From a phage, in the sequence record PZ793367.1: a stretch of 62,283 nucleotides of DNA; one strand, given 5' to 3'. The notes under the pieces are model-generated. The model searched no databases. It was given only the letters and a program-made list of their open reading frames with translations, and was not told the origin of the DNA. The first letter of the stretch is position 1. The number at the start of each line of letters is the position of its first letter. Both the position numbers and the translations under genes were made by a program. Positions 1 to 62,283 of the stretch are shown one piece after another.

Positions 1-747
1 ATGACACCAGAAACCCGCGCGGGGTTTATCCTGGAGTACATCGAAGGCGACCTGACCGATCAGTTGCTGGCGGCAAAGTACGGCCTCGATGACTACCAGT
101 TTAAAACCGCTGTACATATCGGAACCGGGAACATCATCAAGCCGGAACCTCTAACCCGTGGATTAAAGCGCGGTATGCGTAACAGTATGGCGGTGACTCA
201 TCTCGCTACCAAAACACTTGACGCTGAAGAGATGGCATTGAGTCCCCTTCAGTCGGCTGAGATTATCGAACCGAAGGCGCGCGACCTGGCGCTATTCCTC
301 AATAACGCGGAGCTATCTTTCGCTAATAACGTGCTCAGGGGAATGAACGCCACCGCAGCAGCCGCCGCCAGCTTTGAGATCTTCAATAAACAACTGGCTG
401 ATAAGAAGGCCGCCGAATTATTGCGGTCATCTCACGTTGCCGACTACCTGGCGAGCATGAAGGGCCGCAGCTTATTCGCACCAGTAAGGAACAAAGCGTA
501 TCTCGAAGCCGTGCTATGGCAGGTCATCGACCGTGGCCTACAACTGAAACAGGAAGTCGACACGCTTACAGGGTTACCAGTAGAAGGCCAATGTAAGTAC
601 GATCCGAAATCTGTCATTGCTGCAAGTGCGTTACTGTCACGCCTCAAAGGCTGGGATAACGTGGAGCAGGGACAAGGTGAAGCCGAAACACAACGCGATC
701 GCTTACGTCGACTGCAAGCAAACTTTAAACAGAATGGGGGTGAGTGA
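1..747 (+). CDS. putative terminase small subunit (DNA-packaging protein)
   Basis: 248-aa ORF directly upstream of and overlapping (TGATG) the large terminase gene; positional call only, no diagnostic motif. Confidence 0.4.
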   Translation: MTPETRAGFILEYIEGDLTDQLLAAKYGLDDYQFKTAVHIGTGNIIKPEPLTRGLKRGMRNSMAVTHLATKTLDAEEMALSPLQSAEIIEPKARDLALFLNNAELSFANNVLRGMNATAAAAASFEIFNKQLADKKAAELLRSSHVADYLASMKGRSLFAPVRNKAYLEAVLWQVIDRGLQLKQEVDTLTGLPVEGQCKYDPKSVIAASALLSRLKGWDNVEQGQGEAETQRDRLRRLQANFKQNGGE

Positions 748-2378
748 TGTCTAAGCGTGATGTGTGGGAGTTTACCAACACAGATGAAGACGTCTGGATG
801 TTGGTCGACTACTTAGAGAAGAAGGCAAATAGCGTTAACTTCACCTTTGAGGATGACTCGGAGATGGACGCGTTTTTCCTCAAGTGTCGCAACGAGTTCC
901 AATTCTTCGCTGAGCGGTGCCTTGTTATTCGTGGCAAGGACAACACGATCGCCCCCATCCGGCTTAACAAAGCTCAGCAATACATGAATGCAATCGCAGC
1001 CTGGCAGATGCACCACACCGGAAAGGTGCGGATTGTGGTCGTTAAAGGTCGCCAGCAGGGGATGAGTACCACGGTCCAGGCCAGAGCATACTGGAAGACG
1101 ATCCATACTGAGGCGTACCATTCGCTCATCATGGCGCATCAGGCTAAGTCATCCTCGGCGCTTTTCGACATGACCAAGCGTTACCATCAGCATTGCCCTC
1201 CAGACTTGCAGCCTGTTAAGGGTCACGATAACGGCATGATGCTTAGCTTTCCTGAGTTAGATAGCAAGTACGCCGTGGCAACCGCTGGTTCTACATCTGC
1301 CGGACGTGGCCTTACTGCTTCCTTCTTCCACGGGTCAGAAGTGGGCTTCTTTGATGATGGTGCTGAGATTGCATCTGGTATCATGCAGGCTATCCCTAAC
1401 GCTGACGGTACCGAGGTCTATTTAGAGTCAACCGCTAACGGTGCATCAGGCTATTTCTATACCCAGTGGATGCTTGCAGCGCCTGCGGTCAATGACAGTC
1501 TGACGGATGCCGACAGTTCCGGTTTTATCCGTGTATTCGTGCCGTGGTTCTGGCAAGACGAGTACCGCAGCGAGGCTCCTGATTCCTTCGTGTACAGCGA
1601 CGAGGAAAGCAAGTATGCCCGACTCTATGGACTGGACCGCGACCAGATGTTCTGGCGTCGTAAGCAAATCAAGTTACTCGATGGCGACTCCCGACGCTTC
1701 GACCGTGACTATCCGGCAACCGCTGAATTAGCTTTCCAGGCTACAGGCGACAACCTGCTAATCACGGGTGACATGGTGGCCTCTGCGTTGTACTGGGCGA
1801 AATCCGGTAAGCTGGATCCTGTCGGTGCCACCGTTATGGGTGTAGACGTTGCCGCTATGGGTGATGACTCGACGGCATTCGTGGTGCGTCGTGGTCGTGT
1901 GGTCCTGCATTGTGAGAAGCTGAGCAAGGCCAGCAACGGCGAGATTGCTAACCGTCTTCATGTACTGCGGGAACTGTACGGCGTCAACCATACGTTCATC
2001 GACGGTACTGGTGGTTACGGTACTGGCGTTCATGATCTCCTTGCTGCCCGTGGTGCTGCACATAATGTTACGCTGGTCCATTTCTCAGAGAAGGCTACCG
2101 AGGACCACAAATACGCTAATAAACGTGCTGAAATGTGGGTCCGTATTCGTGACTGGATGCGTAACGCTGCCTCACTTCCCCAGGGTCATGACTGGGGCCG
2201 CGACCTCTGCGCGCCAACCTACCGCTTTGATGGTGACCGCCTGCGTCTTGAGAAGAAGGACGAAATCAAGAAACGCATTGGTCGCTCACCGGATATTGGG
2301 GACGCGCTGGCACTTACTTTCGCCTTCCCGGTCATCGAGGGCGGCTACAACGACAGCTATGAACCGGACGTTGCTTAA
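747..2378 (+). CDS. terL: terminase large subunit
   Basis: Walker-A-like VKGRQQGMST and ESTANG segment, ATPase then nuclease-like C-terminal half; ATG at 747 preferred over GTG at 744. Confidence 0.8.
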   Translation: MSKRDVWEFTNTDEDVWMLVDYLEKKANSVNFTFEDDSEMDAFFLKCRNEFQFFAERCLVIRGKDNTIAPIRLNKAQQYMNAIAAWQMHHTGKVRIVVVKGRQQGMSTTVQARAYWKTIHTEAYHSLIMAHQAKSSSALFDMTKRYHQHCPPDLQPVKGHDNGMMLSFPELDSKYAVATAGSTSAGRGLTASFFHGSEVGFFDDGAEIASGIMQAIPNADGTEVYLESTANGASGYFYTQWMLAAPAVNDSLTDADSSGFIRVFVPWFWQDEYRSEAPDSFVYSDEESKYARLYGLDRDQMFWRRKQIKLLDGDSRRFDRDYPATAELAFQATGDNLLITGDMVASALYWAKSGKLDPVGATVMGVDVAAMGDDSTAFVVRRGRVVLHCEKLSKASNGEIANRLHVLRELYGVNHTFIDGTGGYGTGVHDLLAARGAAHNVTLVHFSEKATEDHKYANKRAEMWVRIRDWMRNAASLPQGHDWGRDLCAPTYRFDGDRLRLEKKDEIKKRIGRSPDIGDALALTFAFPVIEGGYNDSYEPDVA

Positions 2379-2440
2379 GATACAATCATCACACGGGGTG
2401 ACATGGAGTTACCCCACTTCGCCCAGGGAGGGCCATAGCA

Positions 2441-3277
2441 ATGACCGCTACCATCAAACTCATCACCGAGCAGACCGCTAACCAACTCGTCGACGCTGTA
2501 AACCGTTCTCAGGCTGACGGCTGGTTCCCGGTCTGCGGCGTCGTGGTCTTCAACGCTCGCTATACTCAGTTAATGGTGCTGGATACTGACGACACGACAC
2601 CGCCAGCCTGCAATTACTTTATCGTAGATGCTGCCGATGACGTGTCGTTCACCCAGCGCGTCAATCAATTACTCGACCTCAATCCCGGCGCTGTTTGCCT
2701 GTCGCCCGTTCAGTATTTCCAGGCTCGCTACATTCAAGCCTACGGCGATGATAGTCACGGTCAAACTACTGGCGGCGCTGTGTTCCGTGCATCGTTCACG
2801 ACGACCAATCTCGTAGCCACGCAGTATGTTACAGCAGACAATACGCCGCAGGTGGTCACCTTCAATGCTCAGGCCATACCTAACGCGGCGCTGGGTACAC
2901 TCGACAACGCCACAGGTATATTCACAGCGGCGCGGCGCATTGTCGGTACTCTGGCTATAAGTTGTCAGGTGCGTCGGACTACTGGCGGCGCTGCGGCGGT
3001 AACGTGGGGATTTCAGGTGGAGACTTCACCGGACGGCATAACATGGACACCGACCGCCGGGAGTGCACGTTACATTAACCTTCGTGGTGCCGGGAATAAC
3101 AACGTTTTGCAGACAACCAACCTCACGGCAGCGGTGGATATTCCAGCAGGTACCCTTGTACGAATTACACAGATGACAGACACGTCATCGGCTAATGTAG
3201 GACTGGTAGCACTTCCAGCCATGTTAGGTGGCGCTACAGCCGCTGGTCTGGTGTTCTCGTTGATTACCACGCTGTGA
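2441..3277 (+). CDS. hypothetical virion protein (possible receptor-binding or adaptor protein)
   Basis: 278-aa ORF with GGAGG-like RBS, Thr/Ala/Gly-rich C-terminal half; precedes a tail-fibre gene. Confidence 0.4.
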   Translation: MTATIKLITEQTANQLVDAVNRSQADGWFPVCGVVVFNARYTQLMVLDTDDTTPPACNYFIVDAADDVSFTQRVNQLLDLNPGAVCLSPVQYFQARYIQAYGDDSHGQTTGGAVFRASFTTTNLVATQYVTADNTPQVVTFNAQAIPNAALGTLDNATGIFTAARRIVGTLAISCQVRRTTGGAAAVTWGFQVETSPDGITWTPTAGSARYINLRGAGNNNVLQTTNLTAAVDIPAGTLVRITQMTDTSSANVGLVALPAMLGGATAAGLVFSLITTL

Positions 3278-3283
3278 TACCAT

Positions 3284-3299
3284 AGGGGCTTCGGCCCCT
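3284..3299 (+). terminator. GC stem-loop GGGGC-UUCG-GCCCC (terminator or RNA stability element)
   Basis: Perfect 5-6 bp GC stem with UUCG tetraloop 7 nt after stop codon at 3277; weak U-tract. Confidence 0.45.
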
Positions 3300-3318
3300 T
3301 ATTCACGGAGTACATGAC

Positions 3319-4767
3319 ATGGAACTAACAGTCGCTGGCGGCTACTTCATTCCCGGCAAGACGCCGCAAATTATCAATAAGGTTAATGAGTTAATCGCTC
3401 TCGGCTACGTTCCCTACGGTACCCCGACGTATAACGAGGCCAGCGGTTGGGTAAGTCAGCTAATGGTGCTGGGCTACGGCGGCAGCGCTACTGACTACAC
3501 TCTCACGACGGGTTATCTCGATAAGACTCCCTACTTCCCTAAGAAGCCGCCAGTTAACGGTAATTGGGTGTTGCTCGGCTCACTACTGGCGCGCTCCAAT
3601 AATTTCTACGTGCACGCATGGCTTGACGGCGTAGCCGCTGGCCCACTCATCAATATCGACACGGGTACCACTGGCACGCTACCAGTCAGCCGGGGCGGTA
3701 CAGGGGCAACCACGGAACTGGACGCACGCAACAATCTGGAGTTAGGCGCAGAGGATGACGTGACGTTTAACAGCGTTACCAGTCGCAAGCGCAATACCGG
3801 AACGTCAGCGTTCATTGCTCAGGGCATTGATGGCTACACTCCAGCATCCAGCTTTACAACGCAGATGTACGACACCGCAGGTACCACGTTGCTCGGTCAG
3901 GGCGAGTTCCGCGCCAACAATAACGGTACGCTGCAAATCATCAACCGCGATCCTGTAGGTTCAACGTCATACTTCTGGACCTTCGGACGCGACGGGACTA
4001 CTGAGTTTCCGGGACAAACAATTATTCCCGCAACTCCGGGTAAACCTTGCATCCTCAGGTCGGGCGCTCCGGTTCTCCAGTTTGAGGAAACCGATACTGG
4101 CAAGGTTTACACGATGGTTGCCGATGGTAGCGGTCTGCGTATCAATGCTAACAACACAAGCGGTCCGATCGTATGGGGTTATAGCGGAACAACATCTCGT
4201 CTACAATTACCTGGTATCGAGGGTAACATTCAGATGTATAGCGGCACCACAACCAGCCTCGGTGTAATCACTACTGGCGGCGGTACCACAGCGGTGGGTA
4301 CTCGCAACCAGTTTGAGGTGACCACTTCGGCGGGGTTCTATCTGGTGCGACGTAACACTCAGAACACCACCGGACAATATATTATCAACTTCCCTACGAG
4401 TGCAGGAACCCTGGCCCTCGCAGGTACGTCAGGTATCAATTTCAAACATGACATTATTGACGCCGATTTACTGGAAGCTGTGAACCGCATCGACGCGCTA
4501 CGCATGGTCAACTTTGTCTACAACGACGACGAGCAAAACCGCCAGCGCTTCGGGATTATCGCGGAAGAGGCGGAAACTATAGCTCCGCAGTACATTAAAC
4601 ATCGTGAAGAAATGTATGAATGCGACATTGACGAGAACGGATCATCCATCAACCAGAAGTTCCGCGACCGTCCGTTTGTTGACGTTAACCCCATCGTCAT
4701 GGATTTACTGGGCTACGTTAAGCACTTGTCGGCACGCGTGGCTGAACTGGAAGAGAAATTAAAGTGA
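3319..4767 (+). CDS. tail fibre/tailspike protein with C-terminal intramolecular chaperone (peptidase S74-like) domain
   Basis: Fibre motif LPVSRGGTGATTELDARNNLELG near N-terminus; C-terminal DALRMVNFVYNDDEQNRQRFGIIAEEAETIAPQYI resembles the auto-cleaving chaperone domain. Confidence 0.7.
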   Translation: MELTVAGGYFIPGKTPQIINKVNELIALGYVPYGTPTYNEASGWVSQLMVLGYGGSATDYTLTTGYLDKTPYFPKKPPVNGNWVLLGSLLARSNNFYVHAWLDGVAAGPLINIDTGTTGTLPVSRGGTGATTELDARNNLELGAEDDVTFNSVTSRKRNTGTSAFIAQGIDGYTPASSFTTQMYDTAGTTLLGQGEFRANNNGTLQIINRDPVGSTSYFWTFGRDGTTEFPGQTIIPATPGKPCILRSGAPVLQFEETDTGKVYTMVADGSGLRINANNTSGPIVWGYSGTTSRLQLPGIEGNIQMYSGTTTSLGVITTGGGTTAVGTRNQFEVTTSAGFYLVRRNTQNTTGQYIINFPTSAGTLALAGTSGINFKHDIIDADLLEAVNRIDALRMVNFVYNDDEQNRQRFGIIAEEAETIAPQYIKHREEMYECDIDENGSSINQKFRDRPFVDVNPIVMDLLGYVKHLSARVAELEEKLK

Positions 4768-4799
4768 TGTTATCATGCACTGATTAACGGAGGTGTACT

Positions 4800-4988
4800 A
4801 TGGCAGGACGTCAAGTTTCATACACTACCCGCAGCTTCACTGAAATCGTGAATCGCCTGGACCCGAAGCGACTATCTACCCCGGAAGCGGTATACGTGTT
4901 CGATAACGGAAAGGTGAAGAGCGAGCAGCCGACGCTACCGGGTCACGACTATCGTTGGCTTAAGGACATTGATAATGACAACAGTTAA
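4800..4988 (+). CDS. hypothetical protein
   Basis: 62-aa ORF with GGAGG RBS upstream of ATG. Confidence 0.4.
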   Translation: MAGRQVSYTTRSFTEIVNRLDPKRLSTPEAVYVFDNGKVKSEQPTLPGHDYRWLKDIDNDNS

Positions 4989-5343
4989 CCATGCAGTAAT
5001 TTACACGCGCGGTACAGGTAGCGACGCCATCGAGATTGCAAACTACGAACTGGCCTCCATCATCGGCGAGTGTCTGCACAACGCATACCCCGGCTACCTG
5101 TGGCGTGTAAACGCTGAGATTGAAGGCGGTATCGTTAACATCCTGTGTGGCGACGTGTCCTACGAGTCCGGCGCTACGTTGATGATTGCCGATCTGGAAG
5201 AACCTGTCGCGGCCAAAGCGCTGGTGCTCCGCGCTGGCGGTGAAATCCTGGAACGCGCCAGGCTGCATCGTGGACGTATGCGCGAGCATGAACTGGTGGA
5301 AGCTAAGCGCGACATTCGTGGTAACATCATTGGTTTAAACTGA
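4975..5343 (+). CDS. hypothetical protein
   Basis: ORF in late operon; ATG at 4975 with AAGGA RBS preferred over TTG at 4969. Confidence 0.5.
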   Translation: MTTVNHAVIYTRGTGSDAIEIANYELASIIGECLHNAYPGYLWRVNAEIEGGIVNILCGDVSYESGATLMIADLEEPVAAKALVLRAGGEILERARLHRGRMREHELVEAKRDIRGNIIGLN

Positions 5344-5353
5344 GGATTAAGAG

Positions 5354-7735
5354 ATGCCGAACGCACAAAAGGGGATTAGTGAGTCCCTCGTTGGTCGCGC
5401 GCCGGACACCCAGTCGCCTTACGGCGGCGGTGGTGCTCGCGGGATTACGCAGGTAAACGACGATCCGTACCGCGCTAACCAGATTATTCCGGGCGCTGAA
5501 CTGGACATCAACCAGGCATCCTTCGGTGAGATGGACTCATTCTCCCAGTTCGAGAAGGAAGGCGACACGCTGCAAGCCGAGGAACAGACCTACGACCAAC
5601 CGGACGACTCCGGCGTTGCTGGTATGTCTGAAACTGAGTGGGTAGACCTCGGTCGCCGTTGCTATGACACGGGCCGCACCTTCTACCGTCAGGGCTACCA
5701 GACGCAGCACATCAACGACACCTATCTGTTTAAAGGTCGCCACGAACCGGGCAGCAAGTATTACAGCGAAGCGTTCCGCAACCGCTCGAAAGTTTTCCGC
5801 CCGTTAACCCGCATGGCCTCCCGTAGCTGGGAAGCGGACATTGCAACCGCTCTGTTCCTGAACGATGACTACATGCACATCTCGCCACGCAACGTAACCG
5901 ATCAGGATGCGGATAAAGCGGCGGCAGTGCTGAAGGAAATCGTAAACCTTCGTCTGGATAAAATCTGGTACCCGATTTGTATCGGTGCGGCGCAGGACTC
6001 ATTCATCAATGGGCCAGCAATCGCTAAGGTTTTCTGGTGGCGTGAAACTACCGTTACCAAAACCGACATTCCGGTGCTGGATGAAATGGGTAACCTGGTC
6101 GGTCTGGAAACTACCGAGAACGAAATCGTCGTTCACGATGAGCCGTACATCGACCTGATCCTGCCGGAAAACTTTATCTTTGACCCGACCGCAAAAGCGA
6201 ACGATGTCATCGGTACTGGCAAGTATTTCATCCACAGAAAAATGATGTCTGTTGATGACGTCATGGTACGGATGGAACGCGGCGAGTGGAACATGCTGTC
6301 ACCGGGCGAAATCCTGACGTGTCGCTGGGCGATGGAAGACGACGCCACGCAGCAGGCAAAACGCGGTGAAGGTAAGCCGGACCCAATCAACAACGACAAC
6401 GCTGACACCCGTTACGAATCCGTGATGGTTAACGAAGTGTTCGTCCGCCGTGACGGTATCTGGTACACCTACCACATGATGGGTACCCAGTTCTTACTGG
6501 AAATGCCTGTGGAACTGAAGAACCGCTATCACCACGGTCGCCTGCCGTTCGTTTACGGTACCTGCATGATTGAGTCTCACAATAACGTGCCGGACTCAAA
6601 AGCCCACCTGGGTAGCGAGTTGCAGAAGGCAGTGAACGAAATCAGTAACCAGCGCGTGGACAACGTCAAGCTCGTACTGAACAAGCGTTATCTGGCGCGT
6701 CGCGGTGCATCTATCGACCTGGCCGCTCTGACACGCTCCACTCCGGGCGGCGTAATTTTCACCAGCGACCCGGCTGGCGACCTGATCCCGCAGGAAGTGA
6801 ACGACGTCACCAGTAGCAGCTATGAGGAAACTCAGCGCCTGACTATGGAGATGAACGAAGCGCAGGGTACCTTCAGCGGCCAGGCTGTAGCCAACAACCG
6901 CGAGATGAACGAAACCGTCGGTGGCATGAAGTTGCTGAGCAACGCCGCTACCAAAGTGAACGACTTCGACATCCGTACCTTCGTGTTCACCTTCGTGCGC
7001 CCGGTGCTGGAACTGTTCATGCTCACCGTTCAGTATTATGAGAACGACGAGACGATCATGCACATCGCCGTCGACAACTCGGCCTACTTCCCGCGCCTCA
7101 ACGTGGAAGACCTGACCGACGATCTCATGACTAAACAGCTTGAGATGAAAGTCGATACAGGTATTGGTGCAACTGATCCGGTACAGCGCGTAAACACCTT
7201 GATGTACGGTGTGACGACGGTAATGCAGTTACCCGGCATGGCTGACAACATGGATAGTAAAGCCGTCGGCAGCGCTATCTTCTCAACGCTCGGTCAGGGC
7301 GACGGTAGTAAATTCTTCCCGAATCTGGCGAAGAACTTCCAAGAGCCGCCTCCGTCTGAACCACCAGTTGATCCGCTGGTACAGGCTGCACAGGAAGAAG
7401 CGAAAGGTCGAGTGCAGGAAGCGCAGATTAAAGCTGAACTGGAACTCCAGAAGCAAGCCAACCAACTGGCCGCCGACCGCGAACTGAAGTTGATTCAGAT
7501 GGCGCTTGACGCAGAACTGGAAGGTAAGCGCGGTCAGCTTGATATGTTGCTGTCTATGCTGGATAATGAAACCCGGCTACGGATTGCCGAAGCACAGGAC
7601 AAGACCAAGCGTCAGACCACCGCACTCCAGCACGGAAGCTCATTGCAGCAGACGGCGATGCAGCAGGCCCAGCAAATCGGCCAGCAGGTAACGCCTACTC
7701 AGCAGGAAGTTATCAATGAGTCAAACGTCAAGTAA
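5354..7735 (+). CDS. portal protein
   Basis: 793-aa ORF at the position expected for a portal, between terminase and scaffold/capsid genes; C-terminal Gln/Ala-rich coiled segment. Confidence 0.7.
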   Translation: MPNAQKGISESLVGRAPDTQSPYGGGGARGITQVNDDPYRANQIIPGAELDINQASFGEMDSFSQFEKEGDTLQAEEQTYDQPDDSGVAGMSETEWVDLGRRCYDTGRTFYRQGYQTQHINDTYLFKGRHEPGSKYYSEAFRNRSKVFRPLTRMASRSWEADIATALFLNDDYMHISPRNVTDQDADKAAAVLKEIVNLRLDKIWYPICIGAAQDSFINGPAIAKVFWWRETTVTKTDIPVLDEMGNLVGLETTENEIVVHDEPYIDLILPENFIFDPTAKANDVIGTGKYFIHRKMMSVDDVMVRMERGEWNMLSPGEILTCRWAMEDDATQQAKRGEGKPDPINNDNADTRYESVMVNEVFVRRDGIWYTYHMMGTQFLLEMPVELKNRYHHGRLPFVYGTCMIESHNNVPDSKAHLGSELQKAVNEISNQRVDNVKLVLNKRYLARRGASIDLAALTRSTPGGVIFTSDPAGDLIPQEVNDVTSSSYEETQRLTMEMNEAQGTFSGQAVANNREMNETVGGMKLLSNAATKVNDFDIRTFVFTFVRPVLELFMLTVQYYENDETIMHIAVDNSAYFPRLNVEDLTDDLMTKQLEMKVDTGIGATDPVQRVNTLMYGVTTVMQLPGMADNMDSKAVGSAIFSTLGQGDGSKFFPNLAKNFQEPPPSEPPVDPLVQAAQEEAKGRVQEAQIKAELELQKQANQLAADRELKLIQMALDAELEGKRGQLDMLLSMLDNETRLRIAEAQDKTKRQTTALQHGSSLQQTAMQQAQQIGQQVTPTQQEVINESNVK

Positions 7736-8114
7736 ATCACCTACGAGCGCGCATGTAGTATATGCGCGCAACATTAATCACATTGATATGCGGCAAGATG
7801 ATTTGATGTCGGATACCTTGCCCGTCAATTATCTTTACAGTAAGATAAACATCGGTGAGGATGCCGCTCACTTTTTTACCGAAACGTTGCTGGGCGCGGA
7901 TTTCGATGTGCGCCTTCGCGAGCAGTTCACCGCAGGCTTTGAGAAGTTGCTCACGGCTAACCCGGCGAACACTAGCGAAATTGTAGAGGCACAGATTGCC
8001 TGCCTGACCGTCATCAAAATTTACGAAACGATTGGCGCTCAGATTGAAGAAAAGGAAAGCAGCAAACAGCAGTTAAACCAACAGCAGTTAGATGAAGACG
8101 GAGAAACAGCATGA
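7716..8114 (+). CDS. hypothetical acidic protein
   Basis: 132-aa ORF overlapping portal end, AGGAAG RBS. Confidence 0.4.
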   Translation: MSQTSSKSPTSAHVVYARNINHIDMRQDDLMSDTLPVNYLYSKINIGEDAAHFFTETLLGADFDVRLREQFTAGFEKLLTANPANTSEIVEAQIACLTVIKIYETIGAQIEEKESSKQQLNQQQLDEDGETA

Positions 8115-9391
8115 CTATCCAACAGGACGCCATGACCCGTAAAGCAACCGAAGTATCAAAGCAACAGGTCATTGAAGAGAACAACGCAGCAGCCGTGGCC
8201 GCTGGATTCACCCAGCAGGAAATCGAAGGTGCCAGCGATCATCTGGATGCCGTCGAGAAGACCACCGAGGCCAAGAAAAGTATCACTGACCAGGTGCGCG
8301 AACAGCAAGCCGCTCAAGCTAAAGATCACGAAGACTTCCTCGCCAGCATCGCCGAACGTCGCCGCCAGCATTTAGCTGAAGGTGCAGGTGAAGGTTTCGA
8401 TCTCTACGGTCTTGACAATGACGAAGAAAGTCAGGACAATCAGGTACAGGAAGAAGAAACTGAGGTAGAGCAGGACGCTCAGGTGCAGCAGGAAGCAGCG
8501 CCGCAAGTGGATAACAATGCCCCTCGCTTCTTCACCGACGCCAACGGTAACCAGAAAGTTGAACTTCTGGTAAATGGCAAAGTTCAAGTAGTCGATGCTT
8601 CACGCGTTATCGCGGCAGCCCAAAAGCTGGAAGCAGGTGACGAGCGGTTGCGCCAGGCCGCAGAAGAACGCCAGCGTTTAGAACGCGAACGTGCTGAACT
8701 TGAACAACTAAGACTGGCCTCGCAACAGACTCAACAGCCATCCAGTACGGACGCTGACCCTGATCTGAAAGCGAAATTGCGACAAGGTTTTGAACGCCTT
8801 TATAACGAAGGCGACGATAGCGCACTGGACGAGCTAGTAGATACCCTGGCAAAAGGACGCCAACAGGCCATCCCACAGGTTGATACCACTCAGGTTGTTC
8901 AGCAAGTCATCGTAGAGCAAAACCGGAAAGCATGGGACCATGCCCTGCAAATCGACGCACAGGCTTACGAGTCTGATCCGGCGTATGCAGATGTGGTCGG
9001 TAACCCGGTACTCAGTACCAAAGCAGCACAGTACGCACAGCAACTGGTACGTGAAAGTAATGCACGCGACAACAACATTTCCCCACGGGAGATCATGAAT
9101 CGCGCAGCAAACATGGCACGTAACGAAGCGCGTGAACTGGCAGCGGCTTTAGGTTATACTAGTCAACAGGTTACCACAACGCAGCAGGTTAACTCTCGCG
9201 CAGCAGCAGTTGAAGCTCGTAAGAGTCAGGTAGGTCAAACCGTGCTGGGTAGCGGTGCGCAACGTGAAAGCGAAGCGCCGAAAAAAGCAGCAGTACCGGA
9301 TGGTGGCCGCAGCCCGTCTTCGATGGACGCTAAGTTGGCAGCCTTCTCAGGTCTGACGCAGGGCAGAACCGCCCCAGCAATTAAACGTTAA
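8111..9391 (+). CDS. putative scaffolding protein
   Basis: 426-aa acidic, Gln/Glu/Ala-rich coiled-coil-like ORF immediately upstream of major capsid gene. Confidence 0.5.
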   Translation: MTIQQDAMTRKATEVSKQQVIEENNAAAVAAGFTQQEIEGASDHLDAVEKTTEAKKSITDQVREQQAAQAKDHEDFLASIAERRRQHLAEGAGEGFDLYGLDNDEESQDNQVQEEETEVEQDAQVQQEAAPQVDNNAPRFFTDANGNQKVELLVNGKVQVVDASRVIAAAQKLEAGDERLRQAAEERQRLERERAELEQLRLASQQTQQPSSTDADPDLKAKLRQGFERLYNEGDDSALDELVDTLAKGRQQAIPQVDTTQVVQQVIVEQNRKAWDHALQIDAQAYESDPAYADVVGNPVLSTKAAQYAQQLVRESNARDNNISPREIMNRAANMARNEARELAAALGYTSQQVTTTQQVNSRAAAVEARKSQVGQTVLGSGAQRESEAPKKAAVPDGGRSPSSMDAKLAAFSGLTQGRTAPAIKR

Positions 9392-9413
9392 TCGTTGAAA
9401 GGAGAGTAACACT

Positions 9414-10385
9414 ATGGCAGGTCAATTGTGGGGCGTTGAGCGTCTCGGCGGGTTCATGTACTCAGACCAACTGAGTCAGTATCTGCGCAAAGAAGTACAG
9501 CCGATGATGCGTTTCCGCCAGTTCTGCTCGGCGAAAGAAGCATTTACCTACGGTCGTGGTGACATCTTCCACTGGGATATTTTCACCAACGTTCGTACCC
9601 AGGGCGGTCGTCTGAAAGAAGGTCAGGCTCTGCCAGAAACCAACTTCGAAATCCGCCAGGGTTCCTTGCAGATCGACGAGTTCGGTAACTCTGTACCGTA
9701 CACCAAAAAACTGGACAACTTGTCCAAAGTTCCGGTTGAGAACATTATCCAGTCCGCTCTGAAAGACGACTGTGCTAAAACCCTCGACTACGAAGCGTAC
9801 AACCAGTTCAACCAGACTCGTCTGGTAGCTTCCCCGGTTAGCGGCACCTCCGCTACTCAGGTGAACATCGAAGCCGTGGCCGCCGCTGGTGACCATACTG
9901 CGACTGTGAACGACGCTGCACTGTCTCTGGACCACGTTAAAGCTATCATCGACGAGATGAAAGAGCGTAACATTCCGGGCTACGACGGTGATGACTACTT
10001 CGCTCTGGCGCGTCCGACGACTTTCCGTCCGATTCGTAACGAGATTGAAGAACTGTCTAAGTACGTTGAAAGCGGCTGGCGTAACATTCGCCTGGGCGAA
10101 ATCGGCAAATACGAAGGTTGCCGCTTTGTTGAGCAGACCAACATTCCGTCCAAAGGTTGGACCAATGGTAAGTCTGACGAAGCGTTCTTCTTCGGTGGCG
10201 ATACCGTAACTGAAGCAGTTACCGATCCTGAACAGATTCGTGGTAAACTGCCTACCGACTACGGTCGTTCCAAAGGTGTTGCGTGGTACTACATGGGTGG
10301 TTTCGGTATCGTTCACAACCAGTCTCAGGCTGACGATCCGCAGGCACTTCAGAACCGCATCATCCGTTGGGACTCAGCGTCCTAA
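9414..10385 (+). CDS. major capsid protein
   Basis: 323-aa ORF with strong AAAGGAGAG RBS, followed by a stable hairpin; position and size fit an HK97-fold capsid protein. Confidence 0.7.
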   Translation: MAGQLWGVERLGGFMYSDQLSQYLRKEVQPMMRFRQFCSAKEAFTYGRGDIFHWDIFTNVRTQGGRLKEGQALPETNFEIRQGSLQIDEFGNSVPYTKKLDNLSKVPVENIIQSALKDDCAKTLDYEAYNQFNQTRLVASPVSGTSATQVNIEAVAAAGDHTATVNDAALSLDHVKAIIDEMKERNIPGYDGDDYFALARPTTFRPIRNEIEELSKYVESGWRNIRLGEIGKYEGCRFVEQTNIPSKGWTNGKSDEAFFFGGDTVTEAVTDPEQIRGKLPTDYGRSKGVAWYYMGGFGIVHNQSQADDPQALQNRIIRWDSAS

Positions 10386-10393
10386 GTTTAATC

Positions 10394-10409
10394 GGGGGCT
10401 TCGGCCCCC
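10394..10409 (+). terminator. GC stem-loop GGGGGC-UUCG-GCCCCC after capsid gene
   Basis: 6-bp all-GC stem with UUCG tetraloop 8 nt after capsid stop; same core as hairpins at 3284 and 53430. Confidence 0.5.
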
Positions 10410-10428
10410 AAATTGAAGGAGAAGTAAC

Positions 10429-10629
10429 ATGGCTCAGAACAAAGCGTACGGTATGCCGATCAACGATAGCGCGACTGGCGTACATGCAAAAGACACTGGC
10501 GACGCAAAATGCGGCCTGTCCAGTCTGGAAAAGTTCAAACCGGAAGAATACCCGGTGACTGAACAGGCTCGCTTCTCTGCGGGTCAACGTAACGAAGACG
10601 TCGGTGGCGGCTTCAAACTCGTACAGTAA
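10429..10629 (+). CDS. hypothetical small virion-associated protein
   Basis: 66-aa ORF with GGAG RBS. Confidence 0.4.
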   Translation: MAQNKAYGMPINDSATGVHAKDTGDAKCGLSSLEKFKPEEYPVTEQARFSAGQRNEDVGGGFKLVQ

Positions 10630-10643
10630 TGGAGGCTCGCTAA

Positions 10644-11045
10644 ATGTACTCTTACGATAAACCGCTGTTAGCCAGCTACAACTACAGTGCGCAGAACTTC
10701 GCATCCAGTCCTGCGATCACTCTGCCTGTATCGGCCATCGCTGAACTGTCTCACGACGCCAGCCGTGTGGTTGAAGGTGCTGTAGTTCTCGGTCTGTCCG
10801 GTGTCTACACTTCCGGTACAGGTACCATCGCTATCGGTGACGGTACTACCACTGACCGTTACGGTGTGTTCACTGTTGACAGCACGTCTGCACCGGGCGG
10901 CCCACTGAAGGGTAAACTGGTGTTGACTGAAGAAGGTTATCACATGGGCGTTTCCAACGACGCCAACACCCCGCAGGTGTTTGTGCTGACCTACTCTGGT
11001 GACGCGGTACTGGCAAGTCTGCAAATCACCGTTGGCCGCTACTAA
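10644..11045 (+). CDS. hypothetical structural protein
   Basis: 133-aa Gly/Thr/Ser-rich ORF with GGAGG RBS, followed by strong terminator. Confidence 0.5.
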   Translation: MYSYDKPLLASYNYSAQNFASSPAITLPVSAIAELSHDASRVVEGAVVLGLSGVYTSGTGTIAIGDGTTTDRYGVFTVDSTSAPGGPLKGKLVLTEEGYHMGVSNDANTPQVFVLTYSGDAVLASLQITVGRY

Positions 11046-11063
11046 TTAGCTGCCCTCCCAAAT

Positions 11064-11092
11064 TGGGGTCGCCTTGTGCGGCCCCTTTTTAT
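11064..11092 (+). terminator. rho-independent terminator
   Basis: 8-bp stem GGGGTCGC/GCGGCCCC with 5-nt loop followed by TTTTTATTAT. Confidence 0.7.
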
Positions 11093-11129
11093 TATGTATC
11101 ATTGGAAGACCTATCTGGAGGAAGTGATT

Positions 11130-11435
11130 ATGAAACCATCATACAATCAGGACGATTCAATTTCGTGGGGCCAGCGTACAGAATTTGACGTTGACGCCAT
11201 GAACAGCCAAATGGATTACGGTCGCATGGGTGATTATTTACCGCCTTCCGACGGTACTCGCGGCGCTGAAGATGACCATCCGAATATTGAGAACTTCAAC
11301 ATTCGTGACGGCTATTTGCAGCACAAAGGTCTGGAATCGTTCCGTCCGCACGATGACTGCGGCACTTCGGTTAAACCGATGTACGATCAGCAGGCTGTGT
11401 ACAAAGGCTATGGAGAAAAGAAACGTGGCTATTAA
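11130..11435 (+). CDS. hypothetical protein
   Basis: ATG with GGAGGAAG RBS; 101 aa. Confidence 0.5.
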   Translation: MKPSYNQDDSISWGQRTEFDVDAMNSQMDYGRMGDYLPPSDGTRGAEDDHPNIENFNIRDGYLQHKGLESFRPHDDCGTSVKPMYDQQAVYKGYGEKKRGY

Positions 11436-11715
11436 ACTCGACAAAACCAAACCGTACGGCGTTATTCGTGGTCAACAGACTGGCGCAGTGAAGCTGGCCT
11501 TCTATCAGAACGGTCACTACTTCGACCCGAAAGGTGAACACGTCGATCTGAATCCCGCTCCGGTTAAAGAGCCTGAAGCGCCAGTGATTCCTGTGAAGGA
11601 ACCGGAGCCGGAAGTACCAGTGGTAATTGAAGAACCAGTGGTGGCTGTGAAGCCGAAAGCGAAAGCTGAAAAACCTAAAGCGCAACTGCCTCCGGGCCTG
11701 CCAACTAAGGAGTAA
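11410..11715 (+). CDS. hypothetical protein with Pro/Glu-rich C-terminus
   Basis: ATG at 11410 overlapping previous ORF; PEPEVPVVIEEPVVAVKPKAKAEKPK tail. Confidence 0.5.
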   Translation: MEKRNVAIKLDKTKPYGVIRGQQTGAVKLAFYQNGHYFDPKGEHVDLNPAPVKEPEAPVIPVKEPEPEVPVVIEEPVVAVKPKAKAEKPKAQLPPGLPTKE

Positions 11716-11718
11716 GAT

Positions 11719-12381
11719 ATGTCGAATACCCTGTTAGGAATGTCTCAACGAGTTGCCCGTGACGCAGGGTATTCCGGCAATATCCAGTCGGTAGCTGTGG
11801 TGTCCGGCGACGCTGCGCGCATTGTGCAGTATGTGAAGGACGCCACCACTTATATTGAAAACCTGTGGGGTGACTGGCGCTTCCTGTGGGGCGGTATGCT
11901 TGAAGGTATCGTCGATGTCGGAGAAACGTCAATCCCCGCACCACTCGGTCACTATCGCTGGGACCAGGCACGTCTTATGTTTGACAATCACCTGGTGTAC
12001 CCGGAACTGTTTCATAACTTCAGCCCGTACAGCACCATGCTGGAAAACGGGTACCCGACTCAGTTTGTCATTATGCCGGACTCATCCATCCAGATGTACC
12101 CGCGTCCTGACAAGCAATTCAACTTTCAATTTTCCTGGTACCGTGAGTCCGTAGAGTTGGTCAACGACTCCGACACTCCGCTGGTACCCGCGCGCTTCTG
12201 CAATACAATCGTGGCCTACGCGCTGTGGCTGTATGCAATGTACGATGACGCGGCGGAACTGGCGGCTAAGTCTCAGGCTGAATACGAAAAATACCTGCGC
12301 CTGCTTGAAGCTGACCAGCGTCCAGACGGTTACCCGACCAACCAGTCGTCCGGCAACTTCTTCTCTATCTCAGCGAGTTAA
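11719..12381 (+). CDS. virion structural protein (tail tube/adaptor-like, tentative)
   Basis: 220-aa ORF with AAGGAG RBS; size and position resemble podovirus tail tubular protein A. Confidence 0.35.
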   Translation: MSNTLLGMSQRVARDAGYSGNIQSVAVVSGDAARIVQYVKDATTYIENLWGDWRFLWGGMLEGIVDVGETSIPAPLGHYRWDQARLMFDNHLVYPELFHNFSPYSTMLENGYPTQFVIMPDSSIQMYPRPDKQFNFQFSWYRESVELVNDSDTPLVPARFCNTIVAYALWLYAMYDDAAELAAKSQAEYEKYLRLLEADQRPDGYPTNQSSGNFFSISAS

Positions 12382-12383
12382 TC

Positions 12384-13787
12384 ATGGCTAATTACGATCG
12401 CTTTGCACTGCAAGGTGGCCTCGACACGGCCACTCCTTATCTCAGCCGTCAACCTGGCACGTTGACAGCCACCACAAACTTCTCACCGGAGACTGACGGC
12501 GGCTATGCGCTGGAAGCAGGATACGAGCGCTTCGACGGTCAGCCAGCGCCGAGCGAGACTGTGGTGTACAGCCTCAACATGACGGATGACGTTACGGGCC
12601 TGCTTCCGGGCGACACAATCACTGGTTCAGTGTCCGGTGCTGTGGCGACGGTCGGTGCGATTTTCGGTAAGGAAATCTGGTGCGATGTCACCAACGGCAT
12701 CAACTTCATGCAGGGTGAGACTGTCAGCGGCAACACCATCGAGTATATCTCGACGGAAGCTATCGACCAGCGCAGCTATAACCCGAACGCCACGCGCACC
12801 ACCATTCTCAAGATGTTACCGCTGGCAGCTAATACGCTGGAAGTTGGCGACGCGTTGCTGGGCTTGTCTTCCGCTGCCACGGTTGCCGTCAACATTATCA
12901 AAGTCACCAACGCTGACATGTGGGTGTACGTATCCACGCTGGCTGGCGCGGTGCAGGTTGGCGAGACGATGGTGAAAGGTGACGGTACCGAGTACAAGGT
13001 TGACGGCGAGTATGAAGTGGAACCGATGCTGGCCTCCCCGGATACTCCCGCAGGTGTCTTCTTCTACCTGAGCGAATTGCGTCGCGCTAAGATTGGCGTG
13101 GTGCCTGGTATCAACAGTGTGCGTGGTGTATGGGATCTGGAAGGTGTCGTTTACTCGTTCCGTGACGCTGACGCCAACAGCACTAAAATGTACCGCAGTA
13201 CCACAACAGGCTGGCAGGAAGTCGACCTGGGCTTTACGATGGGATGGGATACGCGCCCGTCTACCACCACTGACGACGAACTCGGTCCGGGCGATGCAAT
13301 CCGTGGTGTGACGTCCGGCGCTACAGCGACTGTAGGCTGGGTAGGTTACATCGCTCAGGATCACTCGTCCGGCTACCTGACGTTCACCAATGTTACCGGA
13401 ACGTTCCAGGCTGGCGAAGTGATTCACAACGATACATATAACGTTGACATCGGTGAAGTGACAGCGGCGGCCACGCCTAACGTTCTCCCGGCTAACGGTC
13501 TGTACCGCTTCACCAACCACAACTTCTTCGGTGGTCTGAATACGTTCGCAATGTACGGCGTGAACGGTGTGAGCAACGGCTTCGTTTACAACGAGACGCA
13601 TGGCTTCTCCTTTATCCCGACGCAAGCCGACACGGATACCCCGTTCGACGTGGTGGAATACAAGGACCATCTGTTCTTCGCGTTCCCGAAAGGTAGCCTG
13701 CAACACAGCGTGCTGGGTAGCCCGATGGACTGGAGCGGTGGCCTCGGCGCACTGGCGGTCGGCGTAGGTTCCGAAATCTTTCGCTGA
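12384..13787 (+). CDS. virion structural protein with three internal GDxxxGxxSGAxATVG repeats (tail tube/nozzle-like, tentative)
   Basis: 467-aa ORF; repeats GDTITGSVSGAVATVG, GDALLGLSSAATVAV, GDAIRGVTSGATATVG. Confidence 0.35.
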   Translation: MANYDRFALQGGLDTATPYLSRQPGTLTATTNFSPETDGGYALEAGYERFDGQPAPSETVVYSLNMTDDVTGLLPGDTITGSVSGAVATVGAIFGKEIWCDVTNGINFMQGETVSGNTIEYISTEAIDQRSYNPNATRTTILKMLPLAANTLEVGDALLGLSSAATVAVNIIKVTNADMWVYVSTLAGAVQVGETMVKGDGTEYKVDGEYEVEPMLASPDTPAGVFFYLSELRRAKIGVVPGINSVRGVWDLEGVVYSFRDADANSTKMYRSTTTGWQEVDLGFTMGWDTRPSTTTDDELGPGDAIRGVTSGATATVGWVGYIAQDHSSGYLTFTNVTGTFQAGEVIHNDTYNVDIGEVTAAATPNVLPANGLYRFTNHNFFGGLNTFAMYGVNGVSNGFVYNETHGFSFIPTQADTDTPFDVVEYKDHLFFAFPKGSLQHSVLGSPMDWSGGLGALAVGVGSEIFR

Positions 13788-13912
13788 TTCCGGCACCAAA
13801 ATCGCTTATTATTTGTACAGAGAAAGACATCCAAAGTCTTGAGGGGAGCAGCATTGATGACTGGCAAAAAGAGGTTATTACTCAGCATACTGGTATCTCT
13901 AAATTTACTGGG

Positions 13913-14653
13913 GTGTACCAGTCTCAATCACTCGTACTCGCCCAGGCAGGCATCATTAGTATCGACCGGACTGACCAATTTGGTAACTTTAGCGACGGTA
14001 CTATCAGCGACGTCATCAGAGACACCATCGTACCTAACTATTCTCGCTGCACTTGCGCAATGGCAAGGAAGAGTCGAGGGCAGTACCGACTCCACTTTGA
14101 GGGAGACGTCAACATCGCCCTTTCCACTAATCAGGGGAATGTGATCGGCTTCTCGATGTTTGACTACGGCGGTCTGACGGTGCGTGCTGCGGTCAACCCG
14201 TACGGTCGTATCTTCTTCATCTCGGATACCGGATACGTCTATCAGGATTCCGTGGGGGCCAGTAACGATGGTGGTGAACGGTCATCAGTATTCCGTACAT
14301 CCTTCGCCAACCAGGGTGACCCGGATACCCGTAAGCGGTACCGCCGTATGGACATGAGTATCCGCGCGCAATCTTACCTTAACGCGCGTGTCGTTTTCTC
14401 GTACAATAAAGGCGCATCCACTCCGCAGGCATCGGTCGAATCTGGCCTGTTAGTGTCCGGCGGCGGTCGCTGGGATTTGTCGCTGTGGGGGCAGGTCTAC
14501 TGGGATGCCACGGAAAACCCGACAATCTCATCTGATATTGACGGCTTAGGTTTCGACATCAGCACGATGCTGTACATCCGGTCACGAATCCATCCGCAGT
14601 TTACCGCAGAGGATTTATCATTCGAATGGTCACCACGTAGAAAGGTACGATAA
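13913..14653 (+). CDS. virion structural protein, start codon uncertain
   Basis: 246-aa ORF beginning at GTG with no RBS; frame is open from 13721; see finding on candidate -1 frameshift. Confidence 0.5.
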   Translation: MYQSQSLVLAQAGIISIDRTDQFGNFSDGTISDVIRDTIVPNYSRCTCAMARKSRGQYRLHFEGDVNIALSTNQGNVIGFSMFDYGGLTVRAAVNPYGRIFFISDTGYVYQDSVGASNDGGERSSVFRTSFANQGDPDTRKRYRRMDMSIRAQSYLNARVVFSYNKGASTPQASVESGLLVSGGGRWDLSLWGQVYWDATENPTISSDIDGLGFDISTMLYIRSRIHPQFTAEDLSFEWSPRRKVR

Positions 14654-16278
14654 TGGCTAACACTTATTTCAACTACATGGACCCGGTGGAACCGGGCGAC
14701 CGTCTGGAGTCAACAAAATACAACGGCGACTTCTCCGCGATTGCCCGTGCTTTCGACATCCTGCCGTCTCCAGATGCGCTGGCCTCCAACACCGGAAACT
14801 ATGCCCGGTCACAAGGTACATCTACGGCGTACACTGTAACCCTGCCGCGCTTCGATGGTAGCTTCGGTTACATCACTGGTATGCAGGTGTTGCTCAACAT
14901 TCACGTTAACAACACCGGGGCGGCCACGCTCAACATTAACGGACTCGGCCCTAAGCCACTCGTCAACCTGACTACCGCGCTCGGCCCACTGGTGGCTAAC
15001 GATCTGCGTGCAGGCACCATCTATTCCATCCGTTATGACGGTACCCGTTTCCAGGTAGTCAACACTGTTTCCGGTGCGGTAAACGCATCGCAGACCGCAG
15101 CTACCCAGGCAACTACCGCCGCCACAAACGCTGGTACATCCGCCACAAACGCAGCCAATAGTGCCAGCGCCGCAGCGACAAGCGCGAGTAATGCAGCCAG
15201 CAGCGCCAGCGCCGCAGCTTCCGGTGTTACTGCCGCCGCAAACTCTGCCAGCGCCGCATCGACGTCTGCAACCAATGCAGCAAACTCTGCGTCTGCGGCA
15301 AACACATCTGCGGGTAACGCTGCCAGCAGCGCCACGGCAGCATCCGGCAGCGCCACGGCAGCGGCAAACTCCGCTACGGCAGCGGCAGGTAGCGCCAGCA
15401 CGGCTAACACCCGCGCCACGGCAGCGGCAGCAAGTGCTACAGCAGCGGCAAACTCTGCGACTCAGGCAGCGGCCAGTGCTCAGACTGCGCTCGACGCTAT
15501 CGGTGACGCATCGTTCAAAGCGGCGGTGATGGGTGTCCTGTTAACCAGCACGCTGGACGTGGGGACCGTCAAGTTCTATGCGCTGAATATTGATCCGAAC
15601 ACCAAATATCCCGGTACCACCTGGGTACGCCTCCCGGTATCGCAAAGCATCCGTACATCCCTGGCCGACGCAAGTGACGTCATGACCACTGTAGGTGCCG
15701 ACTCGGTAACGCTGGCTGTAGCCAACATCCCGTCGCACAACCACACCGCTACCGTCACCATCAATAACACGGACTTGGGTACTAAGGCGTCAACCAGCTT
15801 TGACTACGGTACTAAAACGTCGAGCGCTCACAACTATGGCACGATCACGATGTCCAGTACGGACCTCGGTACCAAAACTACCAACAGCTATGATTACGGC
15901 GCTGTCACCTCGTCGTCCGCTGGTGCACATACTCACACAGTACCGGTGTACACCGCCCTCGGTACAGCCAACACAATAAAGTCAGCATCCACAGGTAGTT
16001 CAAGTTCAGGTAACGCCGCAACGTCGTCCGCTGGTGCGCATACTCACACGTTCGACCTTCCGTCGCATAACCACACGGTTGCAATCGGTAGTCACAGTCA
16101 CACGATGAACCTGGGTACTCACTCCCACACCGTAGCGGTAGGTAGCCATAGTCACAGCGTGGTCGTAGGGAGTCACACCCACACAACCACAATGACGCTG
16201 GGTAATACCGGTACTGGTCAGGCTTTCAGCATCGTGGCAAAATCTACTATCCTTGTCGGCTGGAGACGTACCGCATGA
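14653..16278 (+). CDS. tail fibre protein 1
   Basis: Ala/Ser-rich collagen-like repeats (NSASAAATSASNAASSASAAAS...), C-terminal His-x-His repeats (SHNHTVAIGSHSHTMNLGTHSHTVAVGSHSHS). Confidence 0.8.
   Translation: MANTYFNYMDPVEPGDRLESTKYNGDFSAIARAFDILPSPDALASNTGNYARSQGTSTAYTVTLPRFDGSFGYITGMQVLLNIHVNNTGAATLNINGLGPKPLVNLTTALGPLVANDLRAGTIYSIRYDGTRFQVVNTVSGAVNASQTAATQATTAATNAGTSATNAANSASAAATSASNAASSASAAASGVTAAANSASAASTSATNAANSASAANTSAGNAASSATAASGSATAAANSATAAAGSASTANTRATAAAASATAAANSATQAAASAQTALDAIGDASFKAAVMGVLLTSTLDVGTVKFYALNIDPNTKYPGTTWVRLPVSQSIRTSLADASDVMTTVGADSVTLAVANIPSHNHTATVTINNTDLGTKASTSFDYGTKTSSAHNYGTITMSSTDLGTKTTNSYDYGAVTSSSAGAHTHTVPVYTALGTANTIKSASTGSSSSGNAATSSAGAHTHTFDLPSHNHTVAIGSHSHTMNLGTHSHTVAVGSHSHSVVVGSHTHTTTMTLGNTGTGQAFSIVAKSTILVGWRRTA
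15100..15470 (+). repeat. in-frame Ala/Ser-rich coding tandem repeats within tail fibre 1
   Basis: Periodic GCx-rich units encoding AANSASAA-type repeats. Confidence 0.6.
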
Positions 16279-17891
16279 GTAACCAATATTACAACTTTAT
16301 CAATCCGGCTGAAGCGGGTACGATTGTCGACCCGTTCGACTACAACCGTGAGATGGAAAAGATCACCGAGGCTTTCTCGGTGGTCCCGCCTGCTTCCCAG
16401 TTAACTTCCGGTACCCTGAACTACTCAACGGATACGGGTACCGGGAACGATCACATCGCCACGCTGGATGACTTTGATACCGACTATGTTGCTGGGAGTA
16501 ACGTTGCACTCCGAATCAATGACGCTTCTACTGGACCGTCTACCCTGAGTGTAAACGGGCTGGCCGCTAAAGACGTCACGCTGTCAGTGTTCGGCGCGGT
16601 GGCGGCAGGTGACCTGTTTGCTGAAGGCGTCTACACGTTCGTATTCAACGGTGAGCGTTTCCAGATTCTGGAGATGGGCGCACGCTATTACACGACAGCC
16701 TTCGAACAGCTTTCGATCGCTCAGGCTAAAGCAGCACTCGCGGCGGCCAGTGAAGCTACGGCACTGAGTGAGCGTAACGCAGCAGCAGCGTCGGCGGCAA
16801 ACGCCCTCGCGTCAGCAAACGCTATTACCGCGTCCAAAAATGCAGCGGCGGGTAGCGCCACGTCAGCGGCGGGTAGCGCCACGTCAGCAGCAAACTCAGC
16901 AACGTCAGCGGCGGGTAGCGCTACGTCAGCAGCAAACTCAGCAACGGCAGCGGCAGGTAGCGCTACGGCAGCGGCGAACTCTGCGACGGCAGCGGCGAAC
17001 TCTGCTACGGCTTCCGACGCCAGCGCAACGGCGGCGGCAAACTCCGCAACGGCGGCGGCAGGTAGCGCGGCGGACGCAGCAACTTACGCGCAGGAAGCTA
17101 TCGACATCGTTAACGCGCCGAACTTTCTCGACCGCGTGCAGGCGGCTGTTCTCGAACTGGAATTGTTCGTCGGTTCCACCGAGTTCTTTGACGCTAACAT
17201 TGATCCGAACGTTAAATATCCGGGTACCACATGGGTGCGTCTACCAGCGTCCACGACTATCCGTATGTCCAACGCAACGGGCACCGACGTGCTGGCCGCA
17301 ACAGGTAGCGACAATGTAGCTTTGACTGTCAGCACCCTACCATCACATAGTCACGCTGTCACAGCGGGTACAGTCAGTTCTACAGACCTCGGTACCGACA
17401 CGCTGGCATCTGTCGACCTCGGTACCGACACGCTGGCTAATTTTACCGACACGGCCAAAACGTCATCCAGTACGGACCTCGGTACCAAAACTACCAGCAG
17501 TTATGATCCTGGTGCAATAGCAACCAACTCCACGGGTGCACACACTCACACAGTCACTCCGTATGCTGCGGAAGGAAGCAACGCGCTTATTAAATCTTCA
17601 GATTTAGGTGCCGTGAAAGCGGGCGACTACACAACATCCTCATCAGGTGCACACACGCACAGCGTCAACCTGGGTGCACACACGCACACTGTAGCGATAG
17701 GTAGTCACAACCACACGTACGCGCTGGGGTCACATACTCATACCGTGGCGCTGGGGTCACATACTCACAACGTTGCTCTCGGTAGTCACAACCACAGCAC
17801 GTCAACATCCGTGACGTCGGTTGGTTCCGGTACGGCGTTCTCCGTGGTAGAATCGTCTCTAATCTTAGTCGCATGGTACAGGAGCGCATAA
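16275..17891 (+). CDS. tail fibre protein 2 (paralogue of fibre 1)
   Basis: Shares N-terminus (YFNYMDP vs YYNFINP), Ala/Ser repeats, HxH repeats and C-terminal LILVxWYR motif with the upstream fibre. Confidence 0.8.
   Translation: MSNQYYNFINPAEAGTIVDPFDYNREMEKITEAFSVVPPASQLTSGTLNYSTDTGTGNDHIATLDDFDTDYVAGSNVALRINDASTGPSTLSVNGLAAKDVTLSVFGAVAAGDLFAEGVYTFVFNGERFQILEMGARYYTTAFEQLSIAQAKAALAAASEATALSERNAAAASAANALASANAITASKNAAAGSATSAAGSATSAANSATSAAGSATSAANSATAAAGSATAAANSATAAANSATASDASATAAANSATAAAGSAADAATYAQEAIDIVNAPNFLDRVQAAVLELELFVGSTEFFDANIDPNVKYPGTTWVRLPASTTIRMSNATGTDVLAATGSDNVALTVSTLPSHSHAVTAGTVSSTDLGTDTLASVDLGTDTLANFTDTAKTSSSTDLGTKTTSSYDPGAIATNSTGAHTHTVTPYAAEGSNALIKSSDLGAVKAGDYTTSSSGAHTHSVNLGAHTHTVAIGSHNHTYALGSHTHTVALGSHTHNVALGSHNHSTSTSVTSVGSGTAFSVVESSLILVAWYRSA
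16770..17060 (+). repeat. in-frame 21/42-bp coding tandem repeats within tail fibre 2
   Basis: gcggcgggtagcgccacgtcagc units repeated, encoding AAGSATSAANSATSAAGSATAAANSAT. Confidence 0.65.
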
Positions 17892-19009
17892 TGTCAGGAT
17901 TAACTAACCCGGCACAGTCGGATAGCACCACTACTAACCAGCCGGATCAGGTGCTCGCTACGAGCACCCCTTCGTCCACGTCCGGTGCGCTGGGTGCGAG
18001 TAATATTCAGAACGACGCGTCGCAGCAGTCGAGCGTGGCCTCGTCAATGGCACAGGCGGCACAACCGCAACAGCAGCAACAGCAGGCTGTACCCGTTGCG
18101 TCACAGCCAGCACCGCAGCAGGTGACCAATGGTGCCGTGGCAAACAACAATAACGCCAACGCCGCCAATAACTACCAGACTGTGGACCAGGCGTACAGCC
18201 AGTTGACCGCACAGAATAGCCCGATGATGCAGCAGGCAGCAGCTACGGCCCAGCGTCAGGCAGCACGTCGCGGTATGGGTAACTCGTCTATGGCTGTCGG
18301 TATGGGTCAGGCGGCCACGGATGCTGCCGCTCAAAACATGGCGTCGCAGATGGCTACCCAGTCGCAGAGTCAGGCCCAGTACAACCGCAGTCAGACGGAA
18401 GCCGAGCGCGCCCAGCAGATTAAGGAAAGTCAGACTGACCGCCAGTTGACGGAAGCCGAACGTGCCGCCCTGGTGCAAGAATCACAAGGTCAACAGCAAA
18501 TCACCAACCAGGCGTCACAGTTCGCACAGTCGCTGGAAGAACAGATTCGTTCCGGTAAGGTGAGTGAAGCGCAGGCCCAGCAGCAGATCAACAACCAGGC
18601 GTCACAGTTCAGCCAAAGCCTGGCCGAGCAAATCCGCTCCGGTAAAGTGAGCGAAGCACAGGCAGCCGAGCAGATTAAGAATCAGGCAGCGCAGTTTAAA
18701 GACTCCCTGAAGCAACAGCAGTTTGAGTTCAATGCCAACCTCGGTCTGGAGAACGCCAAGCTGAAGCAGGACGCCGCGCAGTTCGCAACGTCTATTCAGG
18801 CTAACGCCCGTGGCAGCTATACGGACTCGGTGAACAACCTGTTAAACAACAGTTCGGTGAACATCAACAATATTTCTTCCAACCCGGATTTGACCACGGA
18901 CCAGAAGAACAAGCTGATCTCGCAGGAACTGAGCAACCGTAACAATGACCTGAAGTATTTGCAGTCACTTTATGGTAACGTTACATCCTGGTCCGACAAA
19001 CTGAAATAA
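17891..19009 (+). CDS. Gln-rich virion/internal protein with about 90-bp tandem repeats
   Basis: ATG at 17891 with AGGAG RBS (TAATG overlap); repeats QQITNQASQFAQSLEEQIRSGKVSEAQA x2.5 at 18491-18718. Confidence 0.5.
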   Translation: MSGLTNPAQSDSTTTNQPDQVLATSTPSSTSGALGASNIQNDASQQSSVASSMAQAAQPQQQQQQAVPVASQPAPQQVTNGAVANNNNANAANNYQTVDQAYSQLTAQNSPMMQQAAATAQRQAARRGMGNSSMAVGMGQAATDAAAQNMASQMATQSQSQAQYNRSQTEAERAQQIKESQTDRQLTEAERAALVQESQGQQQITNQASQFAQSLEEQIRSGKVSEAQAQQQINNQASQFSQSLAEQIRSGKVSEAQAAEQIKNQAAQFKDSLKQQQFEFNANLGLENAKLKQDAAQFATSIQANARGSYTDSVNNLLNNSSVNINNISSNPDLTTDQKNKLISQELSNRNNDLKYLQSLYGNVTSWSDKLK

Positions 19010-19018
19010 GGGGCGGCT

Positions 19019-19321
19019 ATGAGTTTCTTCGGTAGTTTTCTCGATACGGCGTCCAGCGCTTTCAACTGGCTGAGCAACAACAAGGCGGCACTGGATTTAA
19101 TCTCCGGTGCTGCAAAAGGTTACGGTGCTTACATGCAGTACAAGCAGGGTAACCAGCAAATGAAATTGATGCAGAAGCAGCAGGAGAACGAGCAGCGTCG
19201 CTGGAATGATACGCACGGTGTCATCGACAGTTACGACAACTCTATCCCTCCGGGGCAGCAGGCTAACTCTGCGTTGCTGTCCGGCAACATGGCCGACGCA
19301 ATGAAACAAGGAGTCAAATAA
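19019..19321 (+). CDS. hypothetical protein
   Basis: 100-aa ORF with AAGGGG RBS. Confidence 0.4.
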   Translation: MSFFGSFLDTASSAFNWLSNNKAALDLISGAAKGYGAYMQYKQGNQQMKLMQKQQENEQRRWNDTHGVIDSYDNSIPPGQQANSALLSGNMADAMKQGVK

Positions 19322-20280
19322 TGGCACAGGCACAAGGCGGTACCGCAGGTAGCTCATCAACCCGTGGTAACGGCAGCTTATCGGCTGGCGCATCTTCGCG
19401 TGGCGGCGGCTTAGGCGGTGGCCTCGGTGGTAGCAACGGCGGCAGCAATAACGCGGGTAACAGCAAAGGTAACGCTGCGTCGAGCAATGCGGCCAGTGGG
19501 GCTTCAGCAGGCGCAGCAGCGGCAGGCGCAACGGCGGCAGCGGCAGGTGACTCTAAGCAGACTGGCGGCAGCCTCATGGGCGGTCTGAAGTCGGCGGTGG
19601 ATAGCGCACGTTCTTCACGCACCGCAGCAGCCGCACCGTCAACCAGCGCACCACAAGGTACTTTGTCGGCGTCCGACGTTGCAGGCATTGACAGCGAAAG
19701 CCATTCAGCCGCTGCGAACCTGGCAGCACGCGATCAAGGTTTCCGTGACACAGCTAACGCTAAGACCACCGCAGCAACAATGGGCGGCCTCGGTATGGCT
19801 GGTAGTCTCGTAGGCAATCTTGCCAGTAAACTGACAGCAGCGGCAGCACCGACTGAAGGTAGCGACCTGAGCGCTAACCACAACGTTGGTAAGGCGTGGG
19901 CTAACAGCGTCGGTCCCAGCAAAACTGTGAGCATGGCTGCAAGCCTGGCTGGCGGTATTCTCGGCGGTCCTATCGGTTCCGCACTGGCTGGCTTCGCGCT
20001 GGGTATCGCTAACGATCAGGCGGCCAAAGCAGCTAACCCGCAAGCGATGGCCGCTACACCACAGCAGATTGCCAACCGCGCTACGTTCGGTCAGCAGGCT
20101 GGTACCAGCAGTTCCGACCAGTACGATGCTACAGGTGCCAGTTCCGATACCGGCAATAGCGGCAGCAACATGATGGCATCCATGAGCGCAGCAGCACAAC
20201 CTGGCGCTGGCTTCCAGGCGGCTGGCGATTTCAGCGAGCAGCGTAAAGTGGACAACCTCAACTTAGGGAGCATCATCTAA
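19321..20280 (+). CDS. Gly/Ala/Ser-rich low-complexity virion protein
   Basis: 319 aa, AAGGAG RBS; GGLGGGLGGSNGGSNNAGNSKGNAASSNAASGASAGAAAAGATAAAAG. Confidence 0.5.
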   Translation: MAQAQGGTAGSSSTRGNGSLSAGASSRGGGLGGGLGGSNGGSNNAGNSKGNAASSNAASGASAGAAAAGATAAAAGDSKQTGGSLMGGLKSAVDSARSSRTAAAAPSTSAPQGTLSASDVAGIDSESHSAAANLAARDQGFRDTANAKTTAATMGGLGMAGSLVGNLASKLTAAAAPTEGSDLSANHNVGKAWANSVGPSKTVSMAASLAGGILGGPIGSALAGFALGIANDQAAKAANPQAMAATPQQIANRATFGQQAGTSSSDQYDATGASSDTGNSGSNMMASMSAAAQPGAGFQAAGDFSEQRKVDNLNLGSII

Positions 20281-20837
20281 TGGGCGTTAGCCAGGAATAT
20301 ATCGACCAGCAGCGATACTACGCTGACGCGGTGCAGGCATATAAAGCCAACGGTATGAACCACAACGCCGCCTGGAAAAAGGCGGAAGCTGATTGGGCCG
20401 CAGGTGAGCGTAACGTCGCCCGGAACGCCGACACCACTGGTTACAAACCTCAGAACGCTGACACCAAAGCGTCACAGGGTGTTGTCCCGGCGTCGCAGCG
20501 TAACAAGGATGGTACCCCTATCAACACGGCAAGTTCCGGCAGTAACAATAGCGGCAACTCTACTGAAGCCGTGCGCTACCGTGGTTCAACATCACAGACC
20601 CGCGTGGGTACCGATACCCGCGTGCGTGGTGGTACCGAAGCATCCAAAGCTGGTCAGGGCATGGGTAACACCGATCAGGGTATGGCTGCGGCAATGAAGA
20701 GTGCCACAGGCAAACAATTCGCTGACTCCAGTGACGTTCAACCCGTGGCCTCCAAGCAGAACGCATGGCAGGGAAACCGGACTCCGGTTAATCTGGCTTC
20801 CGTACAGCAACGTGTGTTAAAGTCTATCGGTCAATAA
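20280..20837 (+). CDS. hypothetical virion protein
   Basis: 185 aa, AGGGAG RBS, Thr/Gly/Ser-rich. Confidence 0.5.
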   Translation: MGVSQEYIDQQRYYADAVQAYKANGMNHNAAWKKAEADWAAGERNVARNADTTGYKPQNADTKASQGVVPASQRNKDGTPINTASSGSNNSGNSTEAVRYRGSTSQTRVGTDTRVRGGTEASKAGQGMGNTDQGMAAAMKSATGKQFADSSDVQPVASKQNAWQGNRTPVNLASVQQRVLKSIGQ

Positions 20838-20852
20838 ATTAAGGGGCGAATT

Positions 20853-21539
20853 ATGTCAATGATGGATGCAATGAGTATGGGCGGCCAGCCTCCGCAGCAG
20901 GAAACGCAGGCACCACAGACTCAACCAATGGACCAGAAGACGTTGCGTATGGGCGGCGATGACCCTGCGGAAATGGAGAAGCTCTATAACAAAGTTATGG
21001 CGCTGATCTCTTCCGAGATTTGGGAAGGTCAGGGTGCCGACCAGGTGTCTGCACAGTTGATGGAAGATGACTCTGAGCCAGCCGAGGTTGTCGGCAAGTT
21101 CACTGGCTTCTATCTTATGATGGCTACTGCCGCTGCCAGAACTAACGGTGGTTCATTCCCGCCTGTGGTTATCGTGGGTGCTGCCGCAGAGACGTCGAGT
21201 CAGCTTACTGATCTGGCGCTTATGCTGAAACTGATCTCCCCGGAAGAAGCGGACGATACCGCAGACGCTGGCGCACTGATTGGTCTGGAAGTTCTCATCG
21301 CCCAGGGCGGTAACCAGATGGCACCTGAAGAGAAACAGGAATACGCCGACATCGTTAAGGCTGTCATCAACGCATCGCCGAACGCTCAGGAAATCGCTGA
21401 GGAAGGTGCCGAGGATGCCATCGAAGAAGTTGAAGAAATGGGCGCACCGGACGACAGCGCTGAAGAGATGGAAGCACAGACCGATGTTGATATGGCAGAG
21501 AAACCGCAGGGCATGGCCGCTGCAATGGGAGGCGCGTAA
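20853..21539 (+). CDS. acidic virion protein
   Basis: 228 aa, AAGGGG RBS, strongly acidic C-terminus. Confidence 0.5.
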   Translation: MSMMDAMSMGGQPPQQETQAPQTQPMDQKTLRMGGDDPAEMEKLYNKVMALISSEIWEGQGADQVSAQLMEDDSEPAEVVGKFTGFYLMMATAAARTNGGSFPPVVIVGAAAETSSQLTDLALMLKLISPEEADDTADAGALIGLEVLIAQGGNQMAPEEKQEYADIVKAVINASPNAQEIAEEGAEDAIEEVEEMGAPDDSAEEMEAQTDVDMAEKPQGMAAAMGGA

Positions 21540-22393
21540 TGAGTATCGGTGAAGCACTGGCGGCAATGTTTGCAGGTGCAGCAGGTGAAGCGGCAGGTAA
21601 CCGCGCGACTGAAATCCGTGACGAAGAAAAAGCTCGTCTGGCAGAAGCACGCGAACTGAAAATGATGGCGCTCCAGCAGAAGTACCAGACGTCCGAGCGT
21701 GAGGCCAGTCAGGCTTACGGTACGTCCGAGCGTAAGGATACTCAGGCTTACAACTCTGCCGAGAAGCAGAAAGACCGTGACTTCCAGTCTTCCGAGCGTC
21801 AGGCATCACAGGCATTCCAGGCTGGCGAGAATGCTAAGTCACGCGCGGCTCAGGCTGGTAGCGATGGTGTTGGTCCAAACGGTAAGCGTCTGCAAGGTAC
21901 ACCGCAGATGGAGAAAGACGAAGACGGCAACATGACGGGTCGTATGATCTTTACCTATCGTGACGGTACCGTGCAGGTTAAAGCCATTGACGATCTGCCG
22001 GGTGGCGACGCTGACACCAAATCCAGCAAAGCACAGCGTGAGTCCGACGCGGCTGCGTATGCTAAGAAGCGTGTCAGCGAGCAAGCTGGCCTCCTGTCAT
22101 CCGATAAGGAAGACTTCAAAGATTATGGTGGTAGTCGCACCAAAGCTGAAGAAGCCTACAAGCAGGAGTATCTCAACAAGAACAAAGGTGGCGGCAGCAA
22201 TGAAGAGTTACCGGGCAGCGGTCCTAAGTTCCAGGAGGGCGCAGATCTGGCGACTAAGGAAGCTGAGAAAGGATACACCGCTAACCAGCAAGCCATGATC
22301 GCTCGCGTTAAGGAGAAGTACCCTGACGCATCCGATGACCAAATCGCGGCGGCCATTCGTGCTAATCCGCAATATGCACCAATGTTCAAATAA
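21539..22393 (+). CDS. hypothetical virion protein with SER-ASQA repeats
   Basis: 284 aa, GGGAGG RBS; four TSEREASQAY-like repeats. Confidence 0.5.
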   Translation: MSIGEALAAMFAGAAGEAAGNRATEIRDEEKARLAEARELKMMALQQKYQTSEREASQAYGTSERKDTQAYNSAEKQKDRDFQSSERQASQAFQAGENAKSRAAQAGSDGVGPNGKRLQGTPQMEKDEDGNMTGRMIFTYRDGTVQVKAIDDLPGGDADTKSSKAQRESDAAAYAKKRVSEQAGLLSSDKEDFKDYGGSRTKAEEAYKQEYLNKNKGGGSNEELPGSGPKFQEGADLATKEAEKGYTANQQAMIARVKEKYPDASDDQIAAAIRANPQYAPMFK

Positions 22394-22434
22394 ATGTGCT
22401 ATGCTTCCCCTATCAACAAGGGGGAGCATTTCTA

Positions 22435-25400
22435 ATGGCTAGTAACATCGACCTTTCTGGACTGGACTTATCCCAGCCAAATCAACAACCTGCAACGAAG
22501 AAGTCTGAAAAGACTGCACCTGCTATTGACCTGTCGACGGTTAACTTTGACCTGAGCGACGTAGACTTTTCCGGTATTGGAAATGAGAAGGCTGTCACAG
22601 AACCAGCAAAAGAAGATAGCTGGGGCGACGTAATTTACAAATCTCTCGCCGCGATGCCTGAGCGTATGCAACGTTCATGGCAGGGTATCAAACAAGGCGT
22701 GGCCGTTAAAGGTCAAGACCTGACTGACGGGGTGCTGGCTGAACGCCTGCGTAACGATCCGTCATATGCTGCCGAACTGGGGATTGACCCGGCTACCTTT
22801 ACCGCTGCCGAAGGCGACACGTATGCGACCAAACTGCAAAAGAATAAAGCTCTCTACGCCGCTATTGATAAAGCGAAGGCCGCAGAACTGAATAAGGATG
22901 CCGACTTTGTTGCCGCGCGTGATGAAGGTCTTCGCCTGTCAAACGAGATTGCCAAAACTGCACCGAAGACTGGTGACGAGTGGTCAGCTAAAAACCTGGT
23001 ATCCACAATCCTCACTGGCGCGCAGGACATGTCTCCGGCAATCCTGACGTCCATCCTGTTGAAGCGTCCGGTCGCTGGCCTCGCTGAGATGACTGGTCAG
23101 GCGTACGGTTCCTACTATCAGGACTCAATCGACAAAGGTCTGTCTCCGGCAGAAGCCGATAACCGCGCTACCATGTTCGCCGCACTGGAACCAATCACTG
23201 AAGCGGTACCGCTGGGCCTCATCATGAAGAAGGGTGCGACTAGCCTGACTGACCTCGGTAAGTCTGCAATGGCTGAAGGTATCCAGGAGTCCGCTACCCA
23301 GGCTATCCAGAACGGTTACGACATTGGTGTGCTTGACGAAGATATGACGGTAGGCCAGTTCCTGAATGACGTGGCGTTCTCCGGTGTAACTGGTGCTGGC
23401 GTAGGTGGCGTGCTGCATGGCGCGGTGCAAGCTCCCGGCATGGTCAAAGACTGGAAGGATAACCGCTCTGTTAACAACGCTATCGGTGACGCTGCGGCTG
23501 AGTCCGGTCAGGCGGTAGAAGGCGTGGACCCGAACGAGTACGACGCTGTGCGTGCTGAGATGGGCGGCGGTGACGTGCTGGACCAGATGGTTGAACAGGC
23601 ATCTCCTGCAATCACTGAAGCTCGCAAGTCTGCCTACATGGAAGCGCGCGCCCAGGGTATGTCTCCGGCTGAAGCGATGGCCGCATCCCGTGAAGTCGGT
23701 GAAGTCGACGCTATGGATCAGATGGTCAGCGAACTGTTCGACTCCCCGGACTCCATCTACTATGCGAACAAGGCAAGCGCCACTAACGCACCGCAGTCTG
23801 TAGCACAGATGGTACAGCAGCAGGTAGCGCAGGGTGACATTGGTCCGCTTCCGGGCGAGACTAAAGGTCTGCCGTCTCCGGGGCAAACTTCCACCATCGC
23901 TATGCCCGGTCCAGTTGCGCAGGTTAAAGAGGCCACTGGCTACAATCCACGCGGTGCGGCTGAAGAGTCTCCGGTACTGGCAGCAGTCCAGCAGAAACTG
24001 GAAGCGCCAGCACTGCCGCCGCAGGTTACTGAAGCTGTGGTACCGCCAGCACTGCCGCCTAAAGCTGAAGTGACTCCGCCTGCGTTACCGCAGATTGACG
24101 TAGCCGCTGCACTGGAACCTACCGTTCCTGCCGCTGAGCCAGCCGCTGCCGAGGTTAAACCGAAGCCAGCACTGTTTGCCCGTACCAAAAAGAAAGCCGC
24201 GCCAGAAGTCGATACAGAAGCACTGGCCGCCGAAGAAGCACGTCAGGCAGAACTGAAGGCGAAAGGTGACGAGGCTGTAGCCAAATACGTTGAGCGTGAA
24301 TCCGTGCGTCCGGCGTTACCGGGTAAGAAGCCGCCAGCTATTCAGGTCACCAACAAGATCCTGAAGGAAGCCAACGAGCGTGGCGTTGACGTCGGCAATA
24401 AAGTGAACTGGAACGGCAAGGAGTATTCCGTCGATAAATTCCAGGGCCGTGCTGTACGTCTGGTTGATGAGAACGGCAACGGTCACATTGTTGATGCCCG
24501 TGAAATCAACGTGCCATCTGTGGTACCGGAAGGTATGAAGCGTGTATCCCAGGAAACCAAAGACGCCCGTGAGCGTTACGACCTGGCCCCTGTAGAGTTC
24601 GAAGATGAGCGCAACCTGGGTGAGATGGTTACCGATGCACAGCAGGCGACCGACGATGTACTGGCGCAGTCTGCCGAAGTTCAGCGTGACCTGGGTGAGA
24701 TGATCGCTGAGAAGGAGAAGGACAACGCCGCAATTGAAGGTGAGTCCACTCGCGTTACCGACGTTGAAGGTCGTGTTGGTTTTGAACCAGTGGAAGGTAC
24801 CGACCTGGACGGGAAGTATGCGAAAGACTCCCACGGTGAAGTCCGCAAGATTACTGGCGTGCAAGGTCGTCGCTTCGTGCTGGACAATGGCGACATCATG
24901 ATTCGTCGCATTGGTGACACCAACGTGATGGATGCTCCACCTAAAGGCGCACGTAAAGCGATGTCGATGGAGGAACGTATTGTAGCTAACACGCTGCAAG
25001 GTATGCTGCATTCACTGAACGATACCAAGCGTCCGCTAAACAAACTGCGCGAAAACATGTCTCACGCTAGTAATCAGGTTGATGAACAGTACCGTCATCT
25101 GTACGCGCCACTGAAGGGTAAGACTCGCGCGGCCATGCGTAAGGAACTGGAAGACCGCATGTCCAGTATCGCTGAGCAGTCACCTAAAGGTCTGAGCAAA
25201 GAAAGTCAGGCGACGGCTGACCGTCTGCGTGAGAAGTCTGCCGCACGCGTCGAGTCTTTCGAGAAGTCACTGGAAGATTTCACGCGTGGTATGAAACCGC
25301 TGGTACGTCGCAACTACATTCGCGCCCTGGAGAAGATCCAACCGGATGGTATTACCCTGAAGGAAACCATCGACCGTGCGTATGCCCGTGGCGATAAAAT

Positions 25401-28400
25401 TGACTCCCGTGACATGTCGGCACCAGCCAAACATTACGTGGCCTACAAAGAAGCTCGCGTACCGAAGAAGACTGACAAGCCGGACGTTACACCGGGCGTC
25501 GACTATCACACGCTGGTAGGTAAAACTTTCGAGGAAGACGGCGAGACGTTCACCGTCAAGTCTATTCACGATACGTACCTGGCTACCGAAGACTCACAAG
25601 GTCGTCGTGAGATTTTCGGCAAGGACTACGCTAAGCGTAAGATTGACAAGCAGTCCGGCGCGGCCAGCGTTAAACCTGCGACCGAGAAGAAAGGGATGTC
25701 GCCGGAAGATGTAGCCGTGGTTGCTACAGACTTCCTGAAGAAGTTCAAAGGTGCACAGGCGATCAACATGTCCGTCATGCAGCGTCAGGAAGACATGGGT
25801 ATCGACCTGCCGGAAGGTAGCGTACTGCTCGGCTTCTACGATGCTGGCAACGTGAGCGCCAAGCTGATCTCTGAAAACCTGACCAGCAAGGAAGAAGTGG
25901 AAGCGCTGTTGCGTCACGAAATCATCGTGCACTACGGCCTGCGCGCTCGCCTGTCTAAACCGGAATACGACGCTGAGATGGATAAAATCCTGGCCGCTGA
26001 TAAGTCCCCGGCGCTGGCGAAGTATTTCAAAACTGTACGCGAGCAATACAGCGACCTGTATGACATGAACTCACCTGACGCACAACGCATGATGGCTGAA
26101 GAAGTCCTGGCGCTGGCTGCGGAAAACCCGGCTATCCTGGAGAAGTCCAACGTCATCACCCGCGTGATTGAAGCTCTGCGTCAGTTGATGATTAAAGCCA
26201 AACTGATTGACGGTCGCGCCAGCATGGAGTCAGTACGCCAGCTTATTCAGGCCAACGCTCAGTACCTGCGTGACAACACTGTCAACCGTGACGACGTGCG
26301 TAAGTCTCTGCCGCCGATGCAGTACAGCGCGCCGCGTAACTTTGCCGCCAGCCTGAAAAAGAAAAATGACATCGAGTCTGCGGAAGTGGACGAAGACATC
26401 AAGCAGGGTATGCGTGACACCATGTACCGCGATGACCGCTCTCTGTTCCAGCGCATCAAAGACATCATGAAAGACAACGGTCTGACGATGGAAGGCTTAT
26501 ATCAGAAAGGCGTGGATGACCTGTACACCATCGCCAAATATGAGAAGGCTGGTAACAACGGTGAACTGCGTCAGGGTAAAGAGTCAGCGTACAAGATGGC
26601 AATGCTGGCGAAGAACGTGAACAGCACCGTGGCCGTCGCAATGAACCACGGCGCTCCGGTATACAAAGACGGTGGCATCAGCCTGAACAAGAACACCAAA
26701 GGCTTCACCGAAATCTTCAAGCCCGTGCTGGAGATGAAAGGTAACATGCTGCCAGTGTGGGAATACTGGGCGGGTGCTGTGCGTGCGCAGCGCTTGATGA
26801 AGGAAGGCCGCGAAAACCTGTATACCGAGAAGCAGATCAAAGACATTATCGACTATGTTAACCGTCGCCCGGAAATGCGTAAGGTGTTCAACCAGGCGCA
26901 CAAAGACTGGCGTGAGTTCAACAAAGCTATCCTCGACTTCGGTGAGCAAACTGGCATCGTGGATCCTGAACAGCGTAAACTGTTCGAGTCCGACGATTAC
27001 GTTCCGTTCTACCGTGTGGATGAGGAAGTGGACCGCGTGACAGCACCGTCTGGTAAACGTGGCCTCGCTGATCAGTCTTCCGGTATCCGCCGTCTGAAAG
27101 GTGGCGCTGGTAAGATGGACATCCTGGAGAACATGGCGCGTAACGTTAACCACATGATCACCTCCGGCTACAAGAACGCGGCCATGCAGAAGGTGCGTGA
27201 CATCACCATCAACGCAGCGCTGGAAGAAGTACCGCATAACTTCAAGCCAGTCGGCATCAGCAACGAGCAGATGAAACGTGCGCTGACCAACCTGGGTCTG
27301 AAGGTTGAAGGTATGACCGCTGAGCAGATGGCGCAATACTCCAACCTGTTCACCGCAGTAGCACCGCAGGGCGCTAACATTATCTCCGTGCGTGAAGGTG
27401 GTAAACCGAAGTATTACGAAGTGACGGATCCTCAGTTGCTGGAAGCTATCGCAGGTGTTGGCCCGGAAGCCGTTGATACCCTCATCAACATTCTCGGCTG
27501 GCCTAAGCGTGTGTTCACCGCAGCCGTGACGTCAACGCCTAACTTCGTTATGACCAACTTCGTACGTGACGTGATGGGTAACTATGTGCAGATGGCGAAA
27601 GCAACTGGCCGCAACGATACACCGACGATTGTCAAAGATGTACTGACATTCCGTCCGTTCTTCAAAGCGTTCCAGGGTGCGATGCGTTCCGTCCGTAACG
27701 ATGCGATGGCTGTCGATTATCATGTGGCTGGCGGCATGATGGGTGGCTACGACAACTCACGTCCAGAGTCGGTTGCCAAAAACATGCGCAAACTGGAGAA
27801 AGGCGGCACCATCATTAACTCACCGAAGAAGCTGTGGGAAATGTACAGCAAGTTGCTGACCGCATCTGAACAGGCCACGCGCATGGGTGTTTACGAAGAT
27901 GTCCTGAAGCACACTGGGGATCCGGTGGAAGCTGCATACCAGTCTAACGATGTGCTGAACTTCAGCCGCCGTGGCAGCAGCCGTTTGACTAAAGCTGTAA
28001 TGGCGATTACCCCGTTCCTGAATGCCCGTGTGCAGGGTCTGGACCGTATGGTGCGCGGTGGTAAAGAGAACCCGAAAGCCTTCATGCTGAAAGGTGCTCT
28101 GCTTGTTGGTGCAACGATGACCCTTATGGCAATCAACGCAGACGACGAACGTTACTGGGCGCTGCCGGAACACGAACGTGATTCCTTCTGGATCATCTTC
28201 GCTGGCGACACTCGCTACCGTATCCCGAAACCGTTCGAACTGGGCGCACTGTTTGGTACTATCCCTGAGCGTGCATTCGAAGCGCTGTACCGTGACGACC
28301 GTATGTTCGGTGCACGCATGGGCTTCATGCTGGGTAACACCTTCGCAATGGACTGGCCTCAATTCTTCAAGCCGATCTATGAAGACCAGACCAACATGAA

Positions 28401-29028
28401 CAGCTTTACTCAGCGTCCGGTTGTACCGCAGTCACTGCAACGTCTGGAAGCTAACCAGCAGTACAGCACCACGACACCGGAGTGGATTAAGGATGTGAGC
28501 AAGGCGTTACCTGAAGCTGCCCCGGAATGGATGCGTAGTCCGCTGCGTCTCCAGCATATGATTGAAGGTTACACCGGAACAGTCGGTCAGTACATCATCG
28601 GCGTAACGGACGTGGCCTATCGCAAAGGAACCGGTACCGAAAAAGTTGCCCCGGCTAAAAAGGATTTCGATTACCCGGTGGTGAAAACTTTCGTACGTGG
28701 CGGTGTGTCCGGCGACAAATACACCGACCGTCTGTACCAGATGAGCGAGAAGGCTGGTCAAACGTACGGTACCCTGAAGGCGTACAAAGACCAGAAGAAC
28801 ATGCAGGCGTATCGGGAATTTAAAACCGAGAAGGCCAGCGTGTTGTCTGCCCGTAAGTCAATTGAGAAGGGCGTTGCCCGGATGCAGAAGTACAACCGCC
28901 AGACGAAAGAGATTTACGCGAACGACAGTATGTCACCTGAAGCGAAGCGTGCAGAACTGGATGCCTTGCAGGTTAAGAAGAACGAACTGGCGAAAGAATT
29001 GAGTGACAAATATTGGATGTTGTTTTAA
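22435..29028 (+). CDS. giant virion-associated protein (putative internal/ejection protein)
   Basis: 2,197 aa from ATG at 22435 (AAGGGGGAG RBS); last gene of late operon; hydrophobic helices near C-terminus; no RNA polymerase motifs recognised. Confidence 0.6.
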   Translation: MASNIDLSGLDLSQPNQQPATKKSEKTAPAIDLSTVNFDLSDVDFSGIGNEKAVTEPAKEDSWGDVIYKSLAAMPERMQRSWQGIKQGVAVKGQDLTDGVLAERLRNDPSYAAELGIDPATFTAAEGDTYATKLQKNKALYAAIDKAKAAELNKDADFVAARDEGLRLSNEIAKTAPKTGDEWSAKNLVSTILTGAQDMSPAILTSILLKRPVAGLAEMTGQAYGSYYQDSIDKGLSPAEADNRATMFAALEPITEAVPLGLIMKKGATSLTDLGKSAMAEGIQESATQAIQNGYDIGVLDEDMTVGQFLNDVAFSGVTGAGVGGVLHGAVQAPGMVKDWKDNRSVNNAIGDAAAESGQAVEGVDPNEYDAVRAEMGGGDVLDQMVEQASPAITEARKSAYMEARAQGMSPAEAMAASREVGEVDAMDQMVSELFDSPDSIYYANKASATNAPQSVAQMVQQQVAQGDIGPLPGETKGLPSPGQTSTIAMPGPVAQVKEATGYNPRGAAEESPVLAAVQQKLEAPALPPQVTEAVVPPALPPKAEVTPPALPQIDVAAALEPTVPAAEPAAAEVKPKPALFARTKKKAAPEVDTEALAAEEARQAELKAKGDEAVAKYVERESVRPALPGKKPPAIQVTNKILKEANERGVDVGNKVNWNGKEYSVDKFQGRAVRLVDENGNGHIVDAREINVPSVVPEGMKRVSQETKDARERYDLAPVEFEDERNLGEMVTDAQQATDDVLAQSAEVQRDLGEMIAEKEKDNAAIEGESTRVTDVEGRVGFEPVEGTDLDGKYAKDSHGEVRKITGVQGRRFVLDNGDIMIRRIGDTNVMDAPPKGARKAMSMEERIVANTLQGMLHSLNDTKRPLNKLRENMSHASNQVDEQYRHLYAPLKGKTRAAMRKELEDRMSSIAEQSPKGLSKESQATADRLREKSAARVESFEKSLEDFTRGMKPLVRRNYIRALEKIQPDGITLKETIDRAYARGDKIDSRDMSAPAKHYVAYKEARVPKKTDKPDVTPGVDYHTLVGKTFEEDGETFTVKSIHDTYLATEDSQGRREIFGKDYAKRKIDKQSGAASVKPATEKKGMSPEDVAVVATDFLKKFKGAQAINMSVMQRQEDMGIDLPEGSVLLGFYDAGNVSAKLISENLTSKEEVEALLRHEIIVHYGLRARLSKPEYDAEMDKILAADKSPALAKYFKTVREQYSDLYDMNSPDAQRMMAEEVLALAAENPAILEKSNVITRVIEALRQLMIKAKLIDGRASMESVRQLIQANAQYLRDNTVNRDDVRKSLPPMQYSAPRNFAASLKKKNDIESAEVDEDIKQGMRDTMYRDDRSLFQRIKDIMKDNGLTMEGLYQKGVDDLYTIAKYEKAGNNGELRQGKESAYKMAMLAKNVNSTVAVAMNHGAPVYKDGGISLNKNTKGFTEIFKPVLEMKGNMLPVWEYWAGAVRAQRLMKEGRENLYTEKQIKDIIDYVNRRPEMRKVFNQAHKDWREFNKAILDFGEQTGIVDPEQRKLFESDDYVPFYRVDEEVDRVTAPSGKRGLADQSSGIRRLKGGAGKMDILENMARNVNHMITSGYKNAAMQKVRDITINAALEEVPHNFKPVGISNEQMKRALTNLGLKVEGMTAEQMAQYSNLFTAVAPQGANIISVREGGKPKYYEVTDPQLLEAIAGVGPEAVDTLINILGWPKRVFTAAVTSTPNFVMTNFVRDVMGNYVQMAKATGRNDTPTIVKDVLTFRPFFKAFQGAMRSVRNDAMAVDYHVAGGMMGGYDNSRPESVAKNMRKLEKGGTIINSPKKLWEMYSKLLTASEQATRMGVYEDVLKHTGDPVEAAYQSNDVLNFSRRGSSRLTKAVMAITPFLNARVQGLDRMVRGGKENPKAFMLKGALLVGATMTLMAINADDERYWALPEHERDSFWIIFAGDTRYRIPKPFELGALFGTIPERAFEALYRDDRMFGARMGFMLGNTFAMDWPQFFKPIYEDQTNMNSFTQRPVVPQSLQRLEANQQYSTTTPEWIKDVSKALPEAAPEWMRSPLRLQHMIEGYTGTVGQYIIGVTDVAYRKGTGTEKVAPAKKDFDYPVVKTFVRGGVSGDKYTDRLYQMSEKAGQTYGTLKAYKDQKNMQAYREFKTEKASVLSARKSIEKGVARMQKYNRQTKEIYANDSMSPEAKRAELDALQVKKNELAKELSDKYWMLF

Positions 29029-29068
29029 TATTTAGATCTCGATGACATTCCCTGTAAATTGATAGCGC

Positions 29069-29099
29069 GCCCTTTCCACTTTGGTTAGGGCTTTTTTTT
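29069..29099 (+). terminator. rho-independent terminator closing the late operon
   Basis: GCCCT...AGGGC stem with internal CCA/TGG pairing followed by T8 tract. Confidence 0.55.
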
Positions 29100-29144
29100 A
29101 TGCTATGCTTTTGGTGGGAGTTCTAAGGGCATGGAGCATTTCAT

Positions 29145-29519
29145 ATGGACATGGGATATTACAACATGAACAAGCAAATCAGAGTGGAAATGCTTGTCGG
29201 CATGGTGACATTAACGTGGTCAATCGTGGCGGCAGTATTCAAACAGCCAGTCATTATTGATGAGTTAACTGGTATCATGCCTGGCGCATGGTGGGTATTC
29301 TCAGGCATTGTAATTGGTGGCGCTCAGATCTATATCTCCCGCAACCCTGAGCGATGGATGGGAACATTCAGCCACTGGTGTGTAGCATTCTTCAGTTGTA
29401 TCTTCTGGTGTTATCTCGGCATGGCCGCACAAGCCGCCGCAGTCGGAGTAGTTCCCATCCTGATTTTCTGGTCTACCGCTGGCGTCACTTTATGGGAGTT
29501 GGCACATGTTCGAACTTAG
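29145..29519 (+). CDS. integral membrane protein (about 4 predicted TM helices)
   Basis: 124 aa with four hydrophobic segments; GGAG RBS. Confidence 0.5.
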   Translation: MDMGYYNMNKQIRVEMLVGMVTLTWSIVAAVFKQPVIIDELTGIMPGAWWVFSGIVIGGAQIYISRNPERWMGTFSHWCVAFFSCIFWCYLGMAAQAAAVGVVPILIFWSTAGVTLWELAHVRT

Positions 29520-29739
29520 TTCAATCCCGGTGGACGCTCCGTTACCTTTCATTGCGATCGCAGTGTTATTCAACCTGGTACGCCATGCGTTGAATCTTCA
29601 CCACGAACGTAAGAAAGAGGCGGCGGAAGAGGCCACGAACGAAAGGATTGTTGTGTTGTCGTCGAAGCTGGCGAAGGCGGAACAGACTATCGAGCACTTG
29701 AGGGAAGAGGTGGAACGCTTGAAAAACAAAGGGGCTTAA
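29506..29739 (+). CDS. membrane-anchored coiled-coil protein (possible spanin-like or lysis accessory protein)
   Basis: N-terminal TM segment LPFIAIAVLFNLV then charged helical region; GGGAG RBS. Confidence 0.45.
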   Translation: MFELSSIPVDAPLPFIAIAVLFNLVRHALNLHHERKKEAAEEATNERIVVLSSKLAKAEQTIEHLREEVERLKNKGA

Positions 29740-29750
29740 CGCCCCTTTTT
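29728..29750. terminator. bidirectional rho-independent terminator at convergent gene junction
   Basis: AAAGGGGC-TTAAC-GCCCCTTTTT; stop codons of both converging genes lie in or next to the loop. Confidence 0.7.
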
Positions 29751-29936
29751 AATACTCGCTGCAATCTTCAGTTCGACAGGTACGCGATTGAGATCGCGGT
29801 GAATGCCTACATCCGGTGGTGCGGAAATACGTAGACCGACGTTACCATTCTCAGAGTTCTCTACCGTCACGACAATATCGTTACCGATGTAGACGCTCTG
29901 ACCTTCACGTCTGGTAATACGGAGTCCCTTAGCCAT
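29736..29936 (-). CDS. csrA: CsrA/RsmA-like RNA-binding regulator
   Basis: [48 protein letters not shown] aligns with E. coli CsrA [44 protein letters not shown]; GGAG RBS. Confidence 0.75.
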   Translation of the reverse strand: [66 protein letters not shown]

Positions 29937-30162
29937 TCTTCTCCGCCTTAGCTTTCTTAGCTTTGATGACGCGACTGATCGCCACCAGTAAAGTAATGAC
30001 ACCAGACACGACCGGGAGATATTCTTCCGGTACCACAGCCTGGAATAAATGCGGGGCAGTCTGCCACACTACTAATGCTGCATCAGGTACCGTGGTCAAC
30101 ACGGTAGTAACGGCGATACCGATAGTGATACCAGCGTCATGCAGCGCTTTGGATTTGTCCAT
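29929..30162 (-). CDS. putative holin
   Basis: 77 aa, two hydrophobic helices and Lys-rich C-terminus KAKKAKAEKNG; AAGGAG RBS; directly downstream of endolysin. Confidence 0.5.
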   Translation of the reverse strand: MDKSKALHDAGITIGIAVTTVLTTVPDAALVVWQTAPHLFQAVVPEEYLPVVSGVITLLVAISRVIKAKKAKAEKNG

Positions 30163-30218
30163 CTGTGAAGCTCCTTATATTGGCGTCCTTGCCAGGATTG
30201 ACGACCTCGACTGGCCGC

Positions 30219-30749
30219 TTAGATGTTCACGCGGTTGGCGACCCATCCATAAATGAATGAGCGATTTTTGGCGTTACTTTCGGTAAGCTCAATATACCGC
30301 ACACACTGTAGGCTGTTAAGCATTTTCAATAATACTTTCGTACCAGCGCTACCACGCAACCGCAGGAAATCGTCCAGGGCATTAATCGTACGTTTACCGA
30401 CCTTACCATCCACTACTAGGCCAGCGCCTGACGCGGCGTTGAGCGCACGCTGGAGGAATTTACCAGCCACCGCCGGACCCATGTTCACGCCAGTGTCTAC
30501 CACTTCAGCACCGATTGCTGAGTCGAGTTCCGCCACCACGTAGAATCCGGTGTTCACTACATAATCGTTGTAGTAAATCTCATACGCTGTAGATTGCGGC
30601 AAATCTTTCATGTGACCTTTGTACCCGGCGTTGCGAGCAACCTTCTCGGTAATTCCGTATTTGGTGGCACCGCCCGGATCATTCGGATGGTCCACGTATC
30701 CACCTTCGACCCGGATAATCTCTTCAATGATTTCGCGTACTGTACTCAT
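30219..30749 (-). CDS. endolysin (GH108-like N-acetylmuramidase with peptidoglycan-binding domain)
   Basis: EGGYVDHPNDPGGATKYGIT motif; AAAGGAG RBS. Confidence 0.8.
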   Translation of the reverse strand: MSTVREIIEEIIRVEGGYVDHPNDPGGATKYGITEKVARNAGYKGHMKDLPQSTAYEIYYNDYVVNTGFYVVAELDSAIGAEVVDTGVNMGPAVAGKFLQRALNAASGAGLVVDGKVGKRTINALDDFLRLRGSAGTKVLLKMLNSLQCVRYIELTESNAKNRSFIYGWVANRVNI

Positions 30750-31600
30750 AGCTTCGCTCCTTTCTCAGTTACGTATGGCTCGCAAACTTCAGCGAGGATG
30801 TCAAGATAACGACTGGCCTTGTCGTACTGCAACAGGATGTCGCCGCAGTCATCAAGCTCCTTGTCCTTGTCGTAAGGTACCACCATGTCGGTGTACCGGG
30901 TACACGCGAAGTAACCTTCGTCACCAGCGTACGAGAAGTTGGCCGCCTGCACATTCGGGAAGTCCTTCAGCGTGGAAAACACCTTGTCGTTACCTGACAG
31001 GTTGTCCATTTTGCGGAAGGTTGCCGTAGCTTTGAAAGCACCGTACAGGTCCAGGCTGTCGCCCAGTTCCAGAGGATGCTCATCTTCCCTGTCGATGTTC
31101 AGCGTAGCTCGTACCATTTGACAAAACGCCGTAGGCTGGAGATAACTTTCGATCGGCAGGCTGTTAAACGCCTGGCGTAAGAGTTGCGTAACCTTTTCAA
31201 CCACACGGGGAGAAGCGCCCACAAAAAGAGCATCTCGATCTGGATCATACGCCACCCAGCCGTAGTCGTTAGAAGGAAGTACATTCTCCCACATTTCTGC
31301 TTTAACTTGCTCATAGATAGCGTTGGCCTCATCACGGTTGAAGGTTTTATCTTTGGTGCGGCGAGCGAACTCAGCACGCAACCACTTGTCCGGTACCTTG
31401 CGTTTCTGGTACTGGAATTGCAGGAAGGTGATACCGTTGTGTACCCAGGTCATCTCATCCTGCATAGGGTTAGCCGCGATGAGGCCAATGCTTTCTTCGT
31501 TCCCGGCAGTGCACGGTTTGAAGTACGCATCCTCATTCGGCTTCGACAGGTCGAGTTCCTTCTCGACCGTGAACGCGGTGACTTTAAATTTTGCCGTCAT
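30746..31600 (-). CDS. hypothetical protein (weak RdgC-like resemblance)
   Basis: 284 aa; N-terminal FKVTAFT...YFKPC pattern loosely recalls RdgC; not verifiable by eye. Confidence 0.5.
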   Translation of the reverse strand: MTAKFKVTAFTVEKELDLSKPNEDAYFKPCTAGNEESIGLIAANPMQDEMTWVHNGITFLQFQYQKRKVPDKWLRAEFARRTKDKTFNRDEANAIYEQVKAEMWENVLPSNDYGWVAYDPDRDALFVGASPRVVEKVTQLLRQAFNSLPIESYLQPTAFCQMVRATLNIDREDEHPLELGDSLDLYGAFKATATFRKMDNLSGNDKVFSTLKDFPNVQAANFSYAGDEGYFACTRYTDMVVPYDKDKELDDCGDILLQYDKASRYLDILAEVCEPYVTEKGAKL

Positions 31601-32108
31601 GTTCTTCCCACCAGATTAATTTTTCCAGGCAGTCTTTCGCCTTGTTCAAATCCTTAATGCGGTCAGCCTTGTCGCCTTTCTTGCGCAGGTATTTGACCAC
31701 GCTGAACTCCAGACTGTTCAGGTTGTTCGCCATTGCATATTCGAAAGGCTGGATACCTTCCTTATAGTGCTGACCGCCCACCTGGTTGTCCCACGGATTG
31801 ACAGGCGTGTCTTTCAGCGGTACATGTTCGACCGCAGGATCAGCTTTGAATACAGCCGGACTAGCTTTCGCATAAGTACCCTTCGGGCAGAACACCACCG
31901 AATGTGGTCCACCACACTGCGAACATTCTTTAGCCGTGGTGATCGTGTGGTAATGTCGGTTAGAAAGGTTTGGTGACGTAACGTGCGGCGCGTTGGGTGT
32001 ATACGTGTGTTCATACACACCACTGACCGCAGGCTTCCACGGACATTCGTCAGCTTTGTGAAATGTACCGCAACCAGCACACCAACTTGTTAAAGTTTGA
32101 TTAGCCAT
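31584..32108 (-). CDS. zinc-finger protein with DUF3310-like C-terminal domain
   Basis: CAGCGTFHKADECPW and ECSQCGGPHSVVFCP cysteine pairs; C-terminal GGQHYKEG...KYLRKKGDKADRIKDLNKA. Confidence 0.4.
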   Translation of the reverse strand: MANQTLTSWCAGCGTFHKADECPWKPAVSGVYEHTYTPNAPHVTSPNLSNRHYHTITTAKECSQCGGPHSVVFCPKGTYAKASPAVFKADPAVEHVPLKDTPVNPWDNQVGGQHYKEGIQPFEYAMANNLNSLEFSVVKYLRKKGDKADRIKDLNKAKDCLEKLIWWEEHDGKI

Positions 32109-32530
32109 CAGAATTTCTTCCCATGTGCTTCAGCGCGAGCGCCAGGTTGATGGTCGGCACGCTTACGGTTGTAAGCAACCTTCTCAATGATGGCCCCGAT
32201 CACATCCAGGTTTTCGCTTTCGGCGATGTCGAGGATGCGGATGATTGCGTCGGCCAGTTCCACTTCCAGCATGGAGCGGTGAGGCAGGTGGTCATCCATC
32301 AGGTTCTTACGGGCACCTTCCATCGCTTCAGAGATCTCACTGTGCACCAGGCACAACAGAGTACCCATCTCACGCGGCTTATCCCACCAACCCATTTGAC
32401 GATTCTGACGGTGGATGCGACGTTGCAGGATAGCGAACGGGATACTGCGGTACAGTTCGGTGCTGGTTGATTCGCTACTTTCAACACCCATGATTGCCGG
32501 AATAGATTTACCGTTACTCATCTTTTTCAT
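32108..32530 (-). CDS. mazG: MazG-like nucleotide pyrophosphohydrolase
   Basis: all-alpha sequence with EMGTLLCLVHSEISEAMEG and EVELADAIIRILDIAE helices; ATG at 32530 with AAGGGGA RBS. Confidence 0.65.
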   Translation of the reverse strand: MKKMSNGKSIPAIMGVESSESTSTELYRSIPFAILQRRIHRQNRQMGWWDKPREMGTLLCLVHSEISEAMEGARKNLMDDHLPHRSMLEVELADAIIRILDIAESENLDVIGAIIEKVAYNRKRADHQPGARAEAHGKKF

Positions 32531-32648
32531 TCCCCTTTTTACGACCAATTTTCCCACTACACACAGGGCACTTTTCACCCCACCGTTTAGCACTGTAATG
32601 ACCGTGCTCGTCACACTTCCGTAAATCGTTAAGCCATAAGATAGCCAT
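32514..32648 (-). CDS. small zinc-ribbon protein (tentative)
   Basis: 44-aa ORF with CDEHGH...CPVCSG; overlaps mazG start. Confidence 0.3.
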   Translation of the reverse strand: MAILWLNDLRKCDEHGHYSAKRWGEKCPVCSGKIGRKKGNEKDE

Positions 32649-32707
32649 TTGTATTTTCCTAACTGGTTTACTTGACGGGGCTAATGTACCCCGCCAGTAA
32701 TTCACCG

Positions 32708-34873
32708 TCAAGTCTTTTTGTCGACAATTAATAATTTGCACGCTTCGAACACGTACCACAGATAGTTAACCTTGCTCCAGTCGAACTTGCTGAAGTCGCT
32801 ACAGTCGGCCACGGTCTGACCGGAACACATGTTGGCCTCGGTTACCAGACCCCACTGACTTTTGTTCTTCGTGTGGATGCGCTCGTCGTGCGGTACCCCG
32901 GCAGCGTCCAGCTTGAGGAACGGTGTCGCCGGATCAGCCAGCAGTTCAGCAATAACACTGTCGTAATACTGGTCAGTGATTTTGTTCTTACGCTTCCACG
33001 TTCCTGGCGTACCCTTCGGTGCCGTGCGCTTAACCAGACTGCCGCCGGACTGCGTGACGTAATACCGGATAGTGTTGGATAACTTCTCTTCGTGGCCGTC
33101 CGGGTAAACCAGATGCAACGACGAGTCACGGTTGACCTTGCCACGGATCATGAAGTCGAACTCGTCACGGTGGTTGATGATGAACGACGTCATGTCAGCA
33201 CCGTGGACCATGCGCGCTTCAACCGCCTTCTGCACCACCAGGGCCGAGTGATCTTTATGCCACTCACGTTTGTATTCATATGCGCCTTTACGCTTGTAGC
33301 GGCTGTCTGGCTTCTCAGGATTGTAGTAACCTTCGCTGTACTCAGCGATGTACGAGTTCACGTCACGGATAAAGAAGCGGTCATAGCGGTTCTCTTCCAG
33401 TTCCAGTTTGGTAACCTGCTCCCACCACACGCGCAGATTGTTGGCGTGCTCCAGGTACTGGTCCGGGCAATGGAAGGTGATACCGTCAGTGTTACACTGA
33501 ATCATCTGTAACCCCGGCACCTTCAGTAATTGCTCAACCAGCATACACAGAGAAAGCTGCCCGTTGATTGTGATCTTCATGGTGTACATCGGGTCATAGA
33601 ACACGCTGTATTCGTTGTTGCTGTTACCGTACGTACCGTTGAGGGCCAGCTTATACGCGCCACCCATCATTGTCTTTTTACCTACGCGGTTACGTTCGTT
33701 GAACAAGAACTCCGATACGTCACAGTAAACTTCCGACAGGTGCGCCGGGAAGATGCGGTTCTTGATTGACAGGTTCGGATAGTAACTTGCCACGTCCAGG
33801 TCGACGATGGTAAAGCCGTTACCGGTACGCACAATCTGGCGGTGTAGTGATGCGTGCAATCCCCCGGTACCGAAGTCATAGTTGAAACCGTCGATGCGAC
33901 AGTGCAAACTGACCGCTACAAACTTTGCCCCGGTCAGGTCGACATCAGCCGGGAGGTGCGCCAGGCGGCGCGGCTTCTTAACACCCTTCAGCCAGACCTT
34001 CACACGCTTCGGGTCCATCCACTTAACCATCTCAGGTGTACACCGGATGTCGGAGAACACACCCTTAGTTTCCTTGATTGTCTGCGCCATCAGATAGTTT
34101 TGCACCATCTGGAATGCCGGATGTTCCAGACGGATGTAAGGCAGGATGCACTCGGCCAGTACGATTTGTGAGCGCGGAGTCTGGCGCGGTACACGCTTGC
34201 CACCGAGTTTGCCGTAGCACTGTACCCCGGCTTTCTCCAGGGCGTGAATCAATACCTCACTGCCGATCTTCGTATCGTTCAGGTTCATGAAGTCCGACCC
34301 GTATTTCTCGGATAGTTCTTCACGGAACGCAATCATGTCATAGGACTTGATATAGAAGTCAGTGGTGGCATCAACGTCATGATCGTTGTACACCCACAGA
34401 ATATCTTTTTGTTCGTTGGTGAGATGGGTGCCAACCGGGAACGGCAGGTCTTCCACCTGCTTCATGCGCATGGCAATCTCAAGCGACTTCAGGCTGGTTG
34501 CCTTCGCCTTGTTGTCATAGTGGTGAATCTTCAGCAGGTCAATCTGCTTGACGAGGCGAGCGTCGGCCCACATCGGATAGGTGTTATCACCTTTGATGCG
34601 GGACATGGCCTTATTGTAGATACCCGCGACTGAACACCAGGGATTCTCATAGATCCACTGGACCACTTCCCAGTCGAACCACAGGTTGTTGAATCCCACC
34701 ATACGCTGATCGTTATTCCGCAGGTAGTTCAGGAAGTAGAACATCTTCTCCCGGTCATCGCGGCGGTCAGAGATTTCGTAGCGATAACGGTTACCTGTCG
34801 CAACGTGACGAGCACTGAAGGTAAACGTATTCGGGTACGTCTCTATGTCGTAGGTGTAATCGCGAGCATCCAT
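32708..34873 (-). CDS. DNA polymerase with 3'-5' exonuclease domain (family-B-like motifs)
   Basis: YDIETYPN (Exo I), DVASYYPNLS (motif A-like), KLALNGTYG (motif B-like), NTDGITF (motif C-like); AAGGA RBS. Confidence 0.75.
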   Translation of the reverse strand: MDARDYTYDIETYPNTFTFSARHVATGNRYRYEISDRRDDREKMFYFLNYLRNNDQRMVGFNNLWFDWEVVQWIYENPWCSVAGIYNKAMSRIKGDNTYPMWADARLVKQIDLLKIHHYDNKAKATSLKSLEIAMRMKQVEDLPFPVGTHLTNEQKDILWVYNDHDVDATTDFYIKSYDMIAFREELSEKYGSDFMNLNDTKIGSEVLIHALEKAGVQCYGKLGGKRVPRQTPRSQIVLAECILPYIRLEHPAFQMVQNYLMAQTIKETKGVFSDIRCTPEMVKWMDPKRVKVWLKGVKKPRRLAHLPADVDLTGAKFVAVSLHCRIDGFNYDFGTGGLHASLHRQIVRTGNGFTIVDLDVASYYPNLSIKNRIFPAHLSEVYCDVSEFLFNERNRVGKKTMMGGAYKLALNGTYGNSNNEYSVFYDPMYTMKITINGQLSLCMLVEQLLKVPGLQMIQCNTDGITFHCPDQYLEHANNLRVWWEQVTKLELEENRYDRFFIRDVNSYIAEYSEGYYNPEKPDSRYKRKGAYEYKREWHKDHSALVVQKAVEARMVHGADMTSFIINHRDEFDFMIRGKVNRDSSLHLVYPDGHEEKLSNTIRYYVTQSGGSLVKRTAPKGTPGTWKRKNKITDQYYDSVIAELLADPATPFLKLDAAGVPHDERIHTKNKSQWGLVTEANMCSGQTVADCSDFSKFDWSKVNYLWYVFEACKLLIVDKKT

Positions 34874-34882
34874 TTTAAGTCC

Positions 34883-35563
34883 TTACAGTTTCGGCAATGG
34901 TGGTAAACCTGGTGCACCCGGCAGCTTCGGTGGTAATGACGGCGCGCCCGGTAGCGGTGGCAACGATGGTGTCGCCAGTGACGGTGCGGCAGTCTTCAGG
35001 ATCTTCACGTTCGGACTGTCAACGTCATGCCCCAGCAGCTTCTTAGCTTTGTAGAAGAGTTCTTCCAGCATCATCAGACCTTTGTCCGGGCTATCGGTCA
35101 TCGTCGGGATACTGCGTTCTTGCTCAGCCACAAAACGGTTGGCCGCGTTGAGTGTCGAGCCATCAAAGTTGTGACCCTTCAGCATCAGTTGCTTCTTATC
35201 GTTCGTCACCGCGTACAGATAAGCGTAGTGGCTGACGTGTGACTCGTAGTGATTCTGCCAGATAGTAGCGTTGCACTGGTGCTGAGTCTGGCGACCGACG
35301 ATGCGGGAGGCCATCATATTGGCACCAATCAATTCGGCCCCGGAGTTTACCAGCGTCTGCACGTTGGAGTAAATGAACTTTTTGAAAACGTCATCACCGT
35401 AGTGGTCTGTAACTTTCTCCCAGTCCTGCAACACGTAATCGTAGCGGTGTTTCTCTTCACCGAAGATTGAGATGGACGCGGCGATAATGGGGGAACCTAA
35501 TGCAGAGTTGGCGGGGATGAGGTGTATTGCAGCGATTCGTTGTGCCATGATTTCGGATTCCAT
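34883..35563 (-). CDS. hypothetical protein with Pro-rich C-terminus
   Basis: 226 aa; C-terminal PSLPPLPGAPSLPPKLPGAPGLPPLPKL. Confidence 0.5.
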   Translation of the reverse strand: MESEIMAQRIAAIHLIPANSALGSPIIAASISIFGEEKHRYDYVLQDWEKVTDHYGDDVFKKFIYSNVQTLVNSGAELIGANMMASRIVGRQTQHQCNATIWQNHYESHVSHYAYLYAVTNDKKQLMLKGHNFDGSTLNAANRFVAEQERSIPTMTDSPDKGLMMLEELFYKAKKLLGHDVDSPNVKILKTAAPSLATPSLPPLPGAPSLPPKLPGAPGLPPLPKL

Positions 35564-35590
35564 AAAACGCCATCCGTGGCGTGGGGATTG

Positions 35591-35902
35591 TTACAGGCTG
35601 TTAAGCAGGTACGTCAGCTTGTCGCCCATTTCGTTCAACTTGACCGACAGATCGCGCGCTTGACGGTTCAGACTGACGAGACTTGTACCATCAGCTACAG
35701 GTTCTCCGACTGTCCCAGCCGTTGTCGGATTGTTGCCGAAGATACGACCGTACACAGCATCAAGCAGAGATTCGATACGGTCCTGACTCATAGAGATGTT
35801 ATTCAGATGATCCTGAAGTTCATCGGTCAAGGTCTGCTTGACTTTAGCTTGATCGTTGTATTGTGATTCTAAAGCAGCTTTCAATTCTTTCTCGTTGTAC
35901 AT
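35591..35902 (-). CDS. coiled-coil protein
   Basis: ATG at 35902 with GAGGAA RBS; upstream part of the 183-aa ORF overlaps neighbouring gene and is rejected. Confidence 0.5.
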   Translation of the reverse strand: MYNEKELKAALESQYNDQAKVKQTLTDELQDHLNNISMSQDRIESLLDAVYGRIFGNNPTTAGTVGEPVADGTSLVSLNRQARDLSVKLNEMGDKLTYLLNSL

Positions 35903-35923
35903 GGTGTTTTCCTCTTCAGTGTT

Positions 35924-35939
35924 GGCCCCTTGCGGGGCC
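35924..35939 (-). other. intergenic GC hairpin with GCAA tetraloop on the transcribed strand
   Basis: GGCCCC-TTGC-GGGGCC between two minus-strand genes. Confidence 0.4.
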
Positions 35940-35948
35940 GTGGGTTGG

Positions 35949-37025
35949 TTATGCGTTGTAAGGGTGTCCGCCAGGTGCAGCAGGTGCAGCCGGAGGTGCC
36001 ATTGGTGCAGCAGGTGCAGCCGGAGGTGCCATCGGTGCAGCAGGTGCAGCGGCTGCCGCAGGTTGCATCTTACCGTTAGCGACCAGTGCTTCTTCGGTCC
36101 AGCCGCTGGCGATGTACTGATCGTAAGTGTAATCAGTCGCAATCATGCGGCTCTGCGGCGTCGGTGCTACAGGCGCAGCAGGAGGTACAGCAGGAGCGGC
36201 GGCAGGTGCAGGAGCAGCAGGAGGCAGACCAGCACCCGGAACAGCCGGAGCAGCGGGAGTTGCCGGAGGCATACCAGCGCCGGGTAAACCAGGCATACCA
36301 GCCGGAGGCATACCAGCGCCAGGTAAACCAGGCATACCAGGTTGCGCACCCATCGCCGGAGTAGCGCCGCCAACAGGCATTGTGCTCATACCAGTCAGTG
36401 CTGCGGCAGGTGCCTGATTCAGAATGCTGGTGTAGTCAGGACCGCTCACGATCGGCGTACCGTAACCCACACGCTGAATCATGTGGAAGTTAATGTAGAT
36501 GCCGGACTGCGGTGGCGCTGAGTCGTTGCACTTGATAGAGCACAGCACGCGAACATAGTGGCCGCATGGGAAAGTGTGAGCGCCTTTAAGCTGTTGCACT
36601 TTCTTACCGTCAGGACCAATAGTGTCGTTGTACGGAGACGGTACAGCAGACTGATCAACGTCGAACACCTGTGGCTGGAAGCCGTTCTTGAATTTGATAA
36701 CCCAGCAACCTTTCCAGCCAGGCTTAGCTACGTTCTGCGGAGCGTCGCCATCTTCCATCTTCCAGTGGAAACCTACCCACTGAGTCGCCTGATATGACGC
36801 AGCGTATTTGTGAGTAGCCGCTACCTGTTGCATCAGTGCGTACAGTTCATCAAAGCGAGTGGCCGCTGGCTGGTCTTTCGGGAAGGCCACTGCGCAGAAA
36901 TATTCCTCACGACCGTTCTTCAGTTCAACACCCTGGAAGCCAGTGGTGTTAGCGCGGAACGGGTCGCCTGATACCAGGATGCCAGTACCAGTCAGGAATT
37001 GATCAGCAGAGTTTTGAATAGCCAT
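35949..37025 (-). CDS. putative single-stranded DNA-binding protein (DUF2815-like, tentative) with Pro/Ala/Met-rich tail
   Basis: Adjacent to Cas4-like nuclease as in known phage replication modules; N-terminal FRANTTGFQGVELKNGREEYFCAVAFPKD; GGAGAAG RBS. Confidence 0.4.
   Translation of the reverse strand: MAIQNSADQFLTGTGILVSGDPFRANTTGFQGVELKNGREEYFCAVAFPKDQPAATRFDELYALMQQVAATHKYAASYQATQWVGFHWKMEDGDAPQNVAKPGWKGCWVIKFKNGFQPQVFDVDQSAVPSPYNDTIGPDGKKVQQLKGAHTFPCGHYVRVLCSIKCNDSAPPQSGIYINFHMIQRVGYGTPIVSGPDYTSILNQAPAAALTGMSTMPVGGATPAMGAQPGMPGLPGAGMPPAGMPGLPGAGMPPATPAAPAVPGAGLPPAAPAPAAAPAVPPAAPVAPTPQSRMIATDYTYDQYIASGWTEEALVANGKMQPAAAAAPAAPMAPPAAPAAPMAPPAAPAAPGGHPYNA
35974..36060. repeat. 30-bp tandem repeat (about 2.9 copies) encoding MAPPAAPAAP units
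   Basis: ggtgcagcaggtgcagccggaggtgccat(t/c) repeated head to tail. Confidence 0.65.
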
Positions 37026-37028
37026 TAA

Positions 37029-38204
37029 TTACTTCTCCAGTTTTGTAATAGGTTGATTCAACGCAATCATCATTGGGCTTTGTTCCGGGGTACCAGCTTC
37101 TTCGATACCACGTAGCGCCAACGTTTCAGTTTTCGGTTCGCTCAGCATCTTAGCCACGGCGTCACCGTACGTCTTCCTTATTTCTGACAGCGCCCCAATC
37201 TTACGCGGTGCTATCTTGTCCATGTCTGGTTCCATCCCGGTCACCAGCTTAATTGCTTTGGCCGCTTCCTCGACCGTCAAACTTTTCTTAGGCGCTTCCC
37301 TGGATTTTACTTTGACCATTTTCAGGTCTTTCATCACCGTGCCTTGACGCGCTAACTGTAATCCCCACTGGTATGCCCCGTCAATAAAATTCTTCACCAA
37401 TTTTGATTGTTTGATGATTTTCTGAACTTCTTCCGAGGATAACAGGTTCGGATTAAACTTCACTGGCTCAGCCATGCTCATGACATACTCAGCATTGGCG
37501 CGGCACCGACCGATAGCTTCACACCAGATACAGTGTGGACCAGCGGTTGCTACCTGGATTTCGTTGCTGTGATTAGCGGCTTGATATTCTGCCGCCACAC
37601 CTGCAAATAACTCCAGTTCAGCACGCGTATACGTGGCTGTACGTATTGCTCCAGTTGCACCGAGGCAACGCGGCTGGATGATTTCAAAGCGCACTTCCTC
37701 CACGTTCGGGTAACGAAGAACAATGTCGAGTGCATAGCACATTAACTGACGGTTATCGTTGGCCGATACAAACGTGCGACCGAACTTCAGGTCTGCCACG
37801 ATAGCCCAGTTGCTGGCAATAGCAATCGCATGTAAATCTCGCGTGCCGAAGAAGCCCGGATGGATGTGCGTCAGGTCGACGCGATACTCGCTCTTAATAT
37901 CAACAGCGACACCCAAAGCGTTACACATATCCACTAACTGCTTGACGCGGCCAGTGTACACGTTGCAAAACTCTGCCATCTCTTCCGTGCACTCTATCCC
38001 TGTGCGGTCATAGACTTGTCCAACGAATTGACGAACATCGTAATGACCGCACTTGATTGCTTCTTCTGAAAAGTGGTGAGCCGTAGTCCCTTCCTGGGCC
38101 GCGTACCCGGATTCTTCTTCCGGGCAGTTGCGGCGCATCTGGAGATAGGCTTTACAGTTCGACCACAATTCGGCACTCGATGGTCCGGTTATAAAGTGTT
38201 CCAT
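37029..38204 (-). CDS. Cas4/RecB-like PD-(D/E)xK nuclease (DUF2800-like)
   Basis: DLKFGR...QLMCYA nuclease core and C-terminal Cys cluster CIWCEAIGRC; AAGGGGA RBS. Confidence 0.65.
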   Translation of the reverse strand: MEHFITGPSSAELWSNCKAYLQMRRNCPEEESGYAAQEGTTAHHFSEEAIKCGHYDVRQFVGQVYDRTGIECTEEMAEFCNVYTGRVKQLVDMCNALGVAVDIKSEYRVDLTHIHPGFFGTRDLHAIAIASNWAIVADLKFGRTFVSANDNRQLMCYALDIVLRYPNVEEVRFEIIQPRCLGATGAIRTATYTRAELELFAGVAAEYQAANHSNEIQVATAGPHCIWCEAIGRCRANAEYVMSMAEPVKFNPNLLSSEEVQKIIKQSKLVKNFIDGAYQWGLQLARQGTVMKDLKMVKVKSREAPKKSLTVEEAAKAIKLVTGMEPDMDKIAPRKIGALSEIRKTYGDAVAKMLSEPKTETLALRGIEEAGTPEQSPMMIALNQPITKLEK

Positions 38205-38216
38205 CGAGTGGTCCCC

Positions 38217-38984
38217 TTAGATAACTGACTGGCTGCGCAGGAAGTCATCGTTGGTGGCGTACTGCCAGAAGGTAAATTTGTAGCCGGACTGGATGTCTTT
38301 CGCAGTCTTACCACCAGTTACCCCGAACAGGCCGTACAGTTTTTCCAGTGCATCAGCACCATGCTTGTGGGCCAGCGCCGCAGCCGTCTGTTCCATCGCT
38401 TCGTCGGTAGCGCCGGACTCGTCAGCGATTGCCGGGAAGTCGATCGCTACAGGTGCCTGCGGTGCCAGCGGCGGCAGACCTACGCCAGCCAGCGGCGGTA
38501 AACCAGGCTGCGGTGCAACAGGTGCTTGCGGTGCTTCAACAGCAGGTACCACTGGAGCATCCATTCCGGCTTCAATTTCGGCAGCGTAATCTTCACGCTC
38601 TTTCTGACCACGCAGTTCAGCTTCAACCTGCGGTACCAGCACTTCACGATCAACACCACGCAGATATTTCCAGGTGCCGTCAGCATTGAAGGTCTTAGCC
38701 GCAGAGTGGATACGGGAGTCCCACGGTAGACCGTTCTTATCCAGCGTGGTAGCATCCGTTTCCTGGCCGATTGACTGTGCTACTTCTTCAGCCACTTCGT
38801 CAACCGCATCAGCGAAAGACTGTTGGTTACCAGCGGTACCGACCGGAGTCAGACCTTTCGCTACAGCGCCACCGAATACTGACAGCAGGTCTTCTTCCAG
38901 CTTGTTGTAAACTGTGCTCGGCAGAGTGTTAGCACGAATCAGTTCAACGATCAGGCTGTATTTTTGTTCGATAGTAAAAGTCAT
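38217..38984 (-). CDS. hypothetical protein with Pro/Ala-rich linker
   Basis: 255-aa ORF, TGGAG RBS, first gene of leftward replication operon. Confidence 0.5.
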   Translation of the reverse strand: MTFTIEQKYSLIVELIRANTLPSTVYNKLEEDLLSVFGGAVAKGLTPVGTAGNQQSFADAVDEVAEEVAQSIGQETDATTLDKNGLPWDSRIHSAAKTFNADGTWKYLRGVDREVLVPQVEAELRGQKEREDYAAEIEAGMDAPVVPAVEAPQAPVAPQPGLPPLAGVGLPPLAPQAPVAIDFPAIADESGATDEAMEQTAAALAHKHGADALEKLYGLFGVTGGKTAKDIQSGYKFTFWQYATNDDFLRSQSVI

Positions 38985-39037
38985 GTTGTATTGCTCCAGG
39001 TTGATTAAAGTTTTGTTGTGTCGTGTTGACGGAATGA

Positions 39038-39067
39038 ATCATACACTCAACCAAAAACCGATTGCAA
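39038..39067 (-). promoter_or_regulatory. candidate sigma70 promoter (leftward): TTGCAA-18-TATGAT
   Basis: -35 at 39062-39067 (palindromic ATTGCAAT), -10 at 39038-39043, about 50 nt upstream of gene start 38984. Confidence 0.35.
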
Positions 39068-39090
39068 TACTTTTTTAAAAATTTTATTAT
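39062..39090 (+). promoter_or_regulatory. candidate sigma70 promoter (rightward): TTGCAA-17-TATTAT
   Basis: Shares the palindromic -35 with the leftward promoter; -10 at 39085-39090, upstream of helicase gene. Confidence 0.35.
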
Positions 39091-39125
39091 CCTCTTCATC
39101 AACACACATATAAGAGAACATCGAG

Positions 39126-40994
39126 ATGGCAAAACGTACCGCACGCCCCTATCAGGCGAAGGTTATCAATGAGTATTTCACCTGCTTGCACGCAGGCTAT
39201 AAGGCACCTGTCATCATAATGAGTACGGGCGCAGGTAAAACTTTTTGCTTCACCAGCATAGTTGAACAGATGGTTGCCGCTGGTCACATGTGTATTGTCT
39301 TCTGTCACCGTTCAGAACTGGTGCGTCAAATATCTGAAAGTCTGGCAACGCAGGAGTTACATCACGACTTTATATGCAGCGATAAAACTCGCGCGATCTG
39401 CGGTAACGTACAGCAGGCAAAGTTCGGGCGCACATTCTATCGTCCCGGCGCACCTATAATCGTGGCCTCTGTACAGACCGTCAACGCCAGACTTAAAGAA
39501 AGTCCGAAGTCTACCCCTCAGCGTAAAGCTATGCGCGAGGCCACGCTTCAGTTATTAAAGCGCTGCACCTTTGGTGTATTTGATGAGTCGCACCACCTGA
39601 CGCGCGACAATACCTTCGGTCGCCCTCTGCAATACATGAATCCTCAAGCACGCTATTTGCTGGTAACGGCAACACCGGAACGTGCCGACGGTAAAGGTAT
39701 GGGCGCGGTATCAATGCAGGGTAGTGGCATCGTCGACGTTGTGATCAAAGGGCCGGAAATGCGCTGGCTGATTGACCAGGGTAACTTGTGCGACTATAAA
39801 ATTTATGAGCCACCTACGGAACAGGCTGACTTTACTAAGGTGCGCGTGACGGCCAGCGGGGACTACAACCAGCACGACCAGGCGCGTGAAATGGATAAAG
39901 CTAAAATCACTGGCGATGTAGTGCGCCACTACCAGGAACTCATCAATGGAAAACTCACAATTGTATTTTGCTGTGACATCTCCCACGCTCAGTCTGTGGC
40001 CGACGCTTACCAGCGAGCAGGGATACCAGCCGCCGTACTCCACGGAGGTGATGATGAATCTACACGTTTCAAGACCCTCCAGGCTTTCGAGCGCCGTGAA
40101 ATACTCGTGCTCGTTACCGTTGATCTTGTCTCAGAAGGGTTCGACTTACCTGCAATTGAGGCAGCACAATTTCTGCGACGCACAATGTCTTTATCCTGGT
40201 TCATGCAAGCGTTCGGTCGTGTCCTGCGCCCGTCGCCCGGTAAAGATTATGCGATTATACTCGATCATGTGGGAAACTGGCGGGAGCATGGCCTTCCCGA
40301 TAAGCCCCGCGTCTGGTCAATGGCAGACCGAAAAGGCGGCAAGTCTTCGAGCAGCGATGATGACACAGTTCCGGTTACCCGTTGCCGTGTCCCTGTCGAC
40401 AAGTCCGGCAGGTTCACACCTGAGCAATGCGCCGTCATGTCAGCCGACGAGCAACTCAACAACGGAATCAGACCATGTGGATACATCTACGAAATCACCG
40501 AGCCACGCTGCCCCGATTGTGGGTGCCGACAGCCACTGGCCCCGCGAGGTGAACCCGTCATGGTTAAAGGTCAATTAGTAGAAGTGTCTGCGGAAGAACT
40601 GGCGAAGATGCGAGCGGGTGACGATTCCATCAGCGACCAGGCTGCTGTATGGCGTCAGGAGATTCAGGAAGATTTACTCAAACTGAAGATGTCACCAGAA
40701 GAATACGTTAGCCGGATGCACGTACCCGCTGTCGCTCATACTACACAGATTAATAATCATCGCCGCTGGCGTGCAATGCAGGCCACACTCAGACCATTGA
40801 TGGATGAATGGATGGAGTACCACCAGAAAGGTGACGTGCACAAGGAAGCCGCACAACAGCTTTTCTTAAACCGCTTCGGCATCAACGTCTACTATGCGCA
40901 GGTGCTGAAACCTAAAGAGTGTTTTGAACTGATTGAGAAAATCAAAGCACACCTCGAAGAGATTCATGCCAAAGGAGGCTTGACCTATGCGTAA
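39126..40994 (+). CDS. SF2 DNA helicase (DEAH/SNF2-like) with C-terminal zinc finger
   Basis: Walker A MSTGAGKT, DESHH box, CPDCGC finger. Confidence 0.8.
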   Translation: MAKRTARPYQAKVINEYFTCLHAGYKAPVIIMSTGAGKTFCFTSIVEQMVAAGHMCIVFCHRSELVRQISESLATQELHHDFICSDKTRAICGNVQQAKFGRTFYRPGAPIIVASVQTVNARLKESPKSTPQRKAMREATLQLLKRCTFGVFDESHHLTRDNTFGRPLQYMNPQARYLLVTATPERADGKGMGAVSMQGSGIVDVVIKGPEMRWLIDQGNLCDYKIYEPPTEQADFTKVRVTASGDYNQHDQAREMDKAKITGDVVRHYQELINGKLTIVFCCDISHAQSVADAYQRAGIPAAVLHGGDDESTRFKTLQAFERREILVLVTVDLVSEGFDLPAIEAAQFLRRTMSLSWFMQAFGRVLRPSPGKDYAIILDHVGNWREHGLPDKPRVWSMADRKGGKSSSSDDDTVPVTRCRVPVDKSGRFTPEQCAVMSADEQLNNGIRPCGYIYEITEPRCPDCGCRQPLAPRGEPVMVKGQLVEVSAEELAKMRAGDDSISDQAAVWRQEIQEDLLKLKMSPEEYVSRMHVPAVAHTTQINNHRRWRAMQATLRPLMDEWMEYHQKGDVHKEAAQQLFLNRFGINVYYAQVLKPKECFELIEKIKAHLEEIHAKGGLTYA

Positions 40995-41070
40995 ACTTTG
41001 GGAGTGGATATTTGTTACCACCGTCATCGTGTGTTTCGTGATTGATTTACTTTACGGCTTATAAATTTCT

Positions 41071-41098
41071 TTTCAAAGTATTTTAAATACTGTATGCT
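41071..41098 (+). promoter_or_regulatory. candidate sigma70 promoter TTTCAA-16-TATGCT with palindromic spacer
   Basis: Spacer AGTATTTTAAATACT is a near-palindrome; lies 25 nt upstream of GGAGG RBS. Confidence 0.3.
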
Positions 41099-41122
41099 CG
41101 GTTTCTCACTGGAGGAATTATC

Positions 41123-41533
41123 ATGTCACAAGCAGAGAAAAAGCTATTCGACCACAGCGCGATGAAGATGCAGCGCGAGTACAAAGGATTGTTGTATCGC
41201 AACAACTCCGGCGCATTGCCAGACCGCAACGGTACGCTCGTTCGCTTTGGACTCGGTAATGACTCCAAGCAACTCAACGAAGTATGGAAGTCACCCGACT
41301 CCATCGGCGGCACACCAATCACCATTACGCCTGATATGGTAGGTCGCACGTTTCTTGTGTTAACCGGATTCGAATTTAAGAAACCTGGCTGGCACATGAC
41401 ACCGGGAGACAAACGGGCGAAGGCCCAACACGCTTGCATCCTCGACTGGCGACAGGCAGGTGGTATAGCAGGCTTCGTAACCGACGTAACCCACATCGAC
41501 TACTACATTCAGGAATTTAAAAATGGCAAGTAA
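41123..41533 (+). CDS. VRR-NUC domain nuclease
   Basis: GTPITITPDMVGRTFLVLTGFEFKKPG and QHACILDWRQAGGIAGFV match the VRR-NUC PD-(D/E)xK pattern. Confidence 0.65.
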   Translation: MSQAEKKLFDHSAMKMQREYKGLLYRNNSGALPDRNGTLVRFGLGNDSKQLNEVWKSPDSIGGTPITITPDMVGRTFLVLTGFEFKKPGWHMTPGDKRAKAQHACILDWRQAGGIAGFVTDVTHIDYYIQEFKNGK

Positions 41534-41717
41534 TAAAGAGTTACACCCGAACAATCAGAAGCTGGCTGAACTTATTGAAGAATTTGGCTTTGAAAAAGTG
41601 ATGGCCGCTACCGGATACAAGATCAGCACGTTGGCGGTATACATGAAAGGCCATTGCGGTGTTATCCCTGACGCGCGCCTGAACATTGCTATCACGGTAC
41701 TGAACTCTAATAAATAA
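41523..41717 (+). CDS. small helix-turn-helix protein (tentative)
   Basis: 64 aa; AATGYKISTLAVYM HTH-like segment. Confidence 0.4.
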   Translation: MASNKELHPNNQKLAELIEEFGFEKVMAATGYKISTLAVYMKGHCGVIPDARLNIAITVLNSNK

Positions 41718-41726
41718 GGTTATCTC

Positions 41727-44147
41727 ATGACCTATAAGCCTGAACAGGCGCAGTTGTTTTATGCCGCGCTAACTGGAATGCAAAACCCGCCGCTCGTATG
41801 GCAGTGGTTCTGTGACTATGACAAAGACCGACGCGACCTGGCTGGCTGGGAATACGCGTACATGAATCCTGCAAAGCTGGCTGACATTCAGGCTCGCGGT
41901 TGCGGCGTGTTCACGTCTGTCAACGGTTCGACTACAGGCGGTCGTGGTAAGAATGACATCGACATCTTCCGTGCAGTGTTCATGGATAGTGATGGTGCTC
42001 CGTTCCCGGACCAGTGGCCTGTTCCGCCACACGCTATCGTCAAGCGCGACGACACGCATTATCACGCCTACTGGTTTATCGACGGTGACTGCTCCGCTAT
42101 GGAGTGGATGATCGCACAGAAGCAGATCGCTCTGCACTTCGGTAGCGACGAGTCAATGGTAAACCCTGACCGCGTTATGCGTGTACCGGGATTCCTCCAC
42201 CAGAAGTCACTGGACAACCGCGTTCTCTACGAACTGGCGGAACTCCACGCTGACATGCCACGCTACAAACTGCGCGACATTATCTCCCGCTTCACGTTGA
42301 CCGACGAGAAGATGATGAAGATGGGCGAGTGGGTACGCCAGCGTAGCGCTCAGTACGTGGGCGGGATGGATGACTTCGACGACAATGAGCACAACTGTAA
42401 ACAGTTCATCACCTACCTGAAGAACCGCGCCGAGCAATCCATCAGCGGCCAGGGTGGTAACCATGTGCTGTTTAAAACTGCCGCCGCCGGACGTGACTAT
42501 CAACTGTCGCCGCAGAAAACCTACGAGTTAATGATTGACTACTGGGACGCCAACAATGAACCGCCGTGGGGCGATGAGATGTGGCCGACCGTCCAGAACG
42601 TCTACAAGTACAGCCAGAATGGTGTAGGCGCACGCTCGTTTGCTGCACGTATCACTGAGCCTGCCGCTATGCTGCCGGGTATGTCACTGACTCCGGTTGA
42701 GCAGGCTATCTATATGCCGGAAGCGCCAGTCGTTGACGAGAAACAACAGATGGCTGAATCGGTAGCACGTCTGGCCGCCGCTATTGAGTCCGGCGACGAC
42801 AGCATGATGCAACCTGACGACATGGTTTACAGTTCCAACCATACGCGTAACGCCATGCTGTTCATGTGGCTGCATTGCCGCAAGGGTGAGTACCTTGTGG
42901 ATGACGGTATCATGTACCAGTTCAACGGTAAAATTTACGAAGCACAAGCGCCGGACTTTCTGAAGGTTAAGCTGGCTACCGAGATGCAACTCAGCTTCCC
43001 GTCTGAGTCAACCATCAACGGTACCGCCAACCTCATCAAGCTGTTGCTGGCACGCTCTGCTCCGTCCAAATGGCCTGAGTGGAAAGGTGATCCCGATAAG
43101 GATACATCCGGTTTGATTTGTTTCAACAACGGTATCCTGGATATTAACGAGAATCTCTGGTATGAGCACACGCACTTACTGCGTATTCGTACCATTCTCC
43201 CGTTTGATTATGACTACAAGGCCACTTGCCCTACGTGGGAAAACTTCCTGCGTGAAGTGTGGGGTAACAGTAAATACGAACCGCTGATTGAACAGTTACA
43301 GATGTGGTTTGGCTATATGCTTATGGATGATACCAGTCAACAGAAGATGCTCATCATGTCCGGTACCGGGGGCGCTGGTAAGTCGACCATCATGCGTACG
43401 CTTAACAAAATGGTAGGTGATTACAACTGCGCGTTCCCTAACCTGAACGGCTTAACTAAAGATTCGCAACTGGCCGCTTTATTCGATAAGCCTGTGGCAA
43501 TCCTGAACGACGTATCCGATCCGTCACCATCCAACGCTACAGCCGTGGTTGAACGTATTAAAGGTATCGTTGGTCAGGATAAATTAACAATTGACCGCAA
43601 ATACCTGACGTCGATTGAGGTCAGTTTCCGGTGCCGTCTGAACGTTACCTGCAACGCCTTCCCGCGTTTGTCGGAATCATCGAACGCTATGCTGCGTCGT
43701 GGTCTGTTCTTCACAACCAAGCGTTCGTTTGTCGGCAAGGAAGACATGACACTGGAACCTCGCATCGACAAAGAGATGACTGGTATCATCAACTGGGCGA
43801 TCGCAGGTATCAAAAAGTTACAGAAGATTGGCAAGCTGGAAAACCACCCTTGCATGAATGACGATATTGAAATCTTCCGCATGTTGACATCGCCGCTTGA
43901 AACGTTCGTACAGGATGCGCTGGTATACCGCGAGGATGCTTACATTACCATCCCTGATCTGTGCAAACGTTACAAAGCGTGGTGCACACTGAACGAAGGA
44001 TCGCGCATGTTCAGCAACCAGTCACTGATAAGTAAGATCGGTGTATTCCCCGGCTTGAGTCTGGCGAAACGTGGCCGCGACTATGTACTGGAAGGTGCTT
44101 ACCTCCGACCGGACGATGAACCAGACAACGGAGTGATTTACGAATGA
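41727..44147 (+). CDS. bifunctional primase-polymerase / SF3 helicase
   Basis: N-terminal prim-pol-like AVFMDSD and THYHAYWF; Walker A GTGGAGKST in C-terminal half. Confidence 0.8.
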   Translation: MTYKPEQAQLFYAALTGMQNPPLVWQWFCDYDKDRRDLAGWEYAYMNPAKLADIQARGCGVFTSVNGSTTGGRGKNDIDIFRAVFMDSDGAPFPDQWPVPPHAIVKRDDTHYHAYWFIDGDCSAMEWMIAQKQIALHFGSDESMVNPDRVMRVPGFLHQKSLDNRVLYELAELHADMPRYKLRDIISRFTLTDEKMMKMGEWVRQRSAQYVGGMDDFDDNEHNCKQFITYLKNRAEQSISGQGGNHVLFKTAAAGRDYQLSPQKTYELMIDYWDANNEPPWGDEMWPTVQNVYKYSQNGVGARSFAARITEPAAMLPGMSLTPVEQAIYMPEAPVVDEKQQMAESVARLAAAIESGDDSMMQPDDMVYSSNHTRNAMLFMWLHCRKGEYLVDDGIMYQFNGKIYEAQAPDFLKVKLATEMQLSFPSESTINGTANLIKLLLARSAPSKWPEWKGDPDKDTSGLICFNNGILDINENLWYEHTHLLRIRTILPFDYDYKATCPTWENFLREVWGNSKYEPLIEQLQMWFGYMLMDDTSQQKMLIMSGTGGAGKSTIMRTLNKMVGDYNCAFPNLNGLTKDSQLAALFDKPVAILNDVSDPSPSNATAVVERIKGIVGQDKLTIDRKYLTSIEVSFRCRLNVTCNAFPRLSESSNAMLRRGLFFTTKRSFVGKEDMTLEPRIDKEMTGIINWAIAGIKKLQKIGKLENHPCMNDDIEIFRMLTSPLETFVQDALVYREDAYITIPDLCKRYKAWCTLNEGSRMFSNQSLISKIGVFPGLSLAKRGRDYVLEGAYLRPDDEPDNGVIYE

Positions 44148-44638
44148 AACCTTTCTACGCAAGCAAGACACCAAAGGAGTTACGCGATTGCTGGGGTACG
44201 CCCCAGTGGTTGATTGACCGCCTGTCGCTGGAGTTTGATTTCGCAATCGACGCGGCGGCAGATGAGCACAACAGAAAGTTCCCCCTGTATTTCAAGCAGG
44301 GATTAGGCTTTAACTGGGCGGACTTCTGCCCGGAAGGTAAATGGGTATGGAACAACCCTCCGTTCTCCTTAGTGGACCCGTGGGTGGATCAGTGGATACA
44401 GTGCAGCGAATCGGACCGTGGCGTGGTGTCAATCGTCAACGCACAGACTGCCGCTCGCTGGTTTCACAAGGCGCTGGAGGCTTGCTCGGAGGCCAGGTTT
44501 AGCATCGGGCGTGTGGCCTTCATTCATCCCGTTACCGGAAAGCGTGTAGCCGGAAACAACCTGGGGCAAGTGCTGTTCGTGTTTGAACCGGGCAAGCTGG
44601 GCGAAAAAAGAATTGGCACTTTCAAAGGAACCAAGTAG
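44144..44638 (+). CDS. dam: Dam-like DNA N6-adenine methyltransferase (orphan)
   Basis: CWGTPQWLIDRL N-terminus and NPPFS catalytic motif; no restriction partner nearby. Confidence 0.75.
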   Translation: MKPFYASKTPKELRDCWGTPQWLIDRLSLEFDFAIDAAADEHNRKFPLYFKQGLGFNWADFCPEGKWVWNNPPFSLVDPWVDQWIQCSESDRGVVSIVNAQTAARWFHKALEACSEARFSIGRVAFIHPVTGKRVAGNNLGQVLFVFEPGKLGEKRIGTFKGTK

Positions 44639-44665
44639 AATGGATTACTTGACAAAGGAGGATGT

Positions 44666-44854
44666 ATGAAAATCACACCACTGAAGGAATGGATTGAAGG
44701 TCACCGCTCGTTAACGGCTGCGGCTGAAGTGCTCGACGTTCCAAAACAAAACCTGTCGTTTGCTTTGAACAAAGTGAAGGGCGCTACGTTTGTGCTGGAG
44801 GAAGACGACGGGACACTGCGGTTGTTACGTGAGGTTGCAAAAAGGGGCGCATAA
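44666..44854 (+). CDS. small helix-turn-helix protein (tentative)
   Basis: 62 aa; RSLTAAAEVLDVPKQNLSFAL HTH-like segment. Confidence 0.4.
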   Translation: MKITPLKEWIEGHRSLTAAAEVLDVPKQNLSFALNKVKGATFVLEEDDGTLRLLREVAKRGA

Positions 44855-44869
44855 GCGCCCTTAGTTTTT
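44843..44869. terminator. bidirectional rho-independent terminator
   Basis: AAAGGGGCGC-ATAA-GCGCCC followed by TTAGTTTTT; stop codon TAA lies in the loop. Confidence 0.65.
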
Positions 44870-45056
44870 ACAGTATCAGCAGGAATTGAATACAACCTAC
44901 ACCTATCCCTACACACAATCCCGTAAACGCTCCCCCGATTGCTCCAAGCATACGCTCACGCCAGGTGACGCTATCGAATGCATCAGCCAGGATATACAGT
45001 GCTACACTGAATGCCAGGCAGGCGAATGAAGCTAAGATGATGGTTATAGATAACAT
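44868..45056 (-). CDS. small membrane protein
   Basis: 62 aa, two hydrophobic segments. Confidence 0.4.
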   Translation of the reverse strand: MLSITIILASFACLAFSVALYILADAFDSVTWRERMLGAIGGAFTGLCVGIGVGCIQFLLIL

Positions 45057-45065
45057 AATTACCTC

Positions 45066-45317
45066 TCAGTGAAATGTCAGTTTGAGTTGTTCAAAGATTA
45101 CCGGATCATCAAGCTGAATCTCCAGTTCTTCATCATGCACCTGATACTCTTCGACATCACTCGCCGCCAGCACCAGTTGCACACCGTCAACCACACCCAG
45201 TACAGCAAACACTCCCTGACTGCGGTCACTGTTTACGATACTGAGCATGTCGCTCAGCACGTCTCCCAGCCCGTTTGGGTTAACGCAAAGGTCGATATGT
45301 TTAGGTTCATTTGACAT
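45066..45317 (-). CDS. hypothetical protein
   Basis: ATG at 45317 with AGGAGG RBS; longer ORF start rejected. Confidence 0.4.
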   Translation of the reverse strand: MSNEPKHIDLCVNPNGLGDVLSDMLSIVNSDRSQGVFAVLGVVDGVQLVLAASDVEEYQVHDEELEIQLDDPVIFEQLKLTFH

Positions 45318-45621
45318 GGCGGCTGGCCTCCTGTGCGTCAATGATTGCTTCGTTTGTGGCGACAATGAGATCCACCACATGCTTAGCGAGTACGGTCAGG
45401 TTCCCGTGTCGCGCTTGATTCACCACGTTGATCGCGGTGTTGGTATCCGTCATCATTTCCACGCCGTCAATCAGGTCGACGATGAATTTGTGGCGGTCGT
45501 ACTCCCGGTTAAAGCTGGCTATGTCCGGGTGGTTATCAAGATGAAAGCAGCAGTGATAACCCTTTGGTAAATTGGCAACACGATCACCTACTCGCGGCCC
45601 GTCGATTAAAAGGATGGTCAT
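45307..45621 (-). CDS. hypothetical protein
   Basis: 104-aa ORF in leftward operon. Confidence 0.5.
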   Translation of the reverse strand: MTILLIDGPRVGDRVANLPKGYHCCFHLDNHPDIASFNREYDRHKFIVDLIDGVEMMTDTNTAINVVNQARHGNLTVLAKHVVDLIVATNEAIIDAQEASRHVK

Positions 45622-45830
45622 ATAAAGCTCGCCTTAATTAGCGCGGCCTCCCGGTGGCCTCTGTGAATGGTAACGACTCCAGCCGTTTCAAGTTTCTTCA
45701 CCGCCTTGCGCACATGCTCTTTGTCGTAGCCGGTATAGGAGGCCAGTTCATCGAACGTTACAGGTGCGTCAGCCGATGCTATACAGCATAGCAGGTAACG
45801 ACCGAACACGTTAACCTTGTGTTGCGCCAT
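45618..45830 (-). CDS. winged-helix DNA-binding protein (tentative)
   Basis: FDELASYTGYDKEHVRKAVKKLETAGVV; internal ATG chosen to avoid 80-bp overlap. Confidence 0.45.
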   Translation of the reverse strand: MAQHKVNVFGRYLLCCIASADAPVTFDELASYTGYDKEHVRKAVKKLETAGVVTIHRGHREAALIKASFI

Positions 45831-45858
45831 CCGGTAGTCTTCGCCCGGTGTGAATACC

Positions 45859-46482
45859 TTAATTGCCACGGTAGTAAGCCTCCACAGTATCCGAGATTTC
45901 ACAGATTGCTTTGTGCAGCGTCCAGCCTTCGTGGTCATACGCCAGTTTAACCGCAGCGATCACGTCGTTGGCTTTGTTAAGTTTAGATTCCAGGTCAACA
46001 ACTCTGTCACCGAGACGGTTGGATTCTTTAATCATTTGTACAGCCTGACTGAACACAGCGGCAGTCGTTAAGCCTTTGTCACAGTCCAATACTACCCGCA
46101 GTTCTTCAACCCACTTGCGGAAATACTTCAGCGATTCATCATCCTGTCGGGCGTCGTTTTCCAGGTCGCGAATTTTTGATGTCATTCTACTCAAACGCTC
46201 ACCTTCTTCAGCCAGGGCTTTCCGCAGAGTGGTTTCAGTCTGTTTGGCTTTCTCCAGTGCGCGCTCATAGTCATACACCTGTTGATTTAATGACTTCAGG
46301 TTTTGCTTTAAGATCTCCACTTGCTTAAGAGCATCATTATACGCGTCGTTGCTCGGATAAATTACAGGTGCCGGGGCGTCAGCGTTACGCAGCTTGTTAG
46401 CCAGCGACTTGACGTTATTCATCGTCATACCTTCGGCGATCAGGACCAGTGCTTCATTAAAAGTAAGGGTGATAGTTTTCAT
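45859..46482 (-). CDS. coiled-coil protein
   Basis: 207 aa with long heptad-like Lys/Glu-rich region. Confidence 0.5.
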   Translation of the reverse strand: MKTITLTFNEALVLIAEGMTMNNVKSLANKLRNADAPAPVIYPSNDAYNDALKQVEILKQNLKSLNQQVYDYERALEKAKQTETTLRKALAEEGERLSRMTSKIRDLENDARQDDESLKYFRKWVEELRVVLDCDKGLTTAAVFSQAVQMIKESNRLGDRVVDLESKLNKANDVIAAVKLAYDHEGWTLHKAICEISDTVEAYYRGN

Positions 46483-46745
46483 TTAATACGCTCCACTTCG
46501 TAGGCAAATGCTGAGTAGGTGTTGGCCGCCAGCAGTCCGGCGGTCGGTGAGGCAGGTAATTTGAGTTTCTTCAATGCCAGGCGCACGACCATTACGCGCA
46601 ACCAGATCACGGCTTGCTCCTTATCAGGTGTGGTTTGAGTGATACGACGGTGATTGTCATCGACAACGTAGTAGCCAGCGGCTTCACGTTTGATGTGGTA
46701 GGTTGCTTCTGCTTCACGCAGGATATTGATTTGGAATCTGAACAT
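46479..46745 (-). CDS. hypothetical protein
   Basis: 88-aa ORF immediately downstream of promoter P3. Confidence 0.5.
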   Translation of the reverse strand: MFRFQINILREAEATYHIKREAAGYYVVDDNHRRITQTTPDKEQAVIWLRVMVVRLALKKLKLPASPTAGLLAANTYSAFAYEVERIK

Positions 46746-46780
46746 GACTATTTACCCCATTGCTCGTTAGCGATAGGGTA

Positions 46781-46809
46781 AATATAGGTTAGTTAAATCT
46801 GACTGTCAA
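46781..46809 (-). promoter_or_regulatory. sigma70-like promoter TTGACA-17-TATATT
   Basis: Perfect -35 at 46804-46809, -10 at 46781-46786, intergenic between phoH and the next gene. Confidence 0.5.
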
Positions 46810-46814
46810 TAGAT

Positions 46815-47510
46815 TTATTCGTAGGCTTCTAACGCGAGTCTACAAATATGTGATCTAACGCAATCATTTTTGTGGAAGAGAATACCCTGAACGTCATCAG
46901 AGTCCTGGAACCGTGCTAACGCATCGCTGAGTCCGTCCGGCACGCCCTTCGGTAAGTCGCACTGAGTGATGTCACCGTTAACGACCACGATGCAGTTGTC
47001 ACCGATACGCGTCAGGAAGAGTTTCATCTGCTTAGGTGTGACGTTCTGCGCTTCGTCGAGGATGATAAACGCATTGTCAAAGCTGCGGCCCCGCATGTAG
47101 GCGAACGGTGCAATCTCAATCTTGCCGTGCTCCATGCAGTATTTGAAATGCGTCTCGCCCAGGCGTTTAATCAGCGTGTCCTTAACCGGACGGAAGTACG
47201 GATCAAACTTCTCTGCCAGACCTCCCGGCAGGAAGCCCATGTCTTCGTCAGCATTGAGTACGGGACGTGTGACAACGATGCGTTCGACAATCTTATCGGT
47301 GAGATACTCCGCAGCTTTGCAGGCTGCAATAAACGTTTTACCGCACCCAGCCTCGCCGCTCGCAAATATAAGTGACTTAGTTCGGATGGCCTCAAGATAG
47401 GATTCCTGATTTACGGTGCGCGGTTCAATCGGCGATTTGTCTGCGCGGGTGACGGGGGAAGGGTTGGTGTTGAACTCTACAACTTCAGCGGTGTTGCGTT
47501 TCTTACTCAT
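46815..47510 (-). CDS. phoH: PhoH-like ATPase
   Basis: Walker A GEAGCGKTF and FIILDEAQN; ATG at 47510 with GAGGTG RBS. Confidence 0.8.
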   Translation of the reverse strand: MSKKRNTAEVVEFNTNPSPVTRADKSPIEPRTVNQESYLEAIRTKSLIFASGEAGCGKTFIAACKAAEYLTDKIVERIVVTRPVLNADEDMGFLPGGLAEKFDPYFRPVKDTLIKRLGETHFKYCMEHGKIEIAPFAYMRGRSFDNAFIILDEAQNVTPKQMKLFLTRIGDNCIVVVNGDITQCDLPKGVPDGLSDALARFQDSDDVQGILFHKNDCVRSHICRLALEAYE

Positions 47511-47529
47511 AGAGCACCTCGTTTGAGAG

Positions 47530-47547
47530 GGGCGCGGAATTGCGCCC
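47530..47547 (-). other. GC hairpin in phoH 5' leader
   Basis: GGGCGC-GGAATT-GCGCCC about 20 nt upstream of phoH start. Confidence 0.4.
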
Positions 47548-47555
47548 ATCATTTG

Positions 47556-47747
47556 CTACAGCCAGCCAGCGATTGCGCCCGGTAAGAAGGTGAAAATTCC
47601 TACGATGCGCATCACTACTTCGGCGGTGGTATCATCTGGATGGCCTCCACCAATATACGACAGGCAGTGCGCCAGATTCAAGAACCAGCCTGTGATGCCA
47701 GCCAGAATAACACCCCAAATTGCACCTATTGCAATGATACTTTTCAT
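47556..47747 (-). CDS. small membrane protein
   Basis: 63 aa, two hydrophobic segments. Confidence 0.4.
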   Translation of the reverse strand: MKSIIAIGAIWGVILAGITGWFLNLAHCLSYIGGGHPDDTTAEVVMRIVGIFTFLPGAIAGWL

Positions 47748-48229
47748 GCTTTTCTACTCCCCCGTGGCCGCGTGACGTGACGCGTGATGTTGTGCTGTTT
47801 GCACAGTTTATAAATGCGTGATGAAAACACCCCAATCACAGCAGCGTAATCGCTGGCGGTCATGGTTAGCATCGCTTTACGCAGATGATTGATGTCTACC
47901 TTCACGCCCTTCTCAGGACTTTTCCAGCCGTACTTCTTGCGCACCGTATCAAGCTGGCGCGGGAGGATTCCCAGCAGTTTGGCAGCTTCGACACGCGACT
48001 TACGCTCGACGATCATTTTGTTCATCGGCGTGTTTGCTACCGGTACCCGGTACCGCTCGATAGGTTGCCAGTTCTGCCAGACTACCCGATGTTTGTAACG
48101 ATGGTTGACACGCTGGACCGCCCGATATTTTCCTTTGTGCGTCACGACGCAGTAAGGTTTGTTGAGCACCGCAGACATACGTTCAGCCTGCTTGATGGCC
48201 TCGTCCAGAGTGTCACAGGTGATTGCCAT
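47744..48229 (-). CDS. putative DNA-binding protein
   Basis: 161 aa, basic, HTH-like EAAKLLGILPRQLDTVRK. Confidence 0.4.
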   Translation of the reverse strand: MAITCDTLDEAIKQAERMSAVLNKPYCVVTHKGKYRAVQRVNHRYKHRVVWQNWQPIERYRVPVANTPMNKMIVERKSRVEAAKLLGILPRQLDTVRKKYGWKSPEKGVKVDINHLRKAMLTMTASDYAAVIGVFSSRIYKLCKQHNITRHVTRPRGSRKA

Positions 48230-48420
48230 TAGCGACGCGCCTTACCACGACTACGGCCGGGGAGTGCACGAACTTCTAAAGGAATGATGCGAACACCTTT
48301 GCGGGTATAGCGCTTCGTGTACGTTACGATCTCGGTGCGCTGCGGTGGTGCCAGGTCACGCAGAGCAGCGGCGAAAGGTGTAGAGAAAGCGTTACCGAAC
48401 AGCATTTTAAATAAGCTCAT
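48229..48420 (-). CDS. hypothetical basic protein
   Basis: 63 aa, AGGAAAA RBS, downstream of promoter P4. Confidence 0.4.
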   Translation of the reverse strand: MSLFKMLFGNAFSTPFAAALRDLAPPQRTEIVTYTKRYTRKGVRIIPLEVRALPGRSRGKARR

Positions 48421-48455
48421 ATTGATTTTCCTATTGTCGCGTTTGTAGAATAATG

Positions 48456-48484
48456 AATTTAGTATAGTCGTCCCTGACTGTCAA
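48456..48484 (-). promoter_or_regulatory. sigma70-like promoter TTGACA-17-TAAATT
   Basis: -35 at 48479-48484; spacer GTCAGGGACG conserved with promoter at 61016-61044. Confidence 0.4.
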
Positions 48485-48488
48485 GTAA

Positions 48489-49118
48489 TTAATCCGCGCT
48501 AATGAATGAATCCACATCCGGCGGCCACACGTCTTGCGGCTGCGGCGGTAACGCGGGTTTGTTATTGAGTTTGGCGTAAGCCTTACACACCCACTCAACC
48601 TGGTACCGGGCATCATGCAGCGCGTTATGATACTGGATATGTGCCGGACGCGTGCGGGGCATCTGCATACCTGCAAGCATCATGATTGTGCGCATGTCGT
48701 AGATATTCCAGTATTTCCACGGGTATTGATGTCCATACGTGCTGATCACAGGGTTGGTTTGACGTAGCCACCATTCAAGCTGGGCGATGTCCATCACCGA
48801 TCCGTTACCCCAAATGCCGGAGTTGCCCAGGTTGTATTTATAGAACCACTCACGCAGGCTGCGCGCCACGTTTCGCGGGTCGCTGGTACCGTTGTACGCT
48901 TCAGCCCTGGCCGCCTCGTCCTGATCTTCCCACCACTTCAGGGTAGAAAGGCTGGGCGTGCCGTACTTCTGCGCCAGATTGCGGTCCATGCGCTCGTAAA
49001 ACTCTGCCACAATCTCACCGCTGGTGATGTCGAACGCTACCAGGCCGATGGTAAGGATTGGACCGTTTGGCTCGACGCTGAGGTTCTCAACGTCTGCCAT
49101 CACATGAATATTACTCAC
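48489..49118 (-). CDS. DnaQ-like (DEDDh) 3'-5' exonuclease
   Basis: MADVEN, WGNGSVMD and HNALHDARY exonuclease motifs; GTG start with GAAGGAG RBS. Confidence 0.7.
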   Translation of the reverse strand: MSNIHVMADVENLSVEPNGPILTIGLVAFDITSGEIVAEFYERMDRNLAQKYGTPSLSTLKWWEDQDEAARAEAYNGTSDPRNVARSLREWFYKYNLGNSGIWGNGSVMDIAQLEWWLRQTNPVISTYGHQYPWKYWNIYDMRTIMMLAGMQMPRTRPAHIQYHNALHDARYQVEWVCKAYAKLNNKPALPPQPQDVWPPDVDSFISAD

Positions 49119-49351
49119 GGCTTAAGCTCCTTCAGTGAGTCGCGCCAGTCGACAACTTGCGTGTCGAGTTTCGGGCAGTCGGTAACGTAACAGGTTTCGA
49201 CAGCACCGTAACCGTTTCGAGGCCACCATACTTCAGCTAAAATGAATGGCTTACCTACGAACGCGTAAACCGTTCCGTCACCGTCAGCCGCCAGATGAGT
49301 GGCTCTATTAGGTACGTCCACCGCATACCCAAAGTATTCAACTGTTTTCAC
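49115..49351 (-). CDS. hypothetical protein
   Basis: 78-aa ORF, translationally coupled to neighbours. Confidence 0.5.
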   Translation of the reverse strand: MKTVEYFGYAVDVPNRATHLAADGDGTVYAFVGKPFILAEVWWPRNGYGAVETCYVTDCPKLDTQVVDWRDSLKELKP

Positions 49352-49842
49352 TTATTACTCTCCCCATCCAGTACGGCAGCGCACAGGCTATCAACCTGCA
49401 CCACGATCACCCGGTCTGAAAGCGCTTCGAATGCTGCGCAAACTTTAGGGTCATCCTCAAAGCACGTAAATTTCTCAGTGCCGTAGGTCTTCAGCAGGCG
49501 GAGCAGGGCATCAGCTTTGAACTCTTCCGCGCTGCGGTGGTCGTCCATCGGTCGCATCTGCAACTTAATGAGCGTGCGGCTTAACTCCAGATCATTATGC
49601 AGGCGGTCCATCGTCGGCAGGTAGGCAGACTTACCGCGCCCGGTAAGGAAGCGCACATCTTCGCCACTGGCTAACAGTTGTTTGATGATAGCCAGCATGT
49701 TAGGGATCGGCTTATCACCACGGCACGCACCATTAAACTGCGCCCAGGCTTCGGTGCTGTTGCGTTGGTCGCCAGTCGGCATCAGGTGCGCGCGGTGGCG
49801 ATTGTCGTACAGGGTACCGTCTAAATCACAGATGTAGATCAT
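49348..49842 (-). CDS. HAD-superfamily phosphatase
   Basis: DLDGTL motif I at N-terminus; GGAGATG RBS. Confidence 0.65.
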   Translation of the reverse strand: MIYICDLDGTLYDNRHRAHLMPTGDQRNSTEAWAQFNGACRGDKPIPNMLAIIKQLLASGEDVRFLTGRGKSAYLPTMDRLHNDLELSRTLIKLQMRPMDDHRSAEEFKADALLRLLKTYGTEKFTCFEDDPKVCAAFEALSDRVIVVQVDSLCAAVLDGESNK

Positions 49843-49897
49843 TTCAATATCATCTCCAGCACTTTATAGAATCCGTAACACAGTACGATAAAAACTA

Positions 49898-50239
49898 TTA
49901 ACGCGAATAGCGAGTCCATAACTTTAAAGTCTCCGTAAAAATATACTCGGCCAGGTAGGTTAGTGCTTCATGGTTGTCATGGTCAACCCTGATCCCTACG
50001 TGATTTAAAACATCCCATGCTGAGTGTATAGCTTCGTGCATCACCAGCGACGGTGAAGGCTCCCTGATATACACCACACATGGCCCTATGTGCTCAACGG
50101 TAGCGAAGGCGTTTGTTAATGCGTAATCATCGCCCTTGCGGTCCGGGAAGTCCTTCAGGTATTTTTCCAGGCTGAAGTAGACCCGGAGTTTTCCTGGGTA
50201 GATTTTGAATTTGATGATGCCGTCTGCCATAGTACCCAC
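49898..50239 (-). CDS. small HExxH-motif protein (possible mini-metallopeptidase)
   Basis: VMHEAIHSAWD zinc-binding-like motif in a 113-aa ORF. Confidence 0.4.
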   Translation of the reverse strand: MGTMADGIIKFKIYPGKLRVYFSLEKYLKDFPDRKGDDYALTNAFATVEHIGPCVVYIREPSPSLVMHEAIHSAWDVLNHVGIRVDHDNHEALTYLAEYIFTETLKLWTRYSR

Positions 50240-50424
50240 TCGTTTCGCTCATCGCCCGGTACCAGCCAGCCTTCTTTAACCAGTTGGTCGCACGTTTCAT
50301 CAAGACTGGCGGGAACAACCTTCGCCCCCGTCAGCGCCCAGCGGTGGCCGCCTACTTGCTGCGGGTAATGGTACAGCTTCGCACCCGCTTTAAGTTCGAC
50401 CGTCAGCACATAGCCGCGCATCAT
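50155..50424 (-). CDS. hypothetical protein
   Basis: 89-aa ORF overlapping the downstream gene by about 80 bp; C-terminal part low-complexity. Confidence 0.35.
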   Translation of the reverse strand: MMRGYVLTVELKAGAKLYHYPQQVGGHRWALTGAKVVPASLDETCDQLVKEGWLVPGDERNEWVLWQTASSNSKSTQENSGSTSAWKNT

Positions 50425-50711
50425 GACTTGCTTAACTCCATACCGTCAAGCGCGAAATCCAGGATAGCCGCCGGGTCTTTCTTGCGGATAGTCTCGGCAA
50501 AAATCTTGATGGTCTTCGTGCAATTGTAAGGCGTGACCAGCTTGTCATTATTACGGTCAACCACAATACACGCCGGGATAGTGTCCTTTTCTGTCAGGAT
50601 TGACGTGTTAAAAAAGTCGTAACGGTACGGCAACGGGGTGTTAGCGTGTGCTACGTTCATGCCTACAGCCATTGCCGCGTATGCAGCCACAATCATAATA
50701 ATGTATTTCAT
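50421..50711 (-). CDS. exported periplasmic protein
   Basis: N-terminal signal peptide MKYIIMIVAAYAAMAVGMNVAHA followed by two-Cys mature domain. Confidence 0.5.
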   Translation of the reverse strand: MKYIIMIVAAYAAMAVGMNVAHANTPLPYRYDFFNTSILTEKDTIPACIVVDRNNDKLVTPYNCTKTIKIFAETIRKKDPAAILDFALDGMELSKS

Positions 50712-50974
50712 TTTAAAGTCCTCAGTGATAGGAAAAGTTTTTCGCGGCGCGACTCAAACGCCCGGCGACAGTCGTCGATTGCGGCTTGTGCTGTAAGGTA
50801 CGCATTACTTTCGTACTCACGTTCATCGTTAGCGCGAGCAACGCATACCCATGTACCGTTACGATAACGCTTCAGTAAATGCGAATCGCGTTTGTATTGA
50901 CATGCACCCATATTGTCAAAGCTGATCAGTTCCCAGCCTTCCGGTGCGATACTCAGTGCTTCGTTTACGTTCAC
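50708..50974 (-). CDS. small protein of the xPxGW family
   Basis: SIAPEGWELIS motif; GTG at 50974 with AGAGGG RBS preferred because promoter P2 lies inside the longer ORF. Confidence 0.4.
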   Translation of the reverse strand: MNVNEALSIAPEGWELISFDNMGACQYKRDSHLLKRYRNGTWVCVARANDEREYESNAYLTAQAAIDDCRRAFESRREKLFLSLRTLK

Positions 50975-51005
50975 TCGATTAACCCTCTGTGTTGTTGGTA
51001 AACTA

Positions 51006-51034
51006 AATATAATTGATGGCTTCCATGCCGTCAA
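51006..51034 (-). promoter_or_regulatory. sigma70-like promoter TTGACG-17-TATATT
   Basis: Nearly identical over about 35 nt to the promoter at 61016-61044. Confidence 0.5.
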
Positions 51035-51043
51035 GTAAATCAT

Positions 51044-51256
51044 TTACCAACTAGCAAAACATTTATCAGTCGGTTGGCGGATCATCCATTCACCATAAAT
51101 AAACTTAATCGTTAGAAACGTGTCGTTGCGGTTACCTTTAATCGCCTTAACTTTTAGCGCCCGTCTAAGGTTCCGCCAGCGCGGCTCCCATACCAGATCG
51201 CCAGGGTTAAGTTTGCCGTAGGTAGTCAGGCGGAAGTGTGGTTTATTTGTTGCCAT
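51044..51256 (-). CDS. hypothetical protein
   Basis: Internal ATG at 51256 chosen to limit overlap with upstream gene. Confidence 0.35.
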   Translation of the reverse strand: MATNKPHFRLTTYGKLNPGDLVWEPRWRNLRRALKVKAIKGNRNDTFLTIKFIYGEWMIRQPTDKCFASW

Positions 51257-51896
51257 CGGATGGTACCCCACACAGCGCGTTAAGCGTGGACACATCAAGC
51301 GCAATCTCGGTTGACTGCGGTTTCTCAGCCGCCGGGATTAACTCAGCCGCTTCCGGCCAGGCTTTTAACAGCGCGGCAACATTACGGAACGGCTTAAGCT
51401 GGGCTTTCAGTGTGGCGTGAAGGTTCTCGTAGTCCTTGCGCAGCGCCTTAGCGTCAGCATCGATCGCCATAAGCTCATCGCGTGCGGATTCATACGGGTA
51501 GACCAGACCTTCACCAACAGGCCAGGCGGGTACGATGCAATGCTCGACGTCAGCGCCGCTGTCAGCGAACAATGACCGCGCCTCATCATAACGGTTGCCG
51601 TAGTGCAGACCGTCAATGCGTAAGTTGTGACTGTGACCGCACACGTTGACGTAAAAGTAATCGCTCGTTACCTGAGCGTGAACAGTGCCGAACGCTTTTA
51701 AGTCGTCATTGATATGGTCAGCATCACGCTTGAGCGCCAAGATTTCCTCAATACTCAAGCCGGATTGCTTCAGGAAGTAGTCACGGATACGCACAGCCAC
51801 CGCAGAGCGACGGGCGCAGATGGCCTTGTCGCGTTCGACGATACCGGATTTGTGCTCGGCGTTGCGTAAGATAGCGTCTATAATTGATTGTTTCAT
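51243..51896 (-). CDS. hypothetical protein adjacent to methyltransferase-like gene
   Basis: 217-aa ORF, start overlaps methyltransferase-like stop (TAATG). Confidence 0.5.
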   Translation of the reverse strand: MKQSIIDAILRNAEHKSGIVERDKAICARRSAVAVRIRDYFLKQSGLSIEEILALKRDADHINDDLKAFGTVHAQVTSDYFYVNVCGHSHNLRIDGLHYGNRYDEARSLFADSGADVEHCIVPAWPVGEGLVYPYESARDELMAIDADAKALRKDYENLHATLKAQLKPFRNVAALLKAWPEAAELIPAAEKPQSTEIALDVSTLNALCGVPSDGNK

Positions 51897-52594
51897 TATT
51901 TGTTAGCCTCATATACTGCACGGGCAAAGCCGCGCGGGGTTAATGATCGGATGGTTTTAGTCTTCGCAGACTTGCCGCCTAACTTGTGGTACTGTTTGCT
52001 GTACCCTGGCGGGATGGGTATTGGCAATTTAACAGGATACCGGAAGCCGTTACCCGTCCAAAGGTTTGTAGTCTTCGGATACATGTCGCGCGCTTCGATG
52101 TACTCAGGGAAGAACGGATTAATGTCATCTTCCGGCAGGTACCCGGCAAACTCCCACGGCTGGAAAGTATAATCAGGCTTTTGCCATAGCGTTGATAATA
52201 CTCCGCGCGGGTTCTCCACCATGTACGGAACGTTAAACCAGCACCCTAAACCCTCGGCAATGCGTGCGGTCTTCGTGGCCTCAATCTGAAAATCAGGATT
52301 CTTCTCACGCTTTCGCGGGAAGGCTGGCGCACCGGATACCGCTAAATCCGTGCACGGTGGGAAAGCAAAAATTAAATCCGGTGTTCCCCACTCACCCGCG
52401 ATCGCCTTCAGAGTCCACAGGCTATCAATCCAGGCGTTTACGTAGTGAATGTTTGGATGCTCCACTCGGCACCCGAATTTAGTGTAAGGCCCGTGGTCGC
52501 CCTCGTCCGCGTTGAAGCAGTAGACGGTATGACCCGCCTCCGCCCACGGCTGACCCATCAGGCCGGACCCGTCGAACAGGGACCAGATGATCAT
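51896..52594 (-). CDS. truncated DNA (cytosine-5)-methyltransferase-like protein
   Basis: SLFDGSGL (motif I FxGxG), FAFPPCTDLAVSG (motif IV with PCT instead of PCQ), MVENPRGV (motif VI ENV); only 232 aa, no obvious target-recognition domain. Confidence 0.55.
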   Translation of the reverse strand: MIIWSLFDGSGLMGQPWAEAGHTVYCFNADEGDHGPYTKFGCRVEHPNIHYVNAWIDSLWTLKAIAGEWGTPDLIFAFPPCTDLAVSGAPAFPRKREKNPDFQIEATKTARIAEGLGCWFNVPYMVENPRGVLSTLWQKPDYTFQPWEFAGYLPEDDINPFFPEYIEARDMYPKTTNLWTGNGFRYPVKLPIPIPPGYSKQYHKLGGKSAKTKTIRSLTPRGFARAVYEANK

Positions 52595-52827
52595 TGCATT
52601 TTCTCCAGACCTTTACGCGCACAGTCAACCATGCGTTCGATCACATCTTCCGGCACCATTGCCTGAGTGAGCATCACCTTGCTAACAACGCGCGATATAC
52701 CCACCTGCGCCCCGGATACATGGTCGTAACCACGCCAGACAAATTTAATACAGTGTGCATCAGTTGAGATTTCACAGCGAAAACCGTCGATGTGCACCAG
52801 TTCCAGCAGCTTCATAAAGTCAATCAT
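52591..52827 (-). CDS. hypothetical protein
   Basis: 78-aa ORF. Confidence 0.4.
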   Translation of the reverse strand: MIDFMKLLELVHIDGFRCEISTDAHCIKFVWRGYDHVSGAQVGISRVVSKVMLTQAMVPEDVIERMVDCARKGLEKMQ

Positions 52828-53003
52828 CGTGTTTTCTCCAGCCGCTCCAGTCGGTCAAATAGCGCGTCTATAGCATCATTGCGTACCAGCGGATCGACTT
52901 CTTGTTTGCGTCCGCACGTCAGGCAATAGACCTCATCTTTCAGAACCTGGCGTGCTGTAGGTTGCTCCACTGCCGCGCCGCACTTGCAATAAGCCCATGC
53001 CAT
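52824..53003 (-). CDS. small zinc-ribbon protein
   Basis: CKCGAAVEQ...CLTCGRKQ; internal ATG at 53003. Confidence 0.4.
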   Translation of the reverse strand: MAWAYCKCGAAVEQPTARQVLKDEVYCLTCGRKQEVDPLVRNDAIDALFDRLERLEKTR

Positions 53004-53004
53004 A

Positions 53005-53232
53005 TTATTTACCCCACCATTTCTTTTTCTTTTCCAGCCAGGCGCAAGCCTCGTTGATAGTGTTGTAATTCTGCGACATCTCGCCGTTGTAGCGTGCGAA
53101 ATATCCCTCATAAAATTTAACAATTTCGTTCCCGTTGCGATCCGCCCACACCGCCGAGTCGTTGCGACTGTCAAAGCTGGTCAGCTTAAAGCCGCCAGGT
53201 GTTAACGCTAAAGCCTGCTCGATGGTCATCAT
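53005..53232 (-). CDS. small protein of the xPxGW family
   Basis: ALTPGGFKL ... NEACAWLEKK pattern shared with family members. Confidence 0.45.
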   Translation of the reverse strand: MMTIEQALALTPGGFKLTSFDSRNDSAVWADRNGNEIVKFYEGYFARYNGEMSQNYNTINEACAWLEKKKKWWGK

Positions 53233-53423
53233 GATATTAATTCCCCTACCGTTACATTGAGCGCCGCAGCTAACTCGGTTAGCGTTTTCAGGCGCGGATT
53301 GTTCGCTTTAAGTACCATGAACAGAGCGCCACGTTTCCAGCCTGCGCGCCGTTCCACCTCACTAAGACTTATGGCCTCCCGCTCGGCCAGGTATTGCACA
53401 CGGGCTTTTAAATTAATCGCCAT
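53229..53423 (-). CDS. Cro/C1-type (XRE-family) helix-turn-helix regulator
   Basis: LSEVERRAGWKRGALFMV...LTELAAALNVTVGELI; ATG at 53423 sits 4 nt after a UUCG hairpin. Confidence 0.6.
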   Translation of the reverse strand: MAINLKARVQYLAEREAISLSEVERRAGWKRGALFMVLKANNPRLKTLTELAAALNVTVGELIS

Positions 53424-53429
53424 AGTTTG

Positions 53430-53443
53430 GGGGCCGAAGCCCC
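53430..53443 (-). other. GGGGC-UUCG-GCCCC hairpin in 5' leader of HTH regulator gene
   Basis: Identical core to hairpins at 3285 and 10395. Confidence 0.45.
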
Positions 53444-53451
53444 ACCCTTTA

Positions 53452-53637
53452 TTACTTTTCACCACCCTTAGCCACAGCATCACGCGACGTCTGCGCGTTC
53501 TCGGCGCGTTGCTGCGCGTTAGGTGAATCGGACTCAGCGCGCCCGGTTTGACCGGATACGTTTGGATTGTACCCGACGTTAGCAGAGCAACCAGCCAGCA
53601 GAGTAGCCAGGATGATAGCGATGATAGATTTAGACAT
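53452..53637 (-). CDS. small lipoprotein
   Basis: MSKSIIAIILATLLAGCS lipobox; AGGAG RBS at ATG 53637. Confidence 0.5.
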   Translation of the reverse strand: MSKSIIAIILATLLAGCSANVGYNPNVSGQTGRAESDSPNAQQRAENAQTSRDAVAKGGEK

Positions 53638-53699
53638 GTTTGAAGCTCCTATTGTTTGTGATGGAAAGGAGGCCGCCACCACGTCGACCATAAAATTTG

Positions 53700-53816
53700 T
53701 TAACGCCAGAGTTCTACCGGAAGACCGAACACGAACCGGAGAACCGCCCACACTGCAACCATTGACATCACCCACAATGCCAGGGAAAAGGCAAGACCTG
53801 TGATTATGCTTTGCAT
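53700..53816 (-). CDS. tiny transmembrane peptide (38 aa), unlisted in ORF track
   Basis: MQSIITGLAFSLALWVMSMVAVWAVLRFVFGLPVELWR; AAGG RBS; TAATG overlap with upstream peptide. Confidence 0.4.
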   Translation of the reverse strand: MQSIITGLAFSLALWVMSMVAVWAVLRFVFGLPVELWR

Positions 53817-53950
53817 TACAACCGCCTTAATTGTGTGATAATGTCGTTAAAGGTGGCGTAGTCGCACGTCATAACCCACAGCGCTGACAGTATGAAAATG
53901 GCGATTGACAGTTTAAGTGCCGCGCTTGCGAATACATTAAAACCAGCCAT
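53816..53950 (-). CDS. tiny transmembrane peptide (44 aa), unlisted in ORF track
   Basis: MAGFNVFASAALKLSIAIFILSALWVMTCDYATFNDIITQLRRL; shares ALWVM core with the downstream peptide. Confidence 0.4.
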   Translation of the reverse strand: MAGFNVFASAALKLSIAIFILSALWVMTCDYATFNDIITQLRRL

Positions 53951-54296
53951 AGATCCCCCCGCAGTGTTTCATTGCGTCGTACAGGTTAGAAAATGCCATA
54001 CCTTGTGTAAGGCCGTTCATGGTGTACCATTTACCGTTACGCTCGTCCAGCTTGATAGCCCGGTTTAACGCATTGTGATAAAGGGCGTTCCCACCGTACA
54101 CGCGGACCATGTAAACTTCCCCGTTGCGTGCGGTCACTGACACGGTGATCAGATGACCTTCCTCGGTACCCACCAGGGTAGCACCGTCACAAAAGTAAAT
54201 GTTATCGCCCTGGTGCTCGCTGCGCTCCAGCGGAAAGTCTGTAATATGCGCGACGGCAGCAATGATTCTCGGTAAGTTACTCACAGGAACCCCCAC
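53937..54296 (-). CDS. hypothetical protein (GTG start, uncertain)
   Basis: 119-aa ORF beginning at GTG without clear RBS. Confidence 0.35.
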   Translation of the reverse strand: MGVPVSNLPRIIAAVAHITDFPLERSEHQGDNIYFCDGATLVGTEEGHLITVSVTARNGEVYMVRVYGGNALYHNALNRAIKLDERNGKWYTMNGLTQGMAFSNLYDAMKHCGGIYGWF

Positions 54297-54446
54297 ATTT
54301 CACAAATATATTTCACGGTTGCCGATATTGCGATCAGCGTCATGCAAGCACTTAACACAGCTACTAAATGATCTTTCACAGGAAACCCCACAACGTTAAC
54401 GAAAGATAGCCCAGCGTTACATAGAAACCGATTGTTAATGTAGTGC

Positions 54447-54725
54447 TCACTGGCTGGCCTCCTTCACCATCCGGGCAGCTTCGCGCATTATCTTAGCGCG
54501 GTTGGCTACCGTGGACTTGATACCGTGCTGAGCTAACAGGCGGCGCGTCGTGGTAAACTGGTGCGGCGGGAAGATAGCCGCAAAAAAGTTGTCGTCGTAA
54601 CGCTCCAGTCGGTCGAGGTCCACCAGGTCAGCTACTGCGTGACGCATAGCCTTTGATACAAAGATTGACCAGTCGGTACCCTCCGGTGCCTTGCGTGCTA
54701 AGGTATTCATGACACCATCTCCCAT
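54447..54725 (-). CDS. hypothetical protein
   Basis: 92-aa ORF. Confidence 0.4.
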   Translation of the reverse strand: MGDGVMNTLARKAPEGTDWSIFVSKAMRHAVADLVDLDRLERYDDNFFAAIFPPHQFTTTRRLLAQHGIKSTVANRAKIMREAARMVKEASQ

Positions 54726-54967
54726 GCGTGATGAACAATCTTACCCATTGCCTCATCAAAGCTATTGCATTGCACACTATCGAGATTGCGGAACCGTACC
54801 AGGTTATCGCGGTAAGCAACAGCCATCAGGTGAGCGCCATAATACAATTCGATCTCAATAGAGTGACCTTTGTTAGCCTTTATCACCCAGCCGAGCGGCA
54901 ACACGTTAGCGCGCCCGGTGTTTTCTGCATAGGCCAGCGCTTCGGCTGGCGTTGGGTATTTGTTCAT
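54707..54967 (-). CDS. small protein of the xPxGW family
   Basis: NVLPLGWVIKANKGHSIEIELYYG ... FDEAMGKI. Confidence 0.5.
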   Translation of the reverse strand: MNKYPTPAEALAYAENTGRANVLPLGWVIKANKGHSIEIELYYGAHLMAVAYRDNLVRFRNLDSVQCNSFDEAMGKIVHHAWEMVS

Positions 54968-54969
54968 GA

Positions 54970-55287
54970 TTAAAATCTCACGTTGGTGATAACGATTACC
55001 GGTTTATGACCCATGTTGTAGGTATCACCGAACAACAGCGGACCCATAGTGAAGTCACCGCGTGAAAGGTTACGTGCTGACACCGTGTATACCAGACCGT
55101 TATGCAGTACGGTATCACCCGGCTTGATTGCGCTAATGTGCTTGCCGACTAACTGCGCGTCTTTGTAAACGCGGATGTTATATTCAGGCGCTACCGTCTT
55201 TTTCAGGGAAGCGATCACCGCCTCGCTATCCAGCATGTTGATATTTTCTGCCGCCATCAGTGCCGCAATATTTTCTAATGCTTGCAT
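54970..55287 (-). CDS. hypothetical protein
   Basis: 105-aa ORF. Confidence 0.5.
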   Translation of the reverse strand: MQALENIAALMAAENINMLDSEAVIASLKKTVAPEYNIRVYKDAQLVGKHISAIKPGDTVLHNGLVYTVSARNLSRGDFTMGPLLFGDTYNMGHKPVIVITNVRF

Positions 55288-55359
55288 TTGCTTATCTCCT
55301 GTTACGGGGTGTTAGTGGTTTTATTGGGGCACCTCGCAAGATGCCCTGTAAATCCGCTA

Positions 55360-55599
55360 TTACTTGATGATGAAGGCGAATCCGGTACCGTCTGGAGTTT
55401 CGCCGCTGGCGATGATGTTCCACTCAATCCCGGTACGCTCTTTCAGGTCAGCAACCAGCGCGTTGGCCGCTTCGGTGTGCGCTTCTTTAATCTCAGCAAC
55501 CGGGTAAGCGATGGTCACTTTACCGTACCAGCATTTGGCAACGATGCGAGCGCCACGGGAGTTAGTAGGAGCCAGGAATTTAGTAATGATAGTTTGCAT
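55360..55599 (-). CDS. hypothetical protein
   Basis: 79-aa ORF. Confidence 0.5.
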   Translation of the reverse strand: MQTIITKFLAPTNSRGARIVAKCWYGKVTIAYPVAEIKEAHTEAANALVADLKERTGIEWNIIASGETPDGTGFAFIIK

Positions 55600-55652
55600 G
55601 ATATTTCTCTCTCTTTTTGAGGTGGGAAGCGGTATTGCCTCCCAGTGATTTA

Positions 55653-55681
55653 AAGATACTACTAACCAGATTTAGCGTCAA
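55653..55681 (-). promoter_or_regulatory. candidate sigma70-like promoter TTGACG-17-TATCTT
   Basis: Extended -35 ACTTGACGC matches the conserved early-promoter family; weaker -10. Confidence 0.35.
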
Positions 55682-56006
55682 GTAAATTTATCATTAATTT
55701 TATCATTTCCTCGTCGGGTCGGTAGGAATTGTCGCGGCACATCTCGTTAATTCGGTCCGAAACACTCCTAAGTTTTTGTTTTAACTCGCAATACTTCAAA
55801 TGCTCGTCATGGTTGCGAGCTATGGGGAAACATGGGTATTCATGCACGCAGCCGTCAGACTTACGCACTCTTACGCTGCGACCTCTTACAAAAACCTCTA
55901 TATATTTCCGACCAATGTTAACAACGTTACCCGGTCCACTGGTTGCAGGTCGATCGGTTTTGATAAATACAACATCACCCTTCTTTAACTCGTTCCACCA
56001 TTTCAT
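55662..56006 (-). CDS. hypothetical protein
   Basis: 114-aa ORF. Confidence 0.5.
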   Translation of the reverse strand: MKWWNELKKGDVVFIKTDRPATSGPGNVVNIGRKYIEVFVRGRSVRVRKSDGCVHEYPCFPIARNHDEHLKYCELKQKLRSVSDRINEMCRDNSYRPDEEMIKLMINLLDAKSG

Positions 56007-56332
56007 AATTGCACCACCAGCTTGATATAGTCGATGGCGTCATCCAGCGTCCTGACGTGTACCGGGGGACGGTCCCGCAGATGCACGACGATGTAATTGG
56101 TGAACTGAACGCAGCGCGCGAACTCGTCGCCGTCCGGGTAACGCACAACCCACACCGCTGATCCTTCTTTCGATACTACATAACCCTCGATGACCGGAAG
56201 GCGCGCAGGGCACTCGACAGGCGGAGCCAAATCTATGATCGCATCCTTAAGCCAGGCGGTGACCTCTGCGGGTGATTTGCCGTTTTCCAGGGCGTGCAGG
56301 GCGTTGATAATATTAGCGCGTGCATTATTCAT
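56003..56332 (-). CDS. hypothetical protein
   Basis: 109-aa ORF. Confidence 0.5.
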   Translation of the reverse strand: MNNARANIINALHALENGKSPAEVTAWLKDAIIDLAPPVECPARLPVIEGYVVSKEGSAVWVVRYPDGDEFARCVQFTNYIVVHLRDRPPVHVRTLDDAIDYIKLVVQL

Positions 56333-56742
56333 TTGTTCAGACCTCCATTAACAATAAAATTAAATGCGTCTTTAAAGTTATTAAAGCGGTGGCGCGGTAC
56401 TGTACCAGCATCGCACACCACATAACGCACACCGACTTTAACAATCTGGCCTACTCGCTTGTCGTCATGTACACGGGCAACGCGCCAGGTATGCACGCCT
56501 ATCTGCTCCGCCTTATAGCGGATTTTGAATTTAAGGTACGCCGCCAGCACCTTGTCGGCCCACTTCTGACGCTCGGATGTCGGCACAAACGACGAGCAGC
56601 GATCCGCCAACTTAAAGGTATTGACGGTTAACCCCCAGTCGTTATGACAAGAAAGGTACACCGAGAAAGGCGTGAATTGCAGGCGCACGTTGCGATACTT
56701 AAAACTCTGTTTTACTGCATGGTTAACGGTTACTTTACGCAT
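56329..56742 (-). CDS. hypothetical protein sharing a motif with the upstream gene
   Basis: NVRLQFTPFSVYL...TFKLADR...QKWADKVL. Confidence 0.5.
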   Translation of the reverse strand: MRKVTVNHAVKQSFKYRNVRLQFTPFSVYLSCHNDWGLTVNTFKLADRCSSFVPTSERQKWADKVLAAYLKFKIRYKAEQIGVHTWRVARVHDDKRVGQIVKVGVRYVVCDAGTVPRHRFNNFKDAFNFIVNGGLNK

Positions 56743-57139
56743 AATTAGTACCTTTGATTGAGCAGGTTAGAAAGAGATCCATAACATCATTCGTCCACTG
56801 TTCCCGGTCGCCTTCCTGATCGGCCAGTTTGAACATCTCCACATTGGGCGCTACCAGGTAGACCCCGGTTGTCGTGAATGACAGGCGCACGCTGGAGTAA
56901 TTGAGGCATTCATTGACAGCGTGACGCGTGTCATCGGTGCACGTTCTCGTACTCCACATAAATTTGAACTTGCTATCAGGACGGTGGACACGCACAGCCA
57001 TCTCACCGTCTGCCGTCTGCACAATACCGTAATGCCTCCCGGTTGACTGGTAGCGCACCCTGGCCGCTTTGATAGCCGCCGGGATAGACGTATATCGCCG
57101 ATAACCCGGCGCGCCTTTAAGCTGGTTGGGATGCGGCAT
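56735..57139 (-). CDS. hypothetical protein sharing a motif with the downstream gene
   Basis: SVRLSFTTTGVYL...MFKLADQ...EQWTNDVM. Confidence 0.5.
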   Translation of the reverse strand: MPHPNQLKGAPGYRRYTSIPAAIKAARVRYQSTGRHYGIVQTADGEMAVRVHRPDSKFKFMWSTRTCTDDTRHAVNECLNYSSVRLSFTTTGVYLVAPNVEMFKLADQEGDREQWTNDVMDLFLTCSIKGTNYA

Positions 57140-57452
57140 CGGCTGAACCCCAGGCGCGATCTATCAGTCCTTGCAGCGCTCCCAGTTGTGTAGCGTGGTA
57201 CCCGGCATCGCCCGGATCGCGGTCAACGTAGGCCCAGGCGTGGCCCTCAGTAGTCCGGCGCACCTTGCCGAACGCTACGTTGTTGGCGTCAACGAGGGTA
57301 TAGGTTATGGTGTGTTTACCCTCGCGCACCATGCGCCAGCCTTTAGGAATGCGTAACTGTTGCCCGTAATACTCAAAGATTGAATAGTTGACGTCGTCAA
57401 TCTGTGCTATCAGGTCTACCAGGGCGGCGCGGATCTCTGCAATAGTTTTCAT
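57117..57452 (-). CDS. small protein of the xPxGW family
   Basis: LRIPKGWRMVREGKHTITYTLVD ... ALQGLIDRAW. Confidence 0.5.
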   Translation of the reverse strand: MKTIAEIRAALVDLIAQIDDVNYSIFEYYGQQLRIPKGWRMVREGKHTITYTLVDANNVAFGKVRRTTEGHAWAYVDRDPGDAGYHATQLGALQGLIDRAWGSADAASQPA

Positions 57453-58069
57453 AATTCATTGGCCTTATTGTTGAGCCACTTGATGGCGTCTTGTTGAGTT
57501 TTAAAAGTGGTTTTGTATTTGCAATCCCACCAGATTGCATGGTCACCGTTTAACTTCCGGTATGCTGATCCACGTCTGAAGCCGCGCTGGTCGCTCAGGG
57601 TGATGGTGTCGCTTTCATGGTTGATGGCTATAACCCAGCCTTTAGGCAGATTTACCGGTACGCCCAGGAAATGCGGCTGATTCTCGGCTGGCACGTTGAC
57701 GGAGGCATTACTCAGGCAGCATAACGCGCCCGGTAAATGACTGAAGTCGCCAATAGTCACACCGTCAAAGCTGACGACATAACGGTTGGTTGTTTTTGTC
57801 TTGCATACGTGACCACGTTGACGCGTCCGGTCATGCAGGGTAAACACTACACAGCCTTGAGTGTGCTGTACCAGATCCCAATACTCAGGGAATGCGATAG
57901 ACACGCCGCAGACATCAATGATTCGCGTATTTGGTGCAGCGTCAACATGCGGCGTTAAGTGCGCGATGATTGCGTCAAGCGCCTCGATTAACTCATAAGC
58001 CGGGGCCGTCTTCGGGATAATGCAGGCATAATCATCCCGCAGGTTCTGATAGTAGCTTAAAGTTTTCAT
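57449..58069 (-). CDS. protein with C-terminal xPxGW-family domain
   Basis: VNLPKGWVIAINHESDTITLSD ... QQDAIKWLNNK. Confidence 0.5.
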   Translation of the reverse strand: MKTLSYYQNLRDDYACIIPKTAPAYELIEALDAIIAHLTPHVDAAPNTRIIDVCGVSIAFPEYWDLVQHTQGCVVFTLHDRTRQRGHVCKTKTTNRYVVSFDGVTIGDFSHLPGALCCLSNASVNVPAENQPHFLGVPVNLPKGWVIAINHESDTITLSDQRGFRRGSAYRKLNGDHAIWWDCKYKTTFKTQQDAIKWLNNKANEL

Positions 58070-58320
58070 TTGGTTAATCCCTCGATTGCCTCACGGGCGT
58101 GACGCTTTGCGTCGCCGTAAGCGTTGGGCGAATACTGCGACGTTTCATGACCAGCAAACCACGCGTTAACTAATAGCTCTTTGATTAGCTCACTGTTGAG
58201 CAGGTCAAACGCGCCGTTAGTGTAAGGGTGCGTGTAAGGATTGGCCTTATTACGCTGCGTAGGGTCGCTATCTTTATCAGTCATGTGGGCGTTGTTGATC
58301 CACTTCTCGAACTCTGTCAT
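58066..58320 (-). CDS. hypothetical protein
   Basis: 84-aa ORF. Confidence 0.5.
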   Translation of the reverse strand: MTEFEKWINNAHMTDKDSDPTQRNKANPYTHPYTNGAFDLLNSELIKELLVNAWFAGHETSQYSPNAYGDAKRHAREAIEGLTK

Positions 58321-58493
58321 TTAAATTTACCCTCCAGTATTTTAGCGATGACCGCATCAATCCACATATCACGCTGCGACGGCTCATAGGTGTGGCTGAG
58401 CACCTGGCCGATAGTAGCACCTGGGGCAAACGTGGTAATCAATATCACTGTATGCCCGATAAACTTTAATTTAATGTTACTGATTGTTTGCAT
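58317..58493 (-). CDS. small ORF (58 aa) flanking the paralogue array, unlisted in ORF track
   Basis: ATG overlaps the end of the upstream paralogue, ATGA overlap with downstream gene; weakly similar to the 56-aa ORF at 59318-59488. Confidence 0.35.
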   Translation of the reverse strand: MQTISNIKLKFIGHTVILITTFAPGATIGQVLSHTYEPSQRDMWIDAVIAKILEGKFK

Positions 58494-58767
58494 GGTCTTT
58501 CACCCACTTGATGCGCTCAGGGTTAAGGTGCATGGTCGCGCCGTCAAACTCTATTTCGAATCGGTATTCACCGCCGAACGGGTAGATCGGATCGAGTCCA
58601 GCCTCTTCCAGTTGCTTCTTAATATGCCAGCGCGGCAGGCAATACGGCGCTTGCGTGACTGACATACATAATCCAACGTGACGATAGAACGGCTGGCCTT
58701 CCGGCGCGCCTTTATCCAGCCAGGCGGCATAGTCGTTATAGAATTGCTGTAATAATTTATTTTGCAT
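58477..58767 (-). CDS. paralogue 3 of tandem YPFGG-motif family
   Basis: MQNKLLQQFYNDYAAWLD...YPFGG...HLNPERIKWVKDHA. Confidence 0.6.
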   Translation of the reverse strand: MQNKLLQQFYNDYAAWLDKGAPEGQPFYRHVGLCMSVTQAPYCLPRWHIKKQLEEAGLDPIYPFGGEYRFEIEFDGATMHLNPERIKWVKDHANNQ

Positions 58768-59044
58768 GGTCTTTCACCCATTGAACGCGTAAAGGGTTGA
58801 GGTGCATAGCCCGATTCTCTAAATCTATATCGAACTGAGGCACGCCGCCGAACGGGTATAATGAATCGAGTCCGGCCTCCGCAAACTGTTTTTTAATTTC
58901 GTTAAGAGGTACGCGGTACGGTCGTTTCATTGCTTGCGAGCATAAACCCTCGCCGCGCGTAAATTGCTTATCGTCTTCCGGCGCGCCAGCGTCAAGCCAG
59001 GCCGCGTAGTCGTTATAGAATTGCTGTAAGTTTTTATTGTGCAT
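58757..59044 (-). CDS. paralogue 2 of tandem YPFGG-motif family
   Basis: MHNKNLQQFYNDYAAWLD...YPFGG...HLNPLRVQWVKDHA. Confidence 0.6.
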   Translation of the reverse strand: MHNKNLQQFYNDYAAWLDAGAPEDDKQFTRGEGLCSQAMKRPYRVPLNEIKKQFAEAGLDSLYPFGGVPQFDIDLENRAMHLNPLRVQWVKDHAK

Positions 59045-59321
59045 GGTCTTTTACCCACTTGATGCGTAAAGGGTTGATGTGATGGTCGCTATTGAATGAC
59101 TTAGTAAGATAATCCGCCTCACCGTCATTGAAAGGATACTGAAAATCAAGACCAGCCGCCTCGAACTGGCGACCCATCTCGATATAAGCGTCACGGTCGC
59201 CGCCGAACTTCCCCAGGTTATGACATAACCCAGCGTCTCGATAAAACGGTTGTTTGTGTGGCGCGCCAGCGTCAAGCCACGCGGCGTATGCGTTATAGAA
59301 TGCCTGTAATAATTTATTCAT
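59034..59321 (-). CDS. paralogue 1 of tandem YPFGG-motif family
   Basis: MNKLLQAFYNAYAAWLD...YPFNDG...HINPLRIKWVKDHA. Confidence 0.6.
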   Translation of the reverse strand: MNKLLQAFYNAYAAWLDAGAPHKQPFYRDAGLCHNLGKFGGDRDAYIEMGRQFEAAGLDFQYPFNDGEADYLTKSFNSDHHINPLRIKWVKDHAQ

Positions 59322-59488
59322 TTCAATAAATCCTCGATTGCTAAGTGGATGCCTACCAGCCGCGCCCGGTCACGCTGGGCTTTAATGCGGCTCACTACAG
59401 TGGCGAGGGACTCCCCGCCGTACAGGGTGATTTTAAACAGGGTGGTCACCCGGCTGTTATATTTTGCGCAAAGCACGTAAGGCTTCAT
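59318..59488 (-). CDS. small ORF (56 aa) flanking the paralogue array, unlisted in ORF track
   Basis: MKPYVLCAKYNSRVTTLFKITLYGGESLATVVSRIKAQRDRARLVGIHLAIEDLLK; overlaps both neighbours. Confidence 0.35.
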   Translation of the reverse strand: MKPYVLCAKYNSRVTTLFKITLYGGESLATVVSRIKAQRDRARLVGIHLAIEDLLK

Positions 59489-59753
59489 TGTAGTATTCCG
59501 TCATTTCAATTTTCATGTGGTGGCTTACGCAATCCTCGTTGGCCCATACTAGCCAGTCGCTCGGTAATGCGCAGGCAATGAACTCCTGCCAGTAGTCATA
59601 ATCGCGCTGGCTGAGCGTACCCATTGCCGCTATTTTGTTGCGTACATCGAAACCAGCGTTAAAGATTTGCTGACAGATAGCGGCCAGGGTGGGGCGCAGT
59701 GCCAGTTTGCGGAAGTAGCGCGCGTCTTCAGCGTCGATAATTTGATTGGTCAT
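59457..59753 (-). CDS. hypothetical protein
   Basis: 98-aa ORF. Confidence 0.5.
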   Translation of the reverse strand: MTNQIIDAEDARYFRKLALRPTLAAICQQIFNAGFDVRNKIAAMGTLSQRDYDYWQEFIACALPSDWLVWANEDCVSHHMKIEMTEYYNEALRALRKI

Positions 59754-59800
59754 GATTGCATCTCCTGTTAAGGGTGGGGCACGATGGCCCCGGTGGTTGA

Positions 59801-60745
59801 TTATAAGCCGTTAATGCGGTTGGCGTAGCTCACAGCGTTGTATTCGTCGTCGAACTCGTACAGGTGCTTACCGTCGAGCATTACGAAGTGACGACCTTTG
59901 TCAGTGCTGTACACGGCGCGCCCGTTGGTGATAGTGGTGTAAGCGTTGATGTCTGCCTCTGTTACCTCCAGCGCGCCCATGTTGATGAGGTTGCGGATAC
60001 CGATCTGAATGTCGACCCACTCGCGCGACTCGTTAACCCAGCGATAAACGAAACCTGACTTGCTCACCTTGTATACGGAGTCAGCCACGAAGTAACGCGG
60101 GGTTTCTTTATTGATGAAGTCGGTCAGTTGCTGTTGCTTACGCTCGAACTCTTTGCGGTTAAACTCGACCGTCAGATCCAGGTCTTCACCAGCATATAAA
60201 TGTTGCGGCGCTTTCGCCAGGTCACACAGGTCATTGTGATTGGTGATGCGTGCGTCGTGACCGTCTACGATACGCTGCGCCATACCTGCCAGCAGGTTAG
60301 CGGTGCGCTCGCGGTCCATTTTAAACGCTTCATCATGAGCGGCGGCAATGGAGTTACCGGAAAACTCGCGGTTGTCCTTGCCGTCCCAGCCCATACGGGA
60401 ATCACGGGAGTTAAGCTCAATGATGGCCGCCTCCAGGCGCTCAATCAGCTTAGCGCGACGGGTAGGAGTGGAGAAAGACAACCCGGTGTTAGCTTCGAAG
60501 TTAATGCGGTTCCACTCGGCACAAATAGCGCCAATAGCAGTTGTGTTGTCGCGAATCATACGTTCAGCAGTCTGGATCAGGAAAGTGATATTTACAACAA
60601 CAACTGAGGCCTTACCGTAATTAACGCGAACCATCATATCTTCCAGGGTAGACATGCAAGCCTCGCCGCTTTCATAGGTGCCGTGGTCGTTGCTGGTGAA
60701 AGTGATGGTTGATTTACCGTCTTTGATGATTACTGGAAATTTCAT
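59801..60745 (-). CDS. hypothetical protein (314 aa)
   Basis: ATG at 60745 (MKFPVIIKDG) preferred; upstream extension overlaps intergenic hairpin. Confidence 0.5.
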   Translation of the reverse strand: MKFPVIIKDGKSTITFTSNDHGTYESGEACMSTLEDMMVRVNYGKASVVVVNITFLIQTAERMIRDNTTAIGAICAEWNRINFEANTGLSFSTPTRRAKLIERLEAAIIELNSRDSRMGWDGKDNREFSGNSIAAAHDEAFKMDRERTANLLAGMAQRIVDGHDARITNHNDLCDLAKAPQHLYAGEDLDLTVEFNRKEFERKQQQLTDFINKETPRYFVADSVYKVSKSGFVYRWVNESREWVDIQIGIRNLINMGALEVTEADINAYTTITNGRAVYSTDKGRHFVMLDGKHLYEFDDEYNAVSYANRINGL

Positions 60746-60794
60746 TTTGTTTCTCGCTCTTATTGAGGGTGGGGCCGATGGCCCCGTCAAGTTA

Positions 60795-60977
60795 TTAATA
60801 GAAAGATACGTAAGTCGCAATGCCTTTGGCGTCATCGTTAGGCAGCGCCTTGATTGCCAGGTCGTAACCTGCATCGACTTTGGCCTTTGCGCTTTCCTCG
60901 CTGTAACCCCACATTGTCAGAATGGTCACTACGTTTTCTTTATTTACTACTTTGAGCGCTTTGGTGATACGTGCCAT
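60795..60977 (-). CDS. hypothetical small protein
   Basis: 60-aa ORF just downstream of promoter P1. Confidence 0.4.
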   Translation of the reverse strand: MARITKALKVVNKENVVTILTMWGYSEESAKAKVDAGYDLAIKALPNDDAKGIATYVSFY

Positions 60978-61015
60978 TTTGTTTCTCTCTTTCGTTAATT
61001 GGTTGGTGCAATCTA

Positions 61016-61044
61016 AATATAATTAGTGGCGTCCCTGCCGTCAA
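61016..61044 (-). promoter_or_regulatory. sigma70-like promoter TTGACG-17-TATATT
   Basis: -35 at 61039-61044, -10 at 61016-61021; member of the conserved early-promoter family. Confidence 0.5.
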
Positions 61045-61049
61045 GTGTT

Positions 61050-61790
61050 TTATTTATGATTTTGTGACGCGCTTAACACTTTTTTGCGTGTTTCCTTACG
61101 GTGGCGGCAGTAGTCGAGATAAGCCGCCTTAAGTGGCGCGGCGATATGTGGCAGGATGTCGTGATGGCCTCCGGCACGTTGCACACCCATGATCATTTCA
61201 TTTAGTAACCACTGAGCGAAGTCGGGCCGCTCCATTACATCACGACCAGTAAGGAGGCGATCACCGCCTGGCATTAAATGCTTTGCGTCAGTGTAACGAA
61301 CCGACCATTGACCGCCGTCCGGTCGAGCGGCCAGGGCTGGGATTTGCTGATAGTAATGCTCACAGCCTTTAGCTGGCGCATGGTTGACCCACATGATTAA
61401 GGATGTGTCAGAATGATAAGCCTTCGCACGGTTACGCCGGAACGCATCACGCTTTACCGCTGCACAATGTGTACACCCGGCGTTAAGCGTATATTTGATT
61501 GTATTACTGCACACCTTACACGGTCGCCCGGTGTATGTGCTCTCTCCTTTATGTACAGCGATCTCCCTGGCTAACTTAGCTTTCTGGTATTCCCTGCTAA
61601 CATTCTTGTCCCTTGCACACTGCACACACCCACGGCTGGAAACGTAGCGTTCACGCTCCCCACAATGGCGGCAAGGATTCTTCGCGAGGAATACGGCAGC
61701 CTTGCGCGTCGGAAGCTGTGCCCCGTCCACGGTGTCATCTACCAGGTCGGCCCCGTAGTGGTTCATGATGTCGTCAATGTTGATGGTCAT
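61050..61790 (-). CDS. Cys-rich zinc-binding protein, first gene of leftward early operon
   Basis: Four CxxC pairs (CRHC, CVQC, CKVC, CTHC) in the N-terminal half; AGGAAA RBS. Confidence 0.5.
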   Translation of the reverse strand: MTINIDDIMNHYGADLVDDTVDGAQLPTRKAAVFLAKNPCRHCGERERYVSSRGCVQCARDKNVSREYQKAKLAREIAVHKGESTYTGRPCKVCSNTIKYTLNAGCTHCAAVKRDAFRRNRAKAYHSDTSLIMWVNHAPAKGCEHYYQQIPALAARPDGGQWSVRYTDAKHLMPGGDRLLTGRDVMERPDFAQWLLNEMIMGVQRAGGHHDILPHIAAPLKAAYLDYCRHRKETRKKVLSASQNHK

Positions 61791-61802
61791 TCTTAGTTTC
61801 CT

Positions 61803-61852
61803 GTGGTTGTTGATAGAATCTTAATTATACCTTTATCACGATGATTAAGTAA
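61803..61852 (-). promoter_or_regulatory. candidate early promoter with perfect TATAAT
   Basis: -10 TATAAT at 61824-61829 (minus strand), -35 TTACTT at 61847-61852, about 27 nt before the first early gene. Confidence 0.4.
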
Positions 61853-62008
61853 AACATTACTAACTACCGAAAACCTACATAATCACTGATTAAGGCAGGT
61901 TTACATTTTCTTAAGAGATAACTTAATCTCACCTAGCGTGAAAATAAAAACTAGACTTAACCAATGGTTTTGTAGGTTTCCCGTAGTTAGTAATGTATTA
62001 CTTAATCA
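61842..62008. repeat. 38-bp imperfect inverted repeat pair (arms 61842-61879 and 61971-62008)
   Basis: Arms match at 35 of 38 positions, separated by 91 bp; left arm overlaps the -35 of the candidate early promoter. Confidence 0.7.
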
Positions 62009-62221
62009 CTGACATTTACTACAAGAAAGCGCCAACCCGTGGCCTCTTCTCTTAAAGAGCGCCAGAAATTTTCTTCAAACGTTTACCTTAATCAAACGCT
62101 CAAAGAGTTACCTTACTCCTTCAGTTGCTCAAAGTTTAACCAATTCCCGTAGCGCTACACGAAATCTGAGAAAGCGGCAAGGTAAGACACCTGGCCTTTT
62201 TACGCAGATGCGCGGTATTTG

Positions 62222-62237
62222 TGTGACGCAGGTCACA
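62222..62237. promoter_or_regulatory. CRP-like palindrome TGTGA-N6-TCACA
   Basis: TGTGAcgcaggTCACA about 46 nt before the window end; would lie upstream of the first gene if the genome is circular or permuted. Confidence 0.35.
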
Positions 62238-62283
62238 GTGTTAAGCTATGCAGGTGATCACAAACACATAAAGGAATGACGTC

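Follow-up and report, generated by a model that had tools for sequence, protein, structure and literature searches.

The window, that is, the whole 62,283-nt stretch of DNA analysed here, is a Xuquatrovirus genome of a PTXU04-like coliphage, and its largest gene (22435..29028) is located at the end of the structural module, 3' of the tail-fibre genes and of six genes for low-complexity proteins; the genes for terminase, portal, capsid and tail fibres precede it on the same strand. The giant gene, its small neighbours and the protein features given with coordinates below are encoded on the + strand. The giant gene is an uninterrupted reading frame from the ATG at 22435 to a stop codon ending at 29028, comprising 6,594 nt (10.6% of the window) and encoding 2,197 amino acids (242 kDa), and a Shine-Dalgarno motif (GGGGGAG, 22420-22426, + strand) can be read 8 nt 5' of the start codon; the giant frame that the preliminary description had reported, at more than 10% of the genome, is thus real. 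The gene is the ortholog of PTXU04_00025 (gp25), with 98.4% nucleotide identity over its full length, and its product, which contains no cysteine, is the same protein as PTXU04 gp25 (QBQ76639.1), given 99% amino acid identity and equal length and position; the identity to P0001 is also 99%.

The gene had been described as the last and largest late gene, and only the latter holds, as two small genes for membrane proteins of 124 and 77 aa (29145-29519 and 29506-29739) follow at its 3' side and end the rightward operon, which is closed by a bidirectional hairpin terminator (29728-29748). Both small genes were 'Not Fit' in PTXU04. Directly 5' of the giant gene, six cysteine-free, low-complexity proteins of 378, 100, 319, 185, 228 and 284 aa are encoded (17873..22393), for which no family matches were found, and small genes are similarly lined up ahead of the giant genes of Vibrio phage D274 and a metagenomic relative. 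Cysteine is missing from all eight proteins encoded between 14653 and 29028 (4,670 aa), whereas it makes up 1.4-2.8% of the replication proteins. Members of the upstream low-complexity set, gp19, 20, 23 and 24 of PTXU04, were 'Fit' in CRISPRi-ART. The six upstream proteins are probably internal or ejection partners of the giant protein.

The giant protein could be resolved into five parts, namely an N-terminal domain, a linker, a mosaic region, a peptidase-like domain and a C-terminal core. The conserved N-terminal domain (aa 58-341; 22606..23457) is a bundle of long Ala/Gly-rich helices that ends with the Gly-rich hydrophobic segment GVTGAGVGGVLHG, and AF2 models it with a pLDDT of about 70-78, while the N-terminal half as a whole is poorly modelled (mean pLDDT 54). 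No Pfam model covers this domain, and it recurs at the N-terminal end of the giant protein of Vibrio phage D274 and of LPD38 giants that are only distantly related; in other proteins, its counterpart comes after LPD22. It is followed by a disordered, acidic, Ala/Pro-rich linker (aa 342-640; 23458..24354; 19.7% Ala, 11% Pro, pI 4.5), most of which has a pLDDT below 50. An acidic, Ala/Glu/Lys-rich N-terminal third had been noted in the preliminary description, and aa 1-732 are indeed Ala-rich (15.3%) and acidic (pI 4.6, net charge -36), but with 6.4% Lys they are not Lys-rich. The mosaic 'cargo' region (aa about 695-1070; 24517..25644) consists of small modules that near-identical phages have exchanged with one another, with recurrent breakpoints at aa 694/695, 744, 915/916, 1025 and 1072 even between phages that are more than 90% identical elsewhere, and only 17-30 of 42 relatives align there. 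AF2 predicts a helical unit (aa 845-1008) with beta units on either side of it (about 795-823 and 1031-1062), and together with others within the C-terminal core these beta units bear out the small beta-rich inserts noted before; no known family matched the mosaic region.

Residues 1090-1300 (25702..26334) form a predicted zincin-like metallopeptidase (MPTase) domain of the HEXXXH clade, as suggested by the AF2 topology (pLDDT about 68-91) and by motif conservation. The model begins with a helix (model positions 21-33), continues with three strands (42-46, 64-67 and 72-76) and the motif helix (83-103), and later has a Glu-bearing helix (145-161). The motif helix contains H1161-E1162-I-I-V-H1166 (25915..25932), the predicted metal-binding and catalytic motif, and the later helix contains A1221-E1222-E1223 (26095..26103) with the predicted third metal ligand. 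The motif residues H, E and H are kept in 272, 275 and 272 of 276 aligned domain copies and the second Glu (E1223) in 274, which amounts to at least 98.6% conservation of the H/E/H/E signature, and this corrects the earlier statement that a peptidase signature is lacking. As the sequence motif and the modelled topology are those of the HEXXXH clade of polyvalent-protein metallopeptidases (Iyer et al., 2017, PMC5512222), we predict such a peptidase; its activity and its substrate are presumptive. In relatives, the domain lies directly N-terminal of the core, from which it is separated by a median of 49 aa (107 proteins). It matters beyond one phage: its profile matched 9,479 cluster representatives, and in every sequence searched here it went undetected by Pfam-A; the Pfam peptidase models, including the polyvalent-protein metallopeptidase model, gave no match.

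The C-terminal core (aa 1335-2197, 860 aa; 26437..29025) is conserved and basic (pI 9.4, net charge +22), is common to 82 of 82 homologues, and is always C-terminal in relatives, at a median distance of 7 aa from the C-terminus. AF2 models it as mixed alpha/beta with long helical hairpins at the end (pLDDT mostly 75-90). It matches PHROGs 9854 and 18222, both annotated without a function, and searches of the PDB gave no meaningful match or solved structure resembling it. Within the core, Pfam LPD38 (PF18857) was found at aa 1904-2081 (28144..28677) with E = 6.7e-38 and 131.1 bits at a gathering cut-off of 27 bits, covering 187 of 189 profile positions. Two highly conserved linear motifs, DYVPFYR (1521-1527) and SGIRRLKGG (1549-1557), lie further upstream (26995..27105), with Y1522, P1524 and R1527 invariant or nearly so among homologues. 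The loop that carries them was not placed by AF2 (pLDDT <50 at model positions 453-488), and it is a candidate interaction or cleavage site. The hydrophobic sequence LLVGATMTLMAINA, cited in the preliminary description as an example of several C-terminal hydrophobic helices, was found at aa 1889-1902, but only one stretch of transmembrane strength exists, which is also the sole strongly hydrophobic stretch of the protein (aa 1882-1900, AFMLKGALLVGATMTLMAI; 28078..28134; Kyte-Doolittle 1.76 over 19 residues). It is modelled as a helix (model positions 811-832) that appears to be part of the folded LPD38 region, an observation that counts against the delivery role proposed below. The earlier proposal that the protein forms a channel is not directly supported: the hydrophobic helix is a single one, and known ejectosome proteins gave no match in structure.

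On sequence evidence, the giant protein belongs to the LPD38 class of phage-type polyvalent proteins. It combines two domains of the polyvalent inventory, LPD38 and the HEXXXH zincin-like domain, in one large polypeptide, as defined by Iyer et al. (2017), and is encoded in a structural gene context of a phage with portal and terminase. LPD38 is one of 40 "LPD" domains to which Iyer et al. assigned no function. The domain content, previously regarded as unresolved, is therefore now resolved for LPD38, the HEXXXH domain and other parts, and the protein has a named class; the homology that had been envisaged as changing the functional call was found in part, namely to the LPD38 polyvalent class and not to tape-measure proteins. 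Besides the peptidase, sequence searches of Pfam, NCBIfam, PHROGs and PDB revealed no enzyme family, and none of the effector domains directed at host defence or takeover that relatives carry. Several other identities were considered and rejected: a P1 DarB-like antirestriction protein, as N6-adenine methyltransferase and helicase domains were not found at E <= 1; a tape measure protein, as no TMP family of Pfam or PHROGs matched and PTXU04 is a podovirus by electron microscopy; an N4-like virion RNA polymerase, as there was no match to a polymerase family or PDB entry; and a T7/P22-type ejection protein, as there was no sequence or fold similarity to gp14/15/16 or gp7/16/20 and no transglycosylase domain. 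The preliminary description had likewise seen no RNA polymerase or transglycosylase domain, in agreement with our family searches.

The published annotation of PTXU04 gp25 as an essential "putative polyvalent protein" recognised LPD38 as its sole domain, with no further domain inferable, and our analysis adds the HEXXXH domain, the N-terminal domain, the extent of the core and the mosaic middle. Relatives keep the ends and have methylase/helicase, ADP-ribosyltransferase or lysozyme-type domains inserted in the middle, and in distant homologues ART-PolyVal, ddrB-ParB, MuF_C, SNF2/ResIII, methylase, SLT or InPase domains were found upstream of the core. The closest relatives from isolated phages outside the genus are the giants of Vibrio phages D274 and 1.232.O (about 3,160 aa), which have the same N-terminal domain and peptidase-plus-core end (39-42% identity; 39% for D274) and are likewise preceded by small genes. 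Between these ends they hold ResIII/helicase, methyltransferase and ExoX-C domains that take up about 1,700 aa, and the corresponding stretch of the coliphage protein, a linker with small modules, measures about 730 aa. The phi24B gp47 (2,811 aa) and 933W-like giants, represented by P0057 and P0080, are also very large proteins of short-tailed phages and have the C-terminal LPD38 and the HEXXXH domain in common with our protein, yet the identity is only about 25% and confined to the shared modules, and the phi24B-type proteins add InPase, LPD5 and LPD1, which are absent here. In the 'DarB-like' giants Bcep22 gp75 and JC1 gp69 (about 4,500 aa), LPD38 is near the C-terminus, as here, and the gene is at the end of the morphogenesis module, ahead of the lysis genes; these proteins carry lytic transglycosylase, methylase, helicase and LPD3, none of which is present in our protein. 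The N4 virion RNA polymerase and P1 DarB/DdrB share the concept of a very large capsid-packaged protein that is injected with the DNA, and N4 vRNAP and P1 DdrB have a zincin-like peptidase domain, whose region is required for encapsidation in N4 (PMC5512222), but RNA polymerase, methylase and helicase domains are all missing from our protein, and sequence similarity to either of the two could not be detected. With T7 gp14/15/16 and P22 gp7/16/20 there is only an analogy, based on the position after the tail genes and a presumed tail extension across the envelope; those systems use three separate proteins, whereas the giant protein is a single chain. MATCAP/TMCP (KIAA0895L) and DPP III, which are HExxxH gluzincins, are also among the closest known systems.

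We favor the interpretation, with a probability of roughly 0.6, that the giant protein resides inside the capsid and is ejected as a delivery protein, and that its conserved chassis is essential in itself. The domain anatomy, family membership, conservation and synteny were established here, and essentiality and the virion association of distant homologues have been published; packaging and ejection of the coliphage protein, any membrane or channel role that it may have, and the activity and substrate of its peptidase are inferred. In CRISPRi-ART screens, PTXU04 gp25 was 'Fit', and single guides caused a large drop in plating efficiency. The designation as a virion protein went further than the data on PTXU04 particles, as fingerprinting of gel bands (15% gel) assigned only gp7, gp10, gp11 and gp12. 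It is through homologues that an internal or ejection protein, as suggested in the preliminary description, is the best-supported reading, since LPD38 giants are found in phi24B and JC1 virions: JC1 gp69 was virion-associated by mass spectrometry with 51 unique peptides, and phi24B gp47, virion-associated by the same method and abundant, was not seen in the symmetrised and asymmetric cryo-EM maps and for this reason was proposed to be internal; it has also been proposed to be an ejection protein. The giant protein would be synthesised late in infection and incorporated into the capsid through its conserved peptidase-plus-core end, by analogy with the encapsidation of N4 virion RNA polymerase. 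At infection, it may thread out via the portal and the short tail together with the upstream cysteine-free low-complexity proteins, and then aid DNA in crossing the envelope. The peptidase would most likely cut its own polypeptide, either at packaging or after ejection. As this lineage is without a recognisable effector enzyme but still depends on the gene, the chassis and not the cargo probably carries out the essential step.

The protein could instead be a pure carrier of anti-defence effectors, like P1 DarB, with the modules at aa about 695-1070 as payload against host immunity and the remainder as a mere vehicle that takes no part in DNA entry. The class was defined as conflict proteins (Iyer et al., 2017, PMC5512222), relatives with methylase and helicase domains are annotated as DarB-like or methylase, and the swapping of cassettes in the middle region between near-identical phages is a typical arms-race signature. 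However, effector enzymes are undetectable in the giant protein, laboratory hosts should not require an accessory anti-defence factor but do require this gene for infection, and the related phage HelliStehle, in which a homologue is presumed, is reportedly very sensitive to restriction-modification systems. We therefore regard this explanation as unlikely. The essentiality could reflect head assembly, a possibility that speaks against ejection, and a core, plug or DNA-spooling organiser that builds or stabilises the DNA-filled capsid without being delivered would agree with a gene in the structural operon, with the possible DNA binding of the basic core, and with the abundant but invisible gp47 of phi24B. 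Such a role is nevertheless quite improbable, as a candidate scaffolding gene (gp9 in PTXU04) is already present and the enzymes of the relatives are sensible only inside the host cell, and their presence implies delivery of the chassis.

A place on the outside of the tail, for instance as its extension, as a plug or as a hub for the fibres, might be considered on the basis of the position 3' of the tail-fibre genes and of the lack of cysteine that the protein shares with their products, but the phi24B homologue is missing from the resolved tail and portal structure, and a disordered linker of about 300 aa together with the lack of matches to fibre or beta-helix families makes this very improbable. 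Least probable of all is a non-virion late protein acting inside the cell, either a host-takeover factor or a polyprotein giving rise to several cytoplasmic products; the CRISPRi-ART authors suggested a polyprotein on the basis of size and disorder, and a peptidase domain is present, but homologues were detected in purified virions, and the gene belongs to the late structural operon.

More tentatively than the delivery role as such, the N-terminal domain, the HEXXXH peptidase and the LPD38 core may represent a distinct and widespread DNA-delivery or ejection machine of short-tailed phages, with a fold unlike solved structures. If so, it would be the counterpart of T7 gp14-16 and P22 gp7/16/20, the enzymes of the relatives would be optional passengers, and the cargo-poor, essential coliphage version would be the minimal form, on which the whole class could be studied with ease. 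The gain for annotation, where "hypothetical protein" can be replaced, is small. Few phage proteins are as large or as common as the polyvalent proteins, whose conserved modules are in part non-enzymatic. With an essential, effector-poor protein and existing knock-down tools, the question of the chassis can be separated from that of the cargo enzymes and is directly testable.

The gene for the giant protein is real: an uninterrupted reading frame runs on the plus strand from an ATG at 22435 to a stop codon ending at 29028 and specifies 2,197 aa (242 kDa), and it occupies 10.6% of the window, in agreement with the preliminary description (over 10%). A strong Shine-Dalgarno sequence, GGGGGAG (22420–22426), lies 8 nt 5' of this ATG, and the published ortholog starts at the equivalent position; an in-frame GTG at 22396 marks a possible 5' extension by 13 codons. 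The gene is 98.4% identical at the DNA level to that of Escherichia phage PTXU04 (genus Xuquatrovirus) and 93.4% to that of phage Pondi, and its product shares 99% identity with PTXU04_00025 (gp25), which is annotated as "hypothetical protein". A CRISPRi-ART study scored PTXU04 gp25 as "Fit", with single-guide validation, and its authors regarded gp25 as a putative polyvalent protein with a C-terminal LPD38 annotation, in which they could infer no further domain confidently; gp19, gp20, gp23 and gp24 were likewise "Fit", and gp26 and gp27 were not. The window corresponds to the genome of PTXU04, with a permutation of 245 nt (62039–62283). Identity to PTXU04 is 93.3% over the first 17.5 kb (1–17515; packaging, head and tail genes) versus 97.6–99.1% elsewhere, and because of this reduced identity the sequence comparison suggests recombination in the structural arm.

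The preliminary description had seen no peptidase signature in the giant protein, and this was wrong, as aa ~1090–1300 carry the sequence RHEIIVHYG (H1161-E1162-x3-H1166), followed 60 residues further on by AEEVLA (E1222/E1223). In an alignment of 20 diverse homologues, H-E-x3-H-x-G is invariant and is accompanied by the downstream (E/D)-E, and among 276 aligned copies of this domain, both histidines, the motif glutamate and the second downstream glutamate are each conserved in at least 98.6%. The structure model of the domain consists of a helix, three strands, the motif helix and a later helix that bears the downstream glutamate (pLDDT ~68–91 for the core elements). Iyer et al. described a set of polyvalent-protein metallopeptidases in which HEXXXH replaces HEXXH, and the modelled topology is that of the zincin core described by these authors (PMC5512222). 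None of the Pfam-A models covers the domain in the sequences tested here, the strongest members included, and a Pfam search with the HEXXXH region of eight family members gave no match; faint hints of Peptidase_M78 and Zincin_1 in one sequence (E 0.09–0.5) were not relied on. A profile of the domain gave only chance-level matches to PDB sequences (E at least 0.09). With an E-value limit of 0.001, the same profile recovered 9,479 cluster representatives among 1.84 billion proteins, P0084–P0231 among them; most are giants of 2,000–6,000 aa that often contain two to four copies each. The domain also occurs in short proteins of 225–660 aa, where it stands beside ART-PolyVal, LPD3, MuF_C, PBECR1 and LPD37.

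The sole Pfam match in the giant protein is LPD38 (aa 1904–2081, E = 6.7e-38), and the PHROGs matches are two families of unknown function over aa ~1645–2188. All 82 homologues align from aa ~1335 to the C-terminus, and therefore the conserved C-terminal unit, as judged from the alignments, extends far beyond the Pfam model. With the HMMs built here, this core (aa 1335–2197) ends a median of 7 residues before the protein C-terminus, and at most 30 residues before it in 121 of 128 proteins. Its most conserved linear motifs, DYVPFYR (1521–1527) and SGIRRLKGG (1549–1557), are situated in a loop that the structure model could not place. In the 107 proteins with both modules, the HEXXXH domain stands immediately before the core (median gap 49 aa), and on this basis the two form a conserved C-terminal super-module. 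The core was found in 155 deposited phage records, with listed genomes of ~34–88 kb, and these include Stx-converting phages, Vibrio, Pelagibacter and Bacillus Page-like phages, Thalassomonas phage BA3 and VvAW1; those of familiar morphology are, we presume, short-tailed. The absence of RNA polymerase and transglycosylase signatures, noted earlier by eye, was borne out by family searches without any match, and these two readings were dropped, as was a tape-measure reading, again with zero matches. The only NCBIfam match, to methionine synthase, was noise (15 bits against a cut-off of 387), and a PDB sequence search with the whole protein matched nothing. A fold search with the modelled C-terminal core was equally uninformative and gave no meaningful PDB match. 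Hydrophobicity at the C-terminal end is more limited than originally described: the segment quoted at that time is present (aa 1889–1902), but instead of several hydrophobic helices there is a single transmembrane-like stretch, restricted to aa 1882–1900 (Kyte-Doolittle 1.76). The C-terminal third is basic (pI 9.3).

The N-terminal third is alanine-rich (15.3%) and acidic (pI 4.6), as described before, but not lysine-rich. An AlphaFold2 run on aa 1–1069 was weak (mean pLDDT 54) and predicted a bundle of long helices at aa 58–341 (pLDDT ~70–78), a disordered Ala/Pro-rich stretch at aa 342–597 and a helical unit at aa 845–1008 (pLDDT ~80); the small beta-rich inserts of the preliminary description find a counterpart in small beta units modelled at aa ~795–823 and 1031–1062. 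Fold searches with the N-terminal half returned no significant match, and BLASTP detected no internal repeats in aa 600–1100. The domain at aa 58–341, for which there is no Pfam model, closes with a conserved hydrophobic segment rich in glycine and is also N-terminal in Vibrio phage D274 and in five distant LPD38 giants (P0042, P0044, P0054, P0080 and P0082). Its profile recovered further proteins, P0232–P0237, in which it directly follows LPD22; these come from short contigs and are apparently N-terminal pieces of other giants. That it is a divergent LPD22 was ruled out, as LPD22 lies upstream of the matching region where both are present. A homologue search with the first 500 aa found a single protein, P0083, and low-complexity words probably swamped the candidate list. 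The contig ends 72 nt from P0083, which is most likely a truncated gene call, not a naturally split gene. Between the two ends, the region of aa ~695–1070 is a mosaic that can be aligned in only 17–30 of 42 relatives, with recurrent breakpoints at aa 694/695, 744, 915/916, 1025 and 1072, even between phages that are more than 90% identical elsewhere.

In distant relatives, the C-terminal super-module is retained, often together with the N-terminal domain, and the space between the two is occupied by known conflict domains, among them ART-PolyVal, ddrB-ParB, MuF_C, InPase, SNF2/ResIII helicases, methyltransferases, SLT, PBECR nucleases and RadC. The closest relatives in isolated phages outside the genus are the giants of Vibrio phages D274 and 1.232.O, which share the N-terminal domain and are 39–42% identical across the HEXXXH domain and the core, but contain an insertion of ~1,700 aa that includes domains of the helicase, methylase and ExoX-C types. 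Since relatives keep the ends and insert conflict domains between them, the giant protein is, at the level of domain architecture, a cargo-poor version of a two-ended chassis. As it contains no recognisable effector enzyme and the gene is nevertheless essential, it is probably the chassis itself that infection cannot do without.

We infer packaging, ejection, a membrane role and peptidase activity, and we assign a probability of roughly 0.6 to the reading that the giant protein resides inside the capsid and is ejected with the DNA. Purified phi24B virions contained the LPD38 giant gp47, which was abundant but missing from the cryo-EM map, and the authors proposed that it is an encapsidated ejection protein. 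In purified virions of JC1, the LPD38 giant gp69 was identified with 51 unique peptides and a score second only to that of the capsid protein. PTXU04 is a podovirus by electron microscopy, and mass fingerprinting of gel bands from its particles gave assignments to gp7, gp10, gp11 and gp12 only (PMC6563267). The end that comprises the HEXXXH domain and the core would be the best candidate for the encapsidation or ejection determinant, because neither its position nor its sequence varies and because a peptidase-bearing region of the N4 virion polymerase is needed for encapsidation (PMC5512222). The putative peptidase would most likely process the giant protein's own chain, and the envelope may be the site of action of the N-terminal helical domain.

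The swapping of cassettes in the middle of the protein could also be expected of a pure anti-defence carrier. However, the gene is essential in laboratory hosts, and the related phage HelliStehle (Bas95), which is not among the homologue database matches, was reported to be restriction-sensitive, so that we consider this explanation improbable; a role in head assembly or in an internal core has a somewhat slimmer chance. That the giant protein is an external part of the tail is very unlikely, and a non-virion polyprotein is the least probable explanation of all. For the preferred capsid-internal ejection protein, the polyvalent-protein class, the LPD38 domain, the HEXXXH peptidase clade and the essentiality of the gene were already published; new are the assignment of a putative peptidase domain, the definition of the N-terminal domain and the full core, the coupling of the HEXXXH peptidase-like domain to this core, the mosaic middle, and the recognition of the protein as a cargo-poor, essential form.

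The giant gene closes the structural operon, 3' of two tail-fibre genes and six genes for extreme low-complexity proteins (17873–22393, plus strand; Gln-, Ala/Gly/Ser- or Glu/Asp-rich), four of which are essential in PTXU04. Pfam and PHROG searches with the small neighbouring proteins matched nothing. D274 and one metagenomic relative have a comparable series of small genes 5' of the gene for the giant. All eight proteins tested from 14653–29028 (plus strand; 4,670 aa) are devoid of cysteine, and the replication proteins contain 1.4–2.8%; this absence would be consistent with exposure to the exterior or to the periplasm. Further upstream, at 12384–14653 (plus strand), lies the ortholog of PTXU04_00016, a tail or "head-closure" protein of 756 aa whose C-terminus is amidase-like and which scored as "Fit" in PTXU04. 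Compared with PTXU04, one nucleotide is missing near 13780, and the gene is thereby split into reading frames at 12384–13787 and 13913–14653. The split may reflect an error in sequencing, a frameshift, or decay of an essential gene into a pseudogene. The giant gene is not the last late gene, as had been stated: it is followed at 29145–29739 (plus strand) by genes for two proteins, one a multi-pass membrane protein of 124 aa and the other a protein of 77 aa with a membrane anchor and a coiled coil, both non-essential in PTXU04, and then by a perfect 8-bp hairpin, AAAGGGGC-GTTAA-GCCCCTTT (29728–29748), a bidirectional terminator for converging transcripts. On the minus strand, a homologue of the carbon storage regulator CsrA (29736–30002) adjoins the holin gene; in the Bcep22-like phage JC1, CsrA is encoded in the virion module and may be virion-associated.

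Follow-up and report, generated by a model that had tools for sequence, protein, structure and literature searches.

A diverged CsrA/RsmA homologue behind the holin gene of a virulent Xuquatrovirus, with a candidate CsrA-type site in the holin leader

Genes and features of the locus

The window, the whole stretch of 62,283 nucleotides analysed here (record PZ793367.1), is a Xuquatrovirus genome, from a virus of E. coli and another isolate of the genus of PTXU04, to which it aligns in blocks of 91–99% identity with its start displaced by 245 nt. At the end of the replication/lysis block, with the lysis genes, lies a csrA-like gene (Table 1) whose product has 100% amino-acid identity to PTXU04 gp28 (PTXU04_00028 / HOV50_gp28), the name used for it below. 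The orthologues of Pondi and HelliStehle Bas95 are 94% identical to the window protein and are annotated in GenBank as csrA and 'CsrA-like regulator', respectively. In PTXU04, Pondi and Bas95, as here, the gene sits between the holin gene and a convergent gp27 gene with the same terminator, and no substantive difference separates the window gene from that of PTXU04. The open reading frame is a real, expressed, diverged CsrA/RsmA member and the orthologue of PTXU04 gp28.

The CsrA gene of this phage is already known, annotated and published. Catalogues of phage CsrA homologues date back to 2020, and Adler et al. 2025 (PMC11879866) named the identical PTXU04 protein a csrA homologue and described the role of such a copy as previously untested. 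As first stated, the presence of a phage csrA homologue adds nothing to the record. New here are the conserved cassette order and gene overlap, an invariant sigma70-like internal promoter and a conserved dual GGA site in the holin leader.

Table 1. Coordinates of the lysis cassette and its predicted signals in the window
Feature	Position	Strand	Details
Convergent 77-aa gene, gp27 homologue	29506..29739	plus	N-terminal TMD and coiled coil
Bidirectional intrinsic terminator, AAAGGGGCGTTAAGCCCCTTT	29728..29748	both	G+C hairpin with T-runs on either side
csrA-like CDS (gp28)	29736..29936	minus	66 aa, ATG at 29936; R47 is the equivalent of E. coli R44
csrA start/holin stop overlap, ATGGCTAA	29929..29936	minus	8 nt
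Putative class II holin, 77 aa	29929..30162	minus	Two TMDs, Lys-rich C-terminus
Holin Shine-Dalgarno AAGGAG	30171..30176	minus	Second GGA at 30172-30174; GGA here in all lineages
Hairpin UGGC[AAGGAC]GCCA, candidate CsrA-type site	30181..30194	minus	GGA (30186-30188) in 6-nt loop, 4-bp stem
Conserved hairpin GCGGCC-AGUCGA-GGUCGU	30201..30218	minus	Directly after endolysin stop; without U-tract
Endolysin (Glyco_hydro_108 and PG_binding_3)	30219..30749	minus	76.3 and 60.8 bits; phrog_315
Sigma70-like promoter TTAACA-N17-TATATT	30291..30319	minus	Within endolysin 3' end; 10/12 match

A strongly diverged member of the CsrA/RsmA family

Proteins of the CsrA/RsmA family are small and dimeric and bind GGA motifs in RNA. 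The homodimer is interdigitated and has two RNA-binding surfaces, each built from β1 of one chain and β5 of the other. Gp28 has its size, β-strand core and profile in common with E. coli CsrA and Pseudomonas RsmA and RsmE (PF02599; 1y00, 1vpz, 2jpp). Residues 5–47 match positions 2–44 of the 53 in the Pfam CsrA profile PF02599 at 47.5 bits (E = 1.7e-12), above the gathering score of 27 bits, and the profile is present in 8/8 clade members. A phmmer search against the PDB returned CsrA/RsmA/RsmE chains exclusively, the best being 2jpp at 2.9e-6. The family assignment made in the initial annotation, of a 66-residue CsrA/RsmA homologue within the lysis cassette, is upheld by the profile, the sequence search of solved structures, the fold, the key arginine, selection and the published reading.

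Structure modelling, which covered single chains, gave an AF2 monomer with a mean pLDDT of 72, rising to 81–83 over residues 11–40. All of the top 15 Foldseek matches of this model in the PDB are CsrA/RsmA/RsmE structures, with probabilities of 0.57–1.0 (at least 0.92 for the first 14), query-normalised TM-scores of ~0.42–0.51 and an rmsd of 2.5–3.9 Å, mostly ~2.7–2.9 Å, over ~39–48 alignment columns. The monomer model lacks formed β1 and β5 strands, the expected outcome if these pair with the other chain of the CsrA dimer.

A MAFFT alignment with E. coli CsrA reproduced the matching blocks originally quoted over about 50 residues, at 34% identity. The equivalents of CsrA L2, R6, R7, V40, H43 and R44 are identical in gp28, those of A36-P37 are retained, and Ile stands in for both L4 and V42, a conservative change. 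Leu4 and Arg44 are critical CsrA residues (PMC7652899). A check of these RNA-binding positions found R44 (β5) kept as R47 of gp28 and invariant across the clade, and Leu4 (β1) replaced by Ile7, which is also invariant across the clade. Divergence is concentrated elsewhere. Compared with E. coli CsrA, the N-terminus carries three extra residues (MAKG) and I3 is changed to Arg, this position being Arg or Cys in the clade. In place of the C-terminal amphipathic helix (EEIYQRIQ) gp28 has a Lys-rich tail that contains Pro and is shared by the clade; this tail has no similarity to EEIYQRIQAEK, no predicted helix and a pLDDT of only 58–60. The I47 equivalent is Asn and, like the C-terminal helix, is unconserved, which we count against our main reading. 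The genomic settings also differ, E. coli csrA lying in the alaS-csrA locus and the gp28 gene adjoining a holin gene in a virulent phage. Selection on gp28 is strongly purifying, with a dN/dS of 0.06–0.09 against relatives whose synonymous sites have diverged far, and the CsrA match is therefore not a chance one. By its sequence gp28 is a strongly diverged CsrA/RsmA member, with 34% identity, a replaced C-terminal helix and Leu4 changed to Ile, and its sequence and predicted fold make it almost certainly a functional CsrA-family RNA-binding protein.

Such a protein might antagonise host CsrA, by absorbing CsrB/CsrC, by competing for host sites without repressing or by forming inactive mixed dimers, and would then redirect host CsrA activity instead of copying it. 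The shared fold and presumably dimeric state would suit this role, the altered C-terminal region and lost I47 equivalent could change the outcome of binding, and gp28 is toxic. However, no sequence feature suggests that RNA binding has been lost, and interdigitated mixed dimers are unlikely given an identity of 34%. We regard antagonism as improbable.

Conserved position and probable translational coupling behind the holin

The putative holin matches DUF7940 at 30.2 bits (cut-off 27) and phrog_1356 'holin' at 3.5e-8, and is a holin in the PTXU04 annotation. The overlap of the csrA ATG with the holin gene, noted from the outset, is confirmed, and csrA and holin overlap in all lineages, by 8, 1 or 4 nt. 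A GGAG motif lies just 4 nt ahead of the csrA ATG. From the overlap we infer that csrA translation is coupled to that of the holin. All 18 distinct cassette sequences, reaching down to 67% identity at the protein level, have the order endolysin, holin, csrA and then the convergent gp27-like gene.

In the wider subfamily, the lysis linkage holds for the distant lineage L033 and is not evident for P0009. The L033 homologue (50% identical) overlaps an 'Rz-like spanin' gene by 38 nt, and its terminator and convergent neighbour are as in the window, such that the gp27-like gene accompanies this csrA subfamily even there. P0009, the closest relative outside the clade at 60% identity, has no evident lysis context, which counts against our main reading. 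No homologue of the L033 phrog_1275 spanin occurs anywhere in the window, whose sole lipobox ORF, gp71 (53452-53637, minus strand), lies far from the lysis cassette. The gp27-like protein, with its transmembrane domain and coiled coil, is a candidate i-spanin-like partner; searches of Pfam and PHROG gave no family match for it.

A predicted promoter and a terminator for the holin-csrA pair

The 5' arm of the terminator is formed by the last csrA codons (K-G-R-stop), and the convergent gp27-like gene uses the same terminator from the other side. It is annotated also in PTXU04, is conserved in relatives and recurs in the same arrangement in L033. The codons covering the hexamers of the sigma70-like promoter are nucleotide-identical in five lineages whereas those of the spacer vary (background 22%, p ~2e-3), the hexamers being invariant across lineages whose synonymous sites are saturated. 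Transcription is predicted to start near 30284, giving a leader of ~120 nt. Conservation of this internal promoter suggests a dedicated, shorter holin-csrA transcript. The original placing of csrA as the last gene of an endolysin-holin transcript stands for gene order, but csrA is probably also carried on a holin-csrA transcript of its own rather than solely on the longer one.

A candidate CsrA-type site in the holin leader

SELEX and bridging studies define the leader features recognised by CsrA as a GGA in a hairpin loop, typically of 6 nt, on a stem of at most 4 bp, with a second A(N)GGA overlapping the Shine-Dalgarno sequence 10–63 nt from the first. The holin leader agrees with these rules in loop size, stem length and GGA spacing. 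The GGA of the candidate hairpin lies 14 nt upstream of that in the Shine-Dalgarno sequence, a distance of 12–14 nt in the lineages L008 and L007, and the GCAnGGAnG of the hairpin is invariant in all lineages although synonymous divergence to L007 and L008 is saturated (pS 0.67–0.78). The hairpin appears in minimum free energy folds of the leader. In our own re-implementation of the CSRA_TARGET sequence rules, run on 87 phage genes, the holin passed with 60, 120 or 200 nt of upstream sequence, as did only 4–7 of the 87 in all, and it ranked second of 87 for A(N)GGA sites near the start. Gp46 is the other phage target predicted.

Several observations weigh against this site. The hairpin has only 3–5 bp, which we count against our main reading, and covariation in its stem is confined to one pair among ~5 independent lineages. 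Leader folds were no more stable than shuffled sequences (z from 0.18 to -1.9, mostly near 0) and so lend no thermodynamic support. A GGA within the Shine-Dalgarno sequence is common (59/87 genes), and a loosely defined combination of hairpin GGA and Shine-Dalgarno GGA occurs in 8/87. Across the genome the SELEX-like core CANGGAYG is not enriched, with 10 sites against 17.8 expected.

Other candidate elements were rejected. A helix predicted in the full-leader fold to sequester the Shine-Dalgarno sequence (GUGAA...UUCAC) is unconserved in Pondi or Bas95. Autoregulation through GGA motifs at the csrA start was set aside, these motifs being lost in L007 and partly reflecting a Gly codon, and L007 lacks the GGA site that four lineages carry in the gp26 leader. 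Upstream of gp91, the spacer of a promoter-like site holds a near-copy of the hairpin, GGCAGGGACGCC (61028-61039), which is taken as coincidence, as ~0.3 such matches are expected by chance.

Proposed feedback on the holin or mimicry of host CsrA

We propose a model in which the holin-csrA pair has its own sigma70-type promoter in the endolysin 3' end and a bidirectional terminator at its end. A gp28 dimer would bridge the 14 nt that separate the two GGA motifs of the holin ribosome-binding region, throttling holin translation and, through coupling, its own. Such negative feedback would set the rate of holin accumulation and hence the time of lysis. Host CsrA may occupy the same site in the holin leader, and the toxicity of gp28 could be explained by spill-over onto host CsrA targets. 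The complete statement, of a diverged CsrA/RsmA member as distal cistron of an own-promoter holin-csrA pair with feedback on the holin, is offered tentatively, somewhat short of an even chance. Judged separately from leader and cassette sequence, feedback of gp28 on holin translation is possible but doubtful, and the stronger proposition, that a CsrA lineage was recruited as a dedicated post-transcriptional lysis regulator through an own-promoter bicistron and dimer feedback on the holin, is unlikely, if still a serious candidate. The conserved holin coupling and the candidate CsrA-type leader site give circumstantial support for lysis timing that is compatible with host mimicry.

In that reading, the E. 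coli Csr regulon would be the main target of gp28, through binding of host mRNAs that contain GGA; perhaps it escapes CsrB/CsrC sequestration and keeps the cell in a CsrA-high, growth-phase-like state favouring phage production. Holin adjacency would then be incidental or would serve expression timing alone. We consider host mimicry a real possibility though a doubtful one, nearly as likely as holin feedback. It fits the conservation of the RNA-binding core and R44, a sigma70-like promoter that could fire early, and smaller knockdown plaques, as for a role in ageing lawns. Studied phage and plasmid homologues act on host traits (Bci, PMC7546807; RsmQ, PMC9928087), and CsrA-bearing phages tend to infect CsrA-bearing hosts (PMC8450108). 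Gp28, however, has just 34% identity to host CsrA, against 60–90% for the host-like copies of phages, which argues for a specialised target range. Across deep divergence the gene has stayed last in the lysis cassette and has retained its start/stop overlap, whereas early operons house host-takeover genes and the other phage CsrA genes, among them the host-like ones from Vibrio and Pseudomonas phages. A CsrB-like decoy RNA was also sought, and the density of GGA and A(N)GGA in 150-nt windows did not exceed a Markov null; nor did an Rfam search of the whole window find any family, and both results speak against mimicry.

The fixed place behind the holin, the predicted coupled translation, the private promoter and the candidate site together make the originally vague suggestion that the gene may time lysis a specific one. 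If holin feedback is correct, it would constitute a new class of control over lysis timing, separate from antiholins, and host CsrA availability, hence growth state, could tune lysis time. Confirmation would make this the first global-regulator family used as a lysis clock and open a possible route for host physiology to set the latent period. Should feedback fail, the gene would join the host-mimicking regulators carried by other mobile elements.

Published knockdown and toxicity phenotypes

Knockdown of gp28 by CRISPRi-ART produced smaller plaques and a Semi-fit score in E. coli BL21, and gp28, when expressed, proved toxic or hindered infection (Adler et al. 2025, PMC11879866). The guides against gp28 lie at PTXU04 30174–30204 and so cover the last holin codons (30184–30204), which means that the knockdown phenotype is not assignable to gp28 alone. 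The fitness effect may not be that of gp28 at all: with holin and csrA overlapping, the guides could block ribosomes on the holin 3' end and gp28 be dispensable cargo. Guides on the ribosome-binding site of the holin itself, however, gave no fitness signal, and gp28 is under strong purifying selection and is kept by every relative, which shows that it matters to the phage. A guide artefact is an improbable account. The same holin guides, scored 'Not fit' (PMC11879866), also count against holin feedback.

Gp28 has also been considered as an anti-defence factor that represses host immune genes, CRISPR-Cas among them. In Serratia, cas mRNAs are repressed by RsmA, and it has been suggested that phage homologues exploit this (PMC8450108), an idea cited by Adler et al. 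(PMC11879866). Expression with the lysis genes, however, would come too late to block defence at entry, and the relative Bas95 is reported to be very sensitive to restriction-modification systems. The knockdown phenotype, moreover, arose in BL21, which to our knowledge is without cas genes. Of the explanations weighed here an anti-defence role is the hardest to credit.

Comparison with known systems

Holin timing is controlled in known systems by antiholins (lambda S107, T4 RI) or by the 'sdi' structure of the lambda S mRNA; they work through another holin-like protein or through structured RNA. The feedback model, if right, would serve the same purpose, restraining the holin partly at translation start so that lysis is correctly timed. 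None of these systems is known to rely on an RNA-binding protein of the CsrA family whose gene follows that of the holin.

Temperate Pseudomonas phages also carry a CsrA domain, in proteins of the RsmM type (Bci of AUS531phi, F116 and phi297; phrog_5527). These are 46–54% identical to gp28 over the core, with a phrog_5527 match at 5.9e-9, and deletion of Bci lowers infectivity (PMC7546807). They differ in their 123-aa length, with a long C-terminal extension, and in their place in an early leftward operon beside the cI repressor, and have been studied for effects on quorum sensing, motility and biofilm in lysogens. Membership of gp28 in this type was rejected, as a 66-aa protein encoded at the end of the lysis genes of a virulent podovirus. 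Plasmids and ICEs likewise carry their own CsrA-family regulators, namely RsmQ of pQBR103 (PMC9928087) and Legionella CsrT (PMC7366521), which are able to cross-talk with host RNA targets. These mobile elements resemble the present phage in this respect but are of another type and have no lysis-gene link, and RsmQ is close to host Rsm proteins.

Vibrio phage 1.232.O and related oyster Vibrio phages have structural modules distantly related to those of PTXU04 and also encode CsrA. Their gene lies in an early operon apart from the lysis genes and its product is 65–67% identical to E. coli CsrA, which marks it as a separate and recent acquisition from a host. Scans of IMG/VR and JGI metagenomes for further relatives of the present clade returned only PTXU04 itself, one contig at 95% and one unrelated CsrA, and the clade is therefore rare.

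Results

The window comprises an entire Xuquatrovirus genome, with blocks 91–99% identical to Escherichia phage PTXU04 and rotated by 245 nt. Its CsrA-like protein, gp28, is 100% identical to PTXU04_00028, which carries the RefSeq label 'transcriptional regulator' similar to F116 protein; the orthologue is named csrA in the Pondi record and 'CsrA-like regulator' in that of HelliStehle Bas95, and a family of the latter name exists in PHROGs. PTXU04_00028 was described as a CsrA homologue by Adler et al. 2025 (PMC11879866), an earlier catalogue lists CsrA homologues in 30 phages (PMC7366521), and a wider HMM survey of phage homologues includes an anti-CRISPR idea (PMC8450108). Given the identical annotated protein, the Adler et al. 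study and the earlier catalogues, the finding as the initial annotation put it, a phage-encoded CsrA/RsmA homologue in the lysis cassette, is already known: the observation is confirmed and its interpretation supported, and both are covered by published work and database records. What remains of interest in gp28 is a testable model of lysis feedback. Relative to PTXU04 the window is a mosaic, departing from 12384 onward, near 58069 and at 17516–17821, with several short stretches that do not align; the gp16 homologue is an ORF of 467 aa versus 756 aa in PTXU04, and the gp82 homologue has 206 aa versus 119 aa.

Coordinates of the lysis cassette and other features in the window
Feature	Position	Strand	Remarks
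csrA (gp28)	29736-29936	-	66 codons, ATG start
Putative holin	29929-30162	-	77 aa, two TMDs
Endolysin	30219-30749	-	
Bidirectional terminator	29728-29748	both	G+C hairpin, T-runs on either side
gp27-like protein	29506-29739	+	77 aa, N-terminal TMD and coiled coil; converges on csrA
gp26-like small membrane protein	29145-29519	+	124 aa, about four hydrophobic segments; converges on csrA
Intrinsic terminator	29066-29098	+	GCCCTTTCCACTTTGGTTAGGGC then T8; between gp25 and gp26 homologues
gp25 homologue	22396/22435-29028	+	giant 2197-aa ORF
Candidate sigma70-like promoter	30319-30291	-	TTAACA-N17-TATATT; consensus scan, 10/12 matches
gp46 homologue leader	44600-44668	+	start at 44666
gp71 homologue	53452-53637	-	61 aa; early region
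sigma70-like promoter upstream of gp91 homologue	60984-61045	-	CTTGACG-N17-TATATT; early region

The csrA-like gene is real and far from chance. Its product matches the Pfam CsrA profile (PF02599) at 47.5 bits, far above the curated cut-off of 27 (E = 1.7e-12), and, searched by sequence against every PDB chain, it matches CsrA/RsmA/RsmE entries only, the best being RsmE 2jpp (2.9e-6). When the monomer was modelled with AlphaFold2 (mean pLDDT 72, core 81–83), the top fifteen Foldseek matches were all CsrA/RsmA/RsmE chains, the first fourteen with a probability of at least 0.92, at an rmsd of mostly about 2.7–2.9 Å across about 45 alignment columns. MAFFT reproduced the CsrA-aligned blocks claimed initially, with 34% identity to E. 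coli CsrA, and gp28 retains the equivalents of L2, R6, R7, V40, H43 and R44, with conservative Ile replacements at V42 and L4. Of the two residues that a family review names as critical RNA contacts (PMC7652899), R44 is kept and L4 is the conservative Ile. A Pro-containing, Lys-rich tail, kept within the clade and with no helix predicted in the monomer model, stands where CsrA has its C-terminal helix. The gene has a dN/dS of 0.06–0.09, indicating strong purifying selection, which together with family match, fold and kept residues establishes the observation and supports the homologue identity.

Other phage copies differ in sequence and setting. Searching with E. coli CsrA (tblastn) retrieved 88 phage records, mostly of Pseudomonas and Vibrio (45–100% identity), with no Xuquatrovirus among them because these are too diverged from the query. 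F116, phi297 and PP9W encode a 123-aa CsrA-domain protein in an early operon beside cI, and a host-like 57-aa CsrA is encoded in an early operon of the D65 group and of Vibrio phage 1.232.O, whose structural relationship to PTXU04 is distant. A profile search over 1.84 billion representatives gave 4194 family matches with one cluster only below 1e-30, so the Xuquatrovirus clade forms an isolated branch. Many of the best matches carry 2–10 tandem CsrA-like stretches (P0010, P0011, P0013, P0024), with four in the 310 aa of P0010 and ten in the 2399 aa of P0013.

On the genome map csrA ends a leftward gene block that begins with exonuclease, SSB and DNA polymerase and passes an RdgC-like gene before it reaches endolysin and holin, so that its terminal position was correctly described as gene order; the reported overlap of its ATG with the holin gene also holds, at 8 nt (ATGGCTAA). 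The holin matches DUF7940 and PHROG 1356 'holin', and the endolysin upstream carries Glyco_hydro_108 and PG_binding_3 domains. One arm of the bidirectional terminator hairpin is formed by the last csrA codons (K-G-R-stop), and the terminator is common to csrA and the convergent gp27-like gene. The gp27-like and gp26-like genes, which overlap each other, accompany the cassette in all relatives, the former also in the distant contig L033; Pfam and PHROG profile searches found no family match for either product, and both genes are 'Not fit' in CRISPRi-ART. The two products could serve in lysis as i-spanin-like or antiholin-like accessories. No recognisable spanin was found near the lysis cassette in the window; the sole window ORF with a good lipobox (MSKSIIAIILATLLAGC...), the gp71 homologue, may act as an o-spanin or as a lipoprotein for superinfection exclusion. 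The terminator that follows the 2197/2210-aa polyvalent protein gene was missed by a simple scan because its loop is long, and relative contig L007 keeps its stem by compensatory changes (GCCCC...GGGGC).

The order endolysin, holin, csrA and convergent gp27-like and gp26-like genes is kept in 18/18 distinct cassette sequences (three isolates, a single contig from JGI and others from Logan, ENA and NCBI; lowest CsrA identity 67%), and the csrA start overlaps the holin stop in every one, by 8, 1 or 4 nt. P0015, a more distant homologue with 50% identity to gp28, has the same KKG-stop tail. Its gene shares 38 nt with that of an 80-aa lipoprotein matching PHROG 1275 'Rz-like spanin' (3.7e-16), and the same terminator and a gp27 homologue come next. 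Outside the clade the nearest relative, P0009 (60% identity across 53 residues), has no evident lysis context, so the linkage is strong, not universal. In L007, which of the contigs with the cassette is the most distant, a small gene just after the DNA polymerase (3718-3909, +), at a position corresponding to PTXU04 gp34 (Semi-fit), has a weak Pfam match to Acb2_Tad1_hairpin, an anti-CBASS/anti-Thoeris sponge fold.

Only two stretches between endolysin stop and holin ATG are invariant across lineages: AGCGGC, part of a hairpin directly 3' of the endolysin stop codon, and GCAnGGAnG. Between the window and L007 or L008, the genes on either side have reached saturation at synonymous sites (pS 0.67–0.78). 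The second stretch folds in the window as UGGC[AAGGAC]GCCA, where a stem of 4 bp carries GGA within a loop of 6 nt; the corresponding hairpins are CCGCA[GGGA]UGCGG in L008 and GCA[UGGA]UGC in L007, and both partners of one stem pair have changed. In every lineage a second GGA lies inside the holin Shine-Dalgarno, 12–14 nt downstream of the first. These features match the definition of CsrA sites from SELEX and bridging studies, GGA in mostly 6-nt loops on stems of up to 4 bp and bridged pairs 10–63 nt apart (PMC7652899), and mark a candidate site. Under the published CSRA_TARGET rules, re-implemented for 87 phage genes at three upstream lengths, only 4–7 of the 87 pass, the holin at all three lengths, and the holin takes second place by its A(N)GGA sites close to the start (-26, -12, +2). 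The spanin leader of L033 has GGU[GGAA]ACC, then a Shine-Dalgarno GGA 12 nt later. The holin-leader hairpin is short, the leader's folding energies are no better than those of shuffles and the comparison covers only about five independent lineages; a Shine-Dalgarno GGA is common (59/87 genes), 8/87 pass a looser hairpin-plus-Shine-Dalgarno test, and CANGGAYG is not enriched genome-wide. The conservation of GCAnGGAnG shows constraint on the motif, whichever protein would read the candidate site.

No start region in the genome looks more like a CsrA target than the leader of the gp46 homologue (a 62-aa protein ending the helicase-primase-Dam operon), which has four A(N)GGA sites (-39, -24, -9, -6) including a 7-bp hairpin, CAAGUAG[AAUGGA]UUACUUG. 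The 8-mer GCGGCCAG has 22 copies on both strands (30211-30218, 43470-43477 and 6876-6883 among them) against 3.1 expected from dinucleotide-preserving shuffles, of which 0/100 yield as many. One of these copies forms the invariant beginning of the hairpin located behind the endolysin stop. The excess may reflect coding bias, Ala-Ala-Ser or, on the other strand, Leu-Ala-Ala.

The candidate promoter lies within the last fifth of the endolysin gene, and was tested by conservation because promoter-like matches in the scan were overall at chance level. Across five lineages 17/79 amino-acid-invariant degenerate endolysin codons (22%) are nucleotide-identical. Hexamer codons 144, 145, 152 and 153 and the next codon are identical in 5/5, a rare CTT Leu codon among them, and the spacer codons all vary at a constant spacer length of 17. 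The chance of four identical hexamer codons is about 0.22^4 = 2e-3, for a site named beforehand. The predicted transcript start near 30284 would produce a dedicated transcript for holin and csrA with a leader about 120 nt long. GGCAGGGACGCC, in the spacer of the good promoter-like site upstream of the gp91 homologue, is one mismatch from the holin-leader hairpin and was judged a coincidence (about 0.3 expected by chance).

Discussion

Comparison across lineages shows that gp28 belongs to the CsrA family, is under constraint and keeps a fixed place downstream of a lysis gene, whose stop overlaps the gp28 start. For the holin-csrA pair it shows that the putative promoter hexamers are conserved, as is the start region with its two GGA motifs. 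We tentatively propose a model, possible on these sequence data, where gp28 feedback on holin translation sets lysis time. A gp28 dimer would bridge both GGA motifs and limit ribosome access to the holin start. Translation of csrA, whose GGAG is only 4 nt from its ATG, may be coupled to that of the holin, so that gp28 levels would track those of the holin and the feedback would act on both, setting how fast holin accumulates and hence when the cell lyses. The leader site could also be read by host CsrA, which would tie lysis time to the growth state of the host. It is nearly as likely that gp28 acts chiefly as a mimic of host CsrA, on RNAs of the host. Such mimicry agrees with the listing of PTXU04_00028 among genes toxic in E. 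coli or interfering with infection when expressed (Adler et al. 2025, PMC11879866), and with the precedents of RsmQ and of Bci of a temperate Pseudomonas phage, whose deletion affects infectivity (PMC7546807), but leaves the deep divergence of gp28 and its fixed lysis-cassette position unexplained. Holin feedback and host mimicry are compatible rather than exclusive.

In the dCas13d knockdown screen PTXU04_00028 is Semi-fit (-0.22) and single guides give smaller plaques; the endolysin is Semi-fit (-0.80), and guides on the holin's own RBS score Not fit (-1.32) (Adler et al. 2025, PMC11879866). The gp28 guides span PTXU04 30174-30204, including the last holin codons (30184-30204), and the small-plaque effect is therefore not assignable to gp28 alone. 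Among the strongest 'Fit' genes of the screen is gp25, whose homologue in relative contig L009 carries the Pfam large polyvalent protein domain LPD38.

Follow-up and report, generated by a model that had tools for sequence, protein, structure and literature searches.

The window, that is, the whole stretch of DNA analyzed here (62,283 nucleotides; sequence record PZ793367.1), is a complete Xuquatrovirus genome with 95% identity to coliphage PTXU04 and an A+T content of 47%. These phages are virulent, and a repressor/integrase module is absent from the annotation. Most of the sites considered below lie in a leftward cluster of small genes, and their positions are as follows.

44.9-61.8 kb, minus strand: leftward cluster of ~45 small genes of this PTXU04-like podovirus
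61824..61853, minus strand: candidate first promoter, TTTACT-18-TATAAT, 5' of the right-most gene (61050..61790)
61016..61044, minus strand: predicted core promoter P61044, ACTTGACGG / 17 bp / TATATT (-35 TTGACG); predicted +1 ~61009, DUF7421 gene starting at 60977
55653-55681, minus strand: predicted core promoter P55681, -35 TTGACG (55681-55676), 17-bp spacer, -10 TATCTT (55658-55653); predicted +1 ~55646
51006..51034, minus strand: predicted core promoter P51034, ACTTGACGG / 17 bp / TATATT (-35 TTGACG); predicted +1 ~50999, GTG start at 50974
48456..48484, minus strand: predicted core promoter P48484, ACTTGACAG / 17 bp / TAAATT (-35 TTGACA); predicted +1 ~48449, ATG at 48420
46781..46809, minus strand: predicted core promoter P46809, TATTGACAG / 17 bp / TATATT (-35 TTGACA); predicted +1 ~46774, ATG at 46745
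32711-32683 (region 32670..32713), minus strand: P32711, sixth member of the family, ACTTGACGG / 17 bp / TACATT; predicted +1 ~32676, ATG at 32648

An earlier note on this DNA had described five leftward sites with sigma-70 geometry, and all five read on the minus strand as claimed, with matching hexamers, 17-bp spacers, and coordinates. P32711, which was missing from that note, lies in the replication module, in the gap that separates the DNA polymerase gene from the small gene next to it. The -35 hexamer is TTGACA in two of the six sites and TTGACG in the other four (5-6 of 6 consensus matches), all six spacers measure exactly 17 bp, and the -10 is TATATT at three sites (5/6 match) and TAAATT, TATCTT, or TACATT elsewhere (4/6 match), with A2 and T6 present in 6/6 boxes. 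The extended -35 ACTTGACRG ascribed to the original five is an exact 9-mer in three of them, but P46809 has TATTGACAG and P55681 has ACTTGACGC. Similarly, the spacer word said to recur, (GT/G)CAGGGACG, does so in P48484 and P61044 but only at those two sites; P51034 carries a degenerate copy, GCATGGAAG, and P46809 has just GTCAG in common. The P55681 spacer reads CTAA-N6-TTAGTAG. P32711 bears GGGG/CCCC arms on either side of its -10, along with an inverted copy of the 9-mer ACTTGACGG at 32670-32678. P61044 and P51034, noted as near-identical, agree at 32/37 positions over -37..+8 (manual count on the alignment). The candidate promoter at 61824..61853 falls outside the ACTTGAC family; the PTXU04 orthologue of the gene that follows it, gp92, is the sole "Fit" gene among the leftward-cluster rows (gp51-gp92) of the CRISPRi-ART supplement (PMC11879866).

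All sites are situated in gaps between minus-strand genes and share the orientation of those genes. The 25 nt upstream of them are 64-88% A+T, and the predicted leaders span 25-47 nt, each with a Shine-Dalgarno sequence. In keeping with the expectation that the family would mark gene starts, two over-long open reading frames could be corrected, with the start of 50708..51043 being moved to GTG 50974 and that of 59801..60874 to ATG 60745. The early/middle label given to the sites is one that we infer from gene content and layout.

To assess conservation, we compared five genomes (the window, PTXU04, Pondi, HelliStehle, and metagenome contig L011), which are closely related and have long near-identical stretches in common. 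Among these genomes, we found no variable sites in the hexamers (0/48, four orthologous groups), spacers (0/51, three groups), or leaders (0/62, two groups), whereas flanking coding DNA had 12-25% variable sites or was unalignable. More specifically, core plus leader showed 0 variable sites for both P48484 (versus 25% in flanking coding DNA) and P46809, and the P51034 core was 100% identical across all five genomes. P61044 was present only in the window and in PTXU04, where its -10 is TATAGT. Such invariance of spacers and leaders exceeds the usual needs of sigma-70 recognition alone, indicating that some extra constraint is present.

Similarity among the sites within the genome extends well past the hexamers. 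Local alignment of P61044 with P51034 scored 33 (13/17 identities in the in-register spacer) relative to a maximum of 23 in 500 nulls, and among 500 hexamer-preserving shuffles, 0, 0, and 2 scored as high as the pairs P61044/P51034, P61044/P48484, and P48484/P46809, respectively. AGGGACG occurs twice genome-wide, both times in spacers of this family, and blastn with the P61044 region matched the P51034 orthologues of Pondi and HelliStehle. On this alignment evidence, P61044 is a paralogue of P51034, and P61044, P51034, P48484, and P46809 would all be paralogous copies of one cassette. Paralogy of these four members would account for the extended -35 and the common spacer words. Conservation takes in the cassette in its entirety, roughly -40 through the start codon, rather than an operator-sized patch.

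Comparison of the relatives by blastn placed several homology breakpoints at cassettes of this kind, for which the following additional features are relevant.

55600..55701, minus strand: P55681 cassette, comprising an AT-rich stretch, predicted promoter, 5'-proximal hairpin, ACCTCAA, Shine-Dalgarno sequence, and ATG at 55599
55624..55643, minus strand: P55681 hairpin, 7 bp, GGGAGGC-AAUACC-GCUUCCC, +4..+23 of the predicted transcript
60746..60794, minus strand: hairpin-only cassette, ACTTGACGG, GGGGCC-ATC-GGCCCC (60771-60785), ACCCTCAA, Shine-Dalgarno sequence
59754..59800, minus strand: hairpin-only cassette, GGGGCC-ATCG-TGCCCC (59776-59791), ACCCTTAA, Shine-Dalgarno sequence

At P51034, homology breaks at 51049 (Pondi) and at 50970 (HelliStehle and L011), and across the relatives the gene downstream of this promoter is one of two, while the genes upstream of it are of two unrelated kinds. 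Breakpoints for the P55681 cassette lie at 55699-55701 and at 55594, 55579, or 55558, and we identified seven copies of it in the five genomes, with non-homologous flanks and upstream of at least four different genes. In HelliStehle, the 95-bp cassette stands alone as an island of homology and occurs in two copies, and L011 likewise has two; these direct pairs are 2053 bp apart in HelliStehle and 2516 bp apart in L011. No breakpoints were detected at P46809 or P48484 among the five genomes. Since many gene boundaries of the ordinary kind have breakpoints too, their association with cassettes is a qualitative one. In these comparisons, P51034 and P55681 behave as portable, putatively promoter-bearing cassettes where relatives have swapped genes; we suggest that they serve as short homology islands for gene exchange, loss, and gain, presumably by recombination.

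The P55681 hairpin folds at -15.3 kcal/mol (z -4.7), with 0 of 200 shuffles folding as well. Across its seven copies, 98% of cells pair and two pairs switch between G-U and G-C, a change on one side only; double compensatory changes were found in none of the seven. The P32711 region also folds stably (-22.8 kcal/mol, z -4.8). A stable stem-loop was absent from P61044, P51034, P48484, and P46809 (z of -1.8, -2.0, -0.45, and +1.0, respectively).

To rank the sites, we used a sigma-70 matrix of our own construction, with frequencies that approximate those of published E. coli compilations. P61044, P51034, P46809, and P48484 were the top four in the 62-kb genome and P46809 the best match of all, and four matches scored ≥15.5 compared with a mean of 0.27 and a maximum of 2 in 60 dinucleotide shuffles. 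Likewise, TTGAC-N18-TANNTT matched six times on both strands, relative to a mean of 0.32 and a maximum of 3 in 100 dinucleotide-preserving shuffles. P55681, the -10 of which (TATCTT) is weak at 4/6, ranked 12th with this generic matrix. In all computational tests applied, the proposed family of host-type early promoters that mark gene starts found support: near-consensus hexamers, 17-bp spacers, AT-rich upstream DNA, intergenic location in the orientation of the genes, predicted leaders of 25-47 nt, invariance in the five genomes, and pattern excess over shuffles. The five original sites are the genome's best sigma-70 promoter sequences, ordinary in kind. A loose consensus scan of 44000-62283 returned 21 promoter-like sites against 19.6 expected, showing no overall excess; the signal is thus confined to a few near-consensus sites. 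The lack of a regional excess would suit the view that the sites are chance sigma-70-like matches devoid of promoter function, yet that view is barely credible given both shuffle comparisons, the location of every site in intergenic DNA and in the orientation of the genes, and their invariance across the five genomes, including cases in which the DNA on either side has been exchanged. Nor do we give much credence to the proposal that these are middle-class promoters read only by a phage-modified host polymerase, by means of an appropriator/activator of the AsiA/MotA type or a phage sigma factor. Placement of P32711 in the replication module, the non-consensus TT at -10 positions 5-6 in all six boxes, and the different kind of promoter at the right-most gene are all consistent with it, but a near-perfect -35 at the optimal 17 bp is what unmodified sigma-70 holoenzyme prefers. 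T4 middle promoters have a MotA box at -30 in place of the -35. Moreover, sigma, AsiA-like, and MotA-like proteins are absent from the PTXU04 annotation and from the part of its HHpred table that covers gp01-gp79.

More consideration is due to the possibility that the promoters overlap an operator for a phage DNA-binding protein that shuts off or activates early promoters, the invariant spacers being its binding site. The earlier note had proposed such a shared regulator site, and several observations are compatible with it: in three orthologous groups the spacers vary no more than the hexamers do; in the P55681 family, the four spacer positions that vary are enclosed by constant CTAA and TTAGTAG; P51034 contains an 8-of-11 dyad, TTGAnGGC...GCCnTCAA (found by inspection); and P32711 has ACTTGACGG as an inverted pair. 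Candidate binding proteins exist as well, in that 53229..53483 lies above the Pfam cut-offs for HTH_3 and HTH_26, 45618..45938 is winged-helix-like at scores below those cut-offs, 44666..44854 is a weak candidate, and the gp01-gp79 part of the HHpred table lists "transcriptional repressor" or "DNA binding" for PTXU04 gp43, gp46, gp50, and gp70, all ambiguous. The spacers nevertheless differ between groups: in-register identity is only 2-6/17 for most pairs, being high for P61044/P51034 (13/17) and P48484/P46809 (10/17) alone. A dyad half-site common to the six promoters did not rise above shuffle expectation, the CAGGGACG word is one base out of register between P61044 and P48484, the constant P55681 spacer positions adjoin the two hexamers, and none of the small spacer stems reaches thermodynamic significance (z from -2.0 to +1.0). 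Conservation furthermore spans the entire cassette, including leaders of 30 nt, and similarity running along the whole cassette fits duplicated, paralogous cassettes. The regulator-site claim was consequently not upheld, and we regard an operator as unlikely.

We favor the reading in which these sites are, quite probably, strong host RNA polymerase/sigma-70 promoters distributed along the leftward cluster, with a sixth copy in the replication module, and in which at least two of the cassettes (P51034 and P55681) double as homology islands. In line with this reading, a phage polymerase is absent from the PTXU04 annotation and from the gp01-gp79 part of its HHpred table; LPD38 was the only domain in the 2210-aa protein of the virion module, with a PDB match and a DxDGD motif both absent. 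Unmodified E. coli polymerase would recognize the near-perfect -35, the 17-bp spacer, the TAnnTT -10, and the AT-rich, UP-like stretch, and would initiate ~7 nt past the -10, near 61009, 55646, 50999, 48449, 46774, and 32676. Each 25-47 nt leader would close with the ribosome-binding site of the gene that heads its block, and the internal promoters would re-supply transcription to blocks distant from the right-end promoter. Transcription start at these sites, early timing, and promoter strength are all predicted from the DNA.

Early promoters of T7 (A1, A2, and A3), T5, and T4 are read by host sigma-70 polymerase. As in those phages, a set of strong promoters of host type, rich in A/T upstream, is predicted here to drive the first genes expressed, and the family shows a phage-specific conservation that extends beyond both hexamers. 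The sequences, however, are non-homologous, and T7 groups its early promoters at a single end of the genome, whereas those described here head gene blocks over a span of 17 kb. The lambda PR and PL promoters are overlapped by Cro/CI operators. Host-type promoters, sequence conservation in the spacer and on the outer sides of the hexamers, and a phage-encoded Cro/C1-type HTH protein (53229..53483) are points of likeness to lambda; unlike in that phage, the promoters share no repeated dyad operator, spacers differ between groups, and the phages are virulent, with no annotated repressor/integrase module.

The closest counterparts are the promoter-early stem-loop (PeSL) cassettes of the T4-like phages RB49/phi1, PST, and nt-1, which are described as combining a strong sigma-70-like promoter, preceded by AT-rich DNA, with a stem-loop that falls between the boxes, over them, or after them, as closing with a Shine-Dalgarno sequence plus start codon, and as sites of modular shuffling (Arbiol et al. 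2010, PMC2839356; Comeau et al. 2014, PMC4122927). The Xuquatrovirus cassettes likewise have a predicted near-consensus sigma-70 promoter, AT-rich upstream DNA, and a terminal Shine-Dalgarno sequence with start codon; like PeSLs, they are repeated many times among small genes that are non-essential and lack a known function, and a G-run/C-run stem-loop is found at P55681, P32711, and the 60792 cassette. P51034 and P55681 also resemble PeSLs in marking junctions where close relatives differ by insertion, deletion, or replacement, and in that one and the same cassette precedes different genes. Membership of the PeSL class would further involve termination or attenuation of upstream transcription by the stem-loop and mini-circles formed by pairs of cassettes, for which the direct pairs in HelliStehle and L011 would be candidates. 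Unlike PeSLs, they are carried by an unrelated podovirus genus, number ~6 rather than ~50, and include two promoters inside blocks collinear in all relatives. As four of the six promoters lack a stable stem-loop, the analogy is only partial. We also consider it conceivable, though somewhat short of probable, that they are PeSL-like mobile modules of ~70-100 bp, made up of promoter, leader hairpin, and ribosome-binding site, in a podovirus lineage unrelated to T4, driving early genes and offering homology patches for swaps of small genes; such swaps might proceed via excised circles between direct cassette copies, as in the pairs 2.0-2.5 kb apart. If so, selection for recombination-competent identity, or else binding of a phage HTH protein, would lie behind the strict invariance seen in spacers and leaders, in addition to polymerase recognition.

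The two hairpin-only cassettes also lie at mosaic joints, with homology to PTXU04 breaking at 60745 beside the first and breakpoints at 59756 and 59760 within the second. The stretch at 60746..60794 was considered as a further promoter and is probably not one, its -10 being poor (CTCAAT) and PTXU04 having ACGTGACGG at the same position. The gene downstream of the 59754..59800 cassette carries, in HelliStehle, a full P55681-type promoter cassette instead.

Over positions 46000-62000, the complete Xuquatrovirus genome (62,283 bp, 52.9% G+C) shares 94.8% identity with the 61.6-kb podovirus Escherichia phage PTXU04 and ~87% with phages Pondi and HelliStehle_Bas95. According to the PTXU04 annotation and our ORF list, 44.9-61.8 kb carries ~45 small minus-strand genes, most of them unnamed, and a bidirectional terminator at 44.85 kb bounds this cluster. 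The biology of PTXU04-like phages has been termed "enigmatic" in the BASEL paper, and the word "promoter" is absent from the paper describing PTXU04. A full-text search on the genus name Xuquatrovirus found no further studies, the literature yielded neither promoter nor transcript data on PTXU04, Pondi, or HelliStehle, and an Rfam search of the whole window returned zero families at the gathering score.

The earlier note had described five minus-strand sites, here named P61044, P55681, P51034, P48484, and P46809 after the first base of the predicted -35 element, as a family of early/middle promoters, and upon re-reading the sequence matched exactly at all five. The pattern TTGAC-N18-TANNTT occurs six times on the two strands, whereas 100 dinucleotide-preserving shuffles averaged 0.32 matches and never exceeded 3. 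The sixth match (32711-32683; P32711) falls in the gap separating the DNA polymerase gene from the small gene that follows. It combines the full ACTTGACGG with TACATT at a spacing of 17 bp, and belongs to the family, having been overlooked in that note. Using a generic sigma-70 matrix, whose frequencies only approximate published E. coli compilations and whose scores are only indicative, P46809, P48484, P61044, and P51034 were the top four sites genome-wide and P55681 was 12th; four matches scored ≥15.5, whereas 60 dinucleotide shuffles averaged 0.27 such matches and reached 2 at most. A looser built-in scan revealed no general excess of promoter-like sites (21 versus 19.6), so the signal consists of a handful of near-consensus sites. 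Not all of the proposed shared sequence held: the extended -35 9-mer is exact in three of the five original sites and inexact in the other two, and the spacer word CAGGGACG, said to recur, is found in two sites only. Additional ACTTGACGG copies at 15566 and 25553 were attributed to chance (antisense within late genes, no -10), and a putative seventh promoter at 60792-60784 (ACTTGACGG) was rejected, as it has a poor -10 (CTCAAT), its "spacer" is a GC hairpin, and PTXU04 reads ACGTGACGG there.

All of the sites lie in gaps between minus-strand genes and share the orientation of those genes. A+T content is 64-88% in the 25 nt preceding each -35, which usually include ATAAAT, and the six -10 boxes all read TAnnTT. 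With +1 placed 7 nt past the -10, transcripts are predicted to begin at ~61009, 55646, 50999, 48449, 46774, and 32676, giving leaders of 25-47 nt, each with a Shine-Dalgarno sequence. As had been anticipated, the sites help to define gene starts, and two over-long ORFs were corrected:

ORF 50708..51043, minus strand, corrected start GTG at 50974
ORF 59801..60874, minus strand, corrected start ATG at 60745

Conservation was assessed in the window, PTXU04, Pondi, HelliStehle, and a 59.5-kb metagenome contig (ERZ808028 NODE-206), which was found via its exonuclease gene (94% protein identity to that of the window) and was the one useful contig from a single metagenome scan. This contig appears to be a fifth Xuquatrovirus-like genome, whose early-region gene replacements follow a distinct pattern. 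In IMG/VR, two DNA patterns matched solely PTXU04 itself, and a PhoH protein query recovered, among relatives, PTXU04 only, the rest being unrelated loci (36-43% identity). Orthologs of P51034, P48484, and P46809 are present in all five genomes, the P55681 type has seven copies across them, and P61044 is confined to the window and PTXU04. Variable sites were absent from both hexamers of four groups (0/48), from the spacers of three groups (0/51), and from the P48484 and P46809 leaders (0/62), and numbered 4/17 in the P55681 spacer, while flanking coding DNA is 12-25% variable or unalignable. The conserved unit is thus the whole cassette, from ~-40 to the start codon, rather than the hexamers alone or the spacer alone. 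Taken with the pattern and matrix excess, intergenic position, and orientation, this conservation lends computational support to a family of predicted host-type promoters.

Cassettes also resemble one another. In-register spacer identity is 13/17 for P61044/P51034 and 10/17 for P48484/P46809, and 2-6/17 for every other pair. In local alignments of 120-nt cassettes, P61044/P51034 and P61044/P48484 exceeded all 500 of 500 hexamer-preserving shuffles, and the P48484/P46809 score was reached by 2/500. When used as a blastn query, the P61044 region matches the P51034 orthologs of Pondi and HelliStehle, and both genome copies of AGGGACG fall in family spacers (P61044 and P48484), one base out of register. 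Such likeness is the pattern that duplicated, slowly diverging cassettes would show. P55681 and P32711 have in common with the rest only an AT-rich stretch and AC-TTGAC-G. Against 50,697 phage records, blastn matches to the cassettes were confined to Xuquatrovirus, barring weak 40-47-nt matches near the E-value limit.

A blastn comparison of 44-62 kb with the relatives placed homology breakpoints directly at P51034 (51049 in Pondi; 50970 in HelliStehle and the metagenome contig) and at P55681 (55699-55701 on one side; 55594, 55579, and 55558 on the other). The 95 bp corresponding to 55594-55688 form, in HelliStehle, an isolated homology island present in two direct copies 2053 bp apart, and the metagenome contig has two P55681-type copies, likewise direct, 2516 bp apart. 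At least four different genes follow the P55681-type cassette; that of P51034 is followed by either of two genes and preceded by genes of two unrelated kinds. Many gene boundaries without a cassette likewise coincide with breakpoints, and P46809 and P48484 lie within collinear blocks. From these alignments we consider the association of cassette and breakpoint to be real for two cassettes, in qualitative terms only.

Two ORFs adjoin such joints. A 114-aa ORF (55662-56006, minus strand) lies directly upstream of P55681, with its stop codon overlapping the promoter spacer; none of PTXU04, Pondi, HelliStehle, and the metagenome contig has an equivalent (blast gap 55702-56013), and the ORF is an insertion or replacement with the promoter cassette as its boundary. 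In the 314-aa ORF 59801..60745 (minus strand), the first 49 codons (60598-60745) have ~91% DNA identity to the N-terminus of a Dhillonvirus ORF, and the corresponding PTXU04 sequence is unrelated; the ORF therefore looks like a chimera, with its junction abutting a hairpin cassette at 60746-60794. In phage Oekolampad, the annotation of ORF 1169..1648 begins only at a start further downstream.

The conserved sequence had previously been taken to imply a shared regulator-binding site overlaying the promoters. An exhaustive search of the six promoters for dyad half-sites (3-5 nt, gaps of 0-14) found none above shuffles, and the spacer inverted repeats GGC-N6-GCC, AGTC-N6-GACT, and CTAA-N6-TTAG were dropped as covarying stems, given thermodynamically insignificant folding z-scores of -2.0 to +1.0 (-1.8, -2.0, -0.45, +1.0, and -0.1). 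A single family-wide operator is consequently unsupported. Individual cassettes may nevertheless bind something: the spacers of three groups show no variation, in P55681 the four variable spacer positions are flanked by constant CTAA and TTAGTAG, and the phage codes for candidate helix-turn-helix (HTH) proteins. Candidate DNA-binding proteins are as follows:

53229-53483, minus strand, Cro/C1-type HTH, just over the Pfam cut-offs (HTH_3 and HTH_26)
45618-45938, minus strand, winged helix, matches below the Pfam cut-offs
44666-44854, plus strand, weak HTH_20 match
41523-41717, plus strand, 64-aa ORF, proposed from the position of PTXU04 gp43 only

The CRISPRi-ART supplement gives PTXU04 gp43 the HHpred label "transcriptional repressor (ambiguous)", and the candidates in the window agree with the "ambiguous" HHpred labels of PTXU04 gp43, gp46, gp50, and gp70.

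No RNA polymerase or sigma factor was seen in the PTXU04 annotation or in HHpred table rows gp01-gp79, and we infer, as the default reading, that the early genes would be transcribed by the host polymerase. A 2210-aa virion-module protein was rejected as a virion RNA polymerase: LPD38 is its sole domain, and it has neither a PDB relative nor a DxDGD motif.

P55681 additionally carries a 7-bp hairpin at 55624-55643, i.e., +4 to +23 of the predicted transcript (-15.3 kcal/mol, z -4.7). Across its seven copies, 98% of cells are paired and two pairs alternate between G-U and G-C, with zero double compensatory changes; pairing is preserved at the RNA level, a pattern that falls short of proof of structure by covariation. 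Two related hairpins (60771-60785 in the gap 60746-60794, and 59776-59791 in the gap 59754-59800) occur on their own, with ACC(C)TYAA and a ribosome-binding site after each, and in HelliStehle the gene behind the 59754-59800 hairpin has a full promoter cassette instead. At P32711, GGGG/CCCC arms surround the -10, together with an inverted copy of ACTTGACGG (z -4.8). Elsewhere, GC-rich hairpins without a T-tract directly precede ribosome-binding sites at ~3286-3300 (plus), ~10395-10410 (plus), and 55315-55365 (minus), the GGGGCTTCGGCCCC hairpin appears twice in the late region, and the gap 55288-55359 contains the hairpin GGGCAUCU...AGGUGCCC. This distribution suggests that intercistronic RNA hairpins may be used genome-wide for stability, processing, or attenuation.

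T7, T5, and T4 possess multiple strong host-type early promoters with phage-specific conservation beyond the hexamers, and the cassettes here pair such predicted promoters with extra conservation of this kind; current understanding of transcription is unchallenged by these sites. The promoter-early stem-loop (PeSL) cassettes of the T4-like phages RB49 and phi1 comprise strong sigma-70-like promoters, AT-rich upstream DNA, and a stem-loop, often of a G-run and a C-run (PMC2839356; also PMC4122927). The stem-loop can sit between the two boxes, overlap one or the other, lie upstream, or come immediately past the -10 (PMC2839356). Each PeSL closes with a Shine-Dalgarno sequence and start codon; the cassettes cluster ahead of ORFans and mediate modular shuffling (PMC2839356; also PMC4122927). 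Arbiol et al. obtained hardly any PeSL promoter clones that were free of mutations (PMC2839356). Our cassettes resemble them in several respects, though their host is an unrelated podovirus; we term them PeSL-like, and not PeSLs, because a stable stem-loop is missing in four of the six promoters and any PeSL activity of these cassettes is putative. The occurrence of cassettes at joints hints that PeSL-style gene shuffling may also operate outside T4-like myoviruses, a useful, incremental point on the evolution of phage accessory regions. The six predicted starts would yield an initial map of transcription units across the early region in a little-studied genus, as well as compact, probably very strong E. 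coli promoters.

Two other non-coding regions were observed. The 493-bp stretch from the right-most leftward gene to the terminase genes contains an imperfect 69-nt inverted repeat (61842-61910/61940-62008; 83% complementary, 29 nt between arms), also found in PTXU04, which overlaps the -35 of a candidate promoter (TTTACT-18-TATAAT) and adjoins short direct repeats, TCAAAnnnTTACCTTAnTC, at 62075-62141; a replication origin, genome end, and regulatory region are all possible roles for the repeat. The divergent intergenic region 38985-39125 separates leftward replication genes from the rightward helicase operon. Its self-complementary TTGCAA (39062-39067) is a possible -35 for both a rightward (17 nt, TATTAT) and a leftward (18 nt, TATGAT) promoter, and the region could hold back-to-back promoters with one common -35.
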